Shown here: positions 1-64,000 of the stretch, piece after piece
How the letters are laid out: each line of letters begins with the position of its first letter
Numbering within the stretch: the stretch's first letter is position 1
From: Candidatus Moraniibacteriota bacterium
GTDB lineage: Bacteria; Patescibacteriota; Minisyncoccia; Moranbacterales; GCA-2747515
Direction of reading: 5' to 3'
Assembly (NCBI GenBank): GCA_942490825.1
Contig: CALNYG010000013.1
Coordinates: 125,281-189,280, forward strand
Length of the DNA stretch: 64,000 nucleotides
Made by a program: the position numbers and the translations under genes
Notes under the pieces: generated by a model
Databases searched by the model: none
Seen by the model: the letters and a program-made list of their open reading frames with translations, nothing else
What the model was told of the DNA's origin: nothing

Positions 1-2
1 AA

Positions 3-434
3 ATGATGGGAAATAGTCAAAATGAAATGGCTCATAATTTTGGTGTTGGTTTGGTGAATTTCTTTGCAAATAATCTTTATTACGGTATGATTTATTTTGC
101 TTTAGTAGCAATGTTTACTTTTTTCTATACTGCGGTTGTTTTTGATCCACAGAAGATTGCTGATAATTTACAGCGACAAGGTGGTTATATTCAAGGTGTT
201 CGTCCTGGGAAAGAAACGGTTGATTATTTAGGAAGGATTGTGAATCGGATTACTTTGGCTGGAGCTTTGTTTTTGGGATTGATTGCGGTTCTTCCAATTA
301 TTGTGCAGAGTTTGGCGAACATGCCGTCTTTGAGTATTGGTGGTGCGAGTGTTTTGATTGTTGTGTCTGTGGTGATTGAGATGATTAAGCAGATTGATAG
401 TCAGTTGATTATGCGGGATTATGATCGGCTGTAG
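3..434 (+). CDS. secY: Preprotein translocase SecY, C-terminal fragment (5' end lies outside the window)
   Basis: The translation, ending RDYDRL, matches the conserved SecY C-terminal transmembrane helices (TM9-10). The ORF is open to the window edge. Confidence 0.8.
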   Translation: MMGNSQNEMAHNFGVGLVNFFANNLYYGMIYFALVAMFTFFYTAVVFDPQKIADNLQRQGGYIQGVRPGKETVDYLGRIVNRITLAGALFLGLIAVLPIIVQSLANMPSLSIGGASVLIVVSVVIEMIKQIDSQLIMRDYDRL

Positions 435-462
435 GGTTTTTATGATTAGTTAAGTTGAAAAT

Positions 463-1017
463 ATGTGGTTTTTAAATAAAGAGAAAAATTGTGAGGTTTG
501 TAATGTTGATGTTTTGAAGAAAGAATTATATTATTTTGGTGAATATGAAAATGATAAAATAAAAACAATAAAATTATGCAAGAATTGTTTTTTGAATAAA
601 ATAGAAAAATCAATTAAAGAGTATAATTACAAAGCATTGGCAGTGCAACCTTTATTAAAATCTCAAGATGAAAGTAATTCTTATCAATTTTTTGGAATTT
701 CTAAAATGGATGAATGGGGGTTTGATGATGAAAATATTGGAAATGCAAAAGATATTATTTCTAAATCAAAATTGAAGTGCGATAATTGTGATAAAGAAAG
801 AATTAATTTTATTTGGGTCTCTTCAGAAATTAATGAATTTAAATGTTGTTCACTTTCAATTATGAATGATGAAAAAATTCAAAAGAATAATTTATGTAGC
901 GATTGCATGTCTCATAAATTTATTAGCAGATTGAATAATTTAGAAACTATTGATATAAAACATTTTTTAGATTTGCCTAAAGATGAGGATAGTTACGGAT
1001 CAGCTTTTGAGTTTTAG
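463..1017 (+). CDS. Hypothetical protein with two CxxC...CxxC zinc-ribbon motifs
   Basis: 184-aa ORF with CEVCN..CKNC and CDNCD..CSDC pairs. No recognisable family. Confidence 0.4.
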   Translation: MWFLNKEKNCEVCNVDVLKKELYYFGEYENDKIKTIKLCKNCFLNKIEKSIKEYNYKALAVQPLLKSQDESNSYQFFGISKMDEWGFDDENIGNAKDIISKSKLKCDNCDKERINFIWVSSEINEFKCCSLSIMNDEKIQKNNLCSDCMSHKFISRLNNLETIDIKHFLDLPKDEDSYGSAFEF

Positions 1018-1086
1018 TTTTTTTGTTGAAAAACAAATGCTAAATTTACCAAGATAATACGACTTTTTAGAATATCTTTTAATTCT

Positions 1087-1698
1087 ATGAAAAAGCAAAT
1101 AGTTATAATTCATGGGGGAGAAACTTTTGATAATTATGAAGATTATCTGAATTATCTTAAAGATTATGATATTTCTCGAGTTTTTGAGAAAGAAACTGTT
1201 GGAAGCGGGAAAAGGTGGAAAGATAATTTGGATGACGATTTGAATAATAAGTTTGAAATTTTTCAACCATCAATGCCATCACCTCGTAATGCGAAATATT
1301 TAGAATGGAAAATTTGGTTTGAAAAATATTTGCCTTTTTTGAAATATGATGTGATTTTGATTGGTCATTCATTAGGTGGTATTTTTTTAGCAAAATATTT
1401 GGTGGAAAATGATTTTCCTGTGAAAGTTTCTCAATTGCATTTGGTTGCAGCTCCTTTTGATGATGAGGACACACCTTTTTCTTTAAATGATTTTGTTTTG
1501 CCTAATTCTTTAGAGAATATTGAAAAGCAGATTAAAAATATATTTTTTTATCATTCTGAGGATGACGACTGTGTTAAATTTGAGGATTTGGAAAAATATT
1601 GTAAAATGTTACCGACTGCGGAAAAGATTATTTTTGAGGATAGGGGACATTTTATTGTAGAGCATTTTTGGGAGTTAATTAAAAATATTAGAAAATAG
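1087..1698 (+). CDS. Alpha/beta-fold serine hydrolase (RBBP9/YdeN-like)
   Basis: IIHGG near the N-terminus, a GHSLGG nucleophile elbow, and a late Asp and His (DRGHF). Confidence 0.6.
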   Translation: MKKQIVIIHGGETFDNYEDYLNYLKDYDISRVFEKETVGSGKRWKDNLDDDLNNKFEIFQPSMPSPRNAKYLEWKIWFEKYLPFLKYDVILIGHSLGGIFLAKYLVENDFPVKVSQLHLVAAPFDDEDTPFSLNDFVLPNSLENIEKQIKNIFFYHSEDDDCVKFEDLEKYCKMLPTAEKIIFEDRGHFIVEHFWELIKNIRK

Positions 1699-1709
1699 TT
1701 TATGTAAAT

Positions 1710-1836
1710 GTAGAGACATTGCATTGCAATGTCTTTGAAAGAATAATTAATTTTAAAGTTTGAGGTTTTTCTTTAGGGGATTCTTCACTTCATAAATTTA
1801 TCTGCGATAAATTTATTACGTTCAGAATGACAGTAA
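1710..1836. repeat. Degenerate copy of miniature inverted-repeat family 1 (hairpin GTAGAGACATTGCAttgcAATGTCT, then ...CAGAATGACA end)
   Basis: Related to the copies at 15231, 57214, 51442 and 59246. The palindrome agacattgca/ttgcaatgtct is at 1712-1733. Confidence 0.4.
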
Positions 1837-1856
1837 ACTTTAAGATTATGTATCAT

Positions 1857-1874
1857 AGCCCGTGCGGCGAGCAC
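1857..1874 (+). promoter_or_regulatory. GC-rich 20-nt motif, copy 1 (AGCCCGTGCGGCGAGCAC), about 40 nt upstream of the thpR start
   Basis: Exact core shared with 7 other sites in the window. Embedded in tgtatcatAGCCCGTGCGGCGAGCAC, which is identical to the site at 10816. Confidence 0.5.
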
Positions 1875-1912
1875 TTGAATTATTTTTAGAAAAAGTTTTA
1901 AATTATAAATTT

Positions 1913-2494
1913 ATGAAAAGGAAATTATTTTTGGGAGTTGATGTTGAACCGCATTTGAAGAAAATGTTAGATCAGAAGATTGAAAAAAATTGGAAAGATT
2001 TGGATTTTCCGATTCGATGGTATCGGAAAGAAAGTTATCATATAAACTTGGTTTTTTTAGGTTGGGTGGATGAGGATTCAGTTATTGATTTATCAAGACA
2101 ATTATATGAGGTTTGTTTAAATTTTCCAAGTTTTGATGTTGAATTTGAGAAAATTAAGTTGGCATATAAAAATAATTCACAGGATAATGATCAACGGGAT
2201 GCAAAGATGGTTTGGTTGGAAGGTGCTGTGAGTGAGGAATTGAAAGAGCTGCAAAAGGTGTTGGAGGAATCTTTAAATATTCATTATATTGATAGAAAGA
2301 GTTTTCGTCCGCATGTGACTTTAGGTCGGATGAAGGCAAAAAAATGGGCTGAACTTGAGGAATTTCCTGAGATTGATCATGAGTTTAAGATTTCGATGGA
2401 TGTGATGAATGTGACTTTGTTTGAGAATGGCTCAAAAGAGGGTTCGCCAGATTATACGCCAATTGATGTCTTTGATTTGGGGGATATTGAGTAG
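1913..2494 (+). CDS. thpR: RNA 2',3'-cyclic phosphodiesterase / 2'-5' RNA ligase (2H phosphoesterase)
   Basis: Two H-x-T/S-x motifs (HINLVF and HVTLGR) with the spacing typical of the LigT family. ATG at 1913 is chosen over the upstream GTG that lies inside the GC motif. Confidence 0.75.
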   Translation: MKRKLFLGVDVEPHLKKMLDQKIEKNWKDLDFPIRWYRKESYHINLVFLGWVDEDSVIDLSRQLYEVCLNFPSFDVEFEKIKLAYKNNSQDNDQRDAKMVWLEGAVSEELKELQKVLEESLNIHYIDRKSFRPHVTLGRMKAKKWAELEEFPEIDHEFKISMDVMNVTLFENGSKEGSPDYTPIDVFDLGDIE

Positions 2495-2506
2495 AAATAA
2501 AAAATA

Positions 2507-2531
2507 GTCCTGTAAGATTTATACAGGACCA
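2507..2531. terminator. Bidirectional hairpin terminator (GTCCTGTA-agattta-TACAGGAC)
   Basis: 8-bp stem flanked by an A-run on the + side and a T-run on the - side. It sits between convergent genes. Confidence 0.5.
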
Positions 2532-2555
2532 TTATAGATAGGTGAAAAAACATTC

Positions 2556-2831
2556 TTACAAGAAAAATAAATGTTCATAAAATTTGAGTGCAATGCTTAC
2601 TGTATTTAAGTAATTATCCAATAAAAACAGTATGATATATACGCACCCAATAAACATTATTTTAATTTTAAAGACAGTTTTATTTTTTGCTATTATGATA
2701 TATTCAGGAATTCCTTTTTCATTTATGGATTTTTCTGCATAATTTTTGTAAAAACTTAGGTCAAATACTTCTAAAAGATAGCCACTAAACATAAGTAGGA
2801 AAATTATAAATAAGTGAAAATAGAACAGCAT
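2556..2831 (-). CDS. Small hypothetical membrane protein
   Basis: 91-aa ORF with two hydrophobic helices. It is the only ORF in a 460-bp intergenic gap and has a terminator downstream. Confidence 0.3.
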   Translation of the reverse strand: MLFYFHLFIIFLLMFSGYLLEVFDLSFYKNYAEKSINEKGIPEYIIIAKNKTVFKIKIMFIGCVYIILFLLDNYLNTVSIALKFYEHLFFL

Positions 2832-2955
2832 AGCAAAACCTCCTTAATTTTATTTTTTGTTGAATGAACTTTAATCAGTATAATCTTTTAATTAAAATAG
2901 TCAATAAATTTTTTTAAGTATTTTTTCAACTCAAAATTTATGCTACAATAAAAAC

Positions 2956-3657
2956 ATGAATTATTCAGTAAAAATCGAACAATTTGAAGGTCCATTGGAT
3001 CTTCTTTTAAGTTTGATCGAAGAAGAAAAAATCGATATCACCAGAATTTCGTTAGCAAAAGTTACCGATCAGTATTTAGATTACATAAAAACTTACGAAA
3101 GCATATCATTATATAATCTAAGCAGTTTTCTTTCGGTGGCAGCAAAATTAATTCTTATTAAATCGCAGGCTTTATTACCATTGTTGCAACTTGATGAAGA
3201 TGAGGAAGAAGAAATTCACGATTTGGAAAAGCAATTAGCGGCGTTGAAAGTGATTAAAGATTCTATTCCAAAGTTTTCAGATGCTTTAGAAAATGCTAAT
3301 TCTAGTTTTGCACATAAAGGGATGTGGGGAATGAAACCACATTTTTGTCCGCCAGAAGGGATTACGGCGACAGATTTACGAGAAGCTTTTTTGGTTTCGC
3401 TGAGTTCAATTCCAGAGTTAGAAAAGTTGGAGGAAAAAATTGTGAGTGATGTAGTTTCGTTGGAACGAAAGATCATTGATGTTCAGAAAATGATTAAGAG
3501 CAAAGCATTAAAAAGTTTTTCTGAAATTAAAAAAAATAGTAAAGATAAAGCCGAAGTGGTGGTTTCATTTTTGGCGGTTTTGGAATTAGTTAAACAGAGA
3601 ATTGTGGTGGCGAGACAAGAAGGGGTTTTTGATGATATTGGGTTTGAGAGTAAATAA
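2956..3657 (+). CDS. scpA: Segregation and condensation protein A
   Basis: N-terminal FEGPLDLLLSLI signature. Adjacent to scpB. Confidence 0.85.
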   Translation: MNYSVKIEQFEGPLDLLLSLIEEEKIDITRISLAKVTDQYLDYIKTYESISLYNLSSFLSVAAKLILIKSQALLPLLQLDEDEEEEIHDLEKQLAALKVIKDSIPKFSDALENANSSFAHKGMWGMKPHFCPPEGITATDLREAFLVSLSSIPELEKLEEKIVSDVVSLERKIIDVQKMIKSKALKSFSEIKKNSKDKAEVVVSFLAVLELVKQRIVVARQEGVFDDIGFESK

Positions 3658-3710
3658 ACGTAAGAAAGTTGTATTTTAAATTTATTTTAAGCTTAAAGTA
3701 TAGATTCCGG

Positions 3711-3776
3711 ATAAATTAATTTGTAATCACTCACTTCGTTCGCGAACAAATTATATTTTCCGGAATGACATATCTA
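3711..3776. repeat. Miniature inverted-repeat family 1, short form (GATTCCGGATAAA ... TTTTCCGGAATGACAT)
   Basis: About 66 bp with 11-12 bp inverted termini around a TCCGGA core. Matches the copies at 15296, 21721 and 59352. Confidence 0.45.
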
Positions 3777-3804
3777 GGAGAAATTAAAAATTATAAATTA
3801 AGTT

Positions 3805-4491
3805 ATGAATCAAGAAGAAAATAAAATTGAAGAGGGAGAAAAATTAGAAAGTGAGGTAGTAGATTTTCAAGAGGAAATTAAAGTTGAAGAAAATGAAATT
3901 GCGGAAGATAAAAATAATACTGAGCAAGAAATTGATAAAGTAGCAGTTATTGAATCAGTTATTTTTATGTATGGTGAGGCGGTTAAATTTTCTCGATTAG
4001 CAGAAATTTTAGAAGTTGCTGAGGAAGAAGTTAGTGATTTAGTCAAAGAATTGAAAGTGATTTATGATAATAGGGAATCGCAAGGTTTAAATATTATTTT
4101 TGATGAGGAAAGTGTTCAGATTGTTACTCATCCAAATTGTGCGGAAGTGATTGATACTTTCGTGAAAGGTGAGCTGAAAAAACCGTTGTCGCAGGCGGCG
4201 TTGGAGGTTTTGGCGGTGGTGGCTTATCGTGGTCCGATTTCAAAAGTTGATGTGGAAGCGATTCGTGGAGTGAACTGCTCGTTTACTTTGCGGAATTTAT
4301 TGATGCGAGGTTTGGTTAAAAAGGTTATTGATGATGGTAATGCACGGACGCATTTGTATAAAATTACATTTAAGTTTTTGCGTATTTTAGGTGTTGAAAA
4401 TGAGAATGATTTACCTGATTATGAAGATTTATTTAATGATAAGAGGATTGACGCGATTTTGTATTCTGAAGAAGCGTTGGGGGATAAGTAA
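3805..4491 (+). CDS. scpB: Segregation and condensation protein B
   Basis: Tandem winged-helix region (LSQAALEVLAVVAYRGPISKVDVEAIRGV). Follows scpA. Confidence 0.85.
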   Translation: MNQEENKIEEGEKLESEVVDFQEEIKVEENEIAEDKNNTEQEIDKVAVIESVIFMYGEAVKFSRLAEILEVAEEEVSDLVKELKVIYDNRESQGLNIIFDEESVQIVTHPNCAEVIDTFVKGELKKPLSQAALEVLAVVAYRGPISKVDVEAIRGVNCSFTLRNLLMRGLVKKVIDDGNARTHLYKITFKFLRILGVENENDLPDYEDLFNDKRIDAILYSEEALGDK

Positions 4492-4600
4492 TTTTCAATT
4501 TACGAATTTTCAATTTTCAATGAATTTTTAAATTTTTCAAAAAAATAAACCGCCCTTTTAAAAAGTTCCTCCTAGAACTTGGACGGTTTTTGTTTCCTAG

Positions 4601-4789
4601 TTATTTCTTTGGAAAGAAAATAACATCTTTTTCACAAACAGGACAGTTAGCACGACCAAATGAGCCTTCTCGTTGATCGTGTGTTACTTGTAGTTCACCT
4701 TTCTTTGCTTCCAGCTCGCTGTTACAGTTGTTACATGTGCCAGTCCAAATTTCTTCTTCTGGAAGTTTCCCTTTTTTGGTTACTTTCAT
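4601..4789 (-). CDS. Small zinc-ribbon protein
   Basis: 62-aa ORF with CNNC...CPVC. Isolated on the minus strand. Confidence 0.35.
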   Translation of the reverse strand: MKVTKKGKLPEEEIWTGTCNNCNSELEAKKGELQVTHDQREGSFGRANCPVCEKDVIFFPKK

Positions 4790-4860
4790 TTTTTTTACCT
4801 TGTGAATAGGCTATATCAAGAAACAATTACGACTAGATTGCCGTAATTTAATAGCTTACA

Positions 4861-6345
4861 TCATCATCATTTTGTCATGTCACTTACCAATGATAATGTC
4901 ATACCAGGTTACCAATAGAAATGTCATACCTATTAAAATTATGTTAGTTTTACATGTTAACATTTAAAAAACATGAAAAACTATGCAAGATACAATAATC
5001 ATGACAAATAAGGAATCTCAAAGGTATGAAATCATAAATAATTTAATAAACAATAAGATAAACGGAACACAAGCATCTAGACAATTAAATTTATCAGTCA
5101 GACAAACTAAAAGGTTAAAAGCTAAAGTAAACAGAAAAGGAATACAAGGAATAATTCATAAAAGCAGGGGGAAAGAAAGTAATAGAAAATTAGATGAAAA
5201 ATTAAAAAAGAAAATCATAAAAACAATCAAAGAAAACTATTCAGATTTTTCATCACAATTAACTTATGAAAAATTAAATGAAGTTCATGAAATTAAAATA
5301 AGTTACACTTCGACGAGAAGAATTAGAATAAACGAAGGTTTAAGTACAGTCAAAAAAAGAAAACAAAATAAAAAATACTTCTCACAAAGAGAAAGAAAAG
5401 AACATTATGGAGAATTAGTTCAATTCGATGGTTCATATCATGATTGGCTTGAAAATGAAGAAGAGCAATGCCTGTTACTTGCAGTAGACGATGCTACTAG
5501 CGAGATAACTCCAGAACTTGATAAAAATGAAGGTATACAAGCAGTATTTAATTTTTGGAAAGAATACGTACAAGAAAAAGGAAGACCATTAGCTATTTAT
5601 CTAGATAAATTCAGTACTTACAAAGTAAATCACAAAAATGCAACGGACAATCAAGAATTCAAGACACAATTTCAAAGAGCTATGAAAGAATTAGATATAC
5701 AAGTAATTTTTGCTAATACGCCTCAAGCCAAGGGAAGAGTAGAAAGAATGAACGAAACTTTACAAGACAGAATGATCAAAGAAATGCGACTAGCTAAAAT
5801 AAATAGTATCGAACAAGCCGATGAATTTATTAAAGAAAAATTTACTCCAGAATTTAATAAAAAATTCAATGTTCCCGCAAAGAAAAAAGGAGACCTACAC
5901 AGAAAACTAACTAAGCAAGAAAAAGATAAATTAAATAATATTTTCTCAATTAAAAGCACTAGAAAAATAAGGAATGATTTTGTAGTTCAATATAAAAATA
6001 GATATTTTCAATTAAATGAAATACAACCAACTACAGTTTACAAAAAGGATGAAGTAATTATAGAAGAACATTTAGATGATTCAATTCATATTTCTAAAAA
6101 AGATAAATATTTAAGTTTTAAAGAATTACCACATAAACCCAAAAAAGAAAATGAACTAAAATTACCAGCTATCACTAAAAGAAAATCAGATTACACTCCA
6201 CCAGCAGATCATCCTTGGAGAAGCTACCAATTTAAAAAAGAAAAATTAAAAGCTCAAAAATTAATTAAATTCTAAAGGTATGACATTTCTAAAGAAAACA
6301 AAGGTATGACATTTCTATTGGTAGTTGACAATCATCATTTTGTCA
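4861..6345 (+). mobile_element. Insertion sequence, ISNCY (IS1202 group)-like
   Basis: Each end carries two copies of a roughly 15-bp site. Left: accaatgataATGTCATACC plus accaatagaaATGTCATACCT at 4888-4930. Right: AGGTATGACATttct twice at 6276-6322. The outer flanks carry direct ATCATCATTTTGTCA at 4864-4878 and 6331-6345. Confidence 0.6.
4983..6275 (+). CDS. DDE transposase (rve-type core, ISNCY/IS1202-like)
   Basis: N-terminal helix-turn-helix (SRQLNLSVRQTKRLKAK), HKSRGKESNRKL, then an integrase-core DDE region (QFDGSYHDW ... AVDDATSE ... KGRVERMNETLQDR). Confidence 0.7.
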   Translation: MQDTIIMTNKESQRYEIINNLINNKINGTQASRQLNLSVRQTKRLKAKVNRKGIQGIIHKSRGKESNRKLDEKLKKKIIKTIKENYSDFSSQLTYEKLNEVHEIKISYTSTRRIRINEGLSTVKKRKQNKKYFSQRERKEHYGELVQFDGSYHDWLENEEEQCLLLAVDDATSEITPELDKNEGIQAVFNFWKEYVQEKGRPLAIYLDKFSTYKVNHKNATDNQEFKTQFQRAMKELDIQVIFANTPQAKGRVERMNETLQDRMIKEMRLAKINSIEQADEFIKEKFTPEFNKKFNVPAKKKGDLHRKLTKQEKDKLNNIFSIKSTRKIRNDFVVQYKNRYFQLNEIQPTTVYKKDEVIIEEHLDDSIHISKKDKYLSFKELPHKPKKENELKLPAITKRKSDYTPPADHPWRSYQFKKEKLKAQKLIKF

Positions 6346-6478
6346 AACGTAATTTATTTGATATAGTTAATATATAGTATTTAAGTTGAATTTATAATTT
6401 TGTGCAGTTTAAGATCCAACTTAAGGTCGACCCTAATTTGGATCTTGAGGAGAATTAATTTTTTAATATTTTATCTTT

Positions 6479-7045
6479 ATGAAAGTAGCAGTAATTTCAG
6501 ATATACATGAAAATCTTCACAATTTAATTTTATTTTTTCGGTATATTGAAAAAAATAAAGTTGATACGGTAATTTGCTTAGGCGATTTTATGAATAATGG
6601 AATCGCTAAATTATTAGCGGATTTAGATGTACCAGTTTTTGCAGTTTGGGGAAATAACGACGGAACTAAAGCGCAAATTATGCAAACATCTTTGATTGAA
6701 GGAAGTAATTTGAATTTCGATGCTGAATATTCTGATGCGACTTTTAGGTTTTTAGAATTAGGTGGACGAAAAATGTTTTTGACGCATTATGAAACTTTAG
6801 CTCGACCAATGGCAAAGTCAGGTGATTTTGATGTAGTTTTTTATGGACACAACCATCAGAGTAATGTTGAAAAAATAGAAGATTGTCTAATGGTTAATCC
6901 AGGTGAGATCGCAGGATTTATCACTGGCAAGGCAAGTTTTGCTTTGTATAACTCTGAAAATAATGATGCAGAAATTATTGAGTTAGAAAATGGCATTAAT
7001 ATTAAAACTGATGAAGTTAAAAGATATTTTAGAGAAAAGGTTTAA
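6479..7045 (+). CDS. Metallophosphoesterase (YfcE-like)
   Basis: Motifs DIHEN, GDFMNNG and GHNHQ of the calcineurin-like phosphoesterase fold. Confidence 0.7.
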   Translation: MKVAVISDIHENLHNLILFFRYIEKNKVDTVICLGDFMNNGIAKLLADLDVPVFAVWGNNDGTKAQIMQTSLIEGSNLNFDAEYSDATFRFLELGGRKMFLTHYETLARPMAKSGDFDVVFYGHNHQSNVEKIEDCLMVNPGEIAGFITGKASFALYNSENNDAEIIELENGINIKTDEVKRYFREKV

Positions 7046-7210
7046 AAGGTAGACGTTTGAATAAATAGAGATGGTAACTTTAAATTTTGTAATTCTCTGT
7101 GAGAGTTTCTTCATTCCGTAATTTTTTTTACAAAAAATATTTAGTTTAGAATGATAGGAAATTTGAATGATTATAAAATTTTTAGAGTTTCAAAAAATGT
7201 TAAATGGTGA

Positions 7211-7230
7211 AAAGCCCGTGCGGCGAGCAC
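7211..7230 (+). promoter_or_regulatory. GC-rich 20-nt motif, copy 2 (AAAGCCCGTGCGGCGAGCAC), 80 nt upstream of the 7310 gene
   Basis: Exact match to the consensus. Followed by a T-rich tract and a TTGACA hexamer. Confidence 0.5.
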
Positions 7231-7309
7231 TATTTATTTTATTGACAGAGAATAAAAATAATGTCATAGTTAAATATTGTAATTATAAAATTAATTTTTA
7301 TTTAAAATA

Positions 7310-8398
7310 ATGACAGAGCAGCAAAATAAAAATCCATCAAAAACTTTTTTAGCGACTTATCCAGTTGCAGTTTTTTTGTTTTTTGCAATTTTATTAGGTT
7401 TTAATTTATTTTTGCAGTCTAGTTCAAGGAAAGATGATGTAAATGATAACTTTAGTTTGTCGAAAGTAATAAAGACTGATGTTGAAGCTAAGGAAGATAA
7501 TGGTGAAAGTAAAAAAGTTACAAAAACAATTGATTCTAAGGAAGCTTTAGTGAAAACAATTTATCAGCCAGTACGTAAAATGGATTCAATTGATTTAGAA
7601 GTAAGTGCGACGTCAGCGGTAATTTTGGACGTGGATTCTGGAGGAGTGCTTTATTCTAAAAATGCAACTGAAAGGCGATCGATTGCATCTTTGACAAAAT
7701 TAGTAACTGCAATGATTGTAATTGATAGAGTTCAAAATTTAGATGAGGAAGTTATTATTCCAGAAAGTGTAATGACAATTGATGGAACAAAAGTTGGCTG
7801 TCTCACTTCAACAACTTGTGAATATGAGAGGATGTATGTTGGTGAGAGAGTTAGAGTTAAAGATCTTTTGTCTGCTATGTTAATATCAAGCGCTAATGAC
7901 GCGGCAACTACTTTAGCGATTCATATTTCTGGTAGCGAAGAGGGATTTTCTAAGTTGATGAATGCTCGTATGAAAGAAATTGGTGCAATAAATAGTAATT
8001 TTTGTCGACCTTCTGGATTAGAAATAGATGATGAAGAAAATGAGGATACTTGTTATTCTACGGCTTATGATATTTCTCGAGTTGTGTCGCATTTACTGCG
8101 TTATGAGAAATATGATCTTTTATGGGATATTATGAAGACTGAAGAGTCTAGTTTTACAGATATTGATAATACAGTTGAACATACTTTGAAGAGTACCGAT
8201 CGTATTTTGGGAGAAGTTCCAAATATTGTAGGTGGAAAGACTGGCTTTACTCCACGAGCAGGTTATTCTTTGATGATGACGATGGAGAGTTCGGATAAAC
8301 AACATAAGATTATTTCTATTGTTTTAGATGATATGAATCGTTTTGATGATGTTCAGGAAATGGCAAACTGGGCTTTTAGGAGCTATGAATGGAAATAG
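7310..8398 (+). CDS. D-alanyl-D-alanine carboxypeptidase (S11 penicillin-binding protein)
   Basis: SxxK (SLTK), SxN (SSAND) and KTG motifs with a signal peptide or membrane anchor. Confidence 0.75.
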   Translation: MTEQQNKNPSKTFLATYPVAVFLFFAILLGFNLFLQSSSRKDDVNDNFSLSKVIKTDVEAKEDNGESKKVTKTIDSKEALVKTIYQPVRKMDSIDLEVSATSAVILDVDSGGVLYSKNATERRSIASLTKLVTAMIVIDRVQNLDEEVIIPESVMTIDGTKVGCLTSTTCEYERMYVGERVRVKDLLSAMLISSANDAATTLAIHISGSEEGFSKLMNARMKEIGAINSNFCRPSGLEIDDEENEDTCYSTAYDISRVVSHLLRYEKYDLLWDIMKTEESSFTDIDNTVEHTLKSTDRILGEVPNIVGGKTGFTPRAGYSLMMTMESSDKQHKIISIVLDDMNRFDDVQEMANWAFRSYEWK

Positions 8399-8476
8399 AA
8401 ATAGTCATAAAATTTAAGGTCTGTAAAGTTGAAAGTATAGAAACAAAGTTTAACTTACAAATTTTCAATTTTAAAT

Positions 8477-8515
8477 AAAAAAATCACTAAAATTTCTTGG
8501 TGATTTTTTATTTTT
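8477..8515 (+). terminator. AT-rich hairpin terminator (AAAAAATCAC ... GTGATTTTTT)
   Basis: 10-bp stem plus a T-run after the stop of the carboxypeptidase gene. Confidence 0.45.
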
Positions 8516-8610
8516 ATAATTTAAGTTTAAAAAGTTTTAGACCTCGCCCAACTTAAAATATCATGTTATATTAAAATTAGATTATTTTTTAAGATTTATT
8601 GAAATATTTT

Positions 8611-9708
8611 ATGGAATTTGCGGAAATTTACACAATACCAGAAGTAGTCAATGTGTTAAAGGTATTAGTAACAGGATTTATTGCTTTTGTGGTAACTTTT
8701 ATTTTTACGCCTTTTTGGATTAACTTTTTGTATAAATATAAGATTGGTATAAAGATTAAAAATAAAGGGGTGCAAGGAGACAAATTGCAATATGTTAATA
8801 TTTTGCATGCAAATAAATCAGGTACTCCAAGTTCTGGCGGTGTAGTTATTTGGGTTAGTATTGCGATTTTGATTTTTGCTTCTCATTATATTTTTCCGTA
8901 TTTAGCTAATGTTTTTGATATAGATTTTATTGCGCGTCTGGATTTCTTATCTCGTAAGCACACTTGGTTACCTCTTTTTGCATTAGTCGCTGCAGGTATT
9001 TTAGGTCTTTTTGACGATATTATGAGTGTGAAGGGTTGGGGAAGTAATAAAGGCGGCGGAATGCGGTTTGCAATGCGTTTTTGGTGGTTGTTTGCGATTG
9101 CTGGATTGGGAGCATGGTGGTTCTATAGTAAGTTGGGCTGGGATACTTTGCATGTTCCAGGAGTAAATGATTTTGAGATTGGACTTTGGTATATTCCACT
9201 TTTTATTTTTGTGATTTTATTCAGTGCTATTTCTTCGAACGAAACAGATGGACTAGATGGTTTGAATGGTGGAGTTTTATTAATGGCATTTACTGCTTTT
9301 GCGTTAATTGCTTTTTTTCAAAATAAGGTTAATTTAGCCGCTTTTTGTGCAGCGATTGGTGGTTCATTGATGGCATTTCTTTGGTTTAATATCTATCCAG
9401 CTCGCTTTATCATGGGTGATACAGGAGCGATGTCTTTAGGTACAACTTTGGGCGTGGTAGCAATGTTGACAGATTCGGCTTTAATTCTTTTTATTATTGT
9501 GTTTATTTACGTTTTAGAGTCGGGAAGTGTTATTATTCAATTAACTTCAAAGAGATTTTTCGGTAGAAAAGTTTTTTTTGCAGCACCAATTCATCATCAT
9601 TTTGAAGTAATGGGTTGGCCTGAATCGAAGATAACAATGCGAGCTTGGATTTTTACAGCAATTACGGCTGGAATAGGTGTTATCATTGGAGTTTTTGGAA
9701 TGGGGTGA
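8611..9708 (+). CDS. mraY: Phospho-N-acetylmuramoyl-pentapeptide transferase
   Basis: Polytopic membrane protein with DDxxS, NETDGLDGL and PIHHHFE motifs. Confidence 0.8.
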   Translation: MEFAEIYTIPEVVNVLKVLVTGFIAFVVTFIFTPFWINFLYKYKIGIKIKNKGVQGDKLQYVNILHANKSGTPSSGGVVIWVSIAILIFASHYIFPYLANVFDIDFIARLDFLSRKHTWLPLFALVAAGILGLFDDIMSVKGWGSNKGGGMRFAMRFWWLFAIAGLGAWWFYSKLGWDTLHVPGVNDFEIGLWYIPLFIFVILFSAISSNETDGLDGLNGGVLLMAFTAFALIAFFQNKVNLAAFCAAIGGSLMAFLWFNIYPARFIMGDTGAMSLGTTLGVVAMLTDSALILFIIVFIYVLESGSVIIQLTSKRFFGRKVFFAAPIHHHFEVMGWPESKITMRAWIFTAITAGIGVIIGVFGMG

Positions 9709-9822
9709 TCTGAACATTTTTTCAAGATTTCACATTGTGCTACTTTAAAAATTTATTTTTTAAGCGAAACTTAAATTTTTTTAATGCATGTTATAATAAA
9801 GAAATAAAATTAAAAAATTATT

Positions 9823-10509
9823 ATGGCAAAACTAATCCTTGTTCGACACGGAGAATCACAATGGAATAAAAAACATATCTTTGCTGGTTGGGTAGATATA
9901 ACTTTAACCAGAAAAGGAATTGATGAAATTCAAGAACTTGCAAAAAAATTAAACAAAATAGAATTTGATGTAATGTTTACTTCATGTCTTGAGCGAGCAC
10001 AAGCAACATTATTACTAATCGCATCAGAACAAGACAAATGTGCAACTTTTATGCATCAAGGAGAAAAGTACAAAGCTAAAGCAGATAGCAATCACCGAAT
10101 ACCTATTTACGCATATCCAGAATTGAACGAAAGATATTACGGTTTATTACAAGGAATGAAAAAAGATGAGGCACGAGAGAAGTTTGGAGAAGAACAAGTT
10201 TATCAATGGCGACGATCATATAAAGCACAACCACCAGAAGGTGAAAGTTTGCAGGAAGTTTGTTGTCGAGTGAGTGAATTTTTTGATAGAAAAATTAAAC
10301 CACTTTTAGCTACAGATAAAAATATTTTAATTAGTGCTCACGGAAATAGTTTGCGAGCATTAGTTAAATACATTGATAACATTTCAGATGAAAAAGTTGC
10401 TCATCTTGAGTTTGCACCAGGAGATATGATTTCATATTCTATAGAAGAAGGAAAATTAATTAAAGATAATGGAGATCATGAGTTTACGCGACCTTTAGGT
10501 TGGAAATAA
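9823..10509 (+). CDS. gpmA: 2,3-bisphosphoglycerate-dependent phosphoglycerate mutase
   Basis: LVRHGESQWN histidine-phosphatase signature. Confidence 0.85.
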   Translation: MAKLILVRHGESQWNKKHIFAGWVDITLTRKGIDEIQELAKKLNKIEFDVMFTSCLERAQATLLLIASEQDKCATFMHQGEKYKAKADSNHRIPIYAYPELNERYYGLLQGMKKDEAREKFGEEQVYQWRRSYKAQPPEGESLQEVCCRVSEFFDRKIKPLLATDKNILISAHGNSLRALVKYIDNISDEKVAHLEFAPGDMISYSIEEGKLIKDNGDHEFTRPLGWK

Positions 10510-10552
10510 ATTAGTAGCTTGTAATCAATAGACCTTTTGCAAAATTTAATTT

Positions 10553-10708
10553 ATGTCATTTCGACTGGAATGTAGCGGAGCGGAGAAAGCACAAAGCTTA
10601 AAGTTTTTAGAAAATTACAAAGTTTTAAGATCTCCTAGAGGATATTCTCCGTCTGCGATATTAATCTTATTTCTCGACTTCGCTATTGCCACTGATCGAG
10701 ATGAGAAT
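10553..10708. repeat. Miniature inverted-repeat family 2 (ATGTCATTTCGACTGGAA ... TCGAGATGAGAAT)
   Basis: About 155 bp, aligns along its length with 46070-46196. The termini are inverted (about 14 of 18). The predicted ORF 10553..10744 is this repeat, not a gene. Confidence 0.5.
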
Positions 10709-10815
10709 ACAAGAGTTTTTCGTAATAAGTTTAATAAATTATAGTTATATTTTTAGAATTAAAATTTATAAGTTTAATTTTAGTTTTGAAAAATGTTTTT
10801 TAAATTGTGTATCAT

Positions 10816-10833
10816 AGCCCGTGCGGCGAGCAC
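10816..10833 (+). promoter_or_regulatory. GC-rich motif, copy 3, 45 nt upstream of the exonuclease gene
   Basis: tgtatcatAGCCCGTGCGGCGAGCACttttt. Confidence 0.5.
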
Positions 10834-10877
10834 TTTTTATTGAATAAATTAAGTCATAAAATATTATAAAAAATAAA

Positions 10878-11600
10878 ATGAATAAAGAAAATTTACTATT
10901 TTTGGATGTAGAGGCAACTGGATTAGAGCGAGAAGATCGTTTGGTTCAGGTGGCTTATTCGTATAAAGGAGAAGAACAAGAACAAATGTTTAAGCCAGAA
11001 AATGAAGGGATGTGTGTGCGAGCGATGGAGGTAACGCATATTACAAATAAACATTTGGCGGATAAAGAATTATTTCAAGGATCAGATTTTTACCATAAAC
11101 TTGAAGAAATTTTAAAGAAAGATGAAACTATTTTTGTGGCACATAATACTCCTTACGATATTGGAATGATTGAAAAGGAAGGTTTGAAAGTAAATAAATT
11201 TATTGATACTTTTAAGCTTGCTCAACATTTAGATGAAAAAGCGGAAATACCTGCATATCGTTTACAATATTTACGTTATCATTATGGAATGGAAATTGAT
11301 GCGAGTGCTCACGACGCCTTGGGGGATGTTCGAGTTTTGGAAGTATTATTTGAAAAATATTATAAGGAGATGGTTGAAAATTCATCGCCTGAAGAAGTTT
11401 TGAAGGAGATGATAAAAATTTCTGGTGAACCGACTTTAATTAAGCGAATTAATTTTGGAAAACACAGTGGGGAATTGGTAGCCGACGTGGCTAAAAAAGA
11501 TTTAGGTTATCTTCGATGGCTTTTACAACAAAAAGAATTTGCGGCAACTAATGATGATGCGGACGCAGATTGGATTTATACTTTGAGAAAATATGTATAG
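10878..11600 (+). CDS. DnaQ-like 3'-5' exonuclease (DEDDh)
   Basis: Exo I (FLDVEATGL), Exo II (HNTPYD) and Exo III (HDALGD) motifs. Confidence 0.75.
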   Translation: MNKENLLFLDVEATGLEREDRLVQVAYSYKGEEQEQMFKPENEGMCVRAMEVTHITNKHLADKELFQGSDFYHKLEEILKKDETIFVAHNTPYDIGMIEKEGLKVNKFIDTFKLAQHLDEKAEIPAYRLQYLRYHYGMEIDASAHDALGDVRVLEVLFEKYYKEMVENSSPEEVLKEMIKISGEPTLIKRINFGKHSGELVADVAKKDLGYLRWLLQQKEFAATNDDADADWIYTLRKYV

Positions 11601-11720
11601 GTTTTTATGAAGAAATTATCTACAGTTTTAAATTTATTTGCAAAAAAGAATGTTTAGGTGTAATATAAAAATATATTCTCGTTTATAAAATAAAAATTTA
11701 ATTAATAAAAATAAAAGGTT

Positions 11721-12875
11721 ATGGGAAAAAATGCAAAAATTATTTTAGCATCTCTTGTTGTTATTTTCATTCTTATAGGTTTGGCAGTATTGTTTATTCA
11801 GAAACCATCAAAGGAAGTTATAAGTTTAGATGATGCTTTAAATGAATATTATGAATTAAGAGAGCAATTTGTTTTAGATTTAGTTTGTGGAGTGGAGGAC
11901 TTTGATAGTCCTCTAGTTAAGAAGGCTCAGTGCGATCCTTCAAAGATGAAAAAAGGTGAAATTATCAAGATTAATTTTTCAGGTTTAGTTATTGATGAAA
12001 AAGGGGATAGTATTGGTAATGCAAAAGTTACTGTAAATAATGGAAAGTCTTTTTATACTGAGAAAAATGGATATTTTAAAGAAGAAATAGAAGTTGATTC
12101 CATTAGGCAAGCTATAAATGTTGTTATTGATAAAGATGGATACTCTCCATTTAGGAATATATATTTTGCAAAGACGGTAGACAGTGAAGAAAAGACTATT
12201 ATGTTCCCAAAAGATTATTATGTTGAAAATATTATCTTAAGAGAAGCTGAAGTTAAGAAGGTTGAACTTGATGTTAAAAAAGATACTACTATAGTTTCAG
12301 ATAAACATCCGGGTCTATCAGTTACAATTCCTGCTGGAGGACTTGTAAATTCTAAGGGTGAAGTGGTGACAGGAGAGGTAGTTGGAGAAATTACATATCT
12401 CGATCCAAATGATTCAGATAACATGTTACTTGTTCCAGGATTTAACGGGGGAGATATGAAACAAATGGTTGGTATTGATAGGGAGGGTAACCAAGTTTTA
12501 ATTGAAAGTCAGGGATTGGTGTTTTTTCATCTAAAAGAAAGGGGCAGTGATGAAATTTTGCAACCACGTGAAGGTGTTAAGGTAACTATAACACAACCCA
12601 TCCCAGAAGAAGATTACATTAGAATGACAGATCCTAAGATTTTAAAAGAAGCACAATTTACAGAGGGGGAAGTCAAGTATTATGAAAATTTAGGAATAAC
12701 TAAAGATAAGACTGATGAGGAAAAGTTTAATATACGTTTAGATGAAGGTTTATTAGCATTGAATTATTGGCATTTTAACAAAAGAACAGGTTTGTGGGAG
12801 AGTTGGCCAATAAGGGATTTGGATACAGATCTTGAAAAGAAGATTTATATTATGAAAGTTCCAGCTTTTTATTAA
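11721..12875 (+). CDS. Hypothetical membrane-anchored protein
   Basis: N-terminal transmembrane helix. Has a carboxypeptidase-regulatory-like beta segment. No family assigned. Confidence 0.5.
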   Translation: MGKNAKIILASLVVIFILIGLAVLFIQKPSKEVISLDDALNEYYELREQFVLDLVCGVEDFDSPLVKKAQCDPSKMKKGEIIKINFSGLVIDEKGDSIGNAKVTVNNGKSFYTEKNGYFKEEIEVDSIRQAINVVIDKDGYSPFRNIYFAKTVDSEEKTIMFPKDYYVENIILREAEVKKVELDVKKDTTIVSDKHPGLSVTIPAGGLVNSKGEVVTGEVVGEITYLDPNDSDNMLLVPGFNGGDMKQMVGIDREGNQVLIESQGLVFFHLKERGSDEILQPREGVKVTITQPIPEEDYIRMTDPKILKEAQFTEGEVKYYENLGITKDKTDEEKFNIRLDEGLLALNYWHFNKRTGLWESWPIRDLDTDLEKKIYIMKVPAFY

Positions 12876-12897
12876 ATAATAATTAACTAAATTTACT

Positions 12898-14418
12898 ATG
12901 AAGAAAATACTTGCATTTTTCGTTTTAGCATTTTTAATGCAATTCGTTATACATGAAGATGCTTCTGCAAATATAGATAAGTCATATTGCAAAAGTGGAA
13001 AATCTTATGTTTCAGTTGTAACATCAGGAGGTGAATGTTCTAATAGTACTAATCCGAATTGCGATGACTCACCGGGAAATCATTATCCAGGTAGTCCAAA
13101 ATCATGCACTCCAGGTGATAATGTAAAAATTAGTCATTTTACTGTAAAGTGTCCTGATTGTGGACAAACTACAGTGCCTACTCCTCCTACTCCTCCTAGA
13201 AGAAGACCTTGTCCACCTTGGATTTGTCAACCAAAAACTCCAACAACTCCAACAACTCCAACAACTCCAACAACTCCAACATGTACAACATGTAATTGCT
13301 TAGGTACTTGTCCAGGAGTTTGTGGCTCTGCGAATGGCGAAGAATATCCATGGGATGCAGAAGGACCTACTGGACAGTTGTGTAGTTCAGGAACTTCAAG
13401 TCCAAGTCAGCCGTTATTTATTGAAGGCGGATATGGCCAAGGAGAGGGAGTGGAATGGACATGTACGGATGATGCACCAGGGAATACTTGTTCAGCATGG
13501 AGAGATACTCTTTGTGGAACAGTACCAAAAGAATTTACTGATCAATATTCTATTCCAGAAGCATGGACAAATAATGATACAGGGTATTTTTGTAAAGAAG
13601 GTGCGACATTAACTTCTGGTGTACCAGTATTTCCTGGTTCTGGTCAAATAGCTGAATGGAAGTGTGATGATGCAAGTGGTGAAGGAATGGAATGTTCTGC
13701 TACAAATAATACTGCAGGAGTGGTATGTCCAACAGAAAATTGGAGTGAGTTGACAAAAGAACAAATTATTGACAAAGGAGAAGAAGTATTATGTGGTCCA
13801 AATGGTGAATTAAAGGATAGTTCAAGTGTTTATGCAGATGATACTTATTGGAAATGGGAATGTGTTCCAAAAGGCTTACCAGAAGGTTCAAATCTTAATG
13901 ATTATTTCACAGAGTGTCAGGTTGAAAACTGTTTAGCGGAAACAACTTTCAATGAAGAAATTTATGTTAATTTTAAAGAGGGTGGAGGTGTAGATCCTGC
14001 TAAAGTTTTTGTAGAAAGTGCATGTTCAGATTTATGTTGTACATATACTAATGACAGTGATGGTGCATCTATAAATACTTGTGATTCTGATAACTTAAAA
14101 AGTGGAGAAATAGTTCTAGATGGTCACCCAGATCAAATTACAAGAGAATGTACAGGAGGCCCTGGTGACGATGACGATGACGACGATGACGACGATGATG
14201 ACGACGACTGTGATGAGCTTTGTCCTGGCAGTGATTGTCCAGCAAGTTGTACGAAAAATTTTACTATTCAATGTGTATGTACAGCAAATAAATGTTCAAA
14301 TGGATCTTGTGTCGCAACTCCAGTTTTTGCAACTTCAATTAAAGATGCTAATTGTACAGGTGAATGTTCTTCAGACTCTGACTGTGGAGGCGGAGGAAGT
14401 ATTACAGAAACTAACTAG
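12898..14418 (+). CDS. Secreted cysteine-rich protein with (PTT)n and poly-Asp tracts
   Basis: Signal peptide and more than 40 Cys. A PTTPTTPTTPTTPT repeat at 13240-13278 and a D14 tract at 14167-14212. Confidence 0.6.
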   Translation: MKKILAFFVLAFLMQFVIHEDASANIDKSYCKSGKSYVSVVTSGGECSNSTNPNCDDSPGNHYPGSPKSCTPGDNVKISHFTVKCPDCGQTTVPTPPTPPRRRPCPPWICQPKTPTTPTTPTTPTTPTCTTCNCLGTCPGVCGSANGEEYPWDAEGPTGQLCSSGTSSPSQPLFIEGGYGQGEGVEWTCTDDAPGNTCSAWRDTLCGTVPKEFTDQYSIPEAWTNNDTGYFCKEGATLTSGVPVFPGSGQIAEWKCDDASGEGMECSATNNTAGVVCPTENWSELTKEQIIDKGEEVLCGPNGELKDSSSVYADDTYWKWECVPKGLPEGSNLNDYFTECQVENCLAETTFNEEIYVNFKEGGGVDPAKVFVESACSDLCCTYTNDSDGASINTCDSDNLKSGEIVLDGHPDQITRECTGGPGDDDDDDDDDDDDDDCDELCPGSDCPASCTKNFTIQCVCTANKCSNGSCVATPVFATSIKDANCTGECSSDSDCGGGGSITETN

Positions 14419-14444
14419 TTTATTAATTAACTAGGAGCTTTAAA

Positions 14445-14470
14445 AAACCACTCTTTTGAGTGGTTTTTTA
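14445..14470 (+). terminator. Hairpin terminator (AAAACCACTC-tttt-GAGTGGTTTT)
   Basis: 10-bp stem plus a T-run after the stop at 14418. Confidence 0.5.
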
Positions 14471-14506
14471 TATGAAGTGAATGATTATATGTTATAATTA
14501 AAACCT

Positions 14507-15217
14507 ATGAATTTTCACATAATTACAATTTTTCCAGATATTTTCGATTCTTACTTTTTAGAGTCGATTATTGGACGAGCCCAAAAAGAAGGTTTAATTA
14601 ATATTAAAACTTACAACTTGCGTGACTTTTCTGAGAATAAACATAAAAATGTTGATGATACGCCATATGGTGGAGGAGCCGGAATGGTTATGAACGTGGA
14701 GCCTATTTTCAAAGCAGTTGAAAATATTAAGAAAACTATAATTTCTGAAGGACGAGACATTAAAAAAGTTAGGACAATTTTATTTGCTGCAAAAGGAAAG
14801 AAATATTCCCAGCGAGATGTGGTTCGTTTTAATAATAATTTTACTGATTTAATTTTAATTTGCGGACGGTATGAAGGTGTGGATGAAAGGGTCATTCAAC
14901 ATATTGCAGATGAAGAAATTTCTATTGGAGAATATGTTTTAACTGGAGGGGAAATTCCGGCAATGGTTTTGGTTGATTCTGTTTCTCGGTTAGTACCAGA
15001 TGTTTTAGGAAATAAAGAATCTTTAAGTGAAGAAAGTTTTTCTTTTAGCGAAAATTTAAATGATTCTAAAAATTTAAAAGTTACTAAAAGCTTGGAGTAT
15101 CCACAATATACTAAACCTAGAGAATTTAATGGTTGGGAAGTTCCAGAGATTTTATTGAGTGGTGATCACGGGAAGATTGATAAATGGAGGGCGGAAAATA
15201 GAAAGTTAGAAAGGTAG
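14507..15217 (+). CDS. trmD: tRNA (guanine37-N1)-methyltransferase
   Basis: N-terminal FHIITIFPDIF and the SPOUT knot motifs. Confidence 0.85.
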   Translation: MNFHIITIFPDIFDSYFLESIIGRAQKEGLINIKTYNLRDFSENKHKNVDDTPYGGGAGMVMNVEPIFKAVENIKKTIISEGRDIKKVRTILFAAKGKKYSQRDVVRFNNNFTDLILICGRYEGVDERVIQHIADEEISIGEYVLTGGEIPAMVLVDSVSRLVPDVLGNKESLSEESFSFSENLNDSKNLKVTKSLEYPQYTKPREFNGWEVPEILLSGDHGKIDKWRAENRKLER

Positions 15218-15230
15218 ATGTTTAGGTTAT

Positions 15231-15373
15231 GTAGAGATATTGCACTGCAATGTCTTTGAATGGATAGGGCTTGCATTGCGTTGCATGTTTCAAAATTTAA
15301 GATTCCGGATAAATTATTTTCTAATTCATCACTTCGTTCTGAAAGAAAATATATTTTCCAGAATGACATATCT
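15231..15373. repeat. Miniature inverted-repeat family 1 copy (hairpin GTAGAGATATTGCActgcAATGTCT plus the short GATTCCGGATAAA...CCAGAATGACAT unit)
   Basis: Same architecture as 1710 and 57214. The hairpin stem shows compensatory changes relative to the other copies. Confidence 0.45.
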
Positions 15374-15416
15374 GAGAGTTTGTGGATTTTGTAGGGGTTG
15401 AAAATTTTCAACCCAA

Positions 15417-15436
15417 AAAGCCTGTGCGGCGAGCAC
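15417..15436 (+). promoter_or_regulatory. GC-rich motif, copy 4 (AAAGCCtGTGCGGCGAGCAC), about 185 nt upstream of proB
   Basis: One mismatch to the consensus. Followed by a T6 run. Confidence 0.45.
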
Positions 15437-15621
15437 TTTTTTGATTTGATTTTATTTGTGAAGAGTGTAGAATAGATTGTGTATTAGAAAAATTTATTTT
15501 TATGATTATTTTGATGTCAGAAAATTTGCTTAAAAATAATATTCCCGTTGGGGTATTAAATAAATGATAGAGTTTATAGACTCTAGATTTTTTGGCGAAT
15601 TTAATGATTTAAAAAATAATT

Positions 15622-16404
15622 ATGAAAAAACGAAAAAGGATTGTTCTTAAGATAGGAACACTATCTCTTTTGGATGATAACAGGAACATTTCTAAAAGTA
15701 AAATTGAAAAATTTTGTGATTTTATTATCAAGCTTCAAAAAGAATATGAAGTTATTTTAGTTTCTTCTGGTGCAGTTGGATTTGGTTATAGTCAGTTAAA
15801 ATTAGACAGGAGTAAATTGGGAAATAAACAGGCGTTGGCAGCAATCGGACAATCTTTGTTGATGAATGAATATAATAAAAACTTTGATAAAAATAATATT
15901 CTAATAGCACAAATTCTTTTAAAAAAGTCTAATTTTTTAGAAAAGGAAAGTTTAGAGAATGTTTCGCGTACAATAAAAATTTTGTTATCAAAAAATGTCA
16001 TTCCTATTATTAATGAGAATGATTCGGTGGCGACGGAAGAATTAGTTTTTGGTGATAATGATAATTTGGCAGCTTATTGTGCTAAATATTTTAATGCAGA
16101 ACTTTTGGTTTTAATTACTGACATTGATGCACTTTATGATAAAGATCCAAGTGCATACACAGATTCTAAAAAAATTGAAAAGCTTGATTTTATTTCTGAA
16201 AAACTTTTGGAGGATAATGAAAATAGTCAAAAGGGTGATTTGGCGATGGGCGGTATTTATACTAAACTAAAAGCAGTAGAATTTTTGTTGAAAAATGATA
16301 TTGATACTTTCTTGACGAGTAATTCTTTGATTGATGTAAAAAACTTGTTATTGAAAAATAAACAGACGGGAGGAACTTTGTTTTCAAAAAATTTAAATAG
16401 TTAA
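15622..16404 (+). CDS. proB: Glutamate 5-kinase (no PUA domain)
   Basis: Amino-acid kinase motifs (VLKIGT, SSGAVGFG, GDNDNLAA, ITDIDALY). Confidence 0.8.
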   Translation: MKKRKRIVLKIGTLSLLDDNRNISKSKIEKFCDFIIKLQKEYEVILVSSGAVGFGYSQLKLDRSKLGNKQALAAIGQSLLMNEYNKNFDKNNILIAQILLKKSNFLEKESLENVSRTIKILLSKNVIPIINENDSVATEELVFGDNDNLAAYCAKYFNAELLVLITDIDALYDKDPSAYTDSKKIEKLDFISEKLLEDNENSQKGDLAMGGIYTKLKAVEFLLKNDIDTFLTSNSLIDVKNLLLKNKQTGGTLFSKNLNS

Positions 16405-16413
16405 TTCAAAAAT

Positions 16414-16881
16414 ATGAATAAATTGAAAAAAATATTTCAGATTAATTTTTTAATTTTTGGGATTGCAATTATTTCTGGATGTGGTTATAGTAATGATTTG
16501 GTTATTGTTGACGATATGCAGGATAATGCAATAGTGGAAGATAATAAATCTTGTCAGGTTAATAGTGATTGTGTTCCGGCGAGTTGTTGTCATGCAAATG
16601 ATGTTGTAAATAAAGAAAATACTCCTAGTTGTGAGAATTTGAAATGTACGGCATCTTGTGAAACGATTTTGGATTGTGGTCAAGGTAGACCAGTTTGTAA
16701 TGATGGTCAGTGTGAGATTGAGAGGAATGTTGAGAATAATTTAGGAATTGAGGAAATTGAAGAAATTGATAATATTAATATTATCAAAGCTTGTACAAAA
16801 GATGTAAGGGTTTGTTCAGATGGGGATGTAGTTGGAAGGAGTCCAGAAAATAATTGTGAGTTTTACTCTTGTAATAATTAA
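16414..16881 (+). CDS. Cys-rich lipoprotein
   Basis: ISGC lipobox and 16 Cys. Confidence 0.5.
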   Translation: MNKLKKIFQINFLIFGIAIISGCGYSNDLVIVDDMQDNAIVEDNKSCQVNSDCVPASCCHANDVVNKENTPSCENLKCTASCETILDCGQGRPVCNDGQCEIERNVENNLGIEEIEEIDNINIIKACTKDVRVCSDGDVVGRSPENNCEFYSCNN

Positions 16882-16926
16882 TTCACTTTTAATTTTAAAT
16901 AAATTTAATCTAATAATTATAAATAT

Positions 16927-18599
16927 ATGAAACAATCAAAAATATTTGGAAAAAGTATCAAAGAAATTCCAGTTGGAGTTTCGACAAAAAATCATGAGTT
17001 TTTATATCGTGGTGGATTTATTCGTGAGTCAGTTGCAGGAAGGTATTATTTTTTACCATTAGGAATGCGAGTACATGATAAGTTAGTAAAGCTTATTGAA
17101 AAAGAAATGGATAAAACAGGAGCACAAAAAATTGTTACTCCAACTTTACACCAGCTTGAACTTTGGAAAGAAACTAATCGAACAGATACAGCAGGTTTTG
17201 AATTAATGACGGTAAAAGATCGACGAGGGGCGGATTTTGCATTGGGCGGAACTGCTGAAGAAATGATTGTTGATTTAGTGCGAAAATTTAATATTAGTTA
17301 CAAAGATTTACCATTTAATATTTATCAATTTTCTAATAAATTTCGTGATGAGATGCGGGCAAGAGGTGGGCTTTTGCGGGTGCGAGAATTTGTGATGAAG
17401 GACGCTTATTCTTTTCACACTGATGAAGAAGATTTCAAGCGAGAGTATAAATTGATGGGAGAAACTTATAAAACTATTTTTGAAAAGTGTGGATTGAAAA
17501 CTTATTCAGTTCTTGCGGATAATGGTTATATTGGCGGTGAGTATTGTCATGAATTGGTCGTGGAATCTGCAATTGGCGAGTCAGACTTTTTTGTTTCCGA
17601 AGATGGGAAATATGTTGCTCATGAGGATGTAGCGGAATTTGATCGTGGCGAGATTAATTATGATGATGAAGTGAAAGAAATAGAAAATATCGAACAGCCA
17701 GAGTGGGTGAAAACAATGGAAGATAATGTAAAACATTATAAATTGCCAGCTTCAAGATTTTTGAAAAATGTTGTTTATCAAAATACAACAAATGGAGAAT
17801 TAATTATTGTAGTGATTCGCGGAGATTTGGAAGTTAATAAAACTAAGCTTGAATCGAAATTAAAGTTAGTTGGTCAGTTGGAAGCGGCAACCGATGAGGA
17901 TTTAGAAAAATTGGAACAAAGAGTGGCTGGGTTCATTCTTGGGGGCATGATGCAAAATATGTTGGTGATATTTCTTTGAAGAGCGTGAAAAATTTTATTG
18001 GCGGTCAGAAGGAAGAAAAAGTTGATACAATCAATGTTAATTATGGACGTGATTTTGAATGTGAGGTTTTGGATGATTTTGCATTGGCACAAGATGGATT
18101 TATGAAAGATGGTCAAAAATTGATTGCGAAAAAAGGTGTTGAGGTTGGAAATATTTTTCAATTAGGACATCATTATTCTAAATTGATGAATGCAACTTTC
18201 ACAAATAAAGATGGTAAGGATGAATTTTATTATATGGGTTGTTATGGAATTGGTGTTGGACGAACGATGGCGACGATTGCAGAACTTCATCATGACGAAA
18301 ATGGTATTATTTGGCCAGAAAATTTAGCACCGTTTAAGATTCACCTATTGAGTTTGAATGTGAATGAAAAAGCGGAAGAAATTTATCAGCAACTTTTAGA
18401 TAATGATGTGGAGGTTCTTTTTGATGAACGTGATGTGCGTCCGGGGCAGAAGTTTGCGGATAGTGATTTGATTGGTATTCCTTATCGTGTGGTGGTGAGT
18501 GAGAGGTCTTTGGAGGCTGGTGGTTTGGAGGTTAAGAAGAGGGATGAGAAAGATGGAAAGATTATGAGCGTTGAGGAGGTTTTGGAGATGGTTAAATAA
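16927..18599 (+). CDS. proS: Prolyl-tRNA synthetase, interrupted by a 1-nt frameshift
   Basis: The N-terminal ORF has class II motifs 1 and 2; the C-terminal ORF has motif 3 (GCYGIGVGR) and the anticodon-binding domain. The frames join if the G5 run at 17941-17945 is read as G6. Confidence 0.75.
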
Positions 18600-18628
18600 A
18601 AATTTAATAATTAAAATATAAATAAAAA

Positions 18629-20692
18629 ATGAAAAATAAAAGTTTTTTGAAAGTAATAGGATTATCGCTGTTTTTTTATATTGTTACAATAATATCATCG
18701 ATTATTTTATGGTATATAATTCTTCATGTTCTTACTCCAATTTCTGAATGGTGGACGGCAGACATAGAAGTAGTTTTTCAAACAGTTTTTATAGTTATTG
18801 TTTTAGGTATGATGCCTGCTTTTGGTGGAAGTTTGAGTATTTTAGGTATTCCATTTGGCACTTCTATATTATTATTTTCAATAATATTTGTGATGGTTTA
18901 TTTTTTAGAAAGAAAAAGTATTATAACAAATAATTTGAGAAAATTTGTTAAAACATTTGTAGCTTTGATAATTATTCTTTTAATTTTAATTTTATTTGAT
19001 GTTATAATTGGTTATTCTCATAATAAAAAAAGTGATGCAGACTGGAAGTATTATCATTCAAATTACACATTTAGTGAGCCAATAAAATCTGAGTATATGT
19101 TTGTATATTCAGAAGATAACAATATTATAGTTAGTGATATTTATGGAAAAAATAAAAAGAAATTATTTACGTTAAAAGTAGATAGTATCAGTAAATATAA
19201 AAAAATAGGCAATATATCTCCACAAGGAAATTATTATATGAATTGTAAAGAATTTGGTGGAAATAGTTGTGAAAAATTACTTTCTGTGGATGATCAAAAA
19301 GAGACTGATTTATGTGTTGTTGAGAGGCGTAGTTTTTTGAAAGAGGGCGAGATCGATAAAGTATGTCCAAATCAGTGTGAATGGTCTCCTAATGAAGCTA
19401 CTTTTTTATGTGAATATAATTTTAGTGAAAAAAATAAACAAACTCAAAGATCTGAAGATTGGTCAGCTTTAGTTTTGTTTGATATTGAGAGAAGCAATCA
19501 TCATTTTATATATAACAATCCCTCATTGAAAGATTCTGATTACAAAATGAAAGATGGATTTACATATATAGATAGTAATTCTTTTGTATATTTAAATAAA
19601 TCTAAATTATTTTTAGCTGAAGACATCAAAAATATTAATAACAAAAATATAAAATCGTCTCAATTATCAAATTTAACTGATTGTGGTAGTCCTATTTACA
19701 CTAATGGAAAATTATATTGTGTAATAGAGAGGGAATTTATCAATGAAAATGGTGATAATTTTTGGCTTGAGGATAAAGATGATTTTATAATAGCTCAAAC
19801 ATTAGATCAAAAAGATAAAGATGATTTTCAATATATAAATAAAGCTCCTTTGTGGAATATTGAATTTATATATCCCATGGGAGATAATTATTTTTTTGTA
19901 AAGACTTCTAGTGATGATATGATTTTGTCGTTAGAAAATGGATTAATAAGAAATGTGGGTGGAATTTGGGGTCGAGAGAATATGGATATCAATAAAGATG
20001 AAAATATTATTTTTAATAAAAAATATGAGTCAATGAGATTCTTGCCTAAAATATATATTGAAAAGAGTGATAATATGGAAGATGATAAAAGTGAAGAAAT
20101 AAAAAATTTAAATGAGGTATCTGATGGTATAAATAATGTTAAAAAAGAATCTAAAGAGGGGTTCATTAGCAGAAAGAGTGAAGTAGTAGAAAATTTATCT
20201 AGTAATGATAATATAAATTATACTATTGAGGGTAATGGAGAGAAAGAAAATGAAGAAAAGCATAATGGTAGTTTAGGTTATATAATTCCAAAAAAAAATG
20301 CAATTTCATGGACTTCTGGAAACAATGCTAAAGTTAACTTTGTAAAAGCTGAAATTACTAAAGAAAATACTAATGAGTATTTAGATTTGTATTTTGATGT
20401 TAAAACTAGTAATGATGGAGGTTATTGTTTTCAATCTATGGAACACTATTTAAGTGTGGTTAATATTGATGGTGATTTTATTTTTCCTGAAAGCGTTAGT
20501 GAAAATTGTATAAATAATAATTTAGAATTAAAAAATCAACTAGTTCGTTTTAATATTTCTAATAATTTCAGAGATAATTTTGATGTTTATAACAGAGGAA
20601 GAGATAGTAATGGTAAAGTTGAAAAGGTGATGTTGTTTAGTATTCAAAGGGATAATAAATCATTAAGTGTGGTTGGATATCCTCAAACGTAA
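18629..20692 (+). CDS. Hypothetical large membrane protein
   Basis: Four N-terminal transmembrane helices, then a 550-aa soluble region. No family recognised. Confidence 0.5.
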   Translation: MKNKSFLKVIGLSLFFYIVTIISSIILWYIILHVLTPISEWWTADIEVVFQTVFIVIVLGMMPAFGGSLSILGIPFGTSILLFSIIFVMVYFLERKSIITNNLRKFVKTFVALIIILLILILFDVIIGYSHNKKSDADWKYYHSNYTFSEPIKSEYMFVYSEDNNIIVSDIYGKNKKKLFTLKVDSISKYKKIGNISPQGNYYMNCKEFGGNSCEKLLSVDDQKETDLCVVERRSFLKEGEIDKVCPNQCEWSPNEATFLCEYNFSEKNKQTQRSEDWSALVLFDIERSNHHFIYNNPSLKDSDYKMKDGFTYIDSNSFVYLNKSKLFLAEDIKNINNKNIKSSQLSNLTDCGSPIYTNGKLYCVIEREFINENGDNFWLEDKDDFIIAQTLDQKDKDDFQYINKAPLWNIEFIYPMGDNYFFVKTSSDDMILSLENGLIRNVGGIWGRENMDINKDENIIFNKKYESMRFLPKIYIEKSDNMEDDKSEEIKNLNEVSDGINNVKKESKEGFISRKSEVVENLSSNDNINYTIEGNGEKENEEKHNGSLGYIIPKKNAISWTSGNNAKVNFVKAEITKENTNEYLDLYFDVKTSNDGGYCFQSMEHYLSVVNIDGDFIFPESVSENCINNNLELKNQLVRFNISNNFRDNFDVYNRGRDSNGKVEKVMLFSIQRDNKSLSVVGYPQT

Positions 20693-20714
20693 GTTTTTAA
20701 AATTTCAATAAGTT

Positions 20715-21377
20715 ATGTCAAAAAAATTCGCAGGAGACGAAAAAGTTGGAGAATCAATTTTGTCCAAAGCAGAAAATAAATTCAAGTTTTGGGTAGTGCC
20801 GAAAATACCGAAATACATTGAAACTTATCATTTAACTCTCACAACAATAATTTGGAGTGCAATAAATTTTTGGGTGGCATTTTACGCAAAGGAAAATTTA
20901 AATTTACTTTGGATAGTTTCGGCTTCAATTATTTTACAGTACATCACAGATCTATTCGACGGAGAGCTGGGACGACAGAGAAATACAGGGTTAATTAAAT
21001 GGGGATTTTATATGGATCACTTTTTAGATTTTATATTTTTAGGATCTTTAGTTTTTGCAGGTTATATGATTTCTCCAATAGGTTTAGAAATGTGGCATGT
21101 TTTACTTTTGATAATTTTAGTGGCGTATATGGCGAGCTCATTTTTATCTTTTGGAGCAACTAATAAATTTGAAATTTATTATTACGGTTTAGGTCCAACA
21201 GAAACAAGAGTCGGATTTATTTTAATAAATGCTTACATAATATTTTTTGGAACCGGGTACTTTTATATTCTATTGCCACTTGCTGTTGCAGTAACTTCAT
21301 TAGGATTAATTATTACGGTCTACAAAATACATAAACAACTTTGGAAAATTGATATGGATAATTTAAATAAAAATTAG
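20715..21377 (+). CDS. CDP-alcohol phosphatidyltransferase family protein
   Basis: D-G-x2-G-R-x9-G-x3-D-x3-D motif (DGELGRQRNTGLIKWGFYMDHFLD) in a polytopic protein. Confidence 0.6.
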   Translation: MSKKFAGDEKVGESILSKAENKFKFWVVPKIPKYIETYHLTLTTIIWSAINFWVAFYAKENLNLLWIVSASIILQYITDLFDGELGRQRNTGLIKWGFYMDHFLDFIFLGSLVFAGYMISPIGLEMWHVLLLIILVAYMASSFLSFGATNKFEIYYYGLGPTETRVGFILINAYIIFFGTGYFYILLPLAVAVTSLGLIITVYKIHKQLWKIDMDNLNKN

Positions 21378-21395
21378 TTTTTAAATTTTCATTTT

Positions 21396-21436
21396 AAAAT
21401 AATAAAATCCCGACTGGTGATAATATGGACCATCGG
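21396..21436 (+). terminator. Hairpin terminator (AAAATCCCGA ... TCGGGATTTT)
   Basis: 10-bp stem with a 19-nt loop plus a T-run after the stop at 21377. Confidence 0.55.
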
Positions 21437-21720
21437 GATTTTATGTTTGATTGCTTGCACGATCTTGTATAGACATCACACCATGAAACCGCACTTTTTA
21501 TAATCGCACATCATTTTGAAAGACATTTTTTATTTAATACCTTTTTTAATTAACCACTACCCATTAAATAAATTAATTTCGCTTTCTAATATATTTAAAA
21601 TCTAACATTAAAAATATTTGAATGAGTAATAGTTATTTGGAAATGGTATAAAAGTTTGCATATTGCACGGCAGAAAGATTGATTTATCTGGAATTTCAAT
21701 AAGTTTTTCTGATATTTAAC

Positions 21721-21778
21721 AAGATTCCGGATAAACAATTTTTCCGCTCCGCTACAAAATTATTTTCCGGAATGACAT
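21721..21778. repeat. Miniature inverted-repeat family 1, short form
   Basis: GATTCCGGATAAAcaattTTTCCGctccgc...TTTTCCGGAATGACAT. Confidence 0.45.
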
Positions 21779-21898
21779 GTTTTGTGCGGTTTGTTAATGT
21801 GATGTCTATATATATATCAATAGTCAATCAAAAAGAGTCACAAAAAAATAACAGTATGGTAAAATAAAAATAAGAATCAATTTAAAACTAAAAACAAA

Positions 21899-24571
21899 AT
21901 GAAAAAGTTCACTAATAAACCATATTACAATTTAGCCACTCAAGAAGTACTAAGTCATTTAAAAACTAGCAAACAAGGATTAAGTGAATTCGATGCACAA
22001 GGACGCTTAGAATCTTTTGGTGGAAATGTATTGCCTAAACAAAAAAAACTTTCAAAATTATTTCTCTTATTAAAACAATTTAAGAGCGTATTAATTTATA
22101 TAATTTTAACCGCTGCAGCTATCTCATTTTTTTTAGGAGATGTTGTCGAAGGTGTTTTCATCGTTGTTGTTGTATTAGTAAATGTTATTGTTAGTTTTAT
22201 TCAAGAATATAAAGCAGGAGAGGCTTTGAAAAAATTACAAGATACCGTTCAGCAATATACTCGAGTAATTCGCGATGGAAGAAAGAGACAAATTTTAGCT
22301 AAAGATATTGTAGTAGGTGATATTTTAGAAATCATGTCAGGAGATAAAGTTGTAGCTGATGGGCGAATAATTAGTGAAGTAAGTTTAAAAATAAATGAAT
22401 CTAGTTTAACAGGTGAGTGGAAAGGCGTTGATAAAAAAGATACTTTTTTAGAAGATATTTTAACGATCAGCGATCAGCAAAATATGATTTTTTCTGGTAC
22501 AAGCGTAATTGAAGGTCAAGGACTTTTTGTAGTTACAGCGACTGGTGTTGATACTGAAATTGGAAAAATTGCAAAGTTAGTTAAAGAAAGTGAAGAACCA
22601 CAAACTCCATTACAAAAGAAATTAGCACATCTTTCTCGAATGATTGGATTTTTTATTTTAGTCACAATTGCGGCCTTTGCGTCTTTAGAAATTTGGCGTG
22701 GTGAAAATATTGAAGATGTTTTCCTTTCTTCTACAGCTTTGGTTGTAAGTGCTATTCCAGAAGGATTATTGCCAGCGATTACAATTATCCTTATTTTCGG
22801 AATGCGACGTTTAGCTAAACAAAGAGCGTTAGTTAGAAAATTGGCGGTCAATGAAACTATGGGTGCTATTACAACAATTTGTACTGATAAAACAGGAACT
22901 CTAACAAAGGGAGAGATGCAGGTGAGTCATATTTTAACTGGATCAAAAGAGCTTTTTAATTATGAAATTGGTAACCTTGATTCAAATGACGGGTTGCATA
23001 GTGGGCATATAAAAGCATTGCTAATTGCTTCTTTGGTTAATGATGCTTATATTGAAAACAGGGGTGAAAGTCTTTCTACTTGGAAAGTGCAGGGTCGCCC
23101 AACGGATAAAGCTTTATTACTAGCAGGAGCTCAATCGGGAATTGATGTTGATAAATTTCATTCAGATAATAAATTAATTGATCAAAAGCTATTCAATTCA
23201 AAGCAAAAATATGCTACTCGAACTTTTCAGACTAGCGAGGATTCATTTAAAATAATGATGCTAGGCGCTCCAGAAAAAGTTTTAGCAAATACTTCTCAAG
23301 CTTGTATAAATAATCACTGTCAATCAATAAATTCGCAAGAAGGTGAAGAATTAAAAAAGCGCTTTGAAGAATTAACAAGTAGGGGTTTACGAGTATTAGC
23401 CTGTGCAGAAAAAGTTATTGATAAAAAAGAATATGATAATTTATCTTCAGAAGAAAGAAATAAAAATTTGTCTTTGGTCGGTTTCATTGGATTGAAAGAT
23501 CCGTTGCGATCTGATGTTAAAGGTTCTTTAGAATTAGCAAAAAAGGCAGGTATTAAAACTATAATTATTACAGGAGATCATGCAGTTACCGCTGAGGCGA
23601 TTATGGCAGAATTGGAAAATTATATAGATAAAAGTCAGGTGTGTATTGGAAGTGAGATTGATGGAATGAATGATGAGGAACTTCATAAAAGAATCAAAAA
23701 AACAAAAATTTTTGCTCGAGTTTTGCCGGAACATAAAATTAGAATTGTTAAGTCTTTGCAGAAAGATGGTGAGATTGTGGCGATGGTGGGAGATGGGATT
23801 AATGATGCACCAGCATTGAAAGCGGCAGATGTTGGGATTAGCGTTGGAAATGGAACAGATATTGCTAAAGAAGTTTCTGACATTGTTCTTTTGGATAATA
23901 GCTTTAATACAATTGTTAAGGCGGTTGAGCAGGGAAGAATGATTTATGAAAATATTCGGAGGATTATTATTTATCTTTTGGCGGATGATTTTTCTGAACT
24001 TTTTGTGTTTTTTATTGCGATGGCTTTTGGTTGGCCGTTACCACTTTTGGCAGTTCAAATTTTGTGGATTAATTTAATCGAGGATGGTTTTCCAGATGTG
24101 GCTTTGACAACTGAAAATGATAAAAAGGGTTTAATGGATGTTCCACCGCGAAATCCGAAAGAACCAATTTTATCTAGATCTTACAAAAAATTTATGTTTG
24201 CGGTATTTTTGGTTTCTGGAATTGCAGCAACTTTGGCATTTTACTTTACTTTACATTTTTCTCAGAATGTTGATTTAGCAAGAACGGTTACATTTGCTTT
24301 AATTAGTTTTGATTCTTTGATTTTTGTTTATGTGATTAGAAATTTCCGTAAATCGATTTTTCGTGGGGATATTTTTTCAAATATGTTTGTGAATTTGGCG
24401 AATTTTGTGGCTTTAGCTTTACTTTTGGTTGGTTTGTATGTTCCGTTTGTTGCTCAATTTTTACATACTGTTCCTTTAGGTTTAAATCATTGGTTTTTGA
24501 TTATTGGATTTACAGTTATTGAAACAATTATTTTTGAGATTTTGAAAGTTAGGTTTTTTCGAAAAGTTTAA
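21899..24571 (+). CDS. P-type cation-transporting ATPase (type IIA/IIB-like, probably Ca2+)
   Basis: CTDKTGTLT phosphorylation site, TGDHAVTA, GDGINDAPAL, and 10 transmembrane helices. Confidence 0.9.
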   Translation: MKKFTNKPYYNLATQEVLSHLKTSKQGLSEFDAQGRLESFGGNVLPKQKKLSKLFLLLKQFKSVLIYIILTAAAISFFLGDVVEGVFIVVVVLVNVIVSFIQEYKAGEALKKLQDTVQQYTRVIRDGRKRQILAKDIVVGDILEIMSGDKVVADGRIISEVSLKINESSLTGEWKGVDKKDTFLEDILTISDQQNMIFSGTSVIEGQGLFVVTATGVDTEIGKIAKLVKESEEPQTPLQKKLAHLSRMIGFFILVTIAAFASLEIWRGENIEDVFLSSTALVVSAIPEGLLPAITIILIFGMRRLAKQRALVRKLAVNETMGAITTICTDKTGTLTKGEMQVSHILTGSKELFNYEIGNLDSNDGLHSGHIKALLIASLVNDAYIENRGESLSTWKVQGRPTDKALLLAGAQSGIDVDKFHSDNKLIDQKLFNSKQKYATRTFQTSEDSFKIMMLGAPEKVLANTSQACINNHCQSINSQEGEELKKRFEELTSRGLRVLACAEKVIDKKEYDNLSSEERNKNLSLVGFIGLKDPLRSDVKGSLELAKKAGIKTIIITGDHAVTAEAIMAELENYIDKSQVCIGSEIDGMNDEELHKRIKKTKIFARVLPEHKIRIVKSLQKDGEIVAMVGDGINDAPALKAADVGISVGNGTDIAKEVSDIVLLDNSFNTIVKAVEQGRMIYENIRRIIIYLLADDFSELFVFFIAMAFGWPLPLLAVQILWINLIEDGFPDVALTTENDKKGLMDVPPRNPKEPILSRSYKKFMFAVFLVSGIAATLAFYFTLHFSQNVDLARTVTFALISFDSLIFVYVIRNFRKSIFRGDIFSNMFVNLANFVALALLLVGLYVPFVAQFLHTVPLGLNHWFLIIGFTVIETIIFEILKVRFFRKV

Positions 24572-24680
24572 TTTTAAAGTTGATGGTTATTTATTACTTT
24601 TTGTCAACTTGACATAATTTTTTTGTACTTAAAGTGTGATATAATAAATTTAGAAATAAATACAAACTAAATACAACTTT

Positions 24681-27600
24681 ATGAAAAAAATATTATCAAT
24701 CTTCGTGTTTTTTGTAATAATATTTTTAGGGACATACCATAACGTATTAGCCGCTAATCCAACAATTTCTGCAGTAGAGTTAGTTCCAACACCAACAAAT
24801 GATCCAGAATATACTTTTAATACAGATCAGGAGGGAACAATTACATATGGAGGGGATTGTAGTGCTACTACAGCAACTACAGTAGCAACAATAGGAGATA
24901 ACACAATTACTTTTAGTGGACTTTCAGATGCGACTTATTCAAGTTGTACTGTTATGGTGACTAACACTTCATTGGAAGATTCTAATATTTTAAGTGTTGA
25001 TACTTTTATATTGGAAACAGTTGCTCCAGTATTAACTCAAGTAACTCCAGTTTCAACTCCAACTACAGATACAACTCCAGATTATACTTTTGATACAGAC
25101 GAAGCGGGAACAATTACTTACGGAGGAAGTTGTGCAAGTATTTTGGATGTAAGTGTAGCGACAGCGGGAAATAAGACAATTACCTTTGACAAAACTATTT
25201 TAACAATCCAAGCTGTGGAACCTTTGATAGATGCTACATATTCAGATTGCACAATTAAAGTGACAGATGAAGCTGGAAACATTTCGGAACCTTTAACTGT
25301 AGATTCCTTTACAGTTGAAACAGGGGCTCCAACATTATCTCAATTAGCTCCAATTTCAACTCCAACTAGTGACACAACTCCAAATTATTCTTTTTATACT
25401 GATGAAGCGGGAACAATAAATTATTCAGGAGATTGTGCAAGCACTACTTTAAATGCAAACGCAGGAAATAATACGATTACTTTTGATACGCCTCTATTAG
25501 CGGAGTTACATTCAAATTGTTATATAACCGTAAATGATGGAGATTCTAATTTATCTAATAGTTTGCATGTAAGTGATTTTACCATAAAAGAAGTGCCTTC
25601 AATAAATAATGTAACAGGGGTAATTAATGGAGGAAATTCTATAACTATATCAGGAGCAGATTTTGGAGACAAGTCTGTAGCCGCACCATTGCGTTATGAT
25701 AATTTTGAGGGTGGTACAGCTGATTTAGCAATACCAAGTGATCAACCTGGGGGAGGATGGTCAACAGAATCACATAATGGTACAAACGCTCTTACTTGGT
25801 CAGATGAGACAGTTCGTTTTCCGGGGACATTATCAGCAAAACAATCCTATGATGATGAATTCGCTGGTGCGGGTATTTCTTTGGATAACAGGGATGATGT
25901 GGATACTATTCCCGAGACTAACGAAATGTATGTGTCGGGTTGGTTTTGGTTTGATACCTGGGATGGGCTTACTAACAATACCAAATTCATTAATATGGGA
26001 GTGCCCGATCCAATTCCAGCTGAACATAACGGATGGCAGACAAGACTGGACGGAAATCAAGAGACCGATAATGGACTTTTTTATGCATATATGAGTGATG
26101 ATTGTTCAATAGAGGGGACAAACGGGCAAAAACTTAAATATGAAGATTATCATTCTTTTGAAAATTATTTTCAACCTAATTCGAGTTGGCATAGAATTGA
26201 AACATATTTACGAATAGGATCTGATGGGTATCGAGATATTTATATTGACGGTGTTAAAATAGGAGAATTGATGGGAAATTTCACTTCTAACAATTGTGAA
26301 TTAGAATATGTTCTTATTGGCCATTATTTTCGTTTAGACTATGGTGTTGGGGATCCAACAGGTGTAAGATATTGGGACGAATTATATGTAGACACTACTC
26401 AAGCAAGAGTTGAAATTTGTGAGGATTCTATTTTTTCAAATTGTACTCACAAAGAAATTCAAATTCCTACTTCATGGAATGACATTACAGGAGAAATAGA
26501 GGTTACTTTAAATGAGGGATCATTGGATACATTGGGCGGAAAATATATTTATGTGATAGATTCAGACGGAACAGTTAGTAACAGTTATCTTTTAGATGCT
26601 GACACCACCCCAGATGCATTCACTTTCACCAACATCACAGGTGCAACAACCTCAACCCAATACACTTCAGATACAATTACCGTTGCAGGAATAGATGCAG
26701 GAGCAGACGCAACAATTGAAATCACAACTTGTGATTCAATAGGGACATGTGAATATGAACTTAATAACAGCGGATCATGGACAAGCACATCAGGAACAGT
26801 AAATTTAGGTGATATAGTAAAAGTCAGACAAACCTCATCTTCTAGTTATGGCACTCAAACTGATTTAACTTTAAGTATTGGAGGAGTGGAAGGTACTCAT
26901 TCTGTTACAACTTACATTGACACCACCCCAGATGCATTCACTTTCACCAACATCACAGGCGCAACAACCTCAACCGTCTACACTTCAAACTCAATTACTG
27001 TTGCAGGAATAGATGCAGGAGCAGACGCAACAATTGAAATCACAACTTGTGATTCAATAGGGACATGTGAATATGAACTTAATAACAGCGGATCATGGAC
27101 AAGCACATCAGGAACAGTAAATTTAGGTGATATAGTAAAAGTCAGACAAACCTCATCTTCTAGTTATGGCACTCAAACTGATTTAACTTTAAGTATTGGA
27201 GGAGTGGAAGGTACTTATTCTGTTACAACACTAGCAGATACAACCGCTCCAATAATATCTCAATTAGCTCCAATTTCAACTCCAACTAGTGATACAACTC
27301 CAAATTACATTTTTACTACAGATGAGGCAGGAACAATAAATTATTCCGGAGATTGTACAAGTACTACTTTTTTAAATGCAACTGTAGGAAATAATACAAT
27401 CACTTTCGATGCATTGTCAGTTGATGAACATTCAAATTGTCAAATTTCGGTAACTGATTCAGCAAGTAATATTTCCAATACAGTAGATGTTACTAATTTT
27501 ACAATTAAAAATCCACCTTCAATAAATGATGTGACAGGAGCTTTAATTAATGGAGGCTCTATAACTATATCTGGCTCAGATTTTAGTAATCATGATGACT

Positions 27601-30248
27601 TTGGTGGAGTTGATCCATATTTAAATTATGCGTTCGAAGATATCGAAGCGGGGGTGGTTGCTACAGCTCCAAAAGGCTGGTCTGGTGATGCAAGTTCAAC
27701 TACATTAAATAATCGTAGTGGTAGCACATATAGTGCATTTCATGAAAGAAATGTTGTTGCTGAATATACAGATATTTTTGGAGTAGTTACTACTGATAAT
27801 ACAAGAAATGGTCTTAGAATTGACATGGATGGAATTGCTCCAACTCATAGTTATTTAGCTTCATCTTGGGTACGTTTGTCTGATAATTTTTTAAATTTTA
27901 GCGATTATTCTGGTAATTACATGCGTTTTTTAGCTATGGGTCCTGATACTTTCTATAGTAGAGTAGGGACAGCAATTGATCTTCAAACAGTAACAGGAAA
28001 TGGAATCGATAGTGTTGATCATGGAGATCTAGTCGACTATATGCCTTATGGAGAGTGGCATAGAATGGATATGTGGGTAAGTATCCCAGACGCTACTACA
28101 GGATATGTCGATGAAGTTAAATGGTGGGTAGATGGACAGCTTATACGAGAAGTTAGGCAAACCGATGGACCAAATCAACCTGAATTTGGGGACGTTAGTG
28201 ATCTTAGTAGAATAGATTTTTTACCTTATGTTTCAAACCAAAACGATTCTTCATTTAGCATTCAAACAGACGATCATTTTATCGATTTTACTCAAGCACG
28301 AGTAGAGATTTCAGATAGTGCTACTTGGGATAATACCGCTCAAACACATAAAGAGCTTCAATTAGCTACTTCATGGAATGATATTACAGGAGAAATTGAA
28401 GTTACTTTAAATCAAGGCTCATTTGACACATTAGAAGGAAAATATCTTTATGTAATAGATTCAGATGGAAATGCTAGCGACGGATATTTATTAGAAACTT
28501 CAGACCCAACCCCAGACGCTTTCACTTTTACCGACATCACAGACGCAACAACTTCAACAGTCTACACTTCAAATTCAATCACCGTAGCAGGAATTAACAC
28601 AGATGCAACAATTTCAGTTACAAGTGGAGAATACAGCATTAACAGCGGAACCTGGACAAGTATATCAGGAACGGTAAGTTTAAATGATACGGTTGAAGTT
28701 CGACACACCTCATCAGCTAGTTACAGCACTGAAACTACCACAACTTTAGACATCGGAGGAGTGACTGATATTTACAATGTTACAACTGAAGCAGAACCAG
28801 CAGACACAACCCCAACCCCTTTCACTTTCACCGACATCACAGATGCCACAACCTCAACCGTCTACACTTCAAATTCAATTACCGTAGCAGGAATTAACAC
28901 AGACACAACAATTTCAGTTACAAATGGAGAATACAGTATCAACAGCGGAGCCTGGACAAGTACATCAGGAACAGTAAGTTTAAATGATACGGTTGAAGTT
29001 CGACATACTTCTTCAGCAAATTACAGCACTGAAACTACCACAACTTTAGACATCGGAGGAGTGACTGATATTTACAATGTTACGACTGAAGCGGAGCCAG
29101 TTGACACCACTCCCGACGCTTTCACTTTCACCGACGTAACAGATGCCACAACCTCAACTTTATACACTTCAAACGCAATTACAGTAACAGGAATTAACAC
29201 AGACGCAACAATCTCAGTTACAAGTGGAGAATACAGCATCAACAGCGGAACATGGACAAGCACATCAGGAACAGTAAGTTTAAATGACACAGTTGAAGTT
29301 CGACACACCTCATCAGCTAGTTACAGCACAGAAACTACCACGACTTTAGATATCGGAGGAGTTTCTGATATTTACAATGTTACGACTGAAGCAGAGCCAG
29401 CAGAACCAGTCGAGCCAGAAGTTCCAACTGATCCAATAGAGCCAATAGATCCATCAGAACCGTTAAATCCAGTAACTCCAATCGCACCAATTACACCAAA
29501 TGATCCAGAAGCTGATGAAGATGGATCAATAGGAAACACCATTTGGAATGACGAAAATAAAAATGGAAAACAAGATAATGACGAACCAGGAATTGAAAAT
29601 ATTAGAGTTAAATTAATTTTAGCAGGATCTGATAATGATTTTGACACAGATGATGAAATTTGGAGAACTGATACTAATCACAATGGACATTATCTTTTTG
29701 AAAATCTTCCAGAAGGAAAATATAGAGTGATAATTAAAGAAGAAGATCTAACAGATTGGACTCAAACCTATGATCCAAGTCATAGTGAAAATATGAATAA
29801 TCAGTTAACTTTAGATTTAGATGAAAATGATGAATATACTAAAGCTGATTTTGGGTATGTGAAAAAAAGTAATGATAATTTAGTGGAATATAATAACAGT
29901 TTATTAAATAATACTTACACAGAAACAACTATTGCTAATGATGATGTTGCAGTAAATTCAGATACAGATAATTTAGATTTAGTAAATTTAAACGATGTTA
30001 TCGAGAATAAAAATGTAGAGAAAAACAAAGTTATTGATGATGTTGTAGATAAGGTGGATGATAACAGAAAAGAAGAAAATGAGTTGTTTGCTGAGTATTC
30101 TGATTTTACCAGTAGTAAAGATGAGATAAGTACTGATAACAAAACAGAAAGTAGTGAAGTTATTAAATATGTAGTAGGATCTTTGATAGGCGCAGCTTCT
30201 GTACTTTTGTTATTTTGGTTTTTTAAGAAAGATGAAAATTTAAATTAA
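24681..30248 (+). CDS. Giant repetitive cell-surface protein (1855 aa) with an SdrD B-like/Cna B domain and a C-terminal transmembrane anchor
   Basis: Signal peptide, Thr/Ser-rich beta-domain repeats, a proline-rich linker (EPAEPVEPEVPTDPIEPIDP), an SdrD B-like segment (GNTIWNDENKNGKQDNDEPGIENIRVKL...GKYRV) and a C-terminal hydrophobic anchor. Confidence 0.8.
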   Translation: MKKILSIFVFFVIIFLGTYHNVLAANPTISAVELVPTPTNDPEYTFNTDQEGTITYGGDCSATTATTVATIGDNTITFSGLSDATYSSCTVMVTNTSLEDSNILSVDTFILETVAPVLTQVTPVSTPTTDTTPDYTFDTDEAGTITYGGSCASILDVSVATAGNKTITFDKTILTIQAVEPLIDATYSDCTIKVTDEAGNISEPLTVDSFTVETGAPTLSQLAPISTPTSDTTPNYSFYTDEAGTINYSGDCASTTLNANAGNNTITFDTPLLAELHSNCYITVNDGDSNLSNSLHVSDFTIKEVPSINNVTGVINGGNSITISGADFGDKSVAAPLRYDNFEGGTADLAIPSDQPGGGWSTESHNGTNALTWSDETVRFPGTLSAKQSYDDEFAGAGISLDNRDDVDTIPETNEMYVSGWFWFDTWDGLTNNTKFINMGVPDPIPAEHNGWQTRLDGNQETDNGLFYAYMSDDCSIEGTNGQKLKYEDYHSFENYFQPNSSWHRIETYLRIGSDGYRDIYIDGVKIGELMGNFTSNNCELEYVLIGHYFRLDYGVGDPTGVRYWDELYVDTTQARVEICEDSIFSNCTHKEIQIPTSWNDITGEIEVTLNEGSLDTLGGKYIYVIDSDGTVSNSYLLDADTTPDAFTFTNITGATTSTQYTSDTITVAGIDAGADATIEITTCDSIGTCEYELNNSGSWTSTSGTVNLGDIVKVRQTSSSSYGTQTDLTLSIGGVEGTHSVTTYIDTTPDAFTFTNITGATTSTVYTSNSITVAGIDAGADATIEITTCDSIGTCEYELNNSGSWTSTSGTVNLGDIVKVRQTSSSSYGTQTDLTLSIGGVEGTYSVTTLADTTAPIISQLAPISTPTSDTTPNYIFTTDEAGTINYSGDCTSTTFLNATVGNNTITFDALSVDEHSNCQISVTDSASNISNTVDVTNFTIKNPPSINDVTGALINGGSITISGSDFSNHDDFGGVDPYLNYAFEDIEAGVVATAPKGWSGDASSTTLNNRSGSTYSAFHERNVVAEYTDIFGVVTTDNTRNGLRIDMDGIAPTHSYLASSWVRLSDNFLNFSDYSGNYMRFLAMGPDTFYSRVGTAIDLQTVTGNGIDSVDHGDLVDYMPYGEWHRMDMWVSIPDATTGYVDEVKWWVDGQLIREVRQTDGPNQPEFGDVSDLSRIDFLPYVSNQNDSSFSIQTDDHFIDFTQARVEISDSATWDNTAQTHKELQLATSWNDITGEIEVTLNQGSFDTLEGKYLYVIDSDGNASDGYLLETSDPTPDAFTFTDITDATTSTVYTSNSITVAGINTDATISVTSGEYSINSGTWTSISGTVSLNDTVEVRHTSSASYSTETTTTLDIGGVTDIYNVTTEAEPADTTPTPFTFTDITDATTSTVYTSNSITVAGINTDTTISVTNGEYSINSGAWTSTSGTVSLNDTVEVRHTSSANYSTETTTTLDIGGVTDIYNVTTEAEPVDTTPDAFTFTDVTDATTSTLYTSNAITVTGINTDATISVTSGEYSINSGTWTSTSGTVSLNDTVEVRHTSSASYSTETTTTLDIGGVSDIYNVTTEAEPAEPVEPEVPTDPIEPIDPSEPLNPVTPIAPITPNDPEADEDGSIGNTIWNDENKNGKQDNDEPGIENIRVKLILAGSDNDFDTDDEIWRTDTNHNGHYLFENLPEGKYRVIIKEEDLTDWTQTYDPSHSENMNNQLTLDLDENDEYTKADFGYVKKSNDNLVEYNNSLLNNTYTETTIANDDVAVNSDTDNLDLVNLNDVIENKNVEKNKVIDDVVDKVDDNRKEENELFAEYSDFTSSKDEISTDNKTESSEVIKYVVGSLIGAASVLLLFWFFKKDENLN
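26601..27236 (+). repeat. Two tandem copies of a roughly 318-bp intragenic repeat, more than 97% identical
   Basis: DTTPDAFTFTNITGATTST...LSIGGVEGT repeated back to back. Confidence 0.7.
28501..29400 (+). repeat. Three tandem 300-bp intragenic repeats
   Basis: TTPDAFTFTDITDATTSTVYTSNSITVAGINTD...NVTTEAEP repeated three times. Confidence 0.7.
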
Positions 30249-30373
30249 AAAAATATTAGGTTATAAAATATATTATTTATGCAAATATTCTTGAATTTTA
30301 TTTTTTTAAATTGATTGATAATAGGATTATTATTTTATATGTATTTAATTTATTTTTGAAATTACATGACTTA

Positions 30374-30408
30374 AAAAACACTTTCAAATTATTGAGAGTG
30401 TTTTTTGA
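30374..30408 (+). terminator. Hairpin terminator (AACACTtTCAA...TTGAgAGTGTT)
   Basis: 11-bp stem with one mismatch plus a T6 run, after the stop of the giant protein gene. Confidence 0.5.
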
Positions 30409-30488
30409 TGATCTAATATTTTGACGTGCAACTTCCCATCTGATAAACTGAAGAAAGCTAGATTTTTAAAATAATTTTCAATAAAAAT

Positions 30489-33144
30489 ATGTCTATATTT
30501 TCAAAACTGTTTGGTTCAAATGAAAGTCAAGTTAAAAAATACAATCCGATCGTTGATCAGATAAATGATTTTGAGGATGCAATAAAAAAATTAACCGATG
30601 AAGAAATAAAAGAAAAAACTGCATCTTTTCAAAAGATAATTCAGAATGAAGAAAAAACATTAGATGAAATTTTGCCGGAAGCTTTTGCAGTTGCTCGGGA
30701 GGCAGCTCGAAGAACTTTAGGAGAGTGGGCTCATAACACTCAGTTGATTGGTGGGATGATTCTTCATGAAGGAAAAATTACCGAAATGAAAACAGGTGAA
30801 GGTAAAACTTTAACTTCTGTTCTTCCAATTTATCTTAATGCCTTAACTGGAAAAGGAGTTCACTTAGTTACGGTGAATGATTATTTAGCAAAACGTGATT
30901 GTAATTGGATGGGTGTTGTTTATGAAAAATTAGGTTTACAGGTAGCTTGTATTACACACGAAGGAGGATTTCTTTACGAAGCGAATACAGTTGATCGAGA
31001 TGAGGTTGATATTGAGATGGAAAACTTAAAAGCAGTTACAAAAAAAGAAGCTTATAATTCTGACATTACTTACGGAACAAATAATGAATTTGGTTTCGAT
31101 TATTTGCGTGATAATATGGCACAGTCTGAGGAAAGATTGTCGCAGCGAGAATTACATTTTGCGATCGTAGATGAAGTCGATTCAATTTTAATTGATGAGG
31201 CGAGAACTCCGTTAATTATTTCTGCACCAGACAATGAGTCAACTAAACTTTATGAAAAATTTGCACAAGTTGTTCCTAATTTGCAAATCGAAAAAGATTA
31301 TAACGTTGATGAAAAAACTCGAAATGTAACTTTGACTGACGAGGGAATTCAGAAAGTAGAAAATCTTTTAGGAGTGGGAAATATTTATGAAGAGGGGAAA
31401 GTTCAATATGTTCATCATTTGGAACAATCTTTGAAAGCACATGCTCTTTTTGTGAGGGATAAGGATTATATGGTAAAAGATGGTGAAGTTATTATTATCG
31501 ATGAGTTTACTGGTCGAGCGATGGAAGGGCGACGATATTCAGATGGTCTTCATCAGGCGATTGAAGCGAAAGAAAAAGTGGCGGTTCAGCGTGAATCAAA
31601 AACGTTGGCGACAATTACTTTTCAGAATTATTTTCGTATGTATGACAAGTTAGCGGGTATGACAGGAACAGCGGTAACCAGTGCAGAAGAGTTTCAAAAA
31701 GTTTATAAATTGGATGTTATCATTGTTCCGACTAATAGGGAGATGGCTAGAAAAGATTTAGCGGATGTTGTTTATAAGAATGAGAACGGAAAATTTAAAG
31801 CGATTGTTGAAAAAATTAAAGAATTGTATGAAAAAGGTCAACCTGTTTTAGTAGGCACAGTGGCGATTGAAAAGTCTGAGTTGTTGAGTAATATGTTGAA
31901 AAAAGCAAAAATTTCTCATAGCGTTCTTAATGCAAAATATCATGAGAAAGAAGCTCAGATTGTGGCTAAAGCTGGTTTTAAAGGTTCGGTAACAATTGCA
32001 ACAAATATGGCGGGACGTGGTACGGATATTAAATTGGGTGAGGGTGTGAAAGAAGTTGGTGGTCTTTATATTATTGGAACTGAACGTCATGATGCTCGAC
32101 GAATTGATAATCAGTTGCGAGGACGTTCCGGACGACAGGGTGATCCTGGGACAACTCAATTTTATATTTCTTTGGAGGATGAATTGATGCGACGTTTTGG
32201 TGGTGATAGATTGAAAGGTATTATGGAAAAAATTGGTTTTGACGAAGATCAGCCAATTGAAAATAAAATTATTTCTAAACAAATTGAAGGTGCTCAATCT
32301 AAAATTGAAGGATTTAATTTTGATGCTCGTAAACATGTTTTGGATTATGATGATGTTGTTAATAAGCAACGAGAAGTTATTTACGGTAGACGGAGAAATA
32401 TTTTGGAAAAATTAGATTCTAAAGAAGAAATTGTAAAAATGTTTGATGAGGAGGTTAATGAGATTGTGGATGCTTATACTAATTTAAGTAGACATGATTG
32501 GAATGAATCAGAAATTATTAAAGAAATTAAGGCGATCGCTCCTATTTCAGAAAATTTTGAAACAAAATTAAAAGATATTTTTGATGATGGTAATAAAGAT
32601 GATAAGGAAGTTATTGAAAGCACAAAGGATCTTTTGATTGAAGAATTGAAAGTGGCTCATACTAAAAAAGCAGAAGAAAATGGGGAAAATGCAATGCGGG
32701 CGATTGAGCGTTCTATTTTAATGCAAACTATTGATCAGCATTGGATGAATCATTTAGATGCGATTGATCATATGCGACAGGGAATTGGTTTGCGGGGTTA
32801 TGGTCAACAGGATCCTTTGATTGAATATAAAAGGGAGGCTTTTGGGATGTTTAATCAGCTTTTGGGAAATATTAGAAATACGGTTTTGCATACTATTTTT
32901 AGGGCGAGTGTTGTTAGTGATCAGAATCAGAGTGCAGTGACTGAATTGGCAAAAAATATGAATTTTTCTGGGGCGAATAGTAATCCTGAGCAATTTGCTC
33001 AGGCGGCTGGAGAGGAAAATAAGCAGATGATGTCTAAAATGCCAAAAATTGAAAAAGCCTGTTCATTCTGAAAAGTTGGTTGGACGAAATGATCCTTGTT
33101 CTTGCGGGAGTGGGAAGAAGTTTAAGAAATGTTGTGGACGGTAG
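30489..33144 (+). CDS. secA: Preprotein translocase ATPase SecA; the C-terminal zinc-binding tail is in the +1 frame
   Basis: DEAD-like motor and the preprotein-binding and helical scaffold domains. The ORF stops at 33071, but the +1 frame continues with [23 protein letters not shown] (the canonical SecA Zn finger). The frames join by a 1-nt change in the A5 run at 33052-33056. Confidence 0.85.
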
Positions 33145-33167
33145 AGATTCAAGTTTGCATGATATTT

Positions 33168-33290
33168 TGCAGGAACGGGTTTTACAACTCGTTCCACATG
33201 TTTATCTTTAGTTTATAGATAAAATTTAAAATATAATTTTTTTACAATTCAGAAACGTTTCGGAGCCAGTTGTAAAACTGGTTCCTGCAG
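33168..33290. repeat. Paired-palindrome unit U1 (H1 GGAACGGGTT-ttac-AACtCGTTCC at 33172-33195, H2 GGAgCCAGTT-gtaa-AACTGGtTCC at 33262-33285)
   Basis: Two 24-nt hairpin palindromes 66 nt apart with outer TGCAGGAAC...GTTCCTGCA inversion. 98% identical to U3 at 38472-38594. Confidence 0.6.
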
Positions 33291-33408
33291 AAGTTGTGGA
33301 AAATAGATTTGTGTAATACTGATAGTGCTATTGGTATGCAATAAATTTTTAAGTTTTTTATAGGGAAGTCATGGAATTTTATTCTGTGGCTTTTTTGTTT
33401 TGGTGGGG

Positions 33409-33437
33409 TTGACAGGTTTTAGTTTATATGATATGAT
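33409..33437 (+). promoter_or_regulatory. Consensus sigma70-like promoter (TTGACA, 17-nt spacer, TATGAT), now separated from its gene by the IS30 insertion
   Basis: Perfect -35 hexamer, 17-nt spacer and a 5/6 -10. Identical to the copy at 38713-38741. Confidence 0.55.
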
Positions 33438-33454
33438 TGGGTTTCAAATGAGAA

Positions 33455-34527
33455 CCTACCCGCAATAGTCAATCCGACCACCCTATTTTTCATCAACAAC
33501 GCGTAAGCGTTGTTTTTCTTTTTCTAAAGATTCTGTTGGAGATAAATAATCTAAACATTTCATATATCTTTCATTACATTTATCTTGAATAGCTTTAATA
33601 TATTCTTCATCATATTTTGAAATGTCACTTCCTTTAGGAATATATTTTCTAATATATTTATTTACATTTTCCACGCTTCCTTTTTCCCATGAATGATATG
33701 GATGACAAAAGTAAATTGGGATTTTTAAAATTGTTTCTAACGTTTTATGCATTCTAAATAATATATCATTATCTAAAGTTAGAGTTTTCATTTCTGGAAA
33801 TTCTTTTTTGATTTTTAATAATTTTTCGTGAACATTATCTATTGTTACGTCTAATATTTGTTCAATGAATACATATCTAGTTTTTCTATCAATTAACACT
33901 AATAGATAGCCCGTTCCACTTTTTCCTGAAACAATGAAGTCTCCTTCAACATCTCCAATTCTCTCTCTATTTTCCGCTATTTCAGGGCGTTTATCAATGA
34001 ATTTCCTATCTTTTAGCTTCTTTACTTTTATTCTCTTTTTTTCCATATTTTAATCTCTTTATTTTCTTTTTGATTAGCTTTCCATAATCGCTATCTAAAA
34101 AATCATAAATTGTATTTTTTGAAACGTAAATCAAATTTTTTTCTTGATATTTTAATCTTCCTGAGATTGCTTCTGGCGATTGATTATCGCATAATTTAGC
34201 TTCTATAAATTTTCTCAATTTAGAATTACCAATTATCTTAGATCCTCTGAAACTTGCATAATATCTTTTTACATATGATTTATGATTTGCTTTTTCTGGA
34301 TCATATTTGTTTTTTACTGAATTTTTTTTGATTTCATCAATGATGCTTGAATGTGATCTTTTCAGTATTTTTCCTATTTTTCTTTTTGAATATTTTTTAT
34401 CTAAATAATATTTAATTTCTCTTCTTTCTGCTTTACTTATATGTTTAAATGTTTTTTTTCATTAAAAAATTATTAAAATTTATCTTTTTATTTTAACAGA
34501 GTGGTCGGATTCAAAAAGGAATGTAGG
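33455..34527 (-). mobile_element. IS30-family insertion sequence (1073 bp) with a GAA target-site duplication
   Basis: Imperfect 26-bp terminal inverted repeats (CCTAC...AATCCGACCA at both ends). Flanked by GAA at 33452-33454 and 34528-34530. The uninterrupted target is visible in the paralogous repeat at 38745-38760 (caaatgaGAAatttacgg). Confidence 0.75.
33483..34440 (-). pseudogene. IS30-family transposase, split by a frameshift into a helix-turn-helix part (34440-34006) and a DDE part (34046-33483)
   Basis: The N-terminal part (KAERREIKYYLDKKYSKRKIGKIL...) and the C-terminal catalytic part (...HSWEKGSVENVNKYIRKYIPKGSDIS...) overlap by 41 nt in different frames. The ATG is followed by an A8 run. 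Confidence 0.7.
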
Positions 34528-34657
34528 GAAATTTACGGTTAGTTTGTAAATTGAACATTTGATTAGTTCTTTGTTAATTTTCGAGTAGGGAAATAGTTTC
34601 TTTATTCGATTTTTTTTGAAACCTTTACGGCGAGGAAATCGCCAAAGGAATGTAGTT

Positions 34658-35155
34658 ATGATAAAAAATATTTCTCTTTTCTGTCTTTTCTCTTTTCTTT
34701 CTACTCTTTTATCAAACTTCGCTATAGCAGACGCTGGGTACGACGATTACCCATCCTCTTTATTTTTAATAGAAGGAGACACAGGAAGCGAGTTTGAACC
34801 TCTTCGAATAAAGGGAGGAACTTTCGATGAGCGTCTTCTAGTAGGAAAAGTAGAGAAGTTTGAAGTAGAAAGTGGGGCGTTCATAATAAAGTGTTCTTTT
34901 AGTGTTATGGATAACGCTACTGGAGATACTCTAAGTTGTCGCCCGAATAATGGTTCACCTTCTTTTTTCCGTCTTACTAAAAAAGTAGGTAAAAAGGGCA
35001 TGAGAATCGTAGAGGAAATAGACATTATTTCAAGTCCTGCTATGTATTATGAAAATAGTAAGACGGCGGGTACAGGATCTACCGTAGAAGATAATGTATA
35101 TATTTCTCCTGATAGCACAGTATTCGGGCCCACAGGAATCAATATCGGGAACTAA
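34658..35155 (+). CDS. Small secreted protein, cassette gene 1
   Basis: Signal peptide MIKNISLFCLFSFLSTLLSNFAIA/DA. The leader is conserved with the gene at 38878. Confidence 0.55.
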   Translation: MIKNISLFCLFSFLSTLLSNFAIADAGYDDYPSSLFLIEGDTGSEFEPLRIKGGTFDERLLVGKVEKFEVESGAFIIKCSFSVMDNATGDTLSCRPNNGSPSFFRLTKKVGKKGMRIVEEIDIISSPAMYYENSKTAGTGSTVEDNVYISPDSTVFGPTGINIGN

Positions 35156-35168
35156 CAGAGTTCCCACA

Positions 35169-35235
35169 GAAGGCTTTAGCAATTCGATTTATTTCGAACG
35201 TATAATGTACACGCTAAGGCCTTCTTTCTTTTTAA
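35169..35235 (+). terminator. Cassette terminator hairpin (GAAGGCTTTAGC, 32-nt loop, GCTAAGGCCTTC, then a T-rich tail)
   Basis: 12-bp stem with one mismatch, immediately after the stop. Paralogous copy at 39197-39262. Confidence 0.55.
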
Positions 35236-35303
35236 GAGCTTAAAATATATTTTCTAGATTTTAAAAAGAATTTATATTTACACAATCAAAACTTTTTACA
35301 AGA

Positions 35304-35415
35304 ACAATTTTTACAACCCGTTCCAAACGTTTCTATTTTATACACATCATAAATTAAAAATAAATAAATTTTCATAATTCAAAAACATTTCAGAACCAGT
35401 TGTAAAACTAATTCC
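35304..35415. repeat. Paired-palindrome unit U2 (degenerate, b-type spacer)
   Basis: TTTTTACAACCCGTTCC ... CAGAACCAGTTGTAAAACTAATTCC. The spacer matches U4. Confidence 0.45.
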
Positions 35416-35497
35416 TACGGTTTGATTATATTATCTAAAAATATCAAGTACTTCTATTTTACTTAAATTATAAAATTAAAATAAATCTATAGAGCAG

Positions 35498-35554
35498 AAT
35501 GATCCTTGTTTTTGCGAGAGTAGGGAGAAGTTTAAGAATAATTGTAGTAAATAG
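35498..35554 (+). other. Degenerate duplicate of the last 57 nt of secA (zinc-finger tail: NDPCFCESREKFKNNCSK*)
   Basis: aatgatccttgtttttgcgagagtagggagaagtttaagaataattgtagtaaatag, compared with the secA 3' end at 33095-33144 (about 45 of 57 identical). Confidence 0.55.
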
Positions 35555-35621
35555 ATTTAAAAATGATCTCGTGTTAAAATAAATATAATAATAAAATAAA
35601 TATTAAAAATAAAAAAGAAAT

Positions 35622-36995
35622 ATGAAAAAAAGTATTATAGTTGCTATTGCTATAATTGTATTACTCGCAACCCTAGGTTTTTTTGTAATGAAAAGTATCC
35701 AAAATAACAACAAGGTTTCAAAAAGCAAAACAAATACAACTTCCGTAACAAATACCGCTAATGTATCTCAAGGTACAGCTTCTAATCAAAAAGTAACTTC
35801 TTCAACTTCAACTACAAATACAAATTCCACTTCAGTTAAAACTAATTCTGAAGGTGAAAATATCGATGTTGAATGCAATCAAATTTATAACGATTTGTTC
35901 AAAGAAGAAAAGAAAGATTTTACAGAATGTGGTGTGTTTGCCAAAGATATATCCTGTGATGGTGAGAGTGCACCAAAAGAAGAAAAACAAAATAATTTAG
36001 TGATTATCTTCGATTCTTCTGGATCAATGGCTGGTCAAATCGGTGGAAAAGCTAAAATTGACATAGCAAAAGAAGCAGTCTGGAAGTTTTTAGATAGCAT
36101 GAAAGATTCTAAAACTAAAGTAAGCGTCGTTGTTTATGGACATAAGGGAAGTAACAATTCTTCTTCTAAACAACTTTCTTGTAGCAGTATCGATGAAGCT
36201 TATTATTTTGGAGATTTAGATGTTGCAGTTGCTAAAAATAAAATTAGTGAATTTAAACCAACTGGATGGACTCCAATTGCGAGTTCTTTAGATAAAGCTA
36301 AAGATATTTTAGTTAAAAATACTAAAGATGGTGATGTTAATTCAATATTACTAATTAGTGATGGTGAAGAAACTTGTGATGGTAATCCTATATCTAAAGC
36401 TAAAGAGATTCGAGATTCAACGGGGATAACTACTAGTGTAATTGCTTTTGATGTTACGGGAAATGTGCAAGCTCAATTGAAAAGTATATCAGAAAATGGA
36501 GGGGGAACTTTTCATGCGGCTAATAGTTTAGAGGAAATGTTTGCGGCGTTGGATGCTGAGAATGATAAGTTTTGGGAAAAATATGAGTGTGAGAGTGAGC
36601 AGTGGAGTGAATGGTTAGATAAAAGTTTAGATACAGTATTTGTTGGAAATAGTTGTGCTCAAAACTTGTTTTGGGAAAAGAACGGTATGATCGATATGGG
36701 GATTGAAAGCTTGGGTTATAATGATGTTGCAGATAGTTGTAAACAAAAAATAATTAAAGATTATCGGGAGAATAGGTATAAGGCTATTCGAGAGCAGTTG
36801 ATTAAAAATTATATTGCTAATTTTATTAGATCAAATAAAATTATAGATGATAGTGAAATATGGACTGATGATATTGATTATGAAGGTGATATGATGAGAG
36901 ACTTGAAAAGTAATTGGAATAATCAGTGGGATAATGATATTGATTGGAATGCTATTCAGCAACAGATCAAAACTGAAATAGTTAACAATAGATAA
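35622..36995 (+). CDS. Secreted von Willebrand factor A (VWA) domain protein
   Basis: N-terminal anchor or signal, a Ser/Thr-rich linker, and a DSSGSM MIDAS motif with the downstream T and D residues. Confidence 0.7.
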   Translation: MKKSIIVAIAIIVLLATLGFFVMKSIQNNNKVSKSKTNTTSVTNTANVSQGTASNQKVTSSTSTTNTNSTSVKTNSEGENIDVECNQIYNDLFKEEKKDFTECGVFAKDISCDGESAPKEEKQNNLVIIFDSSGSMAGQIGGKAKIDIAKEAVWKFLDSMKDSKTKVSVVVYGHKGSNNSSSKQLSCSSIDEAYYFGDLDVAVAKNKISEFKPTGWTPIASSLDKAKDILVKNTKDGDVNSILLISDGEETCDGNPISKAKEIRDSTGITTSVIAFDVTGNVQAQLKSISENGGGTFHAANSLEEMFAALDAENDKFWEKYECESEQWSEWLDKSLDTVFVGNSCAQNLFWEKNGMIDMGIESLGYNDVADSCKQKIIKDYRENRYKAIREQLIKNYIANFIRSNKIIDDSEIWTDDIDYEGDMMRDLKSNWNNQWDNDIDWNAIQQQIKTEIVNNR

Positions 36996-37102
36996 TATTA
37001 ACAAATTCTACATTATAAATTGTAGACCTAAAAGTAAATTTAATTTATAATATAGATTGTAGGTCGATAAAGTAAATTTAATTAAATTAATAAAATAAAA
37101 AT

Positions 37103-37639
37103 ATGTCAAAGTTTAAAGTGGGTATGTCTTTAACTGCATTTTTAGCAGCTGTAGTTTTGTCAGGTTGTGGTGTTAATGTTGATGATGGGGCTGATTCAGT
37201 TAAAGTTAATACTGATGGTATTGAGGTAAAATCTGATGGTTCTACTGTTGAGGTTAAAGATGGTATGAACAGTGTTAATGTTAATTCTGATGGTAGTACT
37301 GTGGATGTTAGTGGCGGTAGTGTAAAACTTGAAACTAATGATGCTAAAGTTAATGTTAACGGTGGTAATGTAGATGTTGATTCAAAGGATACTACTGCTA
37401 CTAAAACAACTACTACAACTACAACGACAAATCCAAGTTCAAGCTCAAGTACAAATACAAGTTCAAGTACAATCAGTCCTTCAAGTAATGCTAATGTTAA
37501 TATTGATGCTGAGGATGCTAAGGTTAAGACTGATGGAAGTAATGTCAATATTGATACTGATGATGCTAAGATTCAGACTGATGGAGATGGTAATGTTAAG
37601 GTTCAGGCTCCAGGGGTTAATTTGAATGTTGGTTACTAG
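37103..37639 (+). CDS. Repetitive lipoprotein
   Basis: LSGC lipobox. Repeated DG(S/T)xVxV motifs and a poly-Thr tract. Confidence 0.55.
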   Translation: MSKFKVGMSLTAFLAAVVLSGCGVNVDDGADSVKVNTDGIEVKSDGSTVEVKDGMNSVNVNSDGSTVDVSGGSVKLETNDAKVNVNGGNVDVDSKDTTATKTTTTTTTTNPSSSSSTNTSSSTISPSSNANVNIDAEDAKVKTDGSNVNIDTDDAKIQTDGDGNVKVQAPGVNLNVGY

Positions 37640-37657
37640 GTTTTAGGGGTTTATTTT

Positions 37658-37692
37658 GAAAAAGCCATGGGATTTTCTCATGGCTTTTTTGT
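37658..37692 (+). terminator. Hairpin terminator (AAAGCCATG...CATGGCTTT plus T7)
   Basis: 9-bp stem plus a T-run, 19 nt after the stop at 37639. Confidence 0.5.
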
Positions 37693-37705
37693 TTGGTTTG
37701 TGGGG

Positions 37706-37734
37706 TTGACAGGTTTTGGATTATGTGATATTAT
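37706..37734 (+). promoter_or_regulatory. Third copy of the cassette promoter (TTGACA, 17-nt spacer, TATTAT)
   Basis: GTGGGGTTGACAGGTTTTgga is conserved with 33401 and 38705. Lies upstream of the gene at 37905. Confidence 0.5.
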
Positions 37735-37904
37735 TGGGTTTCAAATGAGTTATTGTAATCAATTATTTATTTGAAAATGTTCTTTTAAATCACTCTCTAT
37801 ATTTTTAAAGTTTACTTCACTGATTATGTTTTTTATTTTTTAGTAGAAGATATGATTGGTGAAGTATAACTTTTCTTTTCTTGGCTCGGGAGGGCTAGAT
37901 TATT

Positions 37905-38288
37905 ATGACAAATTACATTTTTTTAATTTTTCTTTTTTTTACTGCTCTTTCTCCTGTTGATTCTTTCGCAGCCGATCCTGGTTGTGGAAGCGTTATTACA
38001 AATTCCTATTGTGAAGACGGGAGATGTATTTCAGGAAGTTGTTTGCAGTTACAATTGCAAACAAATGTAGCAGGTGGAGTAGAAAAATCGTCTAAAGTTG
38101 TAAAAATTTCCAGCCATTTGCTAGCTAAAATGTATGAAATTGGCAGGAAAAGAGATGAAGAAAAAGCGAAAGAAGATCTTGCTCGTAAAGAGCAAAAAGA
38201 GGCAGATCGCAAAGCCTGCGATGGTGGTGATAGGCGAGCATGTATAAGAAATGCTTTGCTTATACAAATAGGAAATAGTATGAAGTGA
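37905..38288 (+). CDS. Small secreted protein
   Basis: Signal peptide (FAADPGCG), Cys-rich N-terminus, Lys/Glu-rich C-terminus. Confidence 0.5.
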   Translation: MTNYIFLIFLFFTALSPVDSFAADPGCGSVITNSYCEDGRCISGSCLQLQLQTNVAGGVEKSSKVVKISSHLLAKMYEIGRKRDEEKAKEDLARKEQKEADRKACDGGDRRACIRNALLIQIGNSMK

Positions 38289-38471
38289 TCTCGACCCAGC
38301 GTTAGGAATATTTAACGCTGGGTTCATTTTTTTAAAATTACAATTTTTACATAAACAAAAATATCCAACTATCTTCAGAGATAGTTTTTTTATTACCAAA
38401 AATATTTTGCAGAAATAATTTTAAAATATAAAACTTTATTTTTACTTTTCATTAGAGATAAAAAATATTTT

Positions 38472-38594
38472 TGCAGGAACGGGTTTTACAACCCGTTCCA
38501 CATGTTTATCTTTAGTTTATAGATAAAATTTAAAATATAATTTTTCTGTATTTTAGAAACGTTTCGGAACCAGTTGTAAAACTGGTTCCTGCAG
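38472..38594. repeat. Paired-palindrome unit U3 (perfect H1 at 38476-38499 and perfect H2 at 38566-38589)
   Basis: GGAACGGGTTttacAACCCGTTCC and GGAACCAGTTgtaaAACTGGTTCC, both perfect 10-bp stems. The cores GTTTTACAAC and GTTGTAAAAC are reverse complements. Confidence 0.6.
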
Positions 38595-38712
38595 AAGTTG
38601 TGGAAAATAGATTTGTGTAATACTGATAGTGCTATTGGTATGCAATAAATTTTTAAGTTTTTTATAGGGAAGTCATGGAATTTTATTCTGTGGCTTTTTT
38701 GTTTTGGTGGGG

Positions 38713-38741
38713 TTGACAGGTTTTAGTTTATATGATATGAT
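38713..38741 (+). promoter_or_regulatory. Cassette promoter (TTGACA, 17-nt spacer, TATGAT)
   Basis: Identical to 33409-33437. Followed by the conserved leader and the cassette gene at 38878. Confidence 0.55.
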
Positions 38742-38877
38742 TGGGTTTCAAATGAGAAATTTACGGTTAGTTTGTAAATTGAACATTTGGGTAGTTCTTT
38801 GTTAATTTTTGGGTAAGAAACTGTTTTTTACTCGATTTATTTTTAATTCTACGGCAAAAGCCAAGGGAATTTCTGTT

Positions 38878-39189
38878 ATGAAAAAAAATATTTCACTTTT
38901 CATTTTCTTATTGTTTTTTTCTTATTTCTCCGCTCCTCCCGCTATGGCGGATATCGAAGACGGACTGACTTACAGTCAGCTCGTGAAAGCAGGAATAATC
39001 ACTAACAAAAAAATTGATAGTAATATTTACAAAATTGATAGTGGAAAAAAAACGGATACTGCTAAAGATGCTACGGCGGAAGTGGTTAATGAAGTAAAAA
39101 TTCAAAATAGTAGTTCTACTACTGGAAATTCAGGGGTCTGCATAGGAGCAGGCCCATGCGGAAATAATAGAATGATCATGATCAGGTGA
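38878..39189 (+). CDS. Small secreted protein, cassette gene 2
   Basis: Signal peptide MKKNISLFIFLLFFSYFSAPPAMA/DI. The leader and terminator are conserved with cassette gene 1. Confidence 0.5.
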   Translation: MKKNISLFIFLLFFSYFSAPPAMADIEDGLTYSQLVKAGIITNKKIDSNIYKIDSGKKTDTAKDATAEVVNEVKIQNSSSTTGNSGVCIGAGPCGNNRMIMIR

Positions 39190-39196
39190 TCCCACA

Positions 39197-39262
39197 GAAG
39201 GCTTTAGCAATTCGATTTATTTCGAATGTACAATGTACACGCTAAGGTCTTCTTTCTTTTTA
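39197..39262 (+). terminator. Cassette terminator hairpin, copy 2
   Basis: GAAGGCTTTAGC...GCTAAGGtCTTC plus a T-rich tail. Confidence 0.5.
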
Positions 39263-39327
39263 AGAACTCGAAAGAGATTTTCTAGATTTTAAAAAGAATT
39301 TATATTTACACAAATAAAAATCTTTAT

Positions 39328-39447
39328 AGGAATAGATTTTATAACCCGTTTGAAGCCTTTCTTTTTTATATATATCATAAATTAAAAATAAATAAATTTT
39401 CATAATTCAAAAACATTTCAGAAGCAGTTGTAAAACTAGTTCCTGCT
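39328..39447. repeat. Paired-palindrome unit U4 (degenerate, b-type)
   Basis: ttttATAACCCGTTtgaa ... CAGAAGCAGTTGTAAAACTAGTTCC. Confidence 0.4.
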
Positions 39448-39531
39448 TTACTTGATTTTTTGTAATCTCTCAAATCTTTACACTTATTATTTTCAAAAGC
39501 ATAAAAGCAGGGGTTGGGTTTTACAATTTTC

Positions 39532-39650
39532 GCTAGGAACGGGTTTTACAACCCGTTCCGGATGTTCATCTCTAATTCACAAATAAATTTCAGAATATAT
39601 TTTTTCACAAATCAGAAACTTCACGGAGCCAGTTATAAAACTAGTTCCTG
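39532..39650. repeat. Paired-palindrome unit U5 (perfect H1 at 39536-39559, degenerate H2 at 39626-39648)
   Basis: GGAACGGGTTttacAACCCGTTCC ... GGAGCCAGTTataaAACTAGTTCC. Confidence 0.5.
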
Positions 39651-39759
39651 TAATATTTACAAATTATCGATTGCATTTTTAAAAATATTAGACTATCCTT
39701 ATAGATAGTCTTTTTAAATTATTTATAAAAAGACAAAAATTAACAATTTATACAAAAAC

Positions 39760-41601
39760 ATGAAATATCCAATATTAGATAAAATAAATTATCCAAAAGA
39801 TTTAAGAAAATTACCAGTCGAAGAATTAGAAAAATTATCCGAAGAAATTCGCCAATTCTTAATTCAATGCGTTTCCAAAACAGGCGGACATTTCGGATCA
39901 AATTTAGGCGTAGTCGAATTAACAGTCGCTTTACATTATGTTTTCGACACACCAAAAGATTTACTCGTCTGGGACGTCGGACACCAAACCTATCCCCATA
40001 AAATATTAACAGGAAGAAAAGAACAACTTTGCACAATTCGACAAAAAGGAGGATTAGCACCTTTTCCAAAACGAACAGAAAGTAAATACGATTCTCTCGG
40101 CGTTGGACACACAAGTACTTCAATCAGTGCGGCAGTAGGAATGAGTATTGCCAATCGAGATAAAAAAAATCCGCCACAAGTAGTAGCTGTAATTGGCGAT
40201 GGAGCATTAGGTGGAGGAATGGTTTTTGAAGCTTTAAATCATGCAGGTGATGTTGGTACAGATATGCTAGTAATTTTAAATGATAATAAAATGTCGATTT
40301 CACCAAATGTCGGTGCGATTGATAAATATTTAACACGACTAATTTCTTCACAAAAATATTTAAAAGTACGTCGAAAAGGTAAAAAAATTCTTTCCCAATC
40401 ATCTTCGAGAATTCATAAACTTGTTCAGCGGGTAGAAAAATACGCAAAAGGAATGATTACACCTGGAACTTTATTTGAGGAATTAGGCTTTGGTTATTAT
40501 GGTCCGATTGATGGTCACGATACAAAAATATTAGTTAAAGTTTTAAATAATCTTAAAAAAGTAAAAGGTCCAAAATTTTTGCACATCGTTACTGAAAAAG
40601 GTAAGGGTTGTGAATTTGCAGAAAGTGACGATTTTTCACTTCATGCAGTTACGCCATTTAATCCAGAAACTGGAGAGGCTTTGAAAAAAAGTAGTTCAAA
40701 AAGTTTCACTGACGTGTTTTCAGAATGGATTGTTGAAATAGGAAAAAAAGATGAGGATCTTCATGCAATTACACCAGCAATGTGTTCAGGTTCAGGTTTA
40801 ACAAACTTTCAAAAAACATTTCCGCAACGTTTTCACGATGTGGGAATTGCCGAACAGCACGCAGTAACTTTTGCGGCGGGATTAGCTTGTCAGGGGAAAA
40901 AGCCAGTGGTGGCAATTTATTCTTCATTTTTGCAGCGGGCTTATGATCAGTTGATTCATGATGTGGCAATTCAAAATTTAAATATTCTTTTTGCTGTGGA
41001 TCGCGCGGGATTAGTTGGTCCGGATGGAGCGACGCATGCAGGAAGTTTTGATATGGCGTTTGCACGAAATATTCCTAATTTAACAATTCTTGCACCTGCT
41101 GATGAAAAAGAATGTGAAGAAATGTTAGAATGGGGTTATAACTATGAAGGTCCAGTTATTGTTCGTTATCCTCGTGATAAAGCTATTGCAATTGATGAAA
41201 ATAAATTTCAATCAATCGAATTAGGGAAATCCGAGATAGTTCGAAAAGGAAAAAAAGTAGCGATTTTAACATTTGGAACGACTTTAAATATTTGCAAAAA
41301 TTTAGCAGAAAAATTTGATGTAACTTTAGTGAATATGCGTTTTGTGAAACCTTTGGATAAGGAGACTGTTCGAGAATTAGCAAAAGATCATGATTCTTTT
41401 TTGACAATTGAAGAGGGTTCAGTGATGGGTGGTGCAGGAAGTGCGGTTGGTGAGTTTGTGTCTCAGGAAGGTTTAAATGTTAAAGTTAAAAATATTGGTT
41501 TGCCAGATAAATTTTTGGAACATGGAAGTCGAGAAGAATTATTAGCTGAAGCTGGTTTGGATGAAGCTGGTGTTGAGGAAGTTTTGAAGAGTTTAATTTA
41601 A
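39760..41601 (+). CDS. dxs: 1-deoxy-D-xylulose-5-phosphate synthase
   Basis: Thiamine-diphosphate-binding GDG motif and the transketolase-like domains. The N-terminus GGHFGSNLGVVELTVALHYVF is diagnostic. Confidence 0.9.
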   Translation: MKYPILDKINYPKDLRKLPVEELEKLSEEIRQFLIQCVSKTGGHFGSNLGVVELTVALHYVFDTPKDLLVWDVGHQTYPHKILTGRKEQLCTIRQKGGLAPFPKRTESKYDSLGVGHTSTSISAAVGMSIANRDKKNPPQVVAVIGDGALGGGMVFEALNHAGDVGTDMLVILNDNKMSISPNVGAIDKYLTRLISSQKYLKVRRKGKKILSQSSSRIHKLVQRVEKYAKGMITPGTLFEELGFGYYGPIDGHDTKILVKVLNNLKKVKGPKFLHIVTEKGKGCEFAESDDFSLHAVTPFNPETGEALKKSSSKSFTDVFSEWIVEIGKKDEDLHAITPAMCSGSGLTNFQKTFPQRFHDVGIAEQHAVTFAAGLACQGKKPVVAIYSSFLQRAYDQLIHDVAIQNLNILFAVDRAGLVGPDGATHAGSFDMAFARNIPNLTILAPADEKECEEMLEWGYNYEGPVIVRYPRDKAIAIDENKFQSIELGKSEIVRKGKKVAILTFGTTLNICKNLAEKFDVTLVNMRFVKPLDKETVRELAKDHDSFLTIEEGSVMGGAGSAVGEFVSQEGLNVKVKNIGLPDKFLEHGSREELLAEAGLDEAGVEEVLKSLI

Positions 41602-41644
41602 TTCTCTGTGCTATTATTAATATAAAGATAATTAAATTTAGTAT

Positions 41645-42217
41645 ATGAAAAAATCAGTTAAAAAATTATTATTGGGAGTATTAATTTTTATTATAGTAGG
41701 GGTTATAGCTTTTATAGTTATGATTTATTTTTATTTTTTCCCTGTATGTCATTATTCCGAAAGAGAGATTAAGATTCCTGAGGAATTAGTTGAAAAACAG
41801 TTATTTTTAGAAAATGATATTTATCTCAGTAGGACTAAAACTGAAAATATTAAGAATCCTAGCTATGTAGAATCTAAATTTACTAAAAAATGTAATCCAA
41901 ATTTATATAATATAAATTTAACATTAGAATACTCTTCTTGGATAAATAGAGGTAAAAGCTTTAAAAAAGGAAAGGTTTTTAAAATAGAAAAAATTATTGT
42001 AGCTAAATCGCACGGATTTAATTTTAGTGGGAATCATGAGTTAGTTTATATAATTTTATCAGATGAGGAGGGTTTGCGATATAAATTAACAATTGGTGAC
42101 CTGCCTTTTGATAATGATGAGGATAAAGATGATAAAAGTATATTTTTGAATTATTATAAAAATGGAGAGAGGTTATTTTTGAATTGGGAATACTTTGACA
42201 ATTTAATTTTTGAATAA
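41645..42217 (+). CDS. Hypothetical membrane-anchored protein
   Basis: One N-terminal transmembrane helix. No family recognised. Confidence 0.45.
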   Translation: MKKSVKKLLLGVLIFIIVGVIAFIVMIYFYFFPVCHYSEREIKIPEELVEKQLFLENDIYLSRTKTENIKNPSYVESKFTKKCNPNLYNINLTLEYSSWINRGKSFKKGKVFKIEKIIVAKSHGFNFSGNHELVYIILSDEEGLRYKLTIGDLPFDNDEDKDDKSIFLNYYKNGERLFLNWEYFDNLIFE

Positions 42218-42801
42218 TGACTAAACCAAGAACAAAAAAAGAAGTAGTTAAAAAGACATTTTTATATCTTTTTATTTTAGTATTTATTGTCTGGAATGTA
42301 GCTTTATTTTTTATTGATAAAGAATTAGCAGATAGTCTTTTGCAAAACAATAATCATGCTTATTTAATATTTTTCGTAATAGCTACAACGACAGGACTTT
42401 CGATTTTTGCAGCTGGAACTTTTTATGCCACTTTAATTCATTTTACTCAGATCGGTTTAGACCCACTTATATTAGGAATTCTTGGCGGCTTAGGAACTAG
42501 CGTAGGAGATTTCATGTATTTCTATTTTGCTAGGCAAGCTCGTGATTTTTCAAATATTAAGAAAAGTAAAACTTATAAGAAAATATCTCAGTACGTTTCT
42601 AAAGATTTATGTAAAGAGTCCTGTTATAGAGTTTATACCTTTGTTTTTTTATTTGCAGCTTTTATACCAATTCCAAATGACATTTTGATGGTCGCTTTAG
42701 GTTTTTTAAATTATAAATATAGTCGAATTATTCCATTGGTTATTTTAGGTAATGTTACTTTAATTACTTTGATAGCTTTTGGAGTTTTGAATGTTTTGTG
42801 A
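42217..42801 (+). CDS. Hypothetical polytopic membrane protein
   Basis: 4-5 predicted transmembrane helices. Start overlaps the previous stop (ATGA). Confidence 0.45.
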   Translation: MTKPRTKKEVVKKTFLYLFILVFIVWNVALFFIDKELADSLLQNNNHAYLIFFVIATTTGLSIFAAGTFYATLIHFTQIGLDPLILGILGGLGTSVGDFMYFYFARQARDFSNIKKSKTYKKISQYVSKDLCKESCYRVYTFVFLFAAFIPIPNDILMVALGFLNYKYSRIIPLVILGNVTLITLIAFGVLNVL

Positions 42802-42942
42802 GATTTAAGTAAATGTAGTGATTTTATTTTATACGAAAGCGAAATAATACTCATAATGTTTAGTCTTTAAAAAATAATTCTACGAATAGTAAAAAATGTT
42901 GTATAATGAATTTAAGTTTACAATACGTTAAAATAAAAATAA

Positions 42943-44124
42943 ATGTTTGGTGAAATTCTTGCTTTTTTTGACTTTTTTATTCGAATAGTCTCAGTGTTTG
43001 GAGAAATTTGGTTTATAATTTTTCCAATAATTTTTTGGTTTTTGTTTAAAAATTTGTGGGGACGACATGCAGCTATTGGTTGGCTAATAAAACAGAATGA
43101 CATTCTTTTAGAGATTATTCCACCACAAGATATTGAAAAAAGTCCAAAAGTAATGGAAGGTTTTTTTAATGCTTTGTCAGCAACTGATGCAGGAATGAAT
43201 ATGTTTGCTAAATATGCCTTAGGAAAAATGAATCCATATTTCAGTTTGGAAATTGTAGGATCTGAAGGACAAGCTCATTTCTATGTTCGGACACCAGCTT
43301 TTTTTAGAAATTTAGTGGAGAGTGCTTTATATGCTCAGTATCCAGGAGTGGAGATTATTCAGGTAGATGATTATACACAAAATGTTCCAGGGAATATTCC
43401 AAATGATGAGTGGACACTTTGGGGAATGGATTGGATTTTGTTGAAAGAAGATGCTTATCCGATTAAGACTTATAAATATTTTGATGAGGATATTACAGGT
43501 AAAATGATCGATCCCTTGGCAAATTATATGGAAATCATTAGTACTATGGAGCCAAATCAACATATGTGGGTTCAGTATGTTATTCAAGCTAAAAGACCAG
43601 GCTGGTTTAAAGAGTGGGCACAACCTACTGTTGAGGATTTTATTGAAGAGAATATTAAATCAAAAGAAACAGAGGATGGTGGTAGTCAACCGCTTGAGTT
43701 TAGTTTAACACCGCTCAAAAGACAAGCTTTAACAGCCTTAGAAGAAAATATAACTAAAAATATGTTTTCAGTAAAAGTTAGGATGATTTGTGTTGGTCGC
43801 AAGGAAAATTTTAATATGGTAAATGTTGCAGGAACGAGTGCGATGTTTAAGGAATTTTCAGATGAATATACAAATCAATTCATTCCTTCAGATAGAAGTA
43901 AGACTTATGCAGATTATGTAAATGTTGATGCTCGTAAAGCTCAGCGGATGAGAAGAATTTTAGAGAGGTATCGTGATCGGGATGATTCAGGTTTAACAAT
44001 TCATCTTAGCTCAACTGAATTGGCAACGCTCTTTCATTTACCAGATATGTCAATTGTTTCACCAAGTGTTCAGCATTCAGCTACGCGTCGTGGAGGTGCT
44101 CCGGGGAACTTGCCAACTGCTTAA
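42943..44124 (+). CDS. Membrane protein (N-terminal transmembrane hairpin plus a 330-aa soluble domain) partnered with the downstream ATPase
   Basis: Two N-terminal transmembrane helices and a cytoplasmic domain of unknown family. Directly upstream of the DUF87 ATPase. Confidence 0.5.
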   Translation: MFGEILAFFDFFIRIVSVFGEIWFIIFPIIFWFLFKNLWGRHAAIGWLIKQNDILLEIIPPQDIEKSPKVMEGFFNALSATDAGMNMFAKYALGKMNPYFSLEIVGSEGQAHFYVRTPAFFRNLVESALYAQYPGVEIIQVDDYTQNVPGNIPNDEWTLWGMDWILLKEDAYPIKTYKYFDEDITGKMIDPLANYMEIISTMEPNQHMWVQYVIQAKRPGWFKEWAQPTVEDFIEENIKSKETEDGGSQPLEFSLTPLKRQALTALEENITKNMFSVKVRMICVGRKENFNMVNVAGTSAMFKEFSDEYTNQFIPSDRSKTYADYVNVDARKAQRMRRILERYRDRDDSGLTIHLSSTELATLFHLPDMSIVSPSVQHSATRRGGAPGNLPTA

Positions 44125-44252
44125 CTTTAAGGTATAATTGCTTGATTGAGTTAGAATTTTTATTTGAGTTTTTTTATATCTAAATAATATTAAATTAAGG
44201 GGAAGTTAAATAAAACTAATTATTTTCTAGATAATTCAAAAAATAAAAAACT

Positions 44253-46028
44253 ATGCCAGAAGAAGTAATCGCATTTGCGAAAACAAATTTTAGAAATAAA
44301 GAAACAGTCTTTGGAATAAAAGCTGATGATCGGCGTCGGCATTTTTATGCTATCGGAAAAACAGGTATGGGTAAGACTAACTTGTTAGAAAACATGGCGA
44401 TTCAAGATATCCGAAATGGTCATGGAGTAGCTTTTGTTGATCCTCATGGTGATACAGCCGAAAAATTAATCAGTATGATTCCAACTGAGCGATTAGATGA
44501 TGTTATTTATTTTAATCCTTCTGATCAAGATTTTCCATTATCTTTCAATGTGATGGAGCAAGTAGCACCAGAATTTCGTCCACTGGTGGCATCTGGTTTG
44601 ATTGGCGTATTTCAAAAACTATGGGCAGATTCATGGGGTCCTCGTTTGGAATATATTTTACGTAATGCTCTTCTGGCACTTTTAGAATATCCAGGGAGTA
44701 ATTTGCTTGGAGTGATGCGTATTCTTGTTGATAAGGGCTATCGTAAAAGAGTCGTTGATAAAATTACTGATCCAGTAGTTCGTTCTTTCTGGGTGGATGA
44801 ATTTACACAATGGAATGAACGTACTTTGCAGGAGGTTATTTCTCCGATTCAGAATAAAGTTGGGCAGTTTTTGACTAGTCCAGTTATTCGTAATATTCTT
44901 GGTCAAAGCAGGTCGTCTTTTGATGTGCGAACGATAATGGACGAGAGAAAAATTCTTATTATGAATTTATCAAAAGGGCGGATTGGGGAGGATAATAGTG
45001 CTTTGATGGGAGCAATGATTATTACTAAAATTCAGTTGGCGGCAATGGGTCGTGTTGATATAGCTGAAGAAGATCGTAAAGATTTTTATCTTTATGTTGA
45101 TGAGTTTCAAAACTTTGCAACAGAATCTTTTGCTAATATTCTTTCTGAGGCTCGTAAATATCGTTTGAATTTAATTTTAGCGAATCAATACATTACTCAG
45201 TTAGATGAAACGGTTAGAGATGCTATTTTTGGTAACGCGGGGACGATTGTTTCATTTAGGGTTGGAGCAATGGATGCAGAGGCTTTAGAAAAGGAATTTG
45301 AGCCAGTTTTTATGATGAATGATATTGTTAATTTGCCAAAATATAATATTTATCTTAAATTGATGATTGATGGTGTTGCTGGAGATGCTTTTAGTGCAAC
45401 GACTTTACCACCGATTGAGAGATTGGAAGTGGATAGTACGGAAAAAGTTATTCAGCTTTCTCGAGAAAAATATTCTACTTCTAGACAGAAGGTTGAGGAT
45501 AAGATTGCACGTGGAAGTGGTATGTTGTCAGCAAGTGATTTAGCTAATCAAAAGCCGAGTAGGCAAAATGTAGAAAGGGCAAATAGGAATGATTCTTTTA
45601 GAAATTCAGCACCAAAGAAAATTACTCCAAAATTTTCAAATTCCCAAGTGAGAGTTGATGAAAAACCTGAACCTAAAGTAGCTACTCAAAAAACTGTAGA
45701 TCAATCTGAATTTATAGAAAAGAAAAATGAATCTCAAGATAAAGGTAATACTGATGAGAAAAAACCTAAAAGGCAATTTTATCCAGTTAATTGTGATACG
45801 TGCGATGAAGAAATTGAAATTCCGTTTAAACCAGATGGAAAGCGTCCAGTCTTTTGTAAAGAATGCTTGAAGGATTATCAAAGAGCAGTAGCTAAGGCTA
45901 AGGAGATTCGGGAGGGTGTTCAGGTTGATGATAGACAACAACAACCTACTAGCAATAACCAAGAACCCGCTAAGAAAAAAGTTGATTTAAAGGGTCTACG
46001 AGGTATGATTCAGGAGGTTAGGGAATAA
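44253..46028 (+). CDS. HerA/FtsK-superfamily (DUF87; TraD/VirD4 coupling-protein-like) ATPase with a C-terminal CxxC...CxxC zinc ribbon
   Basis: Walker A AIGKTGMGKTNLL, VDPHGD, Walker B LYVDEFQNF and LILANQ. C-terminal NCDTCDEEIEIPFKPDGKRPVFCKEC treble-clef ribbon. Confidence 0.6.
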   Translation: MPEEVIAFAKTNFRNKETVFGIKADDRRRHFYAIGKTGMGKTNLLENMAIQDIRNGHGVAFVDPHGDTAEKLISMIPTERLDDVIYFNPSDQDFPLSFNVMEQVAPEFRPLVASGLIGVFQKLWADSWGPRLEYILRNALLALLEYPGSNLLGVMRILVDKGYRKRVVDKITDPVVRSFWVDEFTQWNERTLQEVISPIQNKVGQFLTSPVIRNILGQSRSSFDVRTIMDERKILIMNLSKGRIGEDNSALMGAMIITKIQLAAMGRVDIAEEDRKDFYLYVDEFQNFATESFANILSEARKYRLNLILANQYITQLDETVRDAIFGNAGTIVSFRVGAMDAEALEKEFEPVFMMNDIVNLPKYNIYLKLMIDGVAGDAFSATTLPPIERLEVDSTEKVIQLSREKYSTSRQKVEDKIARGSGMLSASDLANQKPSRQNVERANRNDSFRNSAPKKITPKFSNSQVRVDEKPEPKVATQKTVDQSEFIEKKNESQDKGNTDEKKPKRQFYPVNCDTCDEEIEIPFKPDGKRPVFCKECLKDYQRAVAKAKEIREGVQVDDRQQQPTSNNQEPAKKKVDLKGLRGMIQEVRE

Positions 46029-46069
46029 TAATTAGGATGATTTAATAAATCTCTTCGGAAACCCTGTTT

Positions 46070-46196
46070 ATGTCATTTTGACTGGAAAATAGCGGAACGT
46101 AAAAATCTCAAAGTTCTAGGATAATCTTAAGCTTTTGAGATCTCTCCATTCCATATTTTAAAATCTCGTTTAAAAATATTCCGGTCGAGATGATAT
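46070..46196. repeat. Miniature inverted-repeat family 2 copy
   Basis: ATGTCATTTTGACTGGAAaatagcggaacg ... ccggTCGAGATGATAT. Aligns with 10553-10708. Confidence 0.5.
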
Positions 46197-46338
46197 AATT
46201 TAAAGTTTCCAAAAAGGTCCAATAAGTCAGAAAAGGTTATAAATTTAAAAAAGATTAATTATTTTATTTCTTTTTTAAAGTTAATCATTTATAATAGAAT
46301 GATAGATTAATATCAAATTTTTTTAATTAAAATATTTT

Positions 46339-47406
46339 ATGAATACGTTTTTAGAAATAATAGCTTTAGCTTCAACTTTTTATATTTTAGCAATAATTTG
46401 TGATAAATATTTTGTGCCCGCATTAGAGGTCATAGCCAATAAGTTAAAAATGACTTCAGAAATGGCAGGGGCAACTTTAATGGCAGTAGGAAGTAGTGCA
46501 CCGGAATTATTTACTTCTATGTTTGCTATTTTTAAGTTGAATGGAAATTCTGATTTAGGAGCTGGAACGATAGTTGGTTCAGCGATTTTTAATATTTTAG
46601 TTATTGTGGGAGTTTCTGCTTTATATATGACAAAAAAACAGAAGCTGGCTTGGCAACCAGTTGTTAGAGATATGCTTTTTTATTGTGTTTCAATTTTACT
46701 TTTGTTAGCATCTTTTTGTGACGGAAAAATTGAACTTTATGAAACCGTTATTTTTGTTGTAGTTTACGTGATTTATCTTTTTGCAGTTAAGAACTGGAGT
46801 AAATGGTTTAATTATCAAGGAACTGAAATTGATGGGACCTTTGAAGAAGAAAATGGTAAAGATTTATTTTTGACTAAATTTTTCGATAAAATATTTTCAT
46901 TTTTTATTCGAAATCCTAGGAAAAATTACATCTATACTTTTTTTGTTAGTATTTGTTTGATTGCGTTTTTTAGTCATTGGATGGTTGAATTTGCAGTTGG
47001 AGTAGCTCATGCTTTTCATATTCCAGCTTCGATTATTGGTTTGACTATTTTGGCGGCGGGAACTTCTATTCCTGATTTGATTTCTTCTATGGTTGTGGCG
47101 AAAAAGGGTCGAGCTGATATGGCAGTGAGTAATGCAGTTGGTTCTAATATTTTTGATATTCTTATCGGGTTAGGCTTAGTGTATTTTATTAGCTTAGTTT
47201 TTGTAAATAAAGAAGTAGATGTGATTGCGATTGATACGAATAACTTAATTTCTTCTATTATTTTGCTTTTTGCTACGGTGGTGGCACTTATTTTTTTGTT
47301 GCTTTTTCAGAGATGGCGATTGGGTAAGTATTCAGGTTACTTTTTAATTCTATTGTATTTATTATATTTAGGATATAATGTTTTGGTGGTGTATGGGTTA
47401 GTTTGA
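46339..47406 (+). CDS. Na+/Ca2+ exchanger family (CaCA, YrbG-like) transporter
   Basis: Two alpha-repeat regions with GSSAPELFTS and GTSIPDLISS. Confidence 0.8.
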   Translation: MNTFLEIIALASTFYILAIICDKYFVPALEVIANKLKMTSEMAGATLMAVGSSAPELFTSMFAIFKLNGNSDLGAGTIVGSAIFNILVIVGVSALYMTKKQKLAWQPVVRDMLFYCVSILLLLASFCDGKIELYETVIFVVVYVIYLFAVKNWSKWFNYQGTEIDGTFEEENGKDLFLTKFFDKIFSFFIRNPRKNYIYTFFVSICLIAFFSHWMVEFAVGVAHAFHIPASIIGLTILAAGTSIPDLISSMVVAKKGRADMAVSNAVGSNIFDILIGLGLVYFISLVFVNKEVDVIAIDTNNLISSIILLFATVVALIFLLLFQRWRLGKYSGYFLILLYLLYLGYNVLVVYGLV

Positions 47407-47477
47407 CAATTGCAATTTTCCCTGAGCATGGGAGGATGAAGATAAATGACTTATAAGGATTAACTTGACCATTTCTT

Positions 47478-47524
47478 AAGCCTTTTCTTTACGTTCAAAG
47501 TAAAGAAAAGGCTTTTATTTTTTT
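47478..47524 (+). terminator. Strong rho-independent terminator (AAGCCTTTTCTTTAC-gttcaaa-GTAAAGAAAAGGCTT plus T-run)
   Basis: Perfect 15-bp stem, then TTTATTTTTTT. Confidence 0.7.
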
Positions 47525-47600
47525 ATTAAAATTTACAAAACAAACTTTATAAACTAGAATATATTTAAGTAAGAAACATTTAAAATAAACTTATTTAAAT

Positions 47601-48245
47601 ATGTCAAAAACACAAAAACACTTCTTAAAAATATTTTCTATTACAATTTTAATTTTTTTTATAATAAATATTAAAATTGTTTCAGCGGAAAATGAAAAAA
47701 TCGAAATAAAATCAGGAACAAATAAATTTAAAGACTTAATTTTTTCAGTTCCACCAAATAGTGAGCATACAGGAGAGCTAATCGTTGAAAATAAAGGTGA
47801 AGAAGATATTGATGTAGTTTTATTTATAGCAAATGATGAAAAGACTACTTTAGTTGAAGCCATGAATGCCAAAGAGGGTAAAGATTTATTTTTCAATACA
47901 CTTTTCTATTTTGATGCTCCACCAGAAAAATATCAAAATATATTAAAAAAGAATGGTGGAGAAATTACCGTTTTATGTGAAGAATATTCTGACAATAATG
48001 ATAAAGCTTTAAAAAAATGGTGCGAAGGAGATCGGAGCACAACAGTAACAATAAAAGCAGGCGAATCTGAGCATGTTCCGTTTACGGTTAAGTTTTTGCC
48101 TAATGTTGTAGAACATAATGCTTATGTTACAGCAGTCTTAGAGGACAGGTATGATAATAAAGTTTTAGATCAGAAAAAATTAACTTACAAATTTCCAGTT
48201 GAAAAAATTGATGTAAATAAAGTTAAACTTGAATCTTTAATTTAA
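47601..48245 (+). CDS. Hypothetical secreted protein
   Basis: Signal peptide with no recognisable family. Confidence 0.45.
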   Translation: MSKTQKHFLKIFSITILIFFIINIKIVSAENEKIEIKSGTNKFKDLIFSVPPNSEHTGELIVENKGEEDIDVVLFIANDEKTTLVEAMNAKEGKDLFFNTLFYFDAPPEKYQNILKKNGGEITVLCEEYSDNNDKALKKWCEGDRSTTVTIKAGESEHVPFTVKFLPNVVEHNAYVTAVLEDRYDNKVLDQKKLTYKFPVEKIDVNKVKLESLI

Positions 48246-48453
48246 CAAGATCGTTTTCTTTACTAAATATTTTATCGTGGTGGAAGGAGGGCAGAAGAGA
48301 AGAATATTCAGCTGATTTTATTGTGAATAATGGTGATAGTTTGAATGCAAATTATCAATTATTTGTTAAAATAAAGTCTGATGAGGAAAAAAAATATGAA
48401 CAGGATTTTACAATGAGGTGCGGATAGTATGAGACTTACAATATTAAGTTCTA

Positions 48454-49869
48454 ATGCCATGGTTTGGTAAAGTTGAAATAGTTGGTGGAATTAAAATTGG
48501 CGAAGGTGAAAAAATTAAAGAGTTAGTTAGTGAAAAAGTTGAGTATTTCATGATTCCGGTAAGGGAAATAATTGCAGTTTTATTTATAATGTTGGTAATA
48601 GTTATTTTGATGTGGCGGAAAAAACATGCTTTAAATAATAAAATTGATGGTTTCTCTTGGGTTAAATATAAAGTTAAGCGAGGAGAAAATATAATAAATA
48701 TTGCATATCGTTATGGAATTTCTTGGAAAGAGTTAGTCTATAGAAATGACATTAAACCACCGTATACATTAATTTCAGGAAATGTTATAATGGTACCACC
48801 AAGACCTAAAAAAGTTTTTAAAAATACGTTTATGCAAAACAAAAATAATTTAGATAATTTTGAAAATAGTGACAACCCAGATGAAAGTTTTTATTCAGAT
48901 CAGATTAAGATTAATGTAAAGAGCGACAGTGATTCTTCCTATCAACAAGAAGCTGAATCGAGTCATCAACAAAAACGAAGTGTTGATGAAATAGGCGCAG
49001 GAAATTTTAACTTTGATGATTCAGAGCAAATTAATCCAGAAATTAATCCACAAGTCGCTTCAATACGGAGACGAAAAAGTTTTAGTGGTGAAAGGACTCA
49101 AAAGGTTAATTTAAAAAGAGAAAGACAACAACATTTTACAAATACAAATCATAAACAGCCTCCACGAAAGGATATGGATATTAGATGGATGCATGAAGAT
49201 GATGAAACATTTAGTGAAGCAATGCAAGATGAAGTAAAAGCGATCAATTTTAAAATTAAGATTTTCGTGATAATTATAATTGCTTTGGTTGGTGGCGTAG
49301 GATACTGGTTTTATGAATATGGTATGCAAGAAGAGATTGTGAAAGAAACTGCTTCAATTAATGACTTGTTAAATAATAGCGAGTCTGGTGAGGAAGAAGG
49401 TTCTACTGATGAAATTAATGCAAATTCTGATGGCAGTAATTTTGAAGCTGATGAATCTGATGAGATGACTGATGAAGACAATAATAATGATACAGATGAA
49501 AATAATACTGATCTTAATTCAGATAATGACGAAGATGGTGTTATTGCGGATAATGACGATAATGATTTGAACAATGACATTACAGATCCATCAGAGGTTT
49601 CAGTTAAGGTTTTAAATGGAGGGGCGAAGTCAGGTGTGGCTGGTGATTTGACTAATCTTTTGAAGAATAAACTTTATAATACTAAAACTGCTGCTAATGC
49701 TAATAATAATGTGGCTGGTGTTGTTGTTTATTACAAAAGCGGTTTAGATAAGGAGGCGACGGAATTGTCTAAGATTGTGCCACAAGTTTATGGTGCGACT
49801 ACATTGGAAGAGTCTGATGATGTTGTGAATGTGTATGGAGTTGATGTGATTGTGGTTGTGGGGAAATAA
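48454..49869 (+). CDS. LysM domain plus LytR_C (LCP C-terminal) domain protein with an acidic low-complexity linker
   Basis: Transmembrane anchor; LysM (YKVKRGENIINIAYRYGISWKELVYRND...VIMVP); C-terminal VKVLNGGAKSGVAGDLTNLL...VVVYYK resembles LytR_C. The true start may lie downstream of 48454. Confidence 0.55.
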   Translation: MPWFGKVEIVGGIKIGEGEKIKELVSEKVEYFMIPVREIIAVLFIMLVIVILMWRKKHALNNKIDGFSWVKYKVKRGENIINIAYRYGISWKELVYRNDIKPPYTLISGNVIMVPPRPKKVFKNTFMQNKNNLDNFENSDNPDESFYSDQIKINVKSDSDSSYQQEAESSHQQKRSVDEIGAGNFNFDDSEQINPEINPQVASIRRRKSFSGERTQKVNLKRERQQHFTNTNHKQPPRKDMDIRWMHEDDETFSEAMQDEVKAINFKIKIFVIIIIALVGGVGYWFYEYGMQEEIVKETASINDLLNNSESGEEEGSTDEINANSDGSNFEADESDEMTDEDNNNDTDENNTDLNSDNDEDGVIADNDDNDLNNDITDPSEVSVKVLNGGAKSGVAGDLTNLLKNKLYNTKTAANANNNVAGVVVYYKSGLDKEATELSKIVPQVYGATTLEESDDVVNVYGVDVIVVVGK

Positions 49870-49904
49870 TAAAATTTTAATAATTTATTTTTAAGTAAAA
49901 AAAT

Positions 49905-50690
49905 ATGAATGAAAGATTTAAACCACATAAAAAATTCGAGGTTGAACAACCAAAAAAGAAATTCATGCCTCATTCAGATAAAAAATTTGATATTAATAAA
50001 AAGAAATTTGATGTAGAAGAGGAGGGGCAACAACAAGAACAAACTAGTAATAGATTTAAGATTGAAGCTGAGTTTGGAGCTGATATGGCGGATGATAGAG
50101 TTGCTATCGGGGATATTGATTTTGAAGGCTCTCCAATTAGTTGGGCTAGACAGAGGGATGCTAATAGTTGCGGAGTTTGTATGTTGCATAACTTGGCTAA
50201 TTTTATGAATTTTGGTTATGAGGGTGATGGAAATATTTTAGAACCAATTAATGAAGTTAGACAACTTGATGGATTAGATTCTTTAGTGGAGGGTGAAAGA
50301 TTAACAACTAAAGATTTAAGGGATTATTTTTTAGAAAAAGATTATAAAATAAATACTTATGTAGATGATCTTGATAGAGAATTAATGAATAATCATATAA
50401 GATCAGAAAATTTTAATTTTATTTATACAACCACAGGAGATCACTTTACGGGAGTTGTTAAAAAAGAAAATAGATTTTTTTTGTTGGATTCATTGACGAA
50501 AAGTCCAATTGAAGTGAATGTTGATGCTATTATTACTGGTATGAATAATGCTATTGATCATGAATGCAATGTTAGTGTTGTTAATGAAGGGATTATTAAC
50601 AATCAAGATAGACTTGAAAGATTAAATTCAAATAAAGCAAGGGATATTCATGATATTAAACAAGTTAGGAGAAATATATTCGGAAAATAA
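49905..50690 (+). CDS. Hypothetical protein, possibly a papain-fold (C39-like) cysteine peptidase
   Basis: QRDANSCGVCMLHN (Gln/Cys), then a later His (GDHFTG) and Asp. Weak similarity only. Confidence 0.35.
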   Translation: MNERFKPHKKFEVEQPKKKFMPHSDKKFDINKKKFDVEEEGQQQEQTSNRFKIEAEFGADMADDRVAIGDIDFEGSPISWARQRDANSCGVCMLHNLANFMNFGYEGDGNILEPINEVRQLDGLDSLVEGERLTTKDLRDYFLEKDYKINTYVDDLDRELMNNHIRSENFNFIYTTTGDHFTGVVKKENRFFLLDSLTKSPIEVNVDAIITGMNNAIDHECNVSVVNEGIINNQDRLERLNSNKARDIHDIKQVRRNIFGK

Positions 50691-50699
50691 ATTTTTTAA

Positions 50700-51416
50700 A
50701 TGAAAAAAATACTACAAAAAGTTCGTGAAGAACTAAAAGAAAATATCGATTTAGAATACAAAAAAGGAGCGGAAAATTTTTTTAATGAACCGATTGAACT
50801 TTATGGTGTGCGGGCAGGAATTGTGCGGAAAATCGCTAAAGAAAATTATAAAGAAATAAAAGATTTAAAGAAAAAAGAAGTTTTCAATCTTTGCGAAGAA
50901 CTTTTAAAATCAAATTTACTTGAGGAATCAACTGTCGCATTTGCTTGGGCGAGAAATAAAAAAGACGAATTCAAAAAGTCAGATTTTACTACTTTTGAAA
51001 AGTGGTTAAAAAATTACGTTAATACTTGGAGTAAATGTGATGATTTTTGCACGCATTCTTTTGGAGAATTAATTTTTAAATTTCCAGAACTTTTGTCAAA
51101 AGTTGAAAAATGGAAAAGATCAAAAAATCGTTGGGTACGGCGAGCGTCGAGTATAATTTTTATTCATCCTATAAAACAGGAAAAAAAGTCTTTTCTAAAA
51201 AATATTTTTGAAGTCTCTCAGTATTTTATTGATGTGCAGGATGAGGATGATTTGGTACAAAAAGGTTACGGTTGGACTTTGAAAGTAGCGTCAGATTTTT
51301 ATCCAAAAAAAGTTTTTGATTTTGTTTTTAAAAATAAGAAAATAATGCCTCGAACGGCACTTCGTTATGCGATTGAAAAAATGCCGAGAGATTGGAAGAA
51401 TGAGGCAATGAAGTAA
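50700..51416 (+). CDS. DNA alkylation repair protein (AlkC/AlkD-like HEAT-repeat glycosylase)
   Basis: Size, helical repeats and the W-x-RRA segment (WVRRASSIIFI) typical of the DNA_alkylation family. Confidence 0.5.
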   Translation: MKKILQKVREELKENIDLEYKKGAENFFNEPIELYGVRAGIVRKIAKENYKEIKDLKKKEVFNLCEELLKSNLLEESTVAFAWARNKKDEFKKSDFTTFEKWLKNYVNTWSKCDDFCTHSFGELIFKFPELLSKVEKWKRSKNRWVRRASSIIFIHPIKQEKKSFLKNIFEVSQYFIDVQDEDDLVQKGYGWTLKVASDFYPKKVFDFVFKNKKIMPRTALRYAIEKMPRDWKNEAMK

Positions 51417-51441
51417 TTTTATTAATTTTTGCAAATTTTCC

Positions 51442-51640
51442 AGACATGTCATTCCGGAAGATATAATTTGTTCAAGAGCGTAGTCCTGTTACCATACGGT
51501 ACAGGGCGTAGCGATTGAATACAAATTAATCTGTTCAGTATCTACACGTTAAGTTTAAAGAAGTCTAAGAGTACATCTTTCTTTCGAGATCCTGAAAAAT
51601 ATTTTTCCGCTTTGCTACAAAATATTTTTCAGGATGACAC
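51442..51640. repeat. Miniature inverted-repeat family 1, full-length copy (19-bp termini AGACATGTCATTCCGGAAG ... TTTTCAGGATGACA)
   Basis: About 199 bp. Collinear with 57214-57403 and 59246-59433. Contains an extra 28-nt hairpin insert (TCCTGTTACCATACGGTACAGGGCGTAG). Confidence 0.55.
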
Positions 51641-51726
51641 TGCGAAAAGCCAATGAGGTGTTTGAACACTTTTAAAGAAGTGTTTTTTTGTGTTAAAATA
51701 AAAGTATAATTATTAAAAATAAAAAT

Positions 51727-52107
51727 ATGATGGTGCAAAATTTGCATGAAGTTTATAAATGTGAAGTTTGTGGGAATATTGTTGAAGTTAATCATGCTGG
51801 TGGTGGAGAATTAGTTTGTTGTAATCAACCGATGAATTTACAAACTGAGAATACTGAAGATGCAGCGACTGAAAAACATGTTCCAGTTATTGAAAAGATT
51901 GAAGGCGGAATTAAGGTTACAGTTGGTGAGGTTGAACATCCAATGGATGAGGATCATTACATTGAATGGATTGAGGTAATTATTGATGAGGAGGTTCAAA
52001 AAGTTTTCTTGAATCCTGGTGATAAGCCAGAAGTGGTTTTTGCGATTGAGGCTGATGATGTGGTGGTACGGGCGTATTGTAATTTACATGGGTTGTGGAA
52101 GGCTTAA
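51727..52107 (+). CDS. dfx: Desulfoferrodoxin (2Fe superoxide reductase)
   Basis: N-terminal desulforedoxin CxxC...CC site, then the SOR site ([23 protein letters not shown]). Confidence 0.8.
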
Positions 52108-52127
52108 TGTAAAATTATTTTTTGACT

Positions 52128-52156
52128 GTAGAAACAAGGCAATGCCTTGTTTCTAC
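52128..52156 (+). terminator. Hairpin terminator (GTAGAAACAAGGC-aat-GCCTTGTTTCTAC)
   Basis: Perfect 13-bp stem. Part of a 65-nt element shared with the rbr 3' region. Confidence 0.6.
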
Positions 52157-52187
52157 GAATTAGGAAATAATTTTAAAATTTTTAGTT

Positions 52188-53282
52188 ATGAATATTAAAA
52201 AAATACAGGATGCTAATGTTGAGGGAAAAAATGTTTTGATGCGAGTTGATTTTAATGTTTCCCTTGATGAGAAAGGCGACGTTATTGAAGCACATAAAAT
52301 TCGAGCGGCAAAAGATGGTCTTGAGTGGTTGATTGAAAATGGTGCAAAAAAAATTGCTTTGCTCACTCATTTTGGTCGTCCAGATGGTGAGGTTAAATCT
52401 GAATTTTCAGTTAAACAAATTGCTGATGATGTTGAGAGAATTTTAGAAAGAAAAGTTTTTTTTGTGAATGATTGTATTGGTGAGAAAGTTAAAAATGAAA
52501 TTGAGAATGGTGAAGATAAAATCGTTCTTTTAGAAAATGTTCGTTTTTACGCTGAAGAAAAAAAAGGCGACATTGAGTTTGCAAAAAAATTGGCTGAACC
52601 TTTTGATATTTATGTGAATGATTCTTTCGGAGTTGATCATCGTGGTCATGCTTCTCTTTATGCTATTGCGGATATTCTTCCATCGTATGGTGGGATTTGG
52701 TTACAAAAAGAAATTGAAAATTTAAAGAAAGTTAAAAATTTGCAAAATCGTCTTGCTGTGGCGATTATTGGTGGGTCGAAGATTGCGACTAAATTACCTT
52801 TGATTGAGATGTTTGAAAAAAGTTATGATTATGTTTTAGTTGGTGGGCGAGTGGCGGTTGAGGCGATTGAGCAGGGGATTGAATTTTCAGAAAAGGTTAT
52901 TTTGCCAGTTGATTTTACGGGCGGGACTTTGGATATTGGTCCAAAAACAATTGAGCTTTTTCGGGAAAAAATTGAGCAGGCAAAAACGATTGTGTGGAAT
53001 GGTCCGATGGGAAAATTCGAGGAAAAGCCTTATGATACTGGAACGCGGGAATTGGTTAAGTTTGTGGCGGAAAATAAGAATGCTTTTAGTTTGATTGGTG
53101 GTGGGGAAAGTGTTCAGGCTTTGGCGGAGAGTGGGTATTGGGATGATATTTCTTTTGTTTCGACTGGAGGCGGGGCGATGTTGAGTTTTTTGATTGGTGA
53201 AAAGATGTTGGGGATCGAGGCACTACAGGATTTTTCAGCTACTGTAGATTTTTTTAATTCATTGATATCTCGTCCATCATAA
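52188..53282 (+). CDS. pgk: Phosphoglycerate kinase
   Basis: RVDFNVSLD N-terminal signature and the two-domain PGK layout. Confidence 0.9.
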   Translation: MNIKKIQDANVEGKNVLMRVDFNVSLDEKGDVIEAHKIRAAKDGLEWLIENGAKKIALLTHFGRPDGEVKSEFSVKQIADDVERILERKVFFVNDCIGEKVKNEIENGEDKIVLLENVRFYAEEKKGDIEFAKKLAEPFDIYVNDSFGVDHRGHASLYAIADILPSYGGIWLQKEIENLKKVKNLQNRLAVAIIGGSKIATKLPLIEMFEKSYDYVLVGGRVAVEAIEQGIEFSEKVILPVDFTGGTLDIGPKTIELFREKIEQAKTIVWNGPMGKFEEKPYDTGTRELVKFVAENKNAFSLIGGGESVQALAESGYWDDISFVSTGGGAMLSFLIGEKMLGIEALQDFSATVDFFNSLISRPS

Positions 53283-53383
53283 TTTTAAGCAGAAAAATTA
53301 ATAATAGCAATGATATTGATTTTTTTGATCGGGGAAGAGATATTGGGAATTGAGGTATAGGTAGTTAAGTAAATTACGTTGAT

Positions 53384-54694
53384 TTGTTGGGTTTAAAAAC
53401 TTTTAATTTATATAAAATGATAAATGATCAACTAAAAAATAAAAAAGAATTAGAATTGTTTTTGTCTAAATATATACCAAAAATGACAAATAGATTTTTT
53501 GGTTTGGAAGGATTAAAAAAAATGAAATACTTTTTACAATTGTTGGGAAGTCCACAAAATAAATTAAAAGTCATTCATCTTGCTGGTACATCTGGCAAAG
53601 GCAGTACAGCTTTTTTAACAAGTGTATTACTAAAAGCTTCTGGTTTTAAAACAGGTCTACATTTAAGCCCTCATCTTTTAGATATTCGAGAACGATGTCA
53701 AATTAATAATAAATTATTAAGTGACGAGGAATTTGTTTGCTGTTTTAATGAAATATTACCTGTCATTGAAAAAATGCAAAATTCTAGATATGGAAAATTA
53801 ACATATTTTGAAATAATAGTGGGATTAGCTTTTTATATTTTTGAAAAGAAAAAGGTAGATTATGCGATTATCGAAACTGGTTTAGGTGGCACTTATGATG
53901 GAACAAATGTTGTAGACGATAATAAAATCGTTATTTTAACTAAAATTGGTCGAGATCATATTGAAATTCTTGGGGAAAGTATTAGAGAAATTGCTTCAAA
54001 TAAAGCAGGAATAATTCAAAATGAAAATATAGTCATTTCTATTAAACAAAAAATAGAAGCTAAAAAAGTTATTGATCAAGTTTGTAAAAAAAAGCAGGCC
54101 ACTTTATATTATTTAAATAAGTGGAATGATGTCAGTTTAAATTTAAATGGAGATTATCAAAAAGAAAATTATGCTTTAGCATCAAAGGCGGTTTCTTTGC
54201 TATCCAAAAGAGATAATTTTAAAATTAATAAAAATAAAGTTAAACAAGCCTTAGATAGTATTACTTTTAAAGGCAGGTTTGATATAATCAAATTTAGAAA
54301 CAAAACTTTAATTTTAGATGGAGCTCATAATCCTCAAAAAATGGAAGCGTTTATTAGTTCTTTGGTAAAAAAATATCCAAAAAAGAAATTTAATTTTTTG
54401 GTAGCTTTTAAACAAAAGAAAGATTTTCAGAAAATGTTAAAGTTGATTATGCCAATTGCTAAGTGTATTACAGTTACGAATATTTACACAGAAGGAAAAG
54501 ATAAAATTTTTCATGCAAAAAACAAAGAAAAGATAATAAATTTTATAATAAAAAATAATTTCCAAAATTATCAATTTATTGATAAAGCTCAAAATGCTTT
54601 TCAACAATGTCTTTTGAAAGAAGATGAAAACTTACTAGTTGTAACCGGATCTTTTTATTTATTAACAGAAATTTATCAATTGATAGATAAATAG
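53384..54694 (+). CDS. folC: Folylpolyglutamate synthase / dihydrofolate synthase (Mur ligase family)
   Basis: P-loop HLAGTSGKGST, Mur ligase middle and C-terminal domains. Confidence 0.8.
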   Translation: MLGLKTFNLYKMINDQLKNKKELELFLSKYIPKMTNRFFGLEGLKKMKYFLQLLGSPQNKLKVIHLAGTSGKGSTAFLTSVLLKASGFKTGLHLSPHLLDIRERCQINNKLLSDEEFVCCFNEILPVIEKMQNSRYGKLTYFEIIVGLAFYIFEKKKVDYAIIETGLGGTYDGTNVVDDNKIVILTKIGRDHIEILGESIREIASNKAGIIQNENIVISIKQKIEAKKVIDQVCKKKQATLYYLNKWNDVSLNLNGDYQKENYALASKAVSLLSKRDNFKINKNKVKQALDSITFKGRFDIIKFRNKTLILDGAHNPQKMEAFISSLVKKYPKKKFNFLVAFKQKKDFQKMLKLIMPIAKCITVTNIYTEGKDKIFHAKNKEKIINFIIKNNFQNYQFIDKAQNAFQQCLLKEDENLLVVTGSFYLLTEIYQLIDK

Positions 54695-54770
54695 ATAGTG
54701 AATATTTTAAAGTTTGGAAATAATAATTTCGAATTTATGCTCTTAAAGAATAATATAAACTTTCAAATTT

Positions 54771-54791
54771 AAAAGCCCGTGCGGCGAGCAC
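54771..54791 (+). promoter_or_regulatory. GC-rich motif, copy 5, 65 nt upstream of rbr
   Basis: AAAAGCCCGTGCGGCGAGCAC plus a T8 run. Confidence 0.5.
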
Positions 54792-54858
54792 TTTTTTTTG
54801 AAAACAAATTAAAACAATGCTATATTAATAAAGTAAATTAATCATTAAAAATAAAACT

Positions 54859-55434
54859 ATGAAAAGTTTAGAGGGAACACAGACAGAGCAAAATTTATTG
54901 AAATCTTTTGCGGGAGAGTCGCAAGCTCGAATGCGGTATGACTATTTCGCAAGTGCAGCAAAAAAAGAAGGTTTTGAACAAATTTCAGCGATTTTTGCAG
55001 AGACAGCTTTGAATGAAAAAGAGCATGCAAAACGATTTTTTAAATTTTTAGAGGGTCGAATGGTGGAAATTACAGCTACTTATCCAGCGGGAAAAATTGG
55101 AACGACTGCGGAAAATTTGAAGGCAAGTGCAGAGGGAGAGAATGAAGAATGGACTGATTTGTATCCAGAGTTTGCTAGAGTTGCGGAGATGGAGGGTTTT
55201 CCAGAAATTTCTATGGTTTTTTCAAAGATTGCGGAAGTTGAAAAGGCTCATGAAAATCGTTATCGTAAACTTTTGGCAAATATTGAAAATGGTGAGGTTT
55301 TTAAAAAGGATGGAGAATCTGTTTGGAAGTGTCGAAATTGTGGTTATTTGCATACTGGAAGTGAGGCGTTGGAAGAATGTCCGTCATGTGCTCATCCGCA
55401 GGCTCACTTTGAACTTTTTGTGGAGAATTACTAA
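54859..55434 (+). CDS. rbr: Rubrerythrin
   Basis: Diiron four-helix ferritin-like domain (E...ExxH twice) plus a C-terminal rubredoxin-like CxxC...CxxC (CRNCGY...CPSCAHP). Confidence 0.85.
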
Positions 55435-55445
55435 GTTAGTAACTG

Positions 55446-55519
55446 GTAATCAGTAACTTGTAACCAGTTTTGAAGAATTGCTTTTTGACTGTAGAGATGA
55501 GGTAGTGTCTTGTCTCTAC
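55446..55519 (+). terminator. Two successive hairpins after rbr (AACTGGTAA...TTACCAGTT plus T4, and GTAGAGATGAGG...CTTGTCTCTAC)
   Basis: The second hairpin and its flanks (TTTTTGACTGTAGA...CTACGAAT(T/C)AGGAAATAATTTT) are paralogous to the dfx terminator element. Confidence 0.45.
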
Positions 55520-55550
55520 GAATCAGGAAATAATTTTTAATAAAATATGT

Positions 55551-55973
55551 ATGAGATTTGAACAACCAAATTTTAATGTTCCAGAACAAGAAAATAATGA
55601 AAGTAATGAGCAAAAAATAAAAGATCGCTTATATAAGAGCGTTCAGGAAATGTATGAATATGTTATGTTTAGTGGTGGAGAAAGATGGTTAGGATATAGT
55701 GCAAGTGTGGGATTTGATGTTTCTGATATTGGATATTTTGAGCCACCTCTTCAAAAATTACTTTCTTTAATTCATCAAAAGCTTGAAGAATCTTCAAGTG
55801 ATGAATATACTAACTTAATTGAAAGAAGTGTTAGTGCTTTAAGAGAATTTGATTATAAAAAAGAAATTATGGATTCTTTTCATGATGAATTTGTTGAATT
55901 AGGATGTCCTGAAATAATTGAACATGTTGCAAGTGAATTAGAAAAAGCGGTTGGTGATGTTAAAAATATGTAA
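55551..55973 (+). CDS. Hypothetical protein
   Basis: 140-aa acidic ORF with no recognisable family. Confidence 0.4.
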   Translation: MRFEQPNFNVPEQENNESNEQKIKDRLYKSVQEMYEYVMFSGGERWLGYSASVGFDVSDIGYFEPPLQKLLSLIHQKLEESSSDEYTNLIERSVSALREFDYKKEIMDSFHDEFVELGCPEIIEHVASELEKAVGDVKNM

Positions 55974-55983
55974 ATTAAATATT

Positions 55984-57180
55984 ATGGATAAAAAAGAATT
56001 AGAAAAAAAAGTTGATGAGATTTTGGAGCGGGGGGTTGATGAGGTTATTGGAAAAGAACATTTGCGAGAACGGCTTTTGTCTGGTGAAAAGTTAAGAATT
56101 AAATTTGGAACTGATCCAACTAGTCCTAATTTGCATTTAGGCAGGGCAGTGCCACTTTTAAAACTTTTAGATTTTCAAAAACTTGGTCATCAAATTGTTT
56201 TACTTGTTGGAAATGCGACTGGTGTGATTGGTGATACTTCTGATAAAGAATCAGAGCGACCGATGTTAACTCATGAAATGGTTGAGAAAAACATGCAAAG
56301 TTACAAAGATCAAGCGGCGAAAATTTTAGATATTGAAAAAGTTGAAGTTGTTTATAATGCGGATTGGTTAGATGAATTAGGCTATAAAGAAATCGGAGAG
56401 CATGCGGATTGTTTTTCGGTGCATGAATTTATTTCTCGAGACAATATTAAAAAGCGTTTAGATGCGGGGAAGCGAGTTTCTTTACGTGAGGTTTTGTATC
56501 CGTTGATGCAGGGATATGATAGTGTGGCGGTGCGAGCGGATGTTGAGTTGGGTGGAACTGATCAGCGTTTTAATCTTTTGGCTGGGCGAACTTTGCAGGG
56601 GAATTTTGATCAAGAACCGCAGGATATTGTTATGACGAATATTATCAATGGAACTGATGGGCGAAAGATGAGTAGTAGTTGGGGAAATACAATTAATCTT
56701 ACGGATCCTGCTCGAGACATGGGTGAAAAAATTATGAATATGCCTGATGATATTATCGAGGATTATTTTGTGCATTGTACTCGAGTTGATCTTGATGAGG
56801 TTGCGGAAATTTTAAAGTTGGATGATCCTCGTGAACAGAAAATTAAATTGGCTCAAGCGATTATTTCTCTTTATTATAATGATGAAATAGCACAGAGTGA
56901 AGCGGAATTTTTGCGAAAGAAATTTATTGAAAAGAATGTTGTGGATGAAGTTGAAGAATTTAAAGTTAAAGAAAATGAAAGTATCTTGGATGTTTTGGTT
57001 AATTCTGGTGGGGCGAGTAGCAAGGGCGATGCGAGACGGAAAATTGAGCAGGGCGGTGTTTCGATTGATGGTGAGAAAGTTGTTGATGTGAATTATGTTA
57101 TTTCTGAAAATGATAATGGAAAGGTTTTGAAAGTCGGAAAGAAGTTTTTTCGGAAGATTATTGTCGGATATAAAGTTTAA
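55984..57180 (+). CDS. tyrS: Tyrosyl-tRNA synthetase
   Basis: Class I HIGH-like (PNLHLGRA) and KMSSS motifs, with a C-terminal S4 domain (SSKGDARRKIEQGGVSIDGEKV). Confidence 0.85.
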   Translation: MDKKELEKKVDEILERGVDEVIGKEHLRERLLSGEKLRIKFGTDPTSPNLHLGRAVPLLKLLDFQKLGHQIVLLVGNATGVIGDTSDKESERPMLTHEMVEKNMQSYKDQAAKILDIEKVEVVYNADWLDELGYKEIGEHADCFSVHEFISRDNIKKRLDAGKRVSLREVLYPLMQGYDSVAVRADVELGGTDQRFNLLAGRTLQGNFDQEPQDIVMTNIINGTDGRKMSSSWGNTINLTDPARDMGEKIMNMPDDIIEDYFVHCTRVDLDEVAEILKLDDPREQKIKLAQAIISLYYNDEIAQSEAEFLRKKFIEKNVVDEVEEFKVKENESILDVLVNSGGASSKGDARRKIEQGGVSIDGEKVVDVNYVISENDNGKVLKVGKKFFRKIIVGYKV

Positions 57181-57183
57181 AAA

Positions 57184-57203
57184 GTGCTCGCCGCACGGGC
57201 TTT
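57184..57203 (-). promoter_or_regulatory. GC-rich motif, copy 6, in reverse orientation immediately after the tyrS stop
   Basis: The reverse complement reads AAAGCCCGTGCGGCGAGCAC plus T5. This is the only minus-orientation copy. Confidence 0.45.
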
Positions 57204-57213
57204 TCACTATTTT

Positions 57214-57403
57214 TTGTACATGTCATGCTGGAAGATGTAATTTTTTGTAGAGACGTATTGCAATACGTCTTTGAATACAAATTAATCTGTTCAGTATCTA
57301 CACTTTAAATTTAAAGAAAATTTAAAGTACATCGTTCTTCTGAGATCCTGAATAAATTATTTTTCCACTTTGTTACAAAATAATTTTTCAGGATGACATG
57401 TCT
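57214..57403. repeat. Miniature inverted-repeat family 1, full-length copy
   Basis: ACATGTCATgCtGGAAGATG ... TTTTCAGGATGACATGTCT. Contains the hairpin GTAGAGACGTATTGCAATACGTCT with compensatory substitutions. Confidence 0.55.
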
Positions 57404-57418
57404 AATTGATCTAAAAAT

Positions 57419-58306
57419 ATGAAATGGATTGTTTTGCAAATTATTAAAATTTATCAGAGAACCTTATCGTTGGATCATGGGATTTTTGCGAAAGTTTATG
57501 GCAAACCTTTATGCAGATTTCATCCAACTTGTTCGGAATATACTTTTGAGTCGGTAAAAAGATTTGGAATTATTAAAGGATTATTTCTGGGTTCAAAAAG
57601 GGTTTTGCGATGTCATCCCTGGAATGAGGGCGGTTTTGATCCTGTGCCTGAAAAATATAAATTTAAAAATATGAAAATATTTATAGATTTTGACGATGTT
57701 TTGTTTTGTACGCGAGATTTTAAAATTGATTTTAAAAAAGTTTTTGAGAATGAAGGAATCTCTAGTGAAGAATTTGATGAGACCTATAAAATTGTCAGAA
57801 AAAGTGAAAAGGGAATTGACAGTTATAATTATGATGAGCATATTAACATTTTAGATAAGAAAAATATTGTTGAAAAAAATGTTTTAAAAAAAGCTATCAA
57901 TAACTTCTTAATCAATTCTGAAAAATATGTATTTGATGATGCTATAAATTTTTTAGAGAAGAGTAGAAAAAGAGGAGATGAGTTATTTATGATTTCATTT
58001 GGATCGGATGTTTTTCAGAAAGATAAAATTAAAAATAGTGGTTTAAGTAAATATTTTTTAGATATTAAAGTTGGTGATATAAATAAAGCGATCGAAATTA
58101 AAAATATTATTGGTGAAAATACTGATGGTAAAATGTGGTTTATTGATGATAGAATTGAACAGATTGAGATTGTTAAGAAAACTTTTCCTTATATAAAAAC
58201 TATTTTACTAAAAAGGAACGATGGTAGATATTTTGAAGAGTTGAATAAATTTTGTGATTTTGAAGTGGAAAATTTTGAACAAATTAATGAAATAATAAAT
58301 AGTTGA
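57419..58306 (+). CDS. yidD: YidD-like membrane protein insertion efficiency factor fused to a C-terminal HAD-like hydrolase domain
   Basis: The N-terminal 75 aa match YidD (CRFHPTCSEYTFESVKRFG...CHPWNEGGFDPVP). The remainder begins with the HAD motif I FIDFDDVLF. Confidence 0.65.
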   Translation: MKWIVLQIIKIYQRTLSLDHGIFAKVYGKPLCRFHPTCSEYTFESVKRFGIIKGLFLGSKRVLRCHPWNEGGFDPVPEKYKFKNMKIFIDFDDVLFCTRDFKIDFKKVFENEGISSEEFDETYKIVRKSEKGIDSYNYDEHINILDKKNIVEKNVLKKAINNFLINSEKYVFDDAINFLEKSRKRGDELFMISFGSDVFQKDKIKNSGLSKYFLDIKVGDINKAIEIKNIIGENTDGKMWFIDDRIEQIEIVKKTFPYIKTILLKRNDGRYFEELNKFCDFEVENFEQINEIINS

Positions 58307-58337
58307 ATTTAATGACTATTTTGTTTATAATGAATTT

Positions 58338-58901
58338 ATGAATAAAGAAATTTACGAAATAATTTTTTTCGCTAGAGCTGGCCAGGGTGCAAAAAGTGCC
58401 GCTGAGATTTTAGTGCAGGCAGCAATGAAAGAAGGAAAAAACATTCAGGCTTTTCCATATTATGGTCCTCAAAGAAGCGGGGCACCGACTCGTGTTTATG
58501 TTAAAATTTCTGAAAATGAAATTCGTTCTCATGAGCCGATTGAGAGTCCAGATTTATTTGTTGTGATGGATGAAACTTTATTGAAAAGCGATTATGTTAA
58601 AGATAAATTGAGAGACGGTGGTAGAACAATAATAAATACAAGTAAAAATATTGATGATGTAAAAAAAATTATTAGTTGTACTGAAAAAAATATTGATGTG
58701 ATTGACGCTAATAAGATTGCACTAGAGTTGACTGGGAAGGAAAAACCTAATGGAGTTATTTTGGGAAAAATTATTAAGGAGATTAATTTTGTTAAATTGG
58801 AAGGCATTATTAATGAGTTTAAAAATATTTTTGGAAAAAAATTAGGTGATGAATTGGTTGAAAAAAATATTTTGGCGATTCAGGAGGGTTTTAAAAAATA
58901 A
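58338..58901 (+). CDS. porG: Pyruvate:ferredoxin oxidoreductase gamma subunit
   Basis: FFARAGQGAKSAAEIL...FPYYGPQRSGAP motif of the PFOR gamma family. Confidence 0.8.
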   Translation: MNKEIYEIIFFARAGQGAKSAAEILVQAAMKEGKNIQAFPYYGPQRSGAPTRVYVKISENEIRSHEPIESPDLFVVMDETLLKSDYVKDKLRDGGRTIINTSKNIDDVKKIISCTEKNIDVIDANKIALELTGKEKPNGVILGKIIKEINFVKLEGIINEFKNIFGKKLGDELVEKNILAIQEGFKK

Positions 58902-58942
58902 AAAGTAATGTCATTCTGAACAAAAAAATTAAAATTATTCTT

Positions 58943-59227
58943 ATGAAAAAAGATTTAGTAATAAAACATGATTCTGAGAAGGCACCGATCACTGGTGATT
59001 GGAGTGTGAATGAACCTTTTGTGGATGAAGATAAATGTATTGGTTGCGCTAAGTGTGTGGATTTTTGTCCAGACGCTTGTATTTCTTTGAAGGACAAAGA
59101 AAAGGAGATTAATGGAAAAAAGATAATGATGAAGGTTTCAGAAATTGATCGGACTTTTTGTAAGGGTTGTGGTGTTTGTGAAAAGGTTTGTCCTGTGAAG
59201 GCTATTTTTATGAAGCGTAAAAGTTAA
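58943..59227 (+). CDS. porD: Pyruvate:ferredoxin oxidoreductase delta subunit (2x[4Fe-4S] ferredoxin)
   Basis: Two CxxCxxCxxxCP clusters (CIGCAKCVDFCP, CKGCGVCEKVCP). Confidence 0.8.
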   Translation: MKKDLVIKHDSEKAPITGDWSVNEPFVDEDKCIGCAKCVDFCPDACISLKDKEKEINGKKIMMKVSEIDRTFCKGCGVCEKVCPVKAIFMKRKS

Positions 59228-59245
59228 TATTATTAAAAATCCCCC

Positions 59246-59433
59246 AGACATGTCATTCCGGAAGACATAATTTGTTCAAGAGCGTAGCGATTGAATACAA
59301 ATTAGTTTATCCGGAATCTACACTTTAAGTTTTAAGAAATCCTAAGATATAGATTCCGGATAAATTATTTTCTATCTACAAAACGCGATAAATCGACGTT
59401 TCTACAAAAGAAAATATATTTTCCGGAATGACA
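59246..59433. repeat. Miniature inverted-repeat family 1, composite copy (left half of the long form joined to a short-form unit)
   Basis: AGACATGTCATTCCGGAAGACATAATTTGTTCAAGAGCGTAGCGATTGAATACAAATTAG... then GATTCCGGATAAATT...TTTTCCGGAATGACA. Confidence 0.55.
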
Positions 59434-59493
59434 AAAATTTAAGTATGTGTAAATTTAAATATTTTTAAATTATTTGCAATAATAATCTATTTT

Positions 59494-60803
59494 ATGAACA
59501 ATAAAAAAGCATTAACTGGTGGAGCGGCGATGGCGGAGGCTTTACGGCAAATAAATCCTGATGTCATGCCTGTTTATCCAATTACGCCACAGACACCCAT
59601 TATCGAAGGTTTCGCAAAATTTGAAGCGAATGGAGTAGTTGATACAGAAATTATTACAGTTGAATCAGAACACAGTGCGATTTCAGCTTGTGTGGGAGCG
59701 TCTTCAGCTGGAGCACGAGCGGTTACAGCGACCAGTTCGCAAGGGTTAGCTTTGATGAACGAAATTTTATATATTGCCAGTGGAATGAGATTGCCGATTT
59801 TGATGCTGGTGTCGGCTCGGGCTTTGGGAGCACCTTTGAATATTCATGGTGATCATAGTGATGTGATGGGAGCGAGAGATGCGGGCTGGATTCAGATTTT
59901 TCGGAGAATGTTCAAGAGGCTTATGATAATACAATCATTGGTTTAAAAGTGGCAGAAAAAGTTGGTTTGCCAGCTATGGTGGTGATGGATGGTTTTATCA
60001 CTTCACACAGTGTTGAAAATTTGGAAACTTTAACTGACGAGCAAGTGAAAAATTTTGTGGGTGAATATGAACCAAAAGATTCTCTATTGAATTTTCAAGA
60101 TCCGAAGACTTTTGGTGCGGTTAGTTTGCCAGATTCTTATTTTGAATTTAAGGTTGATCAAGAAAAAATGTTGGAAAAAGCGGTGGATATTTTTCAAGAA
60201 GTTTCTGAGGAATATTATGAAATGTTTAAAAATGGTGATGAGAAACGTTTCGGAACGGATTGTAAAATCCATTCTTGCGATGAGGAGGTTGGTTGTAAAA
60301 ATAATGATACTTGCACAGAGAAATGTTTTGAAAGCAGTGGTCTACGACACACTACTTCCGGCGTAGAAAATTTTAAACCTAAAAAGTCGGATGTTTTTGA
60401 ATGTTATAAAGTGGATGATGCGGAAAAGGTTATTGTTGCGGCGGGGTCTGTGGCGGGAACTATTAAGGATGTTGTTGATGAAAAAAGGAATAATGGTGAA
60501 AAAGTGGGTCTTTTGAAAATTGAGCTTTTTCGTCCTTTTCCTTTTGAAAAGATTGCAAGTGTTTTAAAAAATGTTAAGAAAGTGGCGGTGATGGATCGGT
60601 CTTTGGCGAGTGGTTCGAAACCTCCGATTTATTCTGATTTGGCTAGTGTTTCGTTAGAGAAAAATTGTAATTTTTCTTTACGGTCTTATGTTTATGGTTT
60701 GGGTGGTCGGGATGTTTTTGAGAAGGATATTGAGGGGGTTTTTGAGGATATGGATGAGGAAGGTGATTTTGGGGAAGTTAGGTTTTTAGGCTCGGAGAAA
60801 TAA
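59494..60803 (+). CDS. porA: Pyruvate:ferredoxin oxidoreductase alpha subunit, interrupted by a 1-nt frameshift
   Basis: The ORF 59494-59946 carries the N-terminal domain and the ORF 59949-60803 the rest. Reading the T5 run at 59897-59901 as T6 gives the contiguous ...WIQIFSENVQEAYDNTIIGLKVAEKVGLPAMVVMDGF... Confidence 0.8.
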
Positions 60804-60845
60804 AATAAAAATTCAAAAGTTTCTGCTAAGTATGGAGATTTTTTC

Positions 60846-60927
60846 TAATATAAAAAACGGACTGTGAAATCCGTTTATAAATACTTTTAAAATTTTATAC
60901 GGAAGCAGCGGTTTTTACACACTGCTT
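60846..60927. terminator. Two hairpins between convergent genes (AAACGGA-ctgtgaaa-TCCGTTT, and GAAGCAG...CTGCTTC)
   Basis: 7-bp stems flanked by A-runs and T-runs. Located between the porA stop and the minus-strand ORF stop. Confidence 0.45.
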
Positions 60928-60938
60928 CGTACCCTCGT

Positions 60939-61268
60939 TTAAAGGAATGTGTCTCTGATTTTTTCTTGCAGTTCTTGGCTTGGAGCGTCATATATTTTAA
61001 GACCAATGCTACCCCAAGAAATTTCTCGCCCAGTTACTTTGCCTGCAGTCACAACCTCACTTTCTTCCAAATCTGGTGTGAAGTTGCCACAGTTATCGGC
61101 GACTGCGATAATTTCTCTGTGCTGAAGGGTTTGCCCTCCAACTAAGAGTAAATCTCGTTTTTCAAGATAAACAAACTTGTTTGGGTAATGTTTATCTTTT
61201 TGGTAGGGCTTAAACTCTTGTTGGAATTCTCCGTTAACCTTTTTTTCATCTACAAAGAATGTTTTCAT
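60939..61268 (-). CDS. Hypothetical protein (109 aa) inserted between porA and porB
   Basis: Clean ORF on the opposite strand with no recognisable family. Confidence 0.4.
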   Translation of the reverse strand: MKTFFVDEKKVNGEFQQEFKPYQKDKHYPNKFVYLEKRDLLLVGGQTLQHREIIAVADNCGNFTPDLEESEVVTAGKVTGREISWGSIGLKIYDAPSQELQEKIRDTFL

Positions 61269-61346
61269 GCCTTAATTCCTTTTTTAAGTTTATCTTTGTC
61301 AGGTACTTTTTCCTGTTAATATTAACAGGGACCCAACGGTTTACTT

Positions 61347-61370
61347 TACATCATCATTATCATTTTGTCA
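61347..61370. repeat. Solo fragment resembling the outer end of the ISNCY-like element (TACATCATCATTATCATTTTGTCA)
   Basis: Matches TACATCATCATCATTTTGTCA at the IS left flank (4858-4878). Confidence 0.3.
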
Positions 61371-61397
61371 AGTTCAACAAATTTTCACAAAGCTAAG

Positions 61398-61420
61398 AAG
61401 CCCGTGTGGCGTTTGAGCAC
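61398..61420 (+). promoter_or_regulatory. GC-rich motif, copy 7 (degenerate: AAGCCCGTGtGGCGtttGAGCAC), 78 nt upstream of porB
   Basis: Carries a 3-nt insertion and one substitution relative to the consensus. Confidence 0.4.
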
Positions 61421-61498
61421 TGAGGAACTTTTGAGTTATGATATAATTAAAAATAATTAGTCAGTCTTTAAATTTAGAATTTTTAATTATATAAACCT

Positions 61499-62404
61499 AT
61501 GAATAAACAACAAACCAAAAAATTATATCCAGGACATTCAACTTGCGCAGGATGCGGAATACCAGTAATTGTTCGAAACATTCTCGATGCAACAGATGAT
61601 CCAATAATAGTAATAAACGCAACAGGATGCCTCGAAGTAACCACAACAATTCATCCCTACACCTCTTGGAAAGTACCATACATTCACAATGCTTTCGAAA
61701 ACGCAGCAGCAACGGCGGCGGGAGTTGAGACGGCGTATAAAGTTTTAAAGAAAAAAGGAAAAATAAAAGGAAATGTTAAATTTGTAGTTTTTGGTGGCGA
61801 TGGAGGAACTTACGACATTGGACTTCAATCACTTTCTGGAATGTTAGAGCGAGGACATGACGTTTTGTATGTAGCTTATGACAATGAAGGTTATATGAAC
61901 ACAGGAGGACAGAGATCCAGCGCAAGTCCTTTAGGGGCAAATATGACGACAACACCAGCCGGAAAAGAAAGTTTCGGAAATGAAAAATATCGGAAAGATA
62001 TAATGGAAATTGTGAAAGCTCATCATGTTAAATATTTAGCACAGGCGAACGTTGCTTATTTGCCAGATTTGCGGAAAAAAGCAAAAAAGGCATTAGAAAC
62101 GAGCGGTCCAGCTTTTCTTTTGGTTTTTCAGCCGTGTACTAATGTTTGGAAATTTCCAACGTCAGATTATGTTTCGGTAGCACAGTTGGCGACGGAAACG
62201 AATTATTGGCCATTGTATGAAATTGAAAATGGTGATTATAATTTGAATTTAGATGTTAAAAATAAAAAGCCGATTGAAGAATATTTAAAAACTCAAAAAA
62301 GATTTAAGCATTTGTTTGAAGATAAAAATAAGGAGATTATTGAGAGGATCCAGGGGAATGTTGATGAAAAGTGGAAAGACTTAAAAGAAAAAAATATTTT
62401 GTGA
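61499..62404 (+). CDS. porB: Pyruvate:ferredoxin oxidoreductase beta subunit (TPP-binding)
   Basis: N-terminal CxGCG and the TPP-binding GDG...N motif (GGDGGTYDIG...NEGYMNTGGQ). Confidence 0.85.
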   Translation: MNKQQTKKLYPGHSTCAGCGIPVIVRNILDATDDPIIVINATGCLEVTTTIHPYTSWKVPYIHNAFENAAATAAGVETAYKVLKKKGKIKGNVKFVVFGGDGGTYDIGLQSLSGMLERGHDVLYVAYDNEGYMNTGGQRSSASPLGANMTTTPAGKESFGNEKYRKDIMEIVKAHHVKYLAQANVAYLPDLRKKAKKALETSGPAFLLVFQPCTNVWKFPTSDYVSVAQLATETNYWPLYEIENGDYNLNLDVKNKKPIEEYLKTQKRFKHLFEDKNKEIIERIQGNVDEKWKDLKEKNIL

Positions 62405-62515
62405 TTTTAATGGTTTAAGGTAGAATTTAAGAAAGAAGTTGTTTGAAATTTTTTGACAATTAAAAAAGGACATTCTAAGTTCTTTAGAGTGTCCTTTTTA
62501 CCGCCGGTTTACTTT

Positions 62516-62866
62516 TTAAGGGAATATTGGTAATACCAATATAGCAGTCCCTATTCTCTTCCTATGATCGCGATAATCTTCATAAATGTGAATATACCAG
62601 TTTAATGCTTTGTCGTAGCCTTCGATGCTTGTGATGGTGACGTCATGCCATAAGAGTCCCGGCTCATTGTTCCATATTTTTTCCATTATGGCATGGGCAC
62701 TTTCATAATTGCAAACTAATGTTTTCGTTGCTCCAGTCCGCGGAGTAGTCGTTCCAAAACATTCTACTCCCCTGAAATCTTCTGCATACAAGTTCGTGAC
62801 GAAGCAGAAAGTGAGTAAAAAAAACAGGGCGAACACAGAAGCGACAAAAGATTTTCTTTTAAACAT
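62516..62866 (-). CDS. Hypothetical secreted protein
   Basis: Signal peptide (FALFFLLTFCFVTNLYA). 116 aa. Confidence 0.45.
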   Translation of the reverse strand: MFKRKSFVASVFALFFLLTFCFVTNLYAEDFRGVECFGTTTPRTGATKTLVCNYESAHAIMEKIWNNEPGLLWHDVTITSIEGYDKALNWYIHIYEDYRDHRKRIGTAILVLPIFP

Positions 62867-63001
62867 CTTTATTCCTCATAGAAAGAATTTTGTGAACGAT
62901 AATATAACGTCCAAAGAACTACTAAAATTTAACAACACAATCGTAAGAATTAAACTAACTTCTTAACGACTGATTCATAAGTATATACTATAAACAAAAT
63001 T

Positions 63002-64000
63002 ATGTCAACCCCAAAAAGCCCGTGCGGCGAGCACAAAAAAATATTAAAAATAGCAATCGACATTCGGAACATCGGACGCAATCGAACAGGGAGTGAAACC
63101 GTTATTTTACAATTAGTAAAACACCTATTACAAATCGATTCAGAAAATCAATACAAACTTTTAACAGATACAGACGAACAGCAAGTCTTAAATTACATAA
63201 ATGAACATTTAGAATTATCTGATAAAAAAAATGTCGAGGTAATTTCTTTGCAATCCAAAAATAAATTCACTTGGGCGGCATGGACAGTCTGGCGGTGGGT
63301 GAGAAAAAATCCAGTGGATATTTATCATACGGAATATATTTTGCCATTTTTTATGCCAAAATCAATTAAATTAATCACGCACATTCATGACGTTTCTTTT
63401 AAAGTCTATCGAAAACTAATCTCATGGAAGGATATTTTTTTTCTAGACATTTTTATTCCATGGTCAATTAGACGAGCAGATAAAATCATTGCTGTGTCTC
63501 ATTTTACCAAAGCTGAGATTGAAAAATATTATCCAGCTAGTCGTGGAAAAACTGAATTGATTTATAATGCAGTAGCAGATGATTTTGCTGATAATTTTAA
63601 AAATGCAAAAACAAAAGATTTTTTAGCTGTGCGAGAAAAATACAATTTGCCAGAAAAGTATATTTTAGCTTTGGGTACGATGCAACCACGGAAAAACATT
63701 CCATTTTTAGTCAAAGTATATTCAAAAATTTATAAAAAGTTGGACGGTGTAAAGTTAGTTTTGGTTGGAAAAAAAGCACATAATTTTGATAAAGAAATCG
63801 AAAAGGTAATTGAAAAAAGTGATGACGATTTTAAACAAAATGTCATTTTTACGGGCTATATTGATGAAGATGATAAAAATTTAGTGTTTGCAGGAGCAGA
63901 GGTTTTTGCTTATCCATCATTATATGAAGGTTTTGGAATTCCGCCATTGGAGGCAATTTATTGTGGAACTCCGGTAGTGGCTAGCGATATTCCAGTGCAC
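63002..64000 (+). CDS. Glycosyltransferase family 1 (GT4-like), 3' end outside the window
   Basis: KIAIDIRNI start typical of GT4, and an [10 protein letters not shown]...G.PVVASD C-terminal sugar-donor-binding region. The GC motif overlaps codons 5-11. Confidence 0.7.
63014..63034 (+). promoter_or_regulatory. GC-rich motif, copy 8, overlapping the annotated start of the glycosyltransferase
   Basis: AAAAGCCCGTGCGGCGAGCAC followed by an A7 run rather than a T-run. Confidence 0.45.

Follow-up and report, generated by a model that had tools for sequence, protein, structure and literature searches.

The AT-rich intergenic spacers of a group of Candidatus Moranbacteria (CPR) carry a GC-rich repeat whose invariant core is the 18-mer AGCCCGTGCGGCGAGCAC. 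In the 64 kb of DNA analyzed here (the window), this core occurs as six exact copies, one copy with a single mismatch and two decayed copies, against a chance expectation of zero, and it recurs letter for letter in related genomes. Our best explanation, which we put forward tentatively, is that the 18-mer is a lineage-wide cis-element, kept invariant through a trans-acting, sequence-specific reader and serving as a DNA-level upstream or operator site. It would form the invariant 3′-terminal module of an intergenic repeat family (hairpin module, optional GTAG hairpin, A-run, 18-mer), the members of which would be copied into AT-rich spacers and swapped between spacers. A sequence-specific factor encoded by these genomes may read the 18 positions, which would stay identical because they are read. 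Most copies border promoter-like sequences on the upstream side and are in sense orientation, so the most likely job of such a site would be to connect numerous unrelated transcription units with a single regulator or boundary factor.

Copies of the 18-mer and their modular setting

A pattern search of the window that allowed up to three mismatches returned seven matches, compared with 0.00 expected from 100 shuffles, and the density amounts to roughly one copy per 7–10 kb. The borders of the 18-mer are the exact limits of invariance, and its flanks hold no conserved motif. A preliminary description had placed the repeat at roughly these positions, where its presence far above chance is confirmed, but had given it as a 20-mer that is exact in six copies. 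In that longer form (AAAGCCCGTGCGGCGAGCAC) it is exact only four times (7211, 54772, 57184 on the reverse strand and 63015); those at 1855 and 10814 start with ATAGCC, and the one at 15417 has a C>T change.

Along the forward strand, the first copy (c1, 1857..1874, exact) is extended 5′ by GTATCAT, follows a hairpin (H) module and precedes thpR by 53 nt. The second (c2, 7213..7230, exact) has the 5′ extension AATGGTGAAA, follows a diverged H module and is located 79 nt upstream of a D-Ala-D-Ala carboxypeptidase gene, with TTGACA-17-CATAGT beginning 12 nt downstream of the copy. GTATCAT also extends the third (c3, 10816..10833, exact), 44 nt upstream of a DEDDh exonuclease gene. The fourth (c4, 15419..15436) has one C>T mismatch, is preceded by an H module and then a GTAG-tagged hairpin, and lies 65 nt upstream of the conserved 21-codon uORF leader of proB. 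The fifth (c5, 54774..54791, exact) is found 67 nt upstream of the rubrerythrin gene (rbr), with TTGAAA-17-TATATT beginning 7 nt downstream. The only reversed copy (c6, 57184..57201, reverse strand, exact) starts 4 nt past the tyrS stop codon and adjoins a reversed H module. A further exact copy on the forward strand (c7, 63017..63034) had been described as upstream of a glycosyltransferase gene; instead, it lies inside the first 11 codons of this GT4 glycosyltransferase ORF (ATG at 63002), where it codes for K-S-P-C-G-E-H in frame. All eight copies counted previously are present, including the one with a 3-nt insertion (c8, 61399..61420, forward strand). This degenerate copy (AGCCCGTGTGGCGTTTGAGCAC) differs by one mismatch and an inserted TTT, is flanked by the divergent promoters of porB and of a 109-aa ORF on the reverse strand, and sits within an insertion of ~700 nt that splits the por operon. 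The earlier count misses a ninth, decayed copy (51648..51669, forward strand, AGCCAATGAGGTGTTTGAACAC), which closely follows an H module and precedes the desulfoferrodoxin gene (dfx).

About half of the 18-mer copies form the 3′ end of a longer modular repeat, in which an H module of ~75 nt and sometimes a GTAG-tagged hairpin precede the 18-mer. The H module at 1770..1833 (forward strand) is a long imperfect hairpin that ends in CAGAATGACA. Others are located at approximately 3692–3775, 7100–7170, 15300–15374, 21721–21780, 51442–51562 (reverse strand), 51560–51639, 57221–57300 (reverse strand), 57330–57398, 59246–59329 (reverse strand) and 59348–59433, and in 5 of the ~11 modules an 18-mer follows 5–55 nt downstream in the same orientation. 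The GTAG-tagged palindrome directly 5′ of c4 (15391..15414, forward strand, GTAGGGGTTGAAAATTTTCAACCC) has counterparts at 1710–1734 and 15231–15255, and related hairpins occur 5′ of copies in two loci of relatives (L123 and L130). The preliminary description had held that membership of a longer dispersed repeat with coding or IS context would speak against a regulatory site: such membership is true of about half the copies, while a coding or IS context is absent.

Several known repeat families invite comparison. REP/BIME elements are imperfect palindromes, one end of which bears GTAG or CGTC as an unpaired tag (PMC3733652). Like these, the 18-mer is short (REP elements span about 20–40 bp), GC-richer than its genome, high-copy, intergenic but sometimes inside genes, embedded in mosaics with other modules and part of a lineage-specific family with turnover, and genuine GTAG palindromes adjoin some of its copies. 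Unlike these, it is non-palindromic (stem of at most 4–5 bp), has no inverted pairs and lies mostly upstream rather than downstream of genes. Its best stems are 4 bp on the forward strand and 5 bp with a G·U pair on the reverse strand (-4.3 to -4.8 kcal/mol), compared with the 20–40 bp imperfect palindrome of a REP stem-loop. The 18-mer begins with AGCC and its reverse complement with GTGC, and they contain CGTG but neither GTAG nor CGTC, the GTAG hairpins being separate neighboring modules. No Y1 transposase (RAYT) was found among the scanned ORFs of the window (64 kb of the genome). Self-BLAST and alignments likewise do not describe a MITE (a unit of 100–500 bp), as the hairpin module is 5′ and the 18-mer 3′, with no matching inverted termini and no duplications.

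The NIME/dRS3 repeats of Neisseria and the pneumococcal BOX elements are modular intergenic repeats, in which a short conserved module (the 20-bp dRS3; boxA/boxC) brackets variable modules whose number and order vary between sites and strains. dRS3 is an inverted repeat at which phages integrate, and BOX modules are 45–60 nt and foldable. Here, by contrast, a single asymmetric 18-mer is present at one end only. The GC clusters of yeast mitochondria are GC-rich islands in a very AT-rich genome, dispersed in spacers, occasionally in-frame in genes and variable between strains; they are palindromic hairpins of 30–50 bp with target duplications. The organism is unrelated, however, and presumably so is the mechanism.

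Conservation, orientation and promoter adjacency

Besides the window, we examined ~85 kb of loci from relatives. The repeat had been called genome-specific, but at least four further genomes of related Moranbacteria share the identical 18-mer: RS_12_31 (L087, L123), L126, L125 and L130, with 14 exact copies altogether. At orthologous sites, the core is identical at 103 of 108 positions (95%) versus 253 of 383 (66%) in the adjacent 3′ spacer (Fisher p = 3e-11, for pairs that are not fully independent). The comparison of c3 with its ortholog shows a 33-nt block that is 100% identical within flanks of ~80% identity.

Conservation at orthologous promoters, a check proposed in the preliminary description, gives a mixed picture. 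The core is kept at c3 (in L126), c4 (exact copies in L126 and L130), pheT, c5 and dfx, where the ninth copy is orthologous to a one-mismatch copy in L123. It is missing at c3 in L130 and L131, at c6 in L123, and in the window's own Na/Ca-exchanger spacer, unlike that of a relative. Copies are gained and lost between sister species, and some sites show GC-to-AT decay. The L123 ortholog of c5 has decayed by three transitions, and there an insertion of ~250 nt cuts the copy off from the rbr promoter, which counts in favor of a factor reading the site.

The strong orientation bias noted earlier holds, with 19 of 20 copies facing the same way, that is, along the leading strand and also in the direction of the downstream gene. 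Since every locus has positive GC skew, replication direction and gene orientation are confounded, a point against the best explanation. Only 1 of these 20 copies (window and relatives) lies in coding DNA, consistent with the earlier view of a non-coding element. Exceptions to an upstream position are a copy between convergent genes (L123:14757), the reversed c6 behind tyrS and c7 within a coding region.

In the window, -35-like TTGAxx hexamers lie within 12 nt downstream of c1–c5. Promoter-like pairs that match at least 9 of 12 positions begin within 14 nt at 4 of 13 independent loci, compared with 3% in the intergenic background, and three of the five forward-strand promoter-like sites that score 10/12 between 1 and 17 kb abut a copy. 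TATCAT stands directly 5′ of c1 and c3, and a -35-like hexamer lies 18 nt before it. Among the copies in relatives, half have no promoter-like hexamers nearby, and the distance from copy to promoter-like hexamer varies from 0 to >40 nt. The downstream genes have no function in common (thpR, PBP, exonuclease, the proB leader, rbr, dfx, porB, uppP, pheT and a Na/Ca exchanger).

Explanations for an invariant core

Invariance in at least five related genomes means that some factor probably reads the 18-mer. We infer that this factor would act on DNA rather than on RNA and that it may affect transcription. The earlier proposal of a regulon site finds partial support in promoter adjacency and orthologous conservation, while the variable promoter distance, the lack of shared gene function, the convergent, reversed and coding-region copies, the turnover between sister species and the membership of a composite repeat all tell against a simple regulon site. 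The same features except the last, together with the switching of 5′ flanks, count against reading by a factor, and a non-palindromic site of 18 nt that never varies is atypical of protein transcription-factor sites. The operators of global regulons (CIRCE/HrcA, RDRM/DdrO) are similar in that one sequence precedes many promoters and is kept at orthologous promoters across related species. These operators, however, are palindromic and degenerate, with constrained promoter distances and coherent target genes, none of which applies to the 18-mer, with its shifting offset and mixed targets. No candidate binding protein for the 18-mer was identified in the window.

A possible, though in our view rather doubtful, alternative is that the 18-mer is a selfish micro-repeat. 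It would be the conserved terminus of small, non-autonomous mobile modules, akin to yeast mitochondrial GC clusters or REP/NIME-type mosaics, that multiply through copy-and-paste or gene conversion. Identity would then reflect recent copying from a master sequence rather than host function. The 5′ flanks fall into discrete subfamilies (GTATCAT-, AATGGTGAAA- and hairpin+AAAA-), and the flank type has been swapped at two orthologous sites (c4 and pheT), which points to copy-and-paste rather than solely to site-by-site selection. The presence and absence of copies in sister genomes, the in-frame copy in the glycosyltransferase ORF, the decay of old copies by GC>AT transitions and the tight association of the 18-mer with other repeat modules fit this picture as well. 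So does the por operon, which is contiguous in relatives and broken up by repeat-bearing insertions in the window. The 18-mer nevertheless has no terminal inverted repeats, target duplications or palindrome, and neither the 64-kb window nor the ~85 kb of relatives revealed a transposase or a RAYT. Furthermore, it is exact at orthologous sites where neighboring proteins are only 76–89% identical, so that recent copying would have to recur independently, from the same master, in five lineages. The strong orientation bias would also call for strand-specific insertion. The preliminary description had also raised a small mobile element or a homing target, which has about as much support as its regulon idea.

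We consider it unlikely that the 18-mer acts at the RNA level, as a compact, weak, bidirectional intrinsic terminator or 3′-end protecting hairpin (A-run, short GC hairpin, T-run) or, in the GTATCAT variant, as a 5′-terminal hairpin of transcripts from the adjacent -10-like box. The forward strand can form GUGC-GGCGA-GCAC; counted over all genomes, 8 of 18 copies have a U-run after it. The T-run had been ascribed to most copies, which holds for four of the seven well-preserved copies in the window, but not for the larger set, where more than half have none. A 4-bp GTGC/GCAC stem had been described as the only internal pairing; it exists, but the reverse strand also offers a 5-bp stem with one G·U (GCUCG-CCGCA-CGGGC) followed by UUUU. 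A simple scan for terminators (GC-rich stem of at least 5–7 bp, U-run, shortly after a stop codon) flags this strand at three copies, including c6, which lies directly behind tyrS in that sense. The copy between convergent genes and the -35-like hexamer and TATCAT directly before c1 and c3 also suit an RNA-level role. However, the core hairpins are weak (-4 to -6 kcal/mol), which makes the 18-mer unconvincing as a terminator and bears out the earlier judgment that it is no convincing terminator or REP hairpin. The 4–5 bp stems reach -4.3 to -6 kcal/mol and, like folds that take in the flanks, do not exceed shuffled sequence in stability; no stable or conserved RNA structure was found at the 18-mer (z-scores of -0.1 to -2.2). 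Rfam 15 covariance models at the gathering threshold gave no match across the window, nor at the motif in other loci. In addition, most copies lie 80–300 nt past the upstream stop codon with other hairpins in between, the better hairpin is antisense in 19 of 20 copies, and a terminator has no need of 18 invariant nucleotides, loop included.

Less probable still is that the 18-mer is the endogenous target of an RNA-guided DNA binder. Each of the two spacers in a TIGR-Tas guide would read 9 nt of the 18 bp (9 + 9), or another guide-RNA system would do the reading. The 18-mer would then mark multiple chromosomal sites for an RNA-guided complex belonging to the host or to a mobile element, for which a nuclease-dead TIGR-Tas RNP is the most economical candidate, albeit an improbable one. 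Such a complex would jointly control dozens of promoters or steer the insertion and exchange of neighboring hairpin modules, and guide base pairing would explain invariance at every position. According to PMC12045711, TIGR-Tas systems, which are enriched in CPR/Patescibacteria, recognize 18-bp targets (9 + 9) and need no PAM; bioRxiv 10.64898/2026.09.09.750476 describes guide-dependent transcription repression by nuclease-dead TasR/TasA. Such nuclease-dead proteins are found in CPR bacteria. The 18-mer resembles these targets, being a non-palindromic block of exactly 18 bp that lacks a flanking motif and is apparently intolerant of mismatches, but the match in length may be a coincidence. No tas gene, Nop-domain protein, TIGR-like array, guide RNA or half-sites in guide arrangement were found in the 64 kb and ~85 kb of relatives, and a scan of viral contigs for both half-site arrangements gave chance hits only, in GC-rich DNA. 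The consulted parts of the two sources report no natural multi-copy chromosomal targets. If true, the idea would give CPR bacteria their first example of a natural regulon or homing system specified by a guide RNA.

Finally, a DNA uptake sequence that biases natural transformation toward own-lineage DNA is hardly credible: CPR bacteria are believed to rely on taking up DNA, and strict conservation, occurrence in related genomes and site-level turnover would fit, but known DUS/USS number ~1 per kb, in both orientations and frequently in coding DNA, whereas the 18-mer is several-fold sparser, nearly absent from coding DNA and biased 19:1 in orientation, which is unexpected for double-stranded DNA uptake.

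Implications for reduced genomes

The CPR/Patescibacteria have tiny genomes with few recognizable regulators, and their cis-regulatory DNA and mobile micro-elements are almost uncharted. An 18-mer that is letter-perfect in at least five genomes, in spacers that are otherwise 66% identical, offers a handle for finding its reader, be it a regulator, a recombinase or a guide-RNA complex. Even if it were only a selfish repeat, it would still be an unusual one (non-palindromic, 18 bp, strand-biased) and a useful lineage marker. The 18-mer may also explain how spacers are remodeled in these reduced genomes.

Copies of the 18-mer in the window and in related genomes

Allowing three mismatches at most, the pattern AAAGCCCGTGCGGCGAGCAC matches seven sites in the 64-kb window, where 100 dinucleotide-preserving shuffles gave an expectation of 0.00. 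An error-tolerant search added a copy with a 3-nt insertion (61399-61420), and a ninth copy, in a decayed state at 51648-51669, came to light when a sister genome was compared. Because the pattern searches and this comparison recover the sites, we judge the copy coordinates in the preliminary description to be essentially right. Its count of six exact copies of a 20-mer holds for an 18-mer and fails for the 20-mer: only 18 nt are invariant (AGCCCGTGCGGCGAGCAC), and they are preceded by A or T and followed by T or A. The motif has a GC content of about 70%, in a window of about 31% GC with strongly positive GC skew throughout.

Homologues of PorB, TyrS and GpmA assign the window to Candidatus Moranbacteria (CPR/Patescibacteria), and its TyrS and GpmA are matched at 100% on a 290-kb NCBI contig. 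The element had also been called genome-specific, which related Moranbacteria contradict. The MAG RS_12_31 (GCA_023133275.1; loci L087 and L123), whose TyrS is 89% identical to that of the window, has three exact copies of the 18-mer, two that differ at one position and one that differs at three. Two exact copies are found in L126 (a MAG from ERZ25073479), one in L125 (a Logan contig) and two in L130 (a contig from SAMN18200500), while the more distant relatives L131 (14 kb) and L116 (21 kb) have none. The scan of genome collections was run with a 17-mer core; L087 was its first match in a related Moranbacteria MAG, and the rest were mostly chance matches in GC-rich genomes. An AT-flanked pattern gave a sole match in JGI metagenomes, a chance one in a GC-rich coding region, and no match in viral contigs. 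A literature search for the sequence string found no mention of it.

The exact 17-mer GCCCGTGCGGCGAGCAC is also present in intergenic repeats of unrelated bacteria (Clostridia, Acidobacteria, Deltaproteobacteria, Planctomycetes and Gluconobacter plasmids), with several copies per genome and often directly after a hairpin (loci L003, L004, L045, L084, L006, L009, L100, L016, L032, L075, L078, L109, L010, L029, L072, L079, L086, L094, L039, L054, L067, L088, L096, L082, L092 and L056). At mid- and low-GC loci it is preceded by T in 16 of 21 cases and followed by C in 16 of 21, whereas the flanks in Moranbacteria differ, with A before and T or A after. Chance alone would give more than 100 matches in 596 Gb, and the total found is compatible with that. 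A tRNA origin, a known RNA family, a common downstream gene, a longer common element and linkage to IS110 were tested and found unsupported. We do not take the cross-phylum 17-mer as evidence of homology.

A module in a mosaic of intergenic repeats

The 18-mer is a module within a mosaic of intergenic repeats. About 11 H modules occur in the window, imperfect hairpin repeats of about 75 nt that each end in CAGAATGACA; the 12-mer of this end has 11 matches, against 1.0 expected. They lie on both strands, with the form GATTCCGGATAAA...TTTCCGGAATGACA, at 3692-3775, 15300-15374, 21721-21780, 51442-51639, 57221-57398, 59246-59433 and elsewhere, and have no Rfam match. Five are followed 5-55 nt downstream by the 18-mer in the same orientation, whereas independent placement of the two in spacers would, by our own estimate, give fewer than 0.5 such pairs. 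The resulting composite is about 160-180 nt long and aligns at about 71% among c1 (1857), c2 (7213) and L087, with the 18-mer inside 100% identical. H modules often stand directly upstream of start codons, and their ATGACA end was repeatedly scored as a -35-like hexamer.

The sequence 5′ of the 18-mer falls into types. A GTAG-tagged or similar hairpin with an A-run directly precedes c4 (15419, before the proB leader), L123:1478, L123:14757 and L130:15947; a GTATCAT flank is found at c1, c3 (10816), both L126 copies and L125; and AATGGTGAAA is found at c2, c6 (57184-57201, minus strand), L087 and the dfx copy of L123. Orthologous copies at the c4 and pheT sites have homologous 3′ flanks but 5′ flanks of different types, and thus the module, or its 5′ neighbour, has been replaced. 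Repeat-bearing insertions, one of them carrying the copy with the 3-nt insertion, also split the por operon of the window (porG-D-A-B, pyruvate:ferredoxin oxidoreductase; 58338-62404), which is contiguous in relatives, including L116. Two hairpin repeats stand between its porD and porA, and the porA-porB gap holds an insertion of about 700 nt with a reverse-strand 109-aa ORF.

Several other repeated or variable features were recorded. A likely insertion sequence (4910-6323) encodes a 430-aa ORF, whose matches are to HTH and, weakly, to rve-like integrase, and is flanked by inverted repeats TAGAAATGTCATACCT at 4916-4931, 6276-6291 and 6302-6317. Two long direct duplications (33165-33454 and 38469-38758, 290 nt, 98% identity; 35162-35416 and 39190-39444, 255 nt, 89% identity) lie around a region in which several ORFs had no match and a fragment of an rve integrase is encoded on the minus strand (33483-34046); this may be the remnant of an integrated element. 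Similar palindromic sequences of about 60 nt (86% identity) follow desulfoferrodoxin (52110-52175) and rubrerythrin (55482-55537), and look like a common terminator-like element behind two oxidative-stress genes. Small reverse-strand ORFs, among them a zinc-ribbon-like peptide (about 4600-4790) and a 109-aa ORF (60939-61268), have strong -35/-10 predictions upstream, and these are overlapped by a repeated motif, TGACAAAATGATGATG on the minus strand, at 4855-4880, 6331-6345 and 61343-61372. An 1855-aa ORF (24681-30248), which contains tandem repeats of 300-318 nt at 26600-27229 and 28501-29404, has only a weak, sub-threshold match in NCBIfam and is probably a repetitive surface protein. Immediately upstream of gpmA, a small GIY-YIG family gene is found in three relatives (L125 6071-6433, L130 9642-9899, L131 9680-9925) and not in the window; this locus is therefore variable.

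Position, conservation and turnover

GC skew is positive on the strand that carries 19 of the 20 copies, and nearly all genes are encoded on this strand too, so that the two variables are inseparable here. The next start codon, or the proB uORF, typically follows at 29-128 nt. A TTGAxx hexamer begins within 12 nt downstream of c1-c5; among independent loci, TTGA occurs within 16 nt in 5 of 13 (background 10.6%), and a promoter-like pair matching at least 9 of 12 positions starts within 14 nt in 4 of 13 (background 3.1%). GTATCAT itself resembles a -10 box, and at c1 and c3 a -35-like hexamer lies 18 nt before it. Exceptions are L123:14757, between convergent genes; c6, which is reversed and starts 4 nt past the tyrS stop; and c7 (63017), within codons 5-11 of a GT4 glycosyltransferase. 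In another GT4 protein the counterpart of this protein's conserved N-terminus (KIAIDIR) begins at residue 1, and the c7 motif accordingly lies in a 14-residue N-terminal extension.

The gene behind c4 has a leader of its own. A conserved 21-codon uORF (MIILMSENLLKNNIPVGVLNK; 15502-15567), followed by a terminator-like hairpin and T-run at about 15570-15600, precedes proB in the window and L126, and proS in L130. Its reading frame holds one rare CCC proline codon, and for this reason it may be a proline-sensing leader-peptide attenuator.

In orthologous spacers (gpmA-exonuclease, trmD-proB leader, upstream of pheT and upstream of rbr), the 18-mer is identical at 103 of 108 positions, compared with 253 of 383 in the next 60 nt (Fisher p = 3e-11, with pairs that are not fully independent). 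At c3, a 33-nt block is identical within flanks of about 80% identity. Individual copies decay, appear and disappear. The copy upstream of dfx is near-perfect in L123 and heavily decayed in the window; the rbr copy (c5, 54774) is perfect in the window and has three transitions in its L123 ortholog, found by half-site search, where an insertion of about 250 nt parts it from the rbr promoter. L123 is missing c6, the window is missing a copy that L123 has upstream of a Na/Ca exchanger, and c3 is missing in L130 and L131. GC>AT transitions make up the majority of substitutions in decayed copies.

Readings of the 18-mer

Something seems to read the sequence itself, as the excess conservation, the sharp 18-nt border and the bias in orientation indicate. 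Flank subfamilies, flank swaps, gains and losses, an intragenic copy and the association with repeats indicate copy-and-paste behaviour. These two sets of facts pull in different ways, and both would fit a module that a repeat-spreading process distributes and that is retained at sites where a sequence-specific factor makes use of it. The reading we favour, tentatively, is a role at the DNA level, as an upstream or operator site; what points to it is the many sense-oriented copies that adjoin promoters. A purely selfish element is a viable and only somewhat less likely alternative.

A weak RNA-level terminator or end-hairpin is a less probable but viable reading. The core hairpins have energies of -4.3 kcal/mol on the forward strand and -4.8 kcal/mol on the reverse, which A/U flanks bring to -6 to -8 kcal/mol, and three copies match a lenient terminator pattern on the reverse strand; the U-run is absent in more than half of all copies. 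When each copy was folded as a single strand together with its flanks, no common structure emerged and the energies were not clearly better than those of shuffles. The window has no Rfam family or tRNA match. Of the known families, the 18-mer lacks the palindrome and the GTAG or CGTC tag that define REPs (PMC3733652), and it also fails the defining features of a MITE, an uptake sequence and a classical operator. Its behaviour most resembles that of the conserved terminal module in mosaic intergenic repeats (BIME, NIME, BOX), or that of mitochondrial GC clusters, without its belonging to any of these families.

More speculatively, the 18-mer could be a TIGR-Tas target, since its invariant block has exactly that length: PMC12045711 describes targets of 9 + 9 bp without a PAM, and systems enriched in CPR bacteria, and bioRxiv 10.64898/2026.09.09.750476 transcriptional repression by dead TasR/TasA. 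A guide for the 18-mer would carry GCACGGGCT or GTGCTCGCC adjoining GGCGAGCAC or AGCCCGTGC; however, neither a tas gene nor an array nor a guide-like arrangement was found in the window and about 85 kb of relatives, and viral contigs scanned for the guide arrangement yielded chance matches only. Window proteins without an assigned identity had no match to solved structures.

Follow-up and report, generated by a model that had tools for sequence, protein, structure and literature searches.

What built the 6.6 kb that separate secA from dxs in an uncultured Moranbacteria-type (CPR) bacterium of the phylum Patescibacteria, and does the gap between these two housekeeping genes hold a dedicated system for exchanging secreted proteins, as a preliminary description had proposed? 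The data covered a window of 64 kb from one genome (on a 290-kb contig) and the junction alleles of four relatives. As that description stated, the region is built from repeated parts: the gap is a patchwork of local duplications, palindromic repeat units (U) and one insertion sequence (IS). The repeats are confined to it, and elsewhere in the 64 kb matches are limited to the tail of secA and a solo U hairpin within porA. The features are as follows.

30489–33144 (+): secA, which as assembled stops at 33071.
33169–33288 (+): U1, a REPIN-like doublet (GCAG, hairpin H1 33172–33195, 66-nt spacer, hairpin H2 33262–33285, CTGC).
33360–33437 (+): decayed terminator hairpin (33360–33398), then promoter A (33409–33437; TTGACA, 17 nt, TGATATGAT).
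33455–34527 (-): IS30-family insertion sequence, 1,073 bp (model match, terminal repeats, GAA duplication).
34528–34657 (+): leader A, severed from its promoter by the IS.
34658–35155 (+): geneA, a 165-aa ORFan with a Sec signal peptide (MIKNISLF...FAIA/D).
35168–35234 (+): terminator A, a 13-bp stem holding two small hairpins, then a U tract.
35297–35419 (+): U2, decayed, subtype b, within the 255-nt 3' block (89% identity between U2 and U4).
35497–35554 (+): decayed duplicate of the final ~58 nt of secA (Zn-finger tail to stop).
35622–36995 (+): VWA-domain membrane or secreted protein, 457 aa (Pfam VWA_2).
37103–37639 (+): repeat-rich lipoprotein with an LSGC lipobox and 21-nt repeats.
37658–37904 (+): perfect terminator hairpin (37658–37690), promoter C (37706–37734), leader C of ~165 nt.
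37905–38334 (+): sec127, a 127-aa secreted ORFan, then its own terminator (38293–38334).
38335–38436 (+): decayed duplicate of the conserved hairpin region that precedes dxs, reaching the position of the dxs ATG.
38473–38592 (+): U3, an intact REPIN-like doublet.
38664–38877 (+): decayed terminator, promoter B (38713–38741), intact leader B.
38878–39189 (+): geneB, a 103-aa secreted ORFan.
39196–39262 (+): terminator B, homologue of terminator A.
39325–39652 (+): U4 (39325–39447, decayed), a partial U scrap (39506–39531), U5 (39533–39652).
39690–41601 (+): conserved pre-dxs hairpin (39690–39716), then dxs (39760–41601).
60241–60280 (+): solo U-family hairpin (spacer end, H2, TGC tag) in the porA insert.

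Two sister modules, A and B, share one order of parts: a U unit, a decayed terminator, a consensus extended -10 promoter, a structured leader, a Sec signal peptide, an unrelated mature protein, a 13-bp-stem terminator and a second U unit. Along this order the identity between A and B changes with sharp edges (98%, 79%, 65%, none and 86%). The 5' block of 290 nt (33165–33454 and 38469–38758) is 98% identical, and the leaders are homologous, with 88% identity over their first 72 nt and 79% over their entire length. BLASTP similarity between geneA and geneB is limited to residues 1–25, the signal peptides, and the mature-coding DNA has no similarity (z = -0.2). The 3' block of 255 nt, 86–89% identical between the copies, opens with CCCACAGAAGGCTTTAGC; its fold is a 13-bp stem with a U tract behind it. 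Similar signal sequences followed by complete divergence had been noted before, and these data bear this out; the leaders had been put at ~125 nt and 85% identity, of which the homology stands with the values given here. The identical motif that was said to begin at the stop codon and to form a 12-bp-stem terminator corresponds to the shared 3' block with its terminator, but the block starts immediately past the stop in B and 6 nt past it in A (35162, the stop ending at 35155), and the stem has 13 bp. As judged from sequence, the two modules keep the same expression chassis, in which the payloads are unrelated and homology ends abruptly, and to this extent the chassis with different payloads of the preliminary description is upheld. 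Full module copies number two, each with its own promoter, and there are no silent donors in the 64 kb.

Point divergence alone was rejected as the source of the module pattern, as conserved flanks enclose unrelated payloads with sharp edges. These sharp homology edges around unrelated payloads therefore require recombination, either replacement of the payload or gene conversion of the flanks.

The promoter core follows one design at 33409, 37706 and 38713 (TTGACA, 17 nt, TGnTATGAT or TGnTATTAT). No other extended -10 consensus promoter occurs in the 64 kb, and the 48-nt core occurs three times against zero expected. A conserved block of ~300 bp had been described around all three; the promoter does occur three times, but the block is common to two copies only, and the third copy (C) shares merely ~90 nt (37662–37749, 83%). 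The first 12 nt of leader C (GTTTCAAATGAG) are identical to those of leaders A and B. Leader A carries a 13-bp hairpin with T8 (34581–34617) that looks like a terminator or attenuator, followed by a small hairpin and a ribosome-binding site; leader B combines a 5' stem-loop with a 12-bp hairpin and U tract (38809–38845). No Rfam 15 covariance model matched the window, leaders and U units included, at its gathering score, and at E <= 1 the only match was RAGATH-25 (20.7 bits, gathering score 49), within the geneB coding sequence. The payload proteins are singletons among 5.8 billion protein clusters, and residues 18–57 of geneB resemble one LVIVD/EPTP-type surface-protein repeat. These sequence features suggest that module B, like the promoter C-sec127 unit, is an insulated and probably strongly transcribed unit for a small secreted ORFan, and the leader hairpin with its U tract may add an attenuation step.

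Two copies had been thought to run from promoter into leader. This holds for copy B, but in copy A an IS30-family element separates the promoter from leader A and geneA. The element was assigned to this family because its transposase matches the NCBIfam model transpos_IS30 (NF033563; 206.7 bits, cutoff 80), with an N-terminal HTH_38 domain, its ends (CCTAC...AATCCGACCAC, that is CCTAC...GTAGG) form imperfect 29-bp inverted repeats, and it is flanked by a 3-bp GAA target duplication (33452–33454 and 34528–34530). Removal in silico of the element and one GAA reproduces the sequence of copy B exactly. The transposase is 325 aa long once one A is dropped from each of two A-runs, and these two breaks in its ORF are probably sequencing errors. 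Likewise, removal of one A from the A5 run at 33052–33056 of secA yields an 884-aa SecA with a Zn-finger tail, of the same length as in relatives. Frameshifts at homopolymer runs affect secA, proS, porA and the IS transposase, and base-level errors are thus present in the assembly.

Between the modules lie a VWA protein (VWA_2 match), a repetitive lipoprotein (LSGC lipobox) and the small secreted protein sec127, in agreement with the preliminary description. The lipoprotein is homologous to one encoded behind the VWA gene of other Moranbacteria, in which the VWA and repeat-lipoprotein pair is kept, with a small secreted protein added in one case and with a terminator and a TTGACA promoter ahead of the third gene. 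Such conservation of the pair outside this genome shows that what lies between the cassettes is not an arbitrary cargo. This inner segment is bracketed by two relics, the secA tail (85% identical to its source) and the pre-dxs region (~65–70% identical, with an indel in common with the relative L103), and both relics align with the secA end and the pre-dxs region of three relatives.

The modules are themselves bracketed by paired-palindrome units, U1 to U5, as had been reported, and five units were found in the gap. Each U hairpin is 24 nt long, with a 10-bp stem, a 4-nt loop and GCAG before or CTGC after it; the arms of 31 nt are 84–87% complementary and inverted around the 66-nt spacer. As DNA, the unit folds into two hairpins (z = -6.45). 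Covariation in the hairpins is weak, with two compensatory pairs and 39 of 500 shuffles reaching the observed value. Being inverted doublets of hairpins with a GCAG tag, the U units have the appearance of REPINs. Direct repeats flank none of the six U copies examined, and a DDE-type MITE was rejected because U, in spite of its inverted repeats, lies between no target-site duplications. Within the 64 kb, U thus comprises five clustered copies in one 6.5-kb gap and one solo intragenic hairpin. The latter lies ~20 kb from the islet in porA (PFOR alpha-subunit gene), in a 54-aa in-frame insertion (60231–60392) at a site where structurally solved homologues have 5 residues. This Cys-rich insert exceeds the hairpin unit in length, so some of it may derive from a source other than U.

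Comparison with relatives at the secA-dxs junction had been set as the test of the cassette proposal, and its outcome was divided: the junction varies in every relative, but the chassis blocks recur in none of the four. In relatives whose Dxs is 82–87% identical, secA still adjoins dxs and the cargo differs (a 217-aa ORF; a restriction-modification pair of a methylase and an NgoFVII-like endonuclease; or a 122-aa ORF with U and small ORFs). The promoter-leader-terminator chassis was found in none of the junction alleles of the four relatives, nor in any other locus retrieved. L103 carries one U, 80–82% identical, in the same junction, and an IS200-like fragment upstream of secA. Its 52-aa ORF, 36 nt downstream of this U, is a possible RAYT fragment, given that the ORF is truncated, belongs to another species and has a single, sub-threshold NCBIfam match (REP-associated tyrosine transposase NF047646, 16.4 bits, E = 0.0064, cutoff 80). 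As junction content differs in every relative examined, the secA-dxs site is a variable hotspot.

Taken together, these results lead us to regard the gap, on balance, as a lineage-specific variable islet grown by local events, with a dedicated cassette machine not demonstrated. Read directly from the sequence, the U units are old residents of the junction and form a local cluster. Likewise read directly, a self-contained module (terminator, strong sigma-70 promoter, ~135-nt structured leader, Sec signal peptide, gene, terminator) was duplicated with its flanking U units; its terminator-promoter part matches the internal promoter of the VWA, lipoprotein and small-secreted-protein gene set. We infer that recombination then left both copies mosaic, with flanks 65–98% identical and mature sequences unrelated, either through replacement of the mature-coding part or through gene conversion of the flanks. 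Since relics of the secA tail and the pre-dxs region are present, at least one event would have copied or imported the junction ends, leaving one junction nested within another. The IS30-family element, again as read directly, arrived later, at ~+10 of transcript A, and cut geneA from its promoter.

The proposal of an active, recombination-driven cassette system would make the 5' block (promoter, leader, signal peptide) and the 3' block (terminator, U) homology arms between which secreted or surface payloads are swapped within the population. In its favour, the block structure of chassis and payload breaks within the codons of the signal peptide and at the stop codon, the 98% 5' tract beside a 79–86% remainder suggests recent gene conversion, and junction content is unlike in every relative. 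However, only two full copies exist, each equipped with a promoter and one disrupted by the IS, the chassis is missing from the four relatives and the other loci retrieved, the payloads are database singletons, and a Pfam scan of the junction ORFs and 40 other window ORFs revealed no recombinase, integrase or Y1 transposase in the 64 kb. We therefore consider this system unlikely and retain from the first overall reading the chassis around unrelated payloads and the need for recombination; the data are better explained by a mosaic of local duplications in a hotspot than by a dedicated system.

Alternatively, U-bounded modules could be mobile, with a Y1 (RAYT/IS200-like) transposase working on their hairpins or with U serving a tyrosine recombinase in the manner of attC. 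Directly oriented U units lie on both sides of each module, a U-family hairpin occupies a second, intragenic site, the absence of target-site duplications is expected of Y1-type elements, and at one and the same locus in L103 a possible RAYT fragment lies beside U and an IS200-like fragment upstream of secA. This mobility is nevertheless highly improbable: no module copy lies outside the junction within the 64 kb, the window has no Y1 transposase or integrase, the attC cores RYYYAAC and GTTRRRY are absent from U on inspection, the U2/U4 subtype is decayed, and the flank relics indicate duplication or illegitimate recombination rather than clean excision and insertion. That the nested layout is an artefact, with strain variants of the junction collapsed or concatenated in a metagenome-assembled genome, is hardly credible. 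The organism is uncultured, and homopolymer frameshifts do occur in the essential genes secA, proS and porA and in the IS transposase, but these errors may indicate long reads, which would span 6.6 kb, and the 3-bp target duplication of the IS is clean. An artefact is also disfavoured because repeat misjoins would yield identical sequence, whereas the duplicated pieces have diverged (secA tail 85%, pre-dxs ~65–70%, modules 65–98%).

The variable islet shares features with several known systems. Its insertion sequence is an ordinary IS30-family member in its transposase model match, its ~1.07 kb, its imperfect terminal inverted repeats and its 3-bp duplication, 2–3 bp being typical of the family. 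Antigenic-variation cassettes have one expression site and promoterless silent donors, whereas here two full copies both have a promoter and no more were found in the 64 kb or in the relatives. Integron arrays likewise alternate small ORFs with imperfect inverted-repeat elements in one orientation; in contrast, IntI, attI and Pc are absent here (no recombinase domain by Pfam in the junction ORFs or 40 other window ORFs), no 7-mer in the U arms fits the R''/L''-L'/R' cores RYYYAAC or GTTRRRY by alignment inspection, a strong promoter and a terminator accompany every gene, and the two cassettes are paralogous in their flanks. Rickettsia palindromic elements are palindromic repeat units that lie in frame inside protein-coding genes. 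The in-frame unit in the essential gene porA resembles these and the intragenic REPs already described (PMC3733652), but it is a single case and its Cys-rich insert exceeds the hairpin. Phytoplasma SVM effectors (PF12113) combine a conserved signal-peptide region with otherwise unrelated small secreted proteins (PMC8026896), as geneA and geneB do, also in a reduced-genome bacterium; however, there are only two members here, conservation also takes in promoter, leader and terminator, a PMU-like mobile unit is absent, and PF12113 had no match in geneA, geneB or sec127 (Pfam scan, E <= 0.1). REPs are short (20–40 bp) imperfect palindromes with a GTAG-type tag at one end; they are spread over the genome in many, mostly extragenic copies and flank a single-copy cognate RAYT (Y1 transposase) gene. 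Inverted pairs (REPINs) and clusters reiterated with flanking DNA have been described (PMC3337134, PMC3733652); within the library searched, the one paper that mentions both subjects does not concern REPs in Patescibacteria. The U units differ from them in very low copy number (64 kb scanned), in being clustered at one locus rather than dispersed, and in that an intact RAYT was not observed, the 52-aa sub-threshold fragment of L103 being the sole candidate. In their tagged palindromes with a 10-bp stem and a 4-nt loop, whose GCAG fits the degenerate GYAG tag of REPs (PMC3733652), in their foldable inverted pairs with a 66-nt spacer, against a 71-bp spacing in Pseudomonas SBW25 GI REPINs (PMC3337134, PMC3733652), and in their reiteration with flanking DNA, occasional intragenic copy and lack of target duplications, as in BIME-type REP clusters, the U units resemble REPINs.

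Repeated parts make up the region between secA and dxs, as the preliminary description had claimed, and these repeats are real and far above chance expectation. From left to right, the order is secA; module A (the palindrome doublet U1, promoter A, an insertion sequence, leader A, geneA, a terminator and U2); an inner segment lying between U2 and U3 (tail', genes for a VWA-domain protein and a lipoprotein, promoter C, the small secreted-protein gene sec127, and pre-dxs'); module B (U3, promoter B, leader B, geneB, a terminator, U4 and U5); the pre-dxs region proper; and dxs. The features referred to below are as follows.

33455-34527, minus strand: IS30-family element of 1,073 bp, between promoter A and leader A
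35497-35554: tail', a decayed duplicate of the final ~58 nt of secA (Zn-finger tail through stop codon)
38335-38436: pre-dxs', a decayed duplicate of the conserved hairpin region before dxs, up to the dxs ATG position
39506-39531: truncated sixth U start (AGCAGGGGTTGGGTTTTACAA), directly before U5

A 290-nt block (33165-33454 vs 38469-38758) is 98% identical between the two modules, leaders A and B are 79% identical overall (88% in their first 72 nt), and a 255-nt block located 3' of the stop codons is 89% identical. This conserved 3' block, which covers the terminator motif reported at the gene ends, opens with a 13-bp stem and then a U tract (z = -5.9 and -3.9). The genes themselves start with similar signal sequences and then diverge fully, as had been noticed: the first 25 codons (MIKNISLF... 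and MKKNISLF...) are 65% identical and residues 1-25 alone align in BLASTP, whereas the likeness of the mature-coding parts (423 and 237 nt) is that of shuffled sequences (z = -0.2). The 48-nt promoter core occurs three times vs none expected, and the copies of module A, module B (-10 at 38741) and sec127 (-10 at 37734) are the only promoters of the extended -10 consensus type anywhere in the 64 kb, which has a base composition of about 30% G+C. However, the ~300-bp block said to embed all three was overstated for promoter C: only ~90 nt are common to C, A and B, namely a terminator hairpin, the promoter itself and the opening 12 transcribed bases. Beyond this stretch, the block that precedes promoters A and B has no supported homology to the lipoprotein 3' end, and a 17-nt likeness of the secA stop region to the sequence following U1/U3 is too short to be trusted. 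Within the 64 kb, all repeat families are restricted to the secA-dxs junction.

The promoter had been described as running into the leader in two copies. This holds for copy B, but copy A is interrupted by the IS30 element. Apart from this overlooked element and the overstated promoter C copy, the preliminary description is largely correct. The conceptual product of this element scores 206.7 bits against the IS30-family transposase model (cutoff 80) and has an N-terminal HTH_38 domain. The element has CCTAC...GTAGG termini with a sub-terminal AATCCGACCAC at both sides, and is flanked by a GAA target duplication (33452-33454 and 34528-34530). In-silico removal of the element and one GAA yields the uninterrupted copy B sequence exactly; module A therefore corresponds to module B with an insertion at about +10 of the predicted transcript. 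Because the element intervenes and carries, just inside its end on the plus strand, a hairpin followed by a T-run (33495-33514), geneA is probably severed from promoter A.

Leaders A (reconstructed), B and C all begin with GTTTCAAATGAG, which pairs downstream into a 5' stem-loop. Leaders A and B further contain a hairpin of 12-13 bp that runs into a U tract (38836-38845 in leader B) ~45 nt ahead of the ATG, and after this tract a small hairpin adjoining the ribosome-binding site. The differences between the two 12-13-bp hairpins are exclusively pair-preserving (five one-sided, one two-sided). In these two sequences, the arrangement resembles an attenuator or short-RNA terminator, and such a structured leader with an internal terminator would be a candidate regulatory element. 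No match to the leaders, U units or 3' blocks was found in Rfam at the gathering score and E-value threshold.

The inner genes are non-arbitrary cargo. Hundreds of homologues of the VWA protein exist in Moranbacteria, and in two other Moranbacteria contigs a VWA gene is followed by a gene for a lipoprotein of the same repeat type, with a radical-SAM (RlmN-like) gene further downstream in both. In one of these contigs, L107, a GlmS-like gene precedes the VWA gene, and downstream of the lipoprotein gene come a terminator, a TTGACA promoter, a long leader and the gene for a small secreted protein. Promoter C therefore fits a set-up that is also present elsewhere, and the terminator-promoter block in modules A and B appears to derive from it. 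The products of geneA, geneB and sec127 are singletons in a 5.8-billion-cluster protein collection. Residues 18-57 of the geneB product (38929-39048, the mature N terminus) bear a weak likeness to one LVIVD/EPTP-type repeat, as found in giant archaeal/bacterial surface proteins (best match 17 stretches, E = 2e-22); the AlphaFold model of the geneA product, built without alignment, was unusable (pLDDT 39.6). Phage and plasmid DNA searches, PADLOC and PHROGs gave no meaningful match for the 6.6-kb region or its five proteins, and exact-protein look-up of the window Dxs, the VWA protein and its best homologue returned no entry in the index.

The proteins closest to the window Dxs are named Candidatus Moranbacteria or Patescibacteria. 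In a one-genome-per-GTDB-species collection, the closest Dxs is at most 66% identical, without secA synteny. Protein-guided look-up gave four nearer junction alleles (Dxs 82-87%, SecA 89-91% identical), with the following gene orders.

L099, L100 and L101: secA, 217-aa ORF, dxs
L102: secA, DNA methylase, NgoFVII-like endonuclease, dxs
L103: secA, 122-aa membrane ORF, one U unit, small ORFs, dxs

The secA-dxs adjacency is therefore conserved while the intervening content is different each time, and the junction is a genuine hotspot of variation. These relatives lack the window's junction proteins as well as its promoter, leader and 3' block. The proposed conserved chassis with swapped payloads is a fair account of the two paralogous modules, but a dedicated, active cassette system is unsupported by the tests run. 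In L102, the type II restriction-modification pair (2366-4479) lies exactly between secA and dxs, the methylase ORF starting 3 nt past the secA stop codon. In L103, the DNA immediately 5' of secA (402-1255) contains a DDE_Tnp_4 transposase fragment and an IS200-like Y1 transposase fragment (C-terminal 83 aa, Pfam E = 5e-10). Variation also extends upstream of secA: between the cation ATPase gene and secA, the window encodes a 1,855-aa repetitive surface-type protein (24681-30248), where L099 instead has a 223-aa ORF, an M23 peptidase and a DUF5648 protein.

The two relics mark the ends of the inner segment, which indicates that one junction is nested within another. Tail' can be aligned with the ends of secA in three relatives; it has two window-specific bases in common with the window's own secA tail, and pre-dxs' carries an indel in common with L103 that is missing from the window's own pre-dxs region. 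A simple tandem duplication is rejected because it predicts that pre-dxs' precedes tail' between U2 and U3; in the window, U2 is followed first by tail', then by the genes, pre-dxs' and U3. Either insertion of a junction fragment into the U2-U3 interval or a pair of anchored illegitimate-recombination events may have produced the layout. That the junction duplicates are diverged and decayed argues against misassembly of strain variants. Probable errors in homopolymer length are another matter. An extra A in the run at 33052-33056 of secA, compared to 'attgaaaagcc' in relatives, throws the C-terminal Zn-finger tail out of frame (33048-33144) and places the stop 24 codons early; without it, SecA has 884 aa, the length found in relatives. 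ProS (16927-18599) and PorA (59494-60803) are each split at homopolymer runs into two adjacent ORFs, and the IS30 transposase ORF, broken at two A-runs (34036-34042 and 34452-34459), reaches 325 aa after removal of one A from each. At 55551-57180, a 140-aa ORF joins TyrS after a 1-nt change. Taken together, these cases point to wrong homopolymer lengths in the assembly, not to pseudogenes. Elsewhere in the window, a 393-aa ORF without Pfam match precedes a TrwB/TraG-like coupling-protein homologue with a treble-clef zinc finger (42943-46028), and a 430-aa ORF (4983-6275) with a sub-threshold HTH_32 (homeodomain-like, transposase-type) match alone could encode a mobile-element protein.

Each U unit consists of GCAG, a 10-bp-stem hairpin, a 66-nt spacer, the inverted hairpin and CTGC, with 31-nt arms that are 84-87% complementary (DNA fold z = -6.45). 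A U covariance model added one credible site within the window, 60155-60287 (E about 2e-4 to 8e-4). Its core (60241-60280) has 16 nt identical to the U spacer and, directly after them, an H2-type hairpin whose stem is compensated. This hairpin lies in porA, the PFOR alpha-subunit gene, inside a 54-aa in-frame Cys-rich insertion (60231-60392, NGDEKRFGTDCKIHSCDEEVGCKNNDTCTEKC...), where solved PDB homologues have five residues. Among the U hairpins H1 and H2, the L103 copy and the porA copy, stem sequences vary and pairing is kept, formal support for covariation being weak across six sequences. In anatomy, U is therefore REPIN-like, and it has at least one copy outside the islet. Two more hairpins, aaacggactgtgaaatccgttt and gaagcagcggtttttacacactgcttc, lie downstream of porA (60860-60935); the second has a faint U likeness (covariance-model E = 0.14), and both may be ordinary terminators. 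A degenerate hairpin pattern gave 18 metagenome matches, all unrelated (GC 38-62%, without BLAST similarity to the window), and no match in a viral scan.

Integron and MITE readings are rejected on motifs, on the lack of target duplications at any U copy and on the lack of an integrase among the ORFs scanned, and the window contains no tRNA or tmRNA as integration target. In L103, a 52-aa ORF begins 36 nt after the U unit, and the REP-associated tyrosine transposase family is the only one that it matches in NCBIfam (E = 0.0064, well short of the cutoff); among the window ORFs scanned, there is no Y1 transposase or other recombinase. A bolder reading, which we consider improbable, takes the U doublets as ends of a cargo-capable, hairpin-dependent (Y1/RAYT-type) mobile system in CPR, the U-to-U unit as a transposable, promoter-equipped, insulated cassette for small secreted proteins, secA-dxs as its home or landing site and the porA hairpin as a footprint of the same machinery. 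If REP/RAYT-type elements do operate in CPR/Patescibacteria, their known host range would be widened. Most likely, the islet arose by local duplication and recombination from a seed of REPIN-like repeats and carries insulated units that express small secreted ORFans, one unit having been inactivated by IS30.

CPR/Patescibacteria genomes are small and gene-dense, and their surface and secreted proteins probably mediate the episymbiotic lifestyle; to our knowledge, little is known of how these proteins are varied. The locus offers a concrete route: a fixed hotspot between two core genes, with REPIN-like palindromes as seed, at which insulated expression modules become duplicated, are reassembled as mosaics and are inactivated by an insertion sequence, and at which relatives carry wholly different cargo, a restriction-modification system included. 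Whereas classical REPs are dispersed, the U units of the window are not dispersed in that way; they fit the published description of REPINs and GTAG/GYAG-tagged REPs, a description that covers dimer clusters reiterated with flanking DNA, and intragenic copies (PMC3337134, PMC3733652).

Follow-up and report, generated by a model that had tools for sequence, protein, structure and literature searches.

Paired-hairpin units in the secA-dxs gap of a Candidatus Moraniibacteriota contig are probably REPIN-like REP doublets

The window analyzed here is a 64,000-nucleotide stretch of DNA from a Candidatus Moraniibacteriota bacterium. Its secA-dxs gap carries five units of about 120 bp, each with two 24-nt hairpins that have mirror-image loops. 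What kind of element are these units, and what acts on them? The original prediction took them for sites of a tyrosine or serine recombinase. They are very probably REP doublets, REPIN-like non-autonomous elements (some of them decayed) of the kind moved by REP-associated tyrosine transposases (RAYTs). This reading is based on a unit beside a RAYT remnant in one relative (L017), units flanking a RAYT gene in another (L030), compensatory changes in the stems, and the lack of target-site duplications. The element type is a known one, met here in a bacterium of the candidate phyla radiation (CPR/Patescibacteria).

Structure of the units

Each unit consists of two inverted repetitive extragenic palindromes (REPs) of 24 nt, H1 and H2, around a spacer of about 66 nt. 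The positions of the units are as follows.

33138-39660, no strand: variable island from secA to dxs, about 6.5 kb, bracketed by units a1 and c and absent from the relative L037
33168-33289, + strand: unit a1, a REP doublet beginning 23 nt past the secA stop; H1 at 33172-33195 (GGAACGGGTT-TTAC-AACTCGTTCC) and H2 at 33262-33285 (GGAGCCAGTT-GTAA-AACTGGTTCC), each with 9/10 WC pairs
35297-35419, + strand: unit b1, a decayed doublet; H1 at 35301-35324 (6/10 WC) and H2 at 35392-35415 (7/10 WC)
38472-38593, + strand: unit a2, the best-preserved doublet, in a TGCA...TGCA frame; H1 at 38476-38499 and H2 at 38566-38589, both with perfect 10-bp stems
39325-39447, + strand: unit b2, a decayed doublet; H1 at 39329-39352 (5/10 WC) and H2 at 39420-39443 (7/10 WC)
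39532-39652, + strand: unit c; H1 at 39536-39559 (perfect) and H2 at 39625-39648 (8/10 WC)
60212-60280, - strand: partial unit relic, one hairpin plus conserved flank (profile E 2.5e-4)

The five predicted units are thus located at 33168, 35297, 38472, 39325 and 39532. All are on the + strand with a constant internal order, H1 then H2, and the loop of H2 (GTAA) is the reverse complement of that of H1 (TTAC). The distance between the hairpins is 65-67 nt, rather than the predicted 60-66 nt. The hairpins had also been described as perfect palindromes throughout, but only three of the ten are perfect (H1 at 38476, H1 at 39536 and H2 at 38566). The count of WC pairs is 9/10 in both hairpins of a1 and 8/10 in H2 of c. 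It falls to 5-7/10 in the four b-type hairpins, a clear sign of decay in the b units. The enclosing TGCA...TGCA frame is exact in a1 and a2, but not in the other three units.

The number of hairpin-pair matches expected by chance in the window is zero. A search of the 64 kb with a profile of the unit finds the five units and the partial relic, and no others. The relic is located inside a split porA gene, in its second ORF, and the relic hairpin reads GGAACGGATT-GTAA-AATCCATTCT on the + strand, with the conserved flank GAAACGTTTC.

Folded as single-stranded DNA, a2 gives two local 10-bp hairpins (-26.2 kcal/mol, z = -6.9). A duplex between H1 and H2 would have 16/20 pairs, as compared to 9-10/10 inside each hairpin. 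The stems of the two REPs in a doublet differ, and as a result no single long hairpin is formed.

These features bear on the recombinase proposal, in which the units would be sites of the attC or Xer dif/cer kind, or the inverted sites of an invertible promoter switch of 66 bp, used by a tyrosine or serine recombinase acting in trans. Each unit does have two inverted near-palindromic sites around a spacer. However, it folds as two separate hairpins and not as one bulged attC-like hairpin, and neither an RYYYAAC nor a GTTRRRY core is present in any unit. The overlap in Xer and tyrosine-recombinase sites is 6-8 bp, for which the 4-nt centre is too short, and for inversion the spacer, at 66 bp, is very short. 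This reading is already disfavoured.

Segmental duplication and the IS30-family insertion

The five copies are not independent of each other. Their number is due to the duplication of a block of about 980 bp, containing in order unit a, a promoter, a small secreted-protein gene and unit b. This one segmental duplication accounts for a1/a2 and b1/b2 (4/5 units), and the five copies represent three independent types, all clustered within 6.5 kb.

33165-33454, + strand: duplicated block D1, copy 1, 98% identical to 38469-38758
38469-38758, + strand: duplicated block D1, copy 2
35162-35416, + strand: duplicated block D2, copy 1, 89% identical to 39190-39444
39190-39444, + strand: duplicated block D2, copy 2
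33455-34527, - strand: IS30-family insertion (NF033563, 159 bits), interrupting cassette copy 1

D1 carries unit a, a terminator-like stem and a TTGACA-17-TATGAT promoter-like site, and its left edge coincides with that of unit a. D2 carries the 3' flank of the cassette gene and unit b, with which it shares its right edge. The duplicated cassette extends to the outer edge of unit a on one side and of unit b on the other. The expected proximity of the a subtype to promoters holds to the extent that the promoter-like site is found about 120 nt past a1 and a2, but both cases come from one duplicated block. The terminators expected next to the b subtype did not materialize, as a terminator scan calls none adjoining the b units.

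The array had been described as free of recombinase genes. A frameshifted IS30-family transposase (33483-34218, as ORFs 34006-34218 and 33483-34046) was overlooked there, although the window indeed contains no integrase or recombinase, and this DDE transposase is the only match. The insertion has terminal repeats CCTAC...AATCCGACCAC and a flanking 2-bp duplication.

With an IS30-family element within the array, the units might be MITEs of such a DDE insertion sequence, moved via 28-bp terminal inverted repeats, and such repeats are present (TGCAGGAAC..GTTTTACAAC..GTTCC and its complement). However, the hairpins bear no relation to the terminal repeats of IS30 (CCTACCCGCAATAGTCAATCCGACCAC), and in the units each terminal repeat forms a hairpin of its own, maintained by compensatory change. 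Moreover, no direct repeats or target-site duplications are found at the ends of the window units or the L017 unit, as expected under Y1/HUH transposition, whereas the IS30 copy has one. The IS30 copy is outside the hairpin system, and a MITE origin of the units is extremely improbable.

Covariation in the stems

A covariation analysis was run on 27 oriented hairpins. In these, 93.5% of the stem cells are paired, as compared to 85% in shuffles (0/500 reach 93.5%), and four of the eight stem pairs have changes on both sides. Pair 12:25, for example, is GC in 11 hairpins, UA in 8, CG in 3 and UG in 3. Pairing in the stems is maintained via compensatory changes, and positions 6-7 vary freely with complementarity kept.

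This pattern argues against the other proposal made for the palindromes, that they are operators of a dimeric transcription factor for the small secreted-protein genes, secA and dxs. Their 10-4-10 arrangement is operator-like, strong promoter-like sites follow a1 and a2 at about 120 nt, and dxs follows c at about 110 nt. However, variable positions 6-7 that stay complementary fit a folded hairpin better than base-specific dimer contacts. A third copy of the promoter module (37688-37754) has no unit, and three relatives (L014, L018 and L037) keep secA and dxs without any unit. In addition, L030 repeats the whole unit of about 97 bp, including the spacer, after many unrelated genes and around a RAYT gene. 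Operators are therefore a very unlikely explanation.

Units and RAYT genes in relatives

The content of the secA-dxs gap is different in every relative examined. In the close relative L037, the entire 6.5-kb island is missing and a single gene of 237 aa is in its place; unit c ends 8 nt short of the resumed homology, upstream of dxs. The whole island, not single units, is the sole presence/absence difference seen in this comparison. The units were correctly predicted to form the edges of variable DNA, both for the island and for the duplicated cassette. Although these edges and the variable gap would suit recombination sites, sites and genes are not in a 1:1 relationship (no site accompanies the three genes between b1 and a2), and the same kind of unit is found around a RAYT gene in L030 and beside a RAYT remnant in L017. 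Recombination sites are highly improbable, slightly more so than operators.

The Dxs protein of L017 is 82% identical to that of the window; the best named relatives of the latter are from Moranbacteria and Parcubacteria. L017 has one unit in the same gap, at about 4826-4948, with compensatory changes in its stems (GGAACTGG...CCAGTTCC). It is located 35 nt upstream of a 52-aa ORF, the first 46 residues of which have 70-83% identity to many intact proteins of about 166 aa. The only NCBIfam match of this ORF is the REP-associated tyrosine transposase NF047646 (E 0.0064), and judged by these matches it is an N-terminal RAYT remnant. The presence of this remnant beside the unit suggests that the secA-dxs gap was probably a former home of a RAYT gene in the lineage. 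The window would then have retained RAYT-flanking doublets (a1 and c, at the island edges), with the RAYT gene itself absent from the 64 kb.

The intact RAYTs score above the curated NF047646 cutoff of 80 bits, with 89 bits for P0224 of L030 and 88.7 bits for a reconstructed protein of L027, and reach Pfam Y1_Tnp only below threshold. Several intact relatives carry the JGI label 'REP element-mobilizing transposase RayT'. By sequence, P0224 finds its best PDB match in E. coli TnpA(REP) (4ER8); the match is weak (E 0.08) but spans the HUH and catalytic-Tyr regions.

L030 is a Paceibacteria MAG (GC 31%), in which doublets flank the intact P0224 gene on both sides. The doublet (GGGAACTGGTT-TGA-AACCAGTTTCC, 46 nt, GGAAACGGGTT-ACA-AACCCGCTCCC) has the design of the window units and nearly identical stems. 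The unit occurs in eight copies over 20 kb (79-94% identical, one inverted), all between called genes and with unrelated flanks, and the repeated entity is the entire unit of about 97 bp. When a profile was made from the units of the window and L017 alone, it recovered all L030 copies (E 3e-5 to 3e-3) with no other hits; the best E in the shuffle control was 0.02. Hairpins with 10-bp stems and 3-nt loops also adjoin the RAYT genes of L027, L028, L029, L034 and L035. No additional members turned up in exact-pattern scans of the public collections of genomes, metagenomes and viruses.

The idea of an enzyme acting in trans is supported by the RAYTs of the relatives, there being none in the 64 kb, but the associated enzyme is of the HUH/Y1 type, related to IS200/IS605 TnpA, rather than a site-specific recombinase of the tyrosine or serine class. 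Tested against the definitions of attC, dif/cer and DDE-MITE elements, the units match none of them.

Proposed mechanism

The most likely role of the hairpins is that of DNA substrates, acted on by an enzyme whose gene lies elsewhere. By analogy to E. coli TnpA(REP) and IS200/IS605 TnpA, each REP would fold into a hairpin on transiently single-stranded DNA. A RAYT (an HUH/Y1 enzyme) would bind this hairpin and cut beside the conserved 5' TGCR foot, and the doublet would then be moved or copied without target-site duplication. This enzymology is inferred, as would be any present activity of the elements in the genome of the window.

Classical REPINs number tens to hundreds, in dispersed positions. 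The copy number here is low and clustered, five in 6.5 kb and one relic in the other 57 kb, which is a point against the REPIN reading. The doublet architecture fits the published REPIN definition of inverted REP pairs with a spacer and RAYTs nearby (PMC3116915). The tag is a further point against it, as the REPs of the RAYT systems studied so far have GTAG or CGTC (PMC3733652) and those here have TGCR. The same holds for the absence of a RAYT from the 64 kb, for the unlike stems of the two REPs in a doublet, for the empty scans of public collections, and for the fact that the presence/absence difference seen concerns the island as a whole.

The units could also be REPIN-derived but now kept by the host, as 3' mRNA stabilisers or attenuators or as nucleoid-protein sites, with the transposase no longer acting. 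E. coli REPs provide documented cases of such exaptation. In favour of it, three hairpins remain perfect although the window has no RAYT and that of L017 is truncated; H1 of a1 begins 27 nt past the secA stop, and in a simple scan the H1 hairpins of a1 and a2 come out as weakly terminator-like. On the other hand, the b units are decaying, and close relatives manage without a unit at the same genes. Host exaptation is unlikely.

Comparison with known systems

Like integron attC sites and CALIN arrays, the units are imperfect inverted repeats in the 60-140 bp range beside small gene cassettes, and an enzyme able to act in trans may likewise recognise them in the form of folded single strands of DNA. 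They differ in having no R''/R' core sequences, single bulged hairpin, one-site-per-cassette rule or IntI, and in that the cassettes have their own promoters.

The subterminal hairpins of IS200/IS605 elements and PATEs are recognised by a Y1/HUH enzyme on single-stranded DNA, as may be the case for the units, and show neither terminal inverted-repeat cuts nor target-site duplication. In comparison, the window unit contains no transposase gene, its hairpins form an inverted doublet where IS200/IS605 elements have separate left and right ends, and the associated protein is a RAYT by NF047646 (Y1_Tnp being below threshold).

Another close system is REP/BIME with TnpA(REP) of E. coli (PDB 4ER8; PMC3479197; Ton-Hoang et al. 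2012). It shares the extragenic imperfect palindromes in alternating orientation, two REP subtypes per cluster, and the P0224 alignment across the HUH and Tyr motifs. The match is weak, however, and the family here is known from sequence alone; the spacer here is longer (46-67 nt) and conserved, with no GTAG tetranucleotide. The E. coli subtypes are the Y and Z types.

Among the closest systems is that of the REPINs and RAYTs of Pseudomonas fluorescens SBW25 (Bertels & Rainey 2011, PMC3116915; RAYT groups, PMC5581495). The units here differ in their small CPR/Patescibacteria host genome, very few and clustered copies, different stems in each doublet (giving two local hairpins instead of one long one), a TGCR rather than GTAG foot, and the lack of a RAYT in the 64 kb. 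As in SBW25, two inverted REP palindromes with a spacer make up a non-autonomous unit of about 100-120 bp, singlets and decayed copies are present, the unit and not the single REP is the repeated entity (here in L030), and homologous units directly flank a RAYT gene (here in L030 and L017).

Structure of the hairpin units

The hairpin pairs between secA and dxs are best explained as a REPIN-like family of REP doublets (two inverted REPs and a spacer) in a CPR bacterium, with the REP-associated tyrosine transposase (RAYT, an HUH/Y1 enzyme) identified in relatives. The original prediction of five paired-hairpin units with loops TTAC and GTAA is borne out: matches to both 24-mers with up to three mismatches are confined to 33.1–39.7 kb of the window, and the number expected from shuffled sequences is zero. 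The positions of the units, as read from the sequence, are:

33168-33289, forward strand, unit a1
35297-35419, forward strand, unit b1
38472-38593, forward strand, unit a2
39325-39447, forward strand, unit b2
39532-39652, forward strand, unit c

In all five units, H1 (loop TTAC) is followed by a spacer of 65–67 nt and H2 (loop GTAA), giving an inverted doublet. The ten 24-nt hairpins are located between ORFs, and they are repeated, extragenic, imperfect palindromes in the 20–40 bp range of REPs. They had been described as perfect palindromes, which is true of only three. Unit a1 has one imperfect pair in each of its hairpins, H2 of unit c has two, and 5–7 of 10 Watson-Crick pairs are left in the b-type hairpins. 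The 5′ foot is conserved as TGCA or TGCG (TGCR). Neither direct repeats nor a target-site duplication is found at the ends of any unit in the window or in L017, a relative with a unit in the same gap.

In the 64 kb, the five copies and one partial relic (60212-60280) are the only matches to a profile HMM of the unit. Five copies are located within 6.5 kb, and the relic aside there are none in the other ~57 kb.

The relic is found in porA (pyruvate synthase alpha subunit, 59494-60803), which is divided into two ORFs with a break at 59946/59949. The second part of porA has an additional segment that contains the relic. This segment may be an insertion of the element into the gene, or porA may be a pseudogene.

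Folding of the units

As single-stranded DNA, unit a2 is predicted to form two local hairpins with stems of 10 bp (−26.2 kcal/mol, z −6.9). Among 27 oriented hairpins, 93.5% of the stem cells pair, as compared to 85% in shuffles (none of 500 shuffles reaches 93.5%), and changes on both sides are seen in four of the eight stem pairs.

The minimum-free-energy fold of the unit has two local hairpins, rather than the one long hairpin of a REPIN. An H1:H2 duplex has 16 of 20 pairs, as compared to 9–10 of 10 inside each hairpin, and this is alike in the window, in L017 and in L030, a Paceibacteria metagenome-assembled genome. The stems differ between the REPs of a doublet (CGGG/CCAG in the window, CTGG/CCAG in L017, CTGG/CGGG in L030), and therefore each REP folds on itself.

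The units at the edges of a variable island

Dxs has its best named matches in Candidatus Moranbacteria and Parcubacteria, and the GC content is 31–32%. The content of the secA-dxs gap is different in every relative examined, and this gap is a strain-variable hotspot.

Cargo of the secA-dxs gap in four relatives (coordinates of each locus)
L014, 9239-9892: one 217-aa gene
L018, 2366-4479: DNA methylase and NgoFVII-like restriction enzyme
L017, 4449-5369: small genes
L037, 2048-2761: one 237-aa gene

The close relative L037 lacks the island, and its DNA is 92% identical to the window in secA and 89% in dxs. The homology ends at 33137 and restarts at 39661, and therefore the whole 6.5-kb stretch between them is an island. 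It is bracketed by unit a1, which begins 23 nt 3′ of the secA stop, and by unit c, whose end is 8 nt short of the point where the homology restarts.

The secA gene (30489-33144) has one surplus A in a homopolymer run at 33052-33056 (AAAAA, compared to AAAA in L037 and L017). The reading frame is thereby shifted ~90 nt ahead of the true stop, and the annotated ORF, which stops at 33071, lacks the SEC-C zinc-finger motif. The surplus A reflects either an error of assembly or a frameshift that is real or programmed. Directly 5′ of secA, an ORF at 24681-30248 encodes a secreted protein of 1855 aa that contains several long internal repeats (TPDAFTFT...SGxWTS modules).

Related units and RAYT in other genomes

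In L017 (Dxs 82% identical), there is one unit in the secA-dxs gap, and the stem differences are compensatory. A 52-aa ORF begins 35 nt 3′ of this unit. Its sole NCBIfam match is the REP-associated tyrosine transposase model NF047646 (E 0.0064), and a Pfam search gives no match. Its first 46 residues have 70–83% identity to many intact proteins of ~166 aa. Those relatives carry an HUH motif (NHIHLI) and a tyrosine region (Y-x-x-x-NPV, as Y-I-x-x-NPV), and both motifs can be aligned, though weakly, to those of E. coli TnpA(REP) (4ER8). Against a curated cutoff of 80 bits, NF047646 scores 89 for P0224, the intact protein of L030, and 88.7 for a protein reconstructed from another locus (L027). 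By these scores and the 4ER8 alignment, the protein associated with the units has the HUH motif and catalytic Tyr of a RAYT. Other loci of the P0224 family have hairpins with 10-bp stems adjoining the gene.

Pieces of a classical IS200/IS605 Y1 transposase (the C-terminal 83 aa) and an HTH_Tnp_4 fragment are also present 5′ of secA in L017 (402-1255), and are distinct from the RAYT remnant.

In L030 (31% GC), P0224 has doublets on both sides, with the same design and with stems nearly identical to those of the window (GGGAACTGGTT-TGA-AACCAGTTTCC, 46 nt, GGAAACGGGTT-ACA-AACCCGCTCCC). Self-comparison of this locus reveals eight copies of ~97 bp in 20 kb, 79–94% identical and all with different flanks. 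They are all located between called genes, and one is inverted. The ~97-bp doublet is therefore the repeated entity, as expected of a REPIN. Units of the window, L017 and L030 can be aligned over their full length (alignment A1), and a profile built from the window and L017 units only recovers all the L030 copies and nothing else. An exact-pattern scan with GGAACNNGTTTTACAACNNGTTCC, too strict for the 3-nt-loop variant of L030, gives 13 unrelated single matches in genome_contigs (terminators or coding sequence, in other phyla), 8 unrelated matches in metagenome_contigs and 0 in viral_contigs.

A possible degenerate REP singlet (GGGGTTGGGTTTTACAATTTTCGC) is located immediately 5′ of unit c in the window (39508-39531), similar to an extra single hairpin just 5′ of the RAYT gene in L030.

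No RAYT is found in the 64-kb window, where tblastn with RAYT fragments and intact RAYTs gives only noise (best E 0.07). An intact RAYT with REPs on both sides is seen instead in L030, and L017 has a RAYT remnant 35 nt from its unit. The general idea of the original prediction, hairpin DNA sites for a trans-acting enzyme at the edges of variable DNA, is supported. The RAYT association in L017 and L030, the repeated units, their homology, the covariation and the absence of a target-site duplication together agree with how RAYT-associated REP doublets (REPINs) are defined in the literature (PMC3116915; PMC5581495).

It is highly unlikely that the units are operators, a role that would leave the covarying stems, the repeats of whole units in L030 and the RAYT association unexplained. 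Some copies of the REP doublets may have been exapted for a role at the RNA or DNA level.

Comparison with other repeated or mobile elements

The units had been compared to attC, dif or cer sites, and this reading fails on core sites, arm geometry and the site-per-gene pattern. Integron attC sites have RYYYAAC (R″) and GTTRRRY (R′) core sites at their ends. No 7-mer in any unit fits either one, and each unit has two hairpins rather than a single bulged one. In an integron, a site follows every promoterless cassette, and IntI and attI are close by. Here three consecutive genes are without a site, the cassettes carry promoter-like sites (TTGACA-17-TATGAT), and no integrase is found in the window. 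A Xer dif/cer site has two arms of ~11 bp around a 6–8-bp center and is usually present once per replicon, whereas here 10-bp arms surround a 4-nt center and as many as ten sites occur within 6.5 kb.

A DDE-type MITE has terminal inverted repeats like those of a parent IS and a target-site duplication. This reading, including a MITE derived from IS30, is rejected: the hairpins bear no relation to the ends of the IS30 element, and the units have no flanking direct repeats. A CRISPR repeat is ruled out by the lack of an array with equal spacers. An invertible promoter was considered and rejected as well. None of the hairpins is followed by a T-run, in agreement with the earlier statement that they are not intrinsic terminators; a simple scan picks out H1 in units a1 and a2, and this only because of a weak tail, ACATGTTTAT. 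No Rfam family is found at the gathering threshold in the whole window, and ARAGORN finds no tRNA.

Duplication of a block bounded by the units

Repeat analysis of the island finds three pairs of matching stretches:

33165-33454 and 38469-38758, 98% identity
34528-34702 and 38756-38922, 79% identity
35162-35416 and 39190-39444, 89% identity

These indicate that a single block of ~980 bp has been copied, and the unit copies are therefore not independent. The block contains, in order, unit a, a terminator-like stem, a promoter-like site (TTGACA-17-TATGAT), a gene for a small signal-peptide protein, its 3′ flank and unit b. Its left and right ends coincide exactly with the outer edges of units a and b, respectively. 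The two cassette genes have the signal peptide in common, and their mature proteins are unrelated.

Copy 1 was later interrupted by an IS30-family element of 1073 bp (33455-34527), overlooked in the original prediction. This element is inserted after the promoter and before the start of the first cassette gene. It encodes a frameshifted transposase (NF033563, 159 bits) and is bounded by terminal repeats of its own (CCTAC...AATCCGACCAC), with a 2-bp duplication.

A conserved module of the terminator-like stem, TTGACA-17-TATGAT/TATTAT with an upstream TG, and then TGGGTTTCAAATGAG occurs three times (33391-33457, 37688-37754 and 38695-38761). Each copy is located 5′ of a small signal-peptide protein gene (34658-35155, 37905-38288 and 38878-39189, respectively). 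Pfam gives no match for these three genes, nor does NCBIfam for the two cassette genes. Units of subtype a had been placed next to promoters. The block with unit a does have a promoter-like site, but the association rests on one block because the a copies belong to one duplication, and the module at 37688-37754 is without a unit. Subtype b had been placed next to terminators, and the scan calls none beside the b units.

The last ~50 nt of secA (SEC-C motif and stop) recur in degenerate form just 3′ of unit b1 (35498-35557), with 85% identity to 33088-33135 and 79% to L037. The location of this second copy just after b1 suggests that the first cassette came in together with a replacement secA 3′ end.

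Possible mechanism and history

By analogy with TnpA(REP) and IS200/IS605 TnpA, the RAYT would recognize the hairpin that each REP forms in single-stranded DNA, cut beside the conserved TGCR foot, and then move or copy the doublet. In the simplest history, a RAYT gene would once have resided in the secA-dxs gap, with doublets on either side as in L030; L017 retains a RAYT remnant there. In the lineage of the window, RAYT would then have been lost or replaced and the flanking doublets retained, and the doublet-bounded block would have been duplicated in a later step.

A further proposal is that two REP doublets jointly form the ends of a RAYT-movable composite, consisting of unit a, promoter, small secreted-protein gene and unit b. 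We consider this improbable, and retain it because the edges of the duplication match the unit edges exactly. The similar flanks of the two copies (98% and 89%), with a common signal peptide and unrelated mature proteins, and the bracketing of the whole island by units also fit. Duplicated genes bounded by REP pairs, which the composite predicts, are not found in L030, where only the ~97-bp units repeat. If true, secreted-protein genes in the streamlined genomes of CPR bacteria would be copied and shuffled as REPIN-bounded cassettes.

Comparison with known REPIN-RAYT systems

The REP doublets described here are not a new kind of recombination system. To our knowledge, studies of REPIN-RAYT systems are almost confined to Proteobacteria, where they are regarded as long-lived, vertically inherited intragenomic replicators. 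Patescibacteria have genomes of ~1 Mb with very little repeated DNA, and our literature searches found no paper on REPINs in this group. The locus provides a clear REP-doublet family in this group (Moranbacteria and Paceibacteria), for which relatives reveal the RAYT. With a RAYT remnant in L017 and no RAYT in the window, it is also a compact case for the fate of REPINs after RAYT loss. The units mark a recombination-prone hotspot between secA and dxs.

The REP design is a variant one: the foot is TGCR, and each doublet has two types of stem. At the hairpin foot, the REP superfamilies studied, and textbook REPINs, have a tag of GTAG or CGTC (PMC3733652), whereas the window units have TGCR in its place. 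This tag is a trait of the superfamilies studied and not of the REP concept itself. Compared to textbook REPINs, the window units are also very few and are clustered. The BIMEs of E. coli contain Y and Z types of REP, and the two stem types in each doublet here are similar to this arrangement.

Follow-up and report, generated by a model that had tools for sequence, protein, structure and literature searches.

At rhs, CDI and T6SS effector-immunity loci, displacement of the C-terminal (3′-end) part of a gene has been proposed to occur via homology-facilitated illegitimate recombination (HFIR) (PMC5361080). A duplicated 3′ end is also found at a prophage attachment (att) site; in E. coli K-12, icd and the icdC pseudogene flank e14 (PMC13626634). 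Among repeats, REPINs and BIMEs are pairs of inverted REP palindromes (PMC3116915, PMC3337134). Here, we describe a locus in which the 3′ end of a housekeeping gene, secA, is present twice, and we compare it with these systems. "The window" denotes the whole 64-kb stretch of DNA that was analyzed, from the genome of an uncultured Candidatus Moraniibacteriota bacterium (Patescibacteria/CPR) with a G+C content of 31.8%.

A second copy of the secA 3′ end

The features of the region are given by window coordinates, with the strand in brackets where one applies:

30489–33144 (+): secA, from the ORF list and its translation; the assembled ORF stops at 33071
33088–33144 (+): copy A, the last 19 codons and stop of secA, encoding the SEC-C zinc-finger tail, coding potential intact
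33145–33164: spacer of 20 nt from the secA stop to R1
33163–33294 (+): R1, palindromic repeat of ~125 nt
33165–35422 (+): module M1, comprising R1, a promoter-like site, an orphan ORF with its terminator, and R2 (from blastn self-comparison)
33455–34527 (−): IS30-family insertion sequence inside M1, bearing terminal inverted repeats and flanked by a 3-bp duplication of its target (GAA)
34616–35155 (+): ORF179, small, with probable start ATG at 34658 and a signal-peptide-like N-terminus
35291–35422 (+): R2, degenerate copy of the palindromic repeat
35419–35497: AT-rich stretch of 79 nt from R2 to copy B; its right end is a novel junction
35498–35554 (+): copy B, decayed non-coding remnant of the secA end, lacking a start codon
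35622–36995 (+): gene for a VWA-domain protein, the first gene 3′ of copy B
38467–39451 (+): R3, module M2 (38469–39451, paralogue of M1, with ORF126 at 38809–39189) and R4
38467–38598 and 39319–39451: R3 and R4, the palindromic repeats bounding M2
39525–39656 (+): R5, the last repeat, just before dxs
39652–41601 (+): conserved dxs upstream region and dxs, the right border of the island, with a terminator-like hairpin at 39690–39711

The assembled secA ORF is interrupted near its end by a run of five A residues in GAAAAAGCC (within 33050–33059), where a +1 shift puts the zinc-finger tail out of frame. The two close relatives that were sampled, L001 and L004, both have four A residues at this run and read through it in frame, and A-run frameshifts also split proS (17976), porA (59946) and, twice, the IS30 transposase (~34040 and ~34455). 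On these grounds, the secA frameshift is most likely a homopolymer-length assembly error and secA not a true pseudogene; the resemblance of the other split genes to such errors makes the point relevant to annotators of this assembly. The secA stop used in the preliminary description holds for the corrected frame, in which the tail ends at 33144, and does not hold for the ORF as assembled, which ends at 33071.

The last 57 nt of secA (copy A) align without gaps to 35498–35554 (copy B), with 45 of the 57 positions identical (79%) and 2354 nt separating the two. The next best match to the secA-tail 57-mer in the window, both strands considered, is 32/57, and the maximum in 100 shuffled windows was 33/57; the chance expectation for a 45/57 match is 7.5e-11 (binomial, 128,000 positions). 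When the tails of ~65 other Moraniibacteriota and Parcubacteria secA loci were compared with their own flanks, no duplicated end was found within the 10 kb covered (maximum 34/57). Copy B is confirmed as a genuine duplicate of the secA end. The alignment and the shuffled-sequence test thus bear out what the preliminary description had reported, a near-copy about 80% identical lying 2.35 kb downstream of the gene. No second remnant of the secA end was found in the window, and there is none at the dxs-side edge of the island.

The repeat has sharp edges. Neither upstream of its Asn codon nor downstream of its stop does similarity between the copies rise above that of shuffled sequence, and conceptual removal of module M1 reveals no extension above shuffles. 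Within the repeat, identity is uneven, with 37/41 over the first 41 nt and 8/16 over the last 16 nt (Fisher P=0.002), and two perfect 13-nt runs are shared.

The two copies differ in their coding state. The copy A peptide begins AATGATCC, and its nucleotide sequence matches the L001 tail at 52/57 positions and the L004 tail at 50/57. The conceptual peptide of copy B, NDPCFCESREKFKNNCSK followed by a stop, has lost one zinc ligand; copy B lies outside any ORF, with an in-frame TAA at 35477–35479, 18 nt 5′ of it. The 12 differences between the copies fall on codon positions one, two and three in the ratio 5/4/3, and eight of them are GC-to-AT changes in copy B against one AT-to-GC; both the spread over codon positions and the AT bias are as expected of neutral decay where the genome is AT-rich. 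The lost zinc ligand, together with the lack of secA sequence upstream, argues that copy B is not a strain allele of secA.

The tails closest to copy B are those of L001 (46/57) and copy A itself (45/57), while 56 others reach at most 40/57, and copy B contains a clade-specific TTT (Phe) codon. This points to an origin in the same or a very close lineage. The Jukes-Cantor distance between copies A and B is 0.25, whereas the fourfold-site distances, which count both lineages, are 0.28 between the window and L001 and 0.58 between the window and L004. The duplication may therefore be dated on the order of the L001 split or earlier, with a wide error, as the estimate is drawn from 12 sites. The spacers that follow the stops of A and B were compared with those of L001 and L004 for signs of which copy is native, and the best match was not significant (P=0.17); we infer that copy B is the resident end.

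A variable spacer between secA and dxs

L004 (JAGLWU010000010.1) is the closest genome, with 85% nucleotide identity in secA. Its homology with the window ends at 33145, the base after the secA stop, and restarts at 39652, at the right end of R5 and 108 nt before dxs; between secA and dxs it has a single unrelated ORF of 217 aa. The L001 contig is 1.2 kb long, with 92% identity to the window in its secA end, and has yet another ORF, starting 26 nt past the stop. Because the window, L004 and L001 each carry different genes after the secA stop, the secA–dxs spacer is a hypervariable hotspot, and 33145–39651 (6.5 kb) is a lineage-specific island within it. NUDIX and SecDF genes are the usual downstream neighbors of secA in the wider phylum. 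Among 83 related loci, none has the VWA gene near secA (0/83) or a homologue of any island protein there. An empty site with the remnant sequence directly after secA, which the preliminary description proposed to look for, was found neither in those 83 loci nor in the two close relatives, and no locus among them has secA directly before the VWA gene; in the two close relatives, it is the ORF of 217 aa (L004) or the other ORF (L001) that follows secA. Just 5′ of secA, an 1855-aa protein with an SdrD_B domain is encoded at 24681–30248. This gene has no counterpart at that position in L004 (homology gap at window 24571–30431), so that secA is flanked by variable DNA on both sides.

The block between the two secA ends (33145–35497) consists of 20 nt, module M1 with its IS30 element, and 79 nt of AT-rich DNA, in agreement with the earlier account of one cassette plus an IS30 insertion. 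When its two A-run frameshifts are repaired, the IS30 transposase matches NF033563 with 205.6 bits (cut-off 80); the element has the DDE transposase, the inverted repeats and the 2–3 bp target duplication that define the family, and the GAA duplication is deduced from the paralogue M2, which is uninterrupted at the insertion point. Minus the insertion sequence, the flanked DNA measures 1.28 kb and carries no mobile-element genes. M1 contains a near-consensus promoter-like site found by promoter scan (TTGACA-17-TATGAT with TG, 33409–33437), preceded by a terminator-like hairpin. ORF179 has no homologue other than itself among 5.8 billion public proteins.

Units of this kind recur in the island. 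Three paralogous combinations of a terminator and a near-consensus promoter (33353–33452, 37649–37754 and 38657–38761) drive small ORFs (34658–35155, 37905–38288 and 38809–39189) with similar signal-peptide-like N-termini and unrelated mature parts. Homology between M1 and M2 ends in mid-signal-peptide and restarts right after the stop codon, an arrangement that resembles a swappable secreted-protein cassette. Another island ORF, ORF178 (37103–37639), contains degenerate tandem repeats of ~21–54 nt (37163–37585) and has no family match.

The repeats that bound the modules, here called R, have an AT-rich center with a 24-nt palindrome on either side (GGAACGGGTT-TTAC-AACCCGTTCC); the two palindromes are inverted relative to each other, and each has a 10-bp stem and a 4-nt center, TTAC or GTAA. 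R3 folds as two local 10-bp hairpins (z = -7), while R2 and R4 are decayed. Across eleven R arms, pairing holds for 85% of stem cells, and three pairs are changed on both sides. Within the window, the R copies are clustered between secA and dxs (33.1–39.7 kb), with fragments at ~38399–38445 and ~35452–35486 and one at ~60.2 kb. No copy of R was found in 83 related loci or in viral contigs; metagenome contigs yielded only unrelated single hairpins, and R has no match in Rfam. For the island as a whole, Rfam gave one sub-threshold match to RAGATH-25 (E=0.14), and nothing in the window reached a gathering score. The fragment at ~60.2 kb is a palindrome like an R arm, GGAACGGATT-GTAA-AATCCATTCT (60239–60280), preceded as in R by AGAAACGTTTCG; it lies in the Cys-rich linker of porA (ORF 59949–60803), the gene for the alpha subunit of pyruvate:ferredoxin oxidoreductase, and could be either an exapted fragment of R or a coincidental match.

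Comparison of M1 with M2 shows that the two modules share sequence in patches. Identity is 97.6% in the R1/R3 block, R1 adjoining secA and R3 lying 5.3 kb downstream; it drops to 79% across the 5′ UTR and the part that encodes the signal peptide, is absent in the mature coding part, and is 89% from the terminator to R2/R4. The similarity stops exactly where the outer R repeats end, with unrelated sequence on the far side, which argues against a simple tandem duplication of the secA tail together with its module. The pattern (~98, 79, 0 and 89%) is that of a recombination mosaic. The event that produced A and B long predates both the 97.6%-identical R1/R3 block and the insertion of IS30; the age of the remnant, the near-identity of R1 and R3 and the mosaic structure of the modules together imply that the interior was remodeled after the duplication and that what separates A from B today is not the pristine insert. 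If M1 is itself a later insertion, then A and B formerly lay only ~99 nt apart.

Other repeats occur elsewhere in the window. A GC-rich intergenic motif, AGCCCGTGCGGCGAGCAC, stands upstream of several genes (~1858–1877, 7212–7231 and 63015–63034) and is also present in L004 at ~8080–8098 and 14608–14626. One intergenic repeat family precedes the desulfoferrodoxin, yidD-fusion and porA genes (51425–51606, 57199–57362 and 59229–59341), and a second, terminator-like family follows the desulfoferrodoxin and rubrerythrin genes (52108–52202 and 55471–55565); these families may serve redox genes as common regulatory leaders or terminators.

Possible routes to the displaced end

A direct repeat of a gene end around DNA that relatives lack indicates that an insertion took place at the secA end and stranded one copy of that end. 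The most economical reading of copy B is that it is a displaced 3′ end, since it is a real, non-coding and decaying duplicate, the DNA it helps to flank is absent from the closest relatives, and the variable region starts at the secA stop. The preliminary description had likewise taken copy B for the original secA end, left behind as a decaying remnant, and on this point its account is supported.

As to route, we tentatively favor displacement of the former secA 3′ end by a homology-anchored insertion of the HFIR type with later remodeling of the interior, to which we assign a probability of roughly 0.45. Incoming DNA from a close relative, carrying its own secA end, would have paired by homology with the resident secA to give the left joint, and its non-homologous far end would have joined illegitimately just 5′ of the resident NDPC codons to give the right joint (35497|35498). 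secA would have kept an intact end, copy A, while the resident copy B, no longer under selection, would have decayed towards A+T. The interior between A and B was remodeled later; it holds an R-bounded module, into which IS30 was then inserted. More generally, recombination that uses the flanking core genes as anchors would exchange the content of the spacer. The enzymology that we infer for these steps is RecA together with an illegitimate join, with no dedicated integrase.

The secA gene itself contains a trace of exchange. A maximum chi-square analysis of site patterns among the window, L001 and L004 places a breakpoint ~215 nt before the secA stop, at ~32930 (permutation P=0.0006); the site patterns change from 98:15:13 to 21:18:10 across it, with similar site variability on both sides, and 12 window-unique substitutions are clustered in alignment columns 2501–2549 (~window 32990–33040). 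A sliding-identity scan of secA shows no abrupt change by itself. In one of the three lineages, the history of the last ~215 nt of secA therefore differs from that of the remainder of the gene. This implies that homologous exchange ending inside the secA 3′ end occurs in this clade, which is a requirement for swapping the downstream spacer. Branch-length arithmetic fits somewhat better if L001, and not the window, is the lineage that recombined, and for this reason the breakpoint supports the mechanism in general only. Two features expected under HFIR are therefore present, namely a conserved upstream anchor with an orphaned 3′ end beyond the new DNA, and an exchange breakpoint within the anchor gene. 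At the upstream edge of copy B, there is no homology 5′ of 35498; the arm of an attP site would look alike.

Pfam scans that covered the island and all ORFs of the window from 140 aa upward found no recombinase of the tyrosine or serine type (Phage_integrase, Resolvase), no reverse transcriptase and no Y1/RAYT transposase, and a tRNA scan found no tRNA gene in the window. The mobile-element genes of the window are limited to the IS30 copy and an ISNCY-family transposase (4983–6275), which is intact (NF033594, 369 bits). At 44253–46028 lies the gene for a TraG/VirD4-like coupling protein with a treble-clef zinc finger; this gene and the ISNCY transposase represent possible DNA-transfer functions in a CPR genome.

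The strongest competitor is integrase-mediated (Campbell-type) integration of a circular element with a secA-end-like attP, in which A and B would be attL and attR and the integrase and most other genes would since have been lost. A direct repeat that begins in a gene, appears to reach its stop codon and flanks DNA that relatives lack is a classic att-site signature, which tells against the homology-anchored reading; at this locus the 57-nt repeat stands at both borders of the block with sharp edges, the two perfect 13-nt runs are common to both copies, and the geometry is like that of icd/icdC around e14 (PMC13626634). Loss of an old integrase gene is conceivable, and a cognate attP would contain the AATGATCCTTGTT segment. 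Against this route, neither the island nor the 64-kb window encodes a tyrosine or serine recombinase, the flanked DNA is small and free of mobile-element genes apart from the later IS30, and the two close relatives offer no empty site. Recurrent use of the site is likewise not seen: there is no duplicated tail in ~65 loci (best second-tail match 34/57 in 10-kb flanks), integrase is absent from the 25 commonest Pfam families among 111 ORFs directly downstream of secA, and the secA tail matches no viral contig as an attP. In the literature, we found no report of a secA 3′-end att site, nor of integrons in Moranbacteria. We consider this route unlikely. The absence of recombinase genes, the tiny flanked DNA without mobile features, the lack of recurrent site use and the breakpoint in secA are what lead us to favor the homology-anchored route over it. 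Site-specific integration at the secA end, as first proposed for this locus, is accordingly not borne out, and the cognate integrase whose existence it implied was not found in the 64-kb window. Protein-gene 3′ ends may be unusual att sites, as was also remarked, but such targets are known, icd/icdC around prophage e14 being one (PMC13626634). Should an integrase come to light, secA would count as a new att target and the element as one of few integrative elements described in Patescibacteria.

Copy B might instead be a passenger, the clipped edge of a horizontally acquired segment (B, the VWA gene, ORF178 and ORF127) that came after secA in its donor, the resident tail not having recombined. 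Copy B does lie directly before the VWA block, and that block is absent from the closest relatives. Such a segment would have had to land by coincidence within 2.4 kb of the resident secA end (~100 nt without M1), and none of the 83 loci has a VWA homologue near secA; we see a small chance of this. Duplication of a larger local stretch with the secA end in it, either of the tail with its module in tandem or of a whole second secA later deleted to 57 nt, finds an echo in the duplicated modules M1 and M2. The sequence after B is unlike that after A, however, the sequence after R2 is unlike that after R4 or R5, and the module duplication stops exactly at the R ends, so that we rate its prospects as slight.

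The full model of the preliminary description, in which the array grew by serial site-specific insertions at the secA end with the newest copy beside the gene, draws on the one displaced end and on the five R repeats and two paralogous modules between secA and dxs. Serial growth conflicts with the single remnant and its absence near the dxs border, with modules that end at R ends and not at secA-like sequence, and with R repeats that lack the features of attC sites in a window without an integrase. The proposed order, newest next to the gene, is contradicted by an old remnant (Jukes-Cantor distance 0.25) lying beyond an R1 block 97.6% identical to its paralogue R3, and by the mosaic structure of the modules. 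We hold this model to be very improbable. More speculative still, and to our minds a long shot, is the idea that, in this CPR lineage, small integrase-less modules mobilized in trans via their R repeats have a dedicated landing site in the part of secA that encodes the zinc finger; this would be an integron-like capture locus with a housekeeping gene as its anchor, and the remnant would be its first footprint.

Chance similarity, an assembly chimera or a template/variable pair of a diversity-generating retroelement (DGR) have a negligible claim: the genome is AT-rich, its assembly has homopolymer errors and 8/12 mismatches have A in copy B, but the chance expectation is ~1e-10, and a DGR pair is rejected by the 4/12 mismatches that do not have A in copy B and by the lack of a reverse transcriptase in the window.

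Comparison with known systems

The attC sites of integrons have the cores RYYYAAC (R″) and GTTRRRY (R′) and form a single imperfect hairpin with extrahelical bases. The secA–dxs island is like integron cassette arrays and CALINs in that its small genes are co-directional and set apart by repeats with internal dyad symmetry. In contrast to attC sites, the R repeats end in CAGGAAC...GTTCCTG, and R3 folds as two local 10-bp hairpins and not as one attC-like stem, so that inspection and folding rule out attC identity; inspection found neither the attC cores nor the single hairpin with extrahelical bases, there is no intI in the window, and the modules have their own strong predicted promoters. R corresponds in its layout to REPINs and BIMEs, with two inverted REP-like palindromes and a spacer, a length of ~125 nt, intergenic position and decaying copies. 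It differs from them in being limited, within the 64-kb window, to five copies plus fragments in 6.5 kb, and the window encodes no RAYT/Y1 transposase.

The icd/icdC arrangement around e14 shares with this locus an intact gene end at one border, a pseudo-3′ end at the other, and imperfect direct repeats. Unlike e14, which has its own integrase and excises, the secA block is 1.3 kb plus an insertion sequence and contains no recombinase, phage or conjugative gene.

The closest parallel to the homology-anchored reading is displacement at rhs, CDI and T6SS loci. The differences are that secA is a housekeeping anchor whose end was replaced by an equivalent end and not by a new toxin domain, and that the locus has one orphan end, with no apparent immunity-type selection to keep it. 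What the loci have in common is a conserved upstream anchor, an incoming new 3′ end with its downstream genes, an old end orphaned downstream, and downstream content that differs among close relatives. Copy B is a dated footprint of lineage-specific gene gain in a very small CPR genome, at a place where new DNA enters right after the stop of a core gene, where the 3′ end of that gene anchors the exchange and where the three closest genomes differ; it marks a recombination hotspot by a scar of a known kind and not by a new mechanism.
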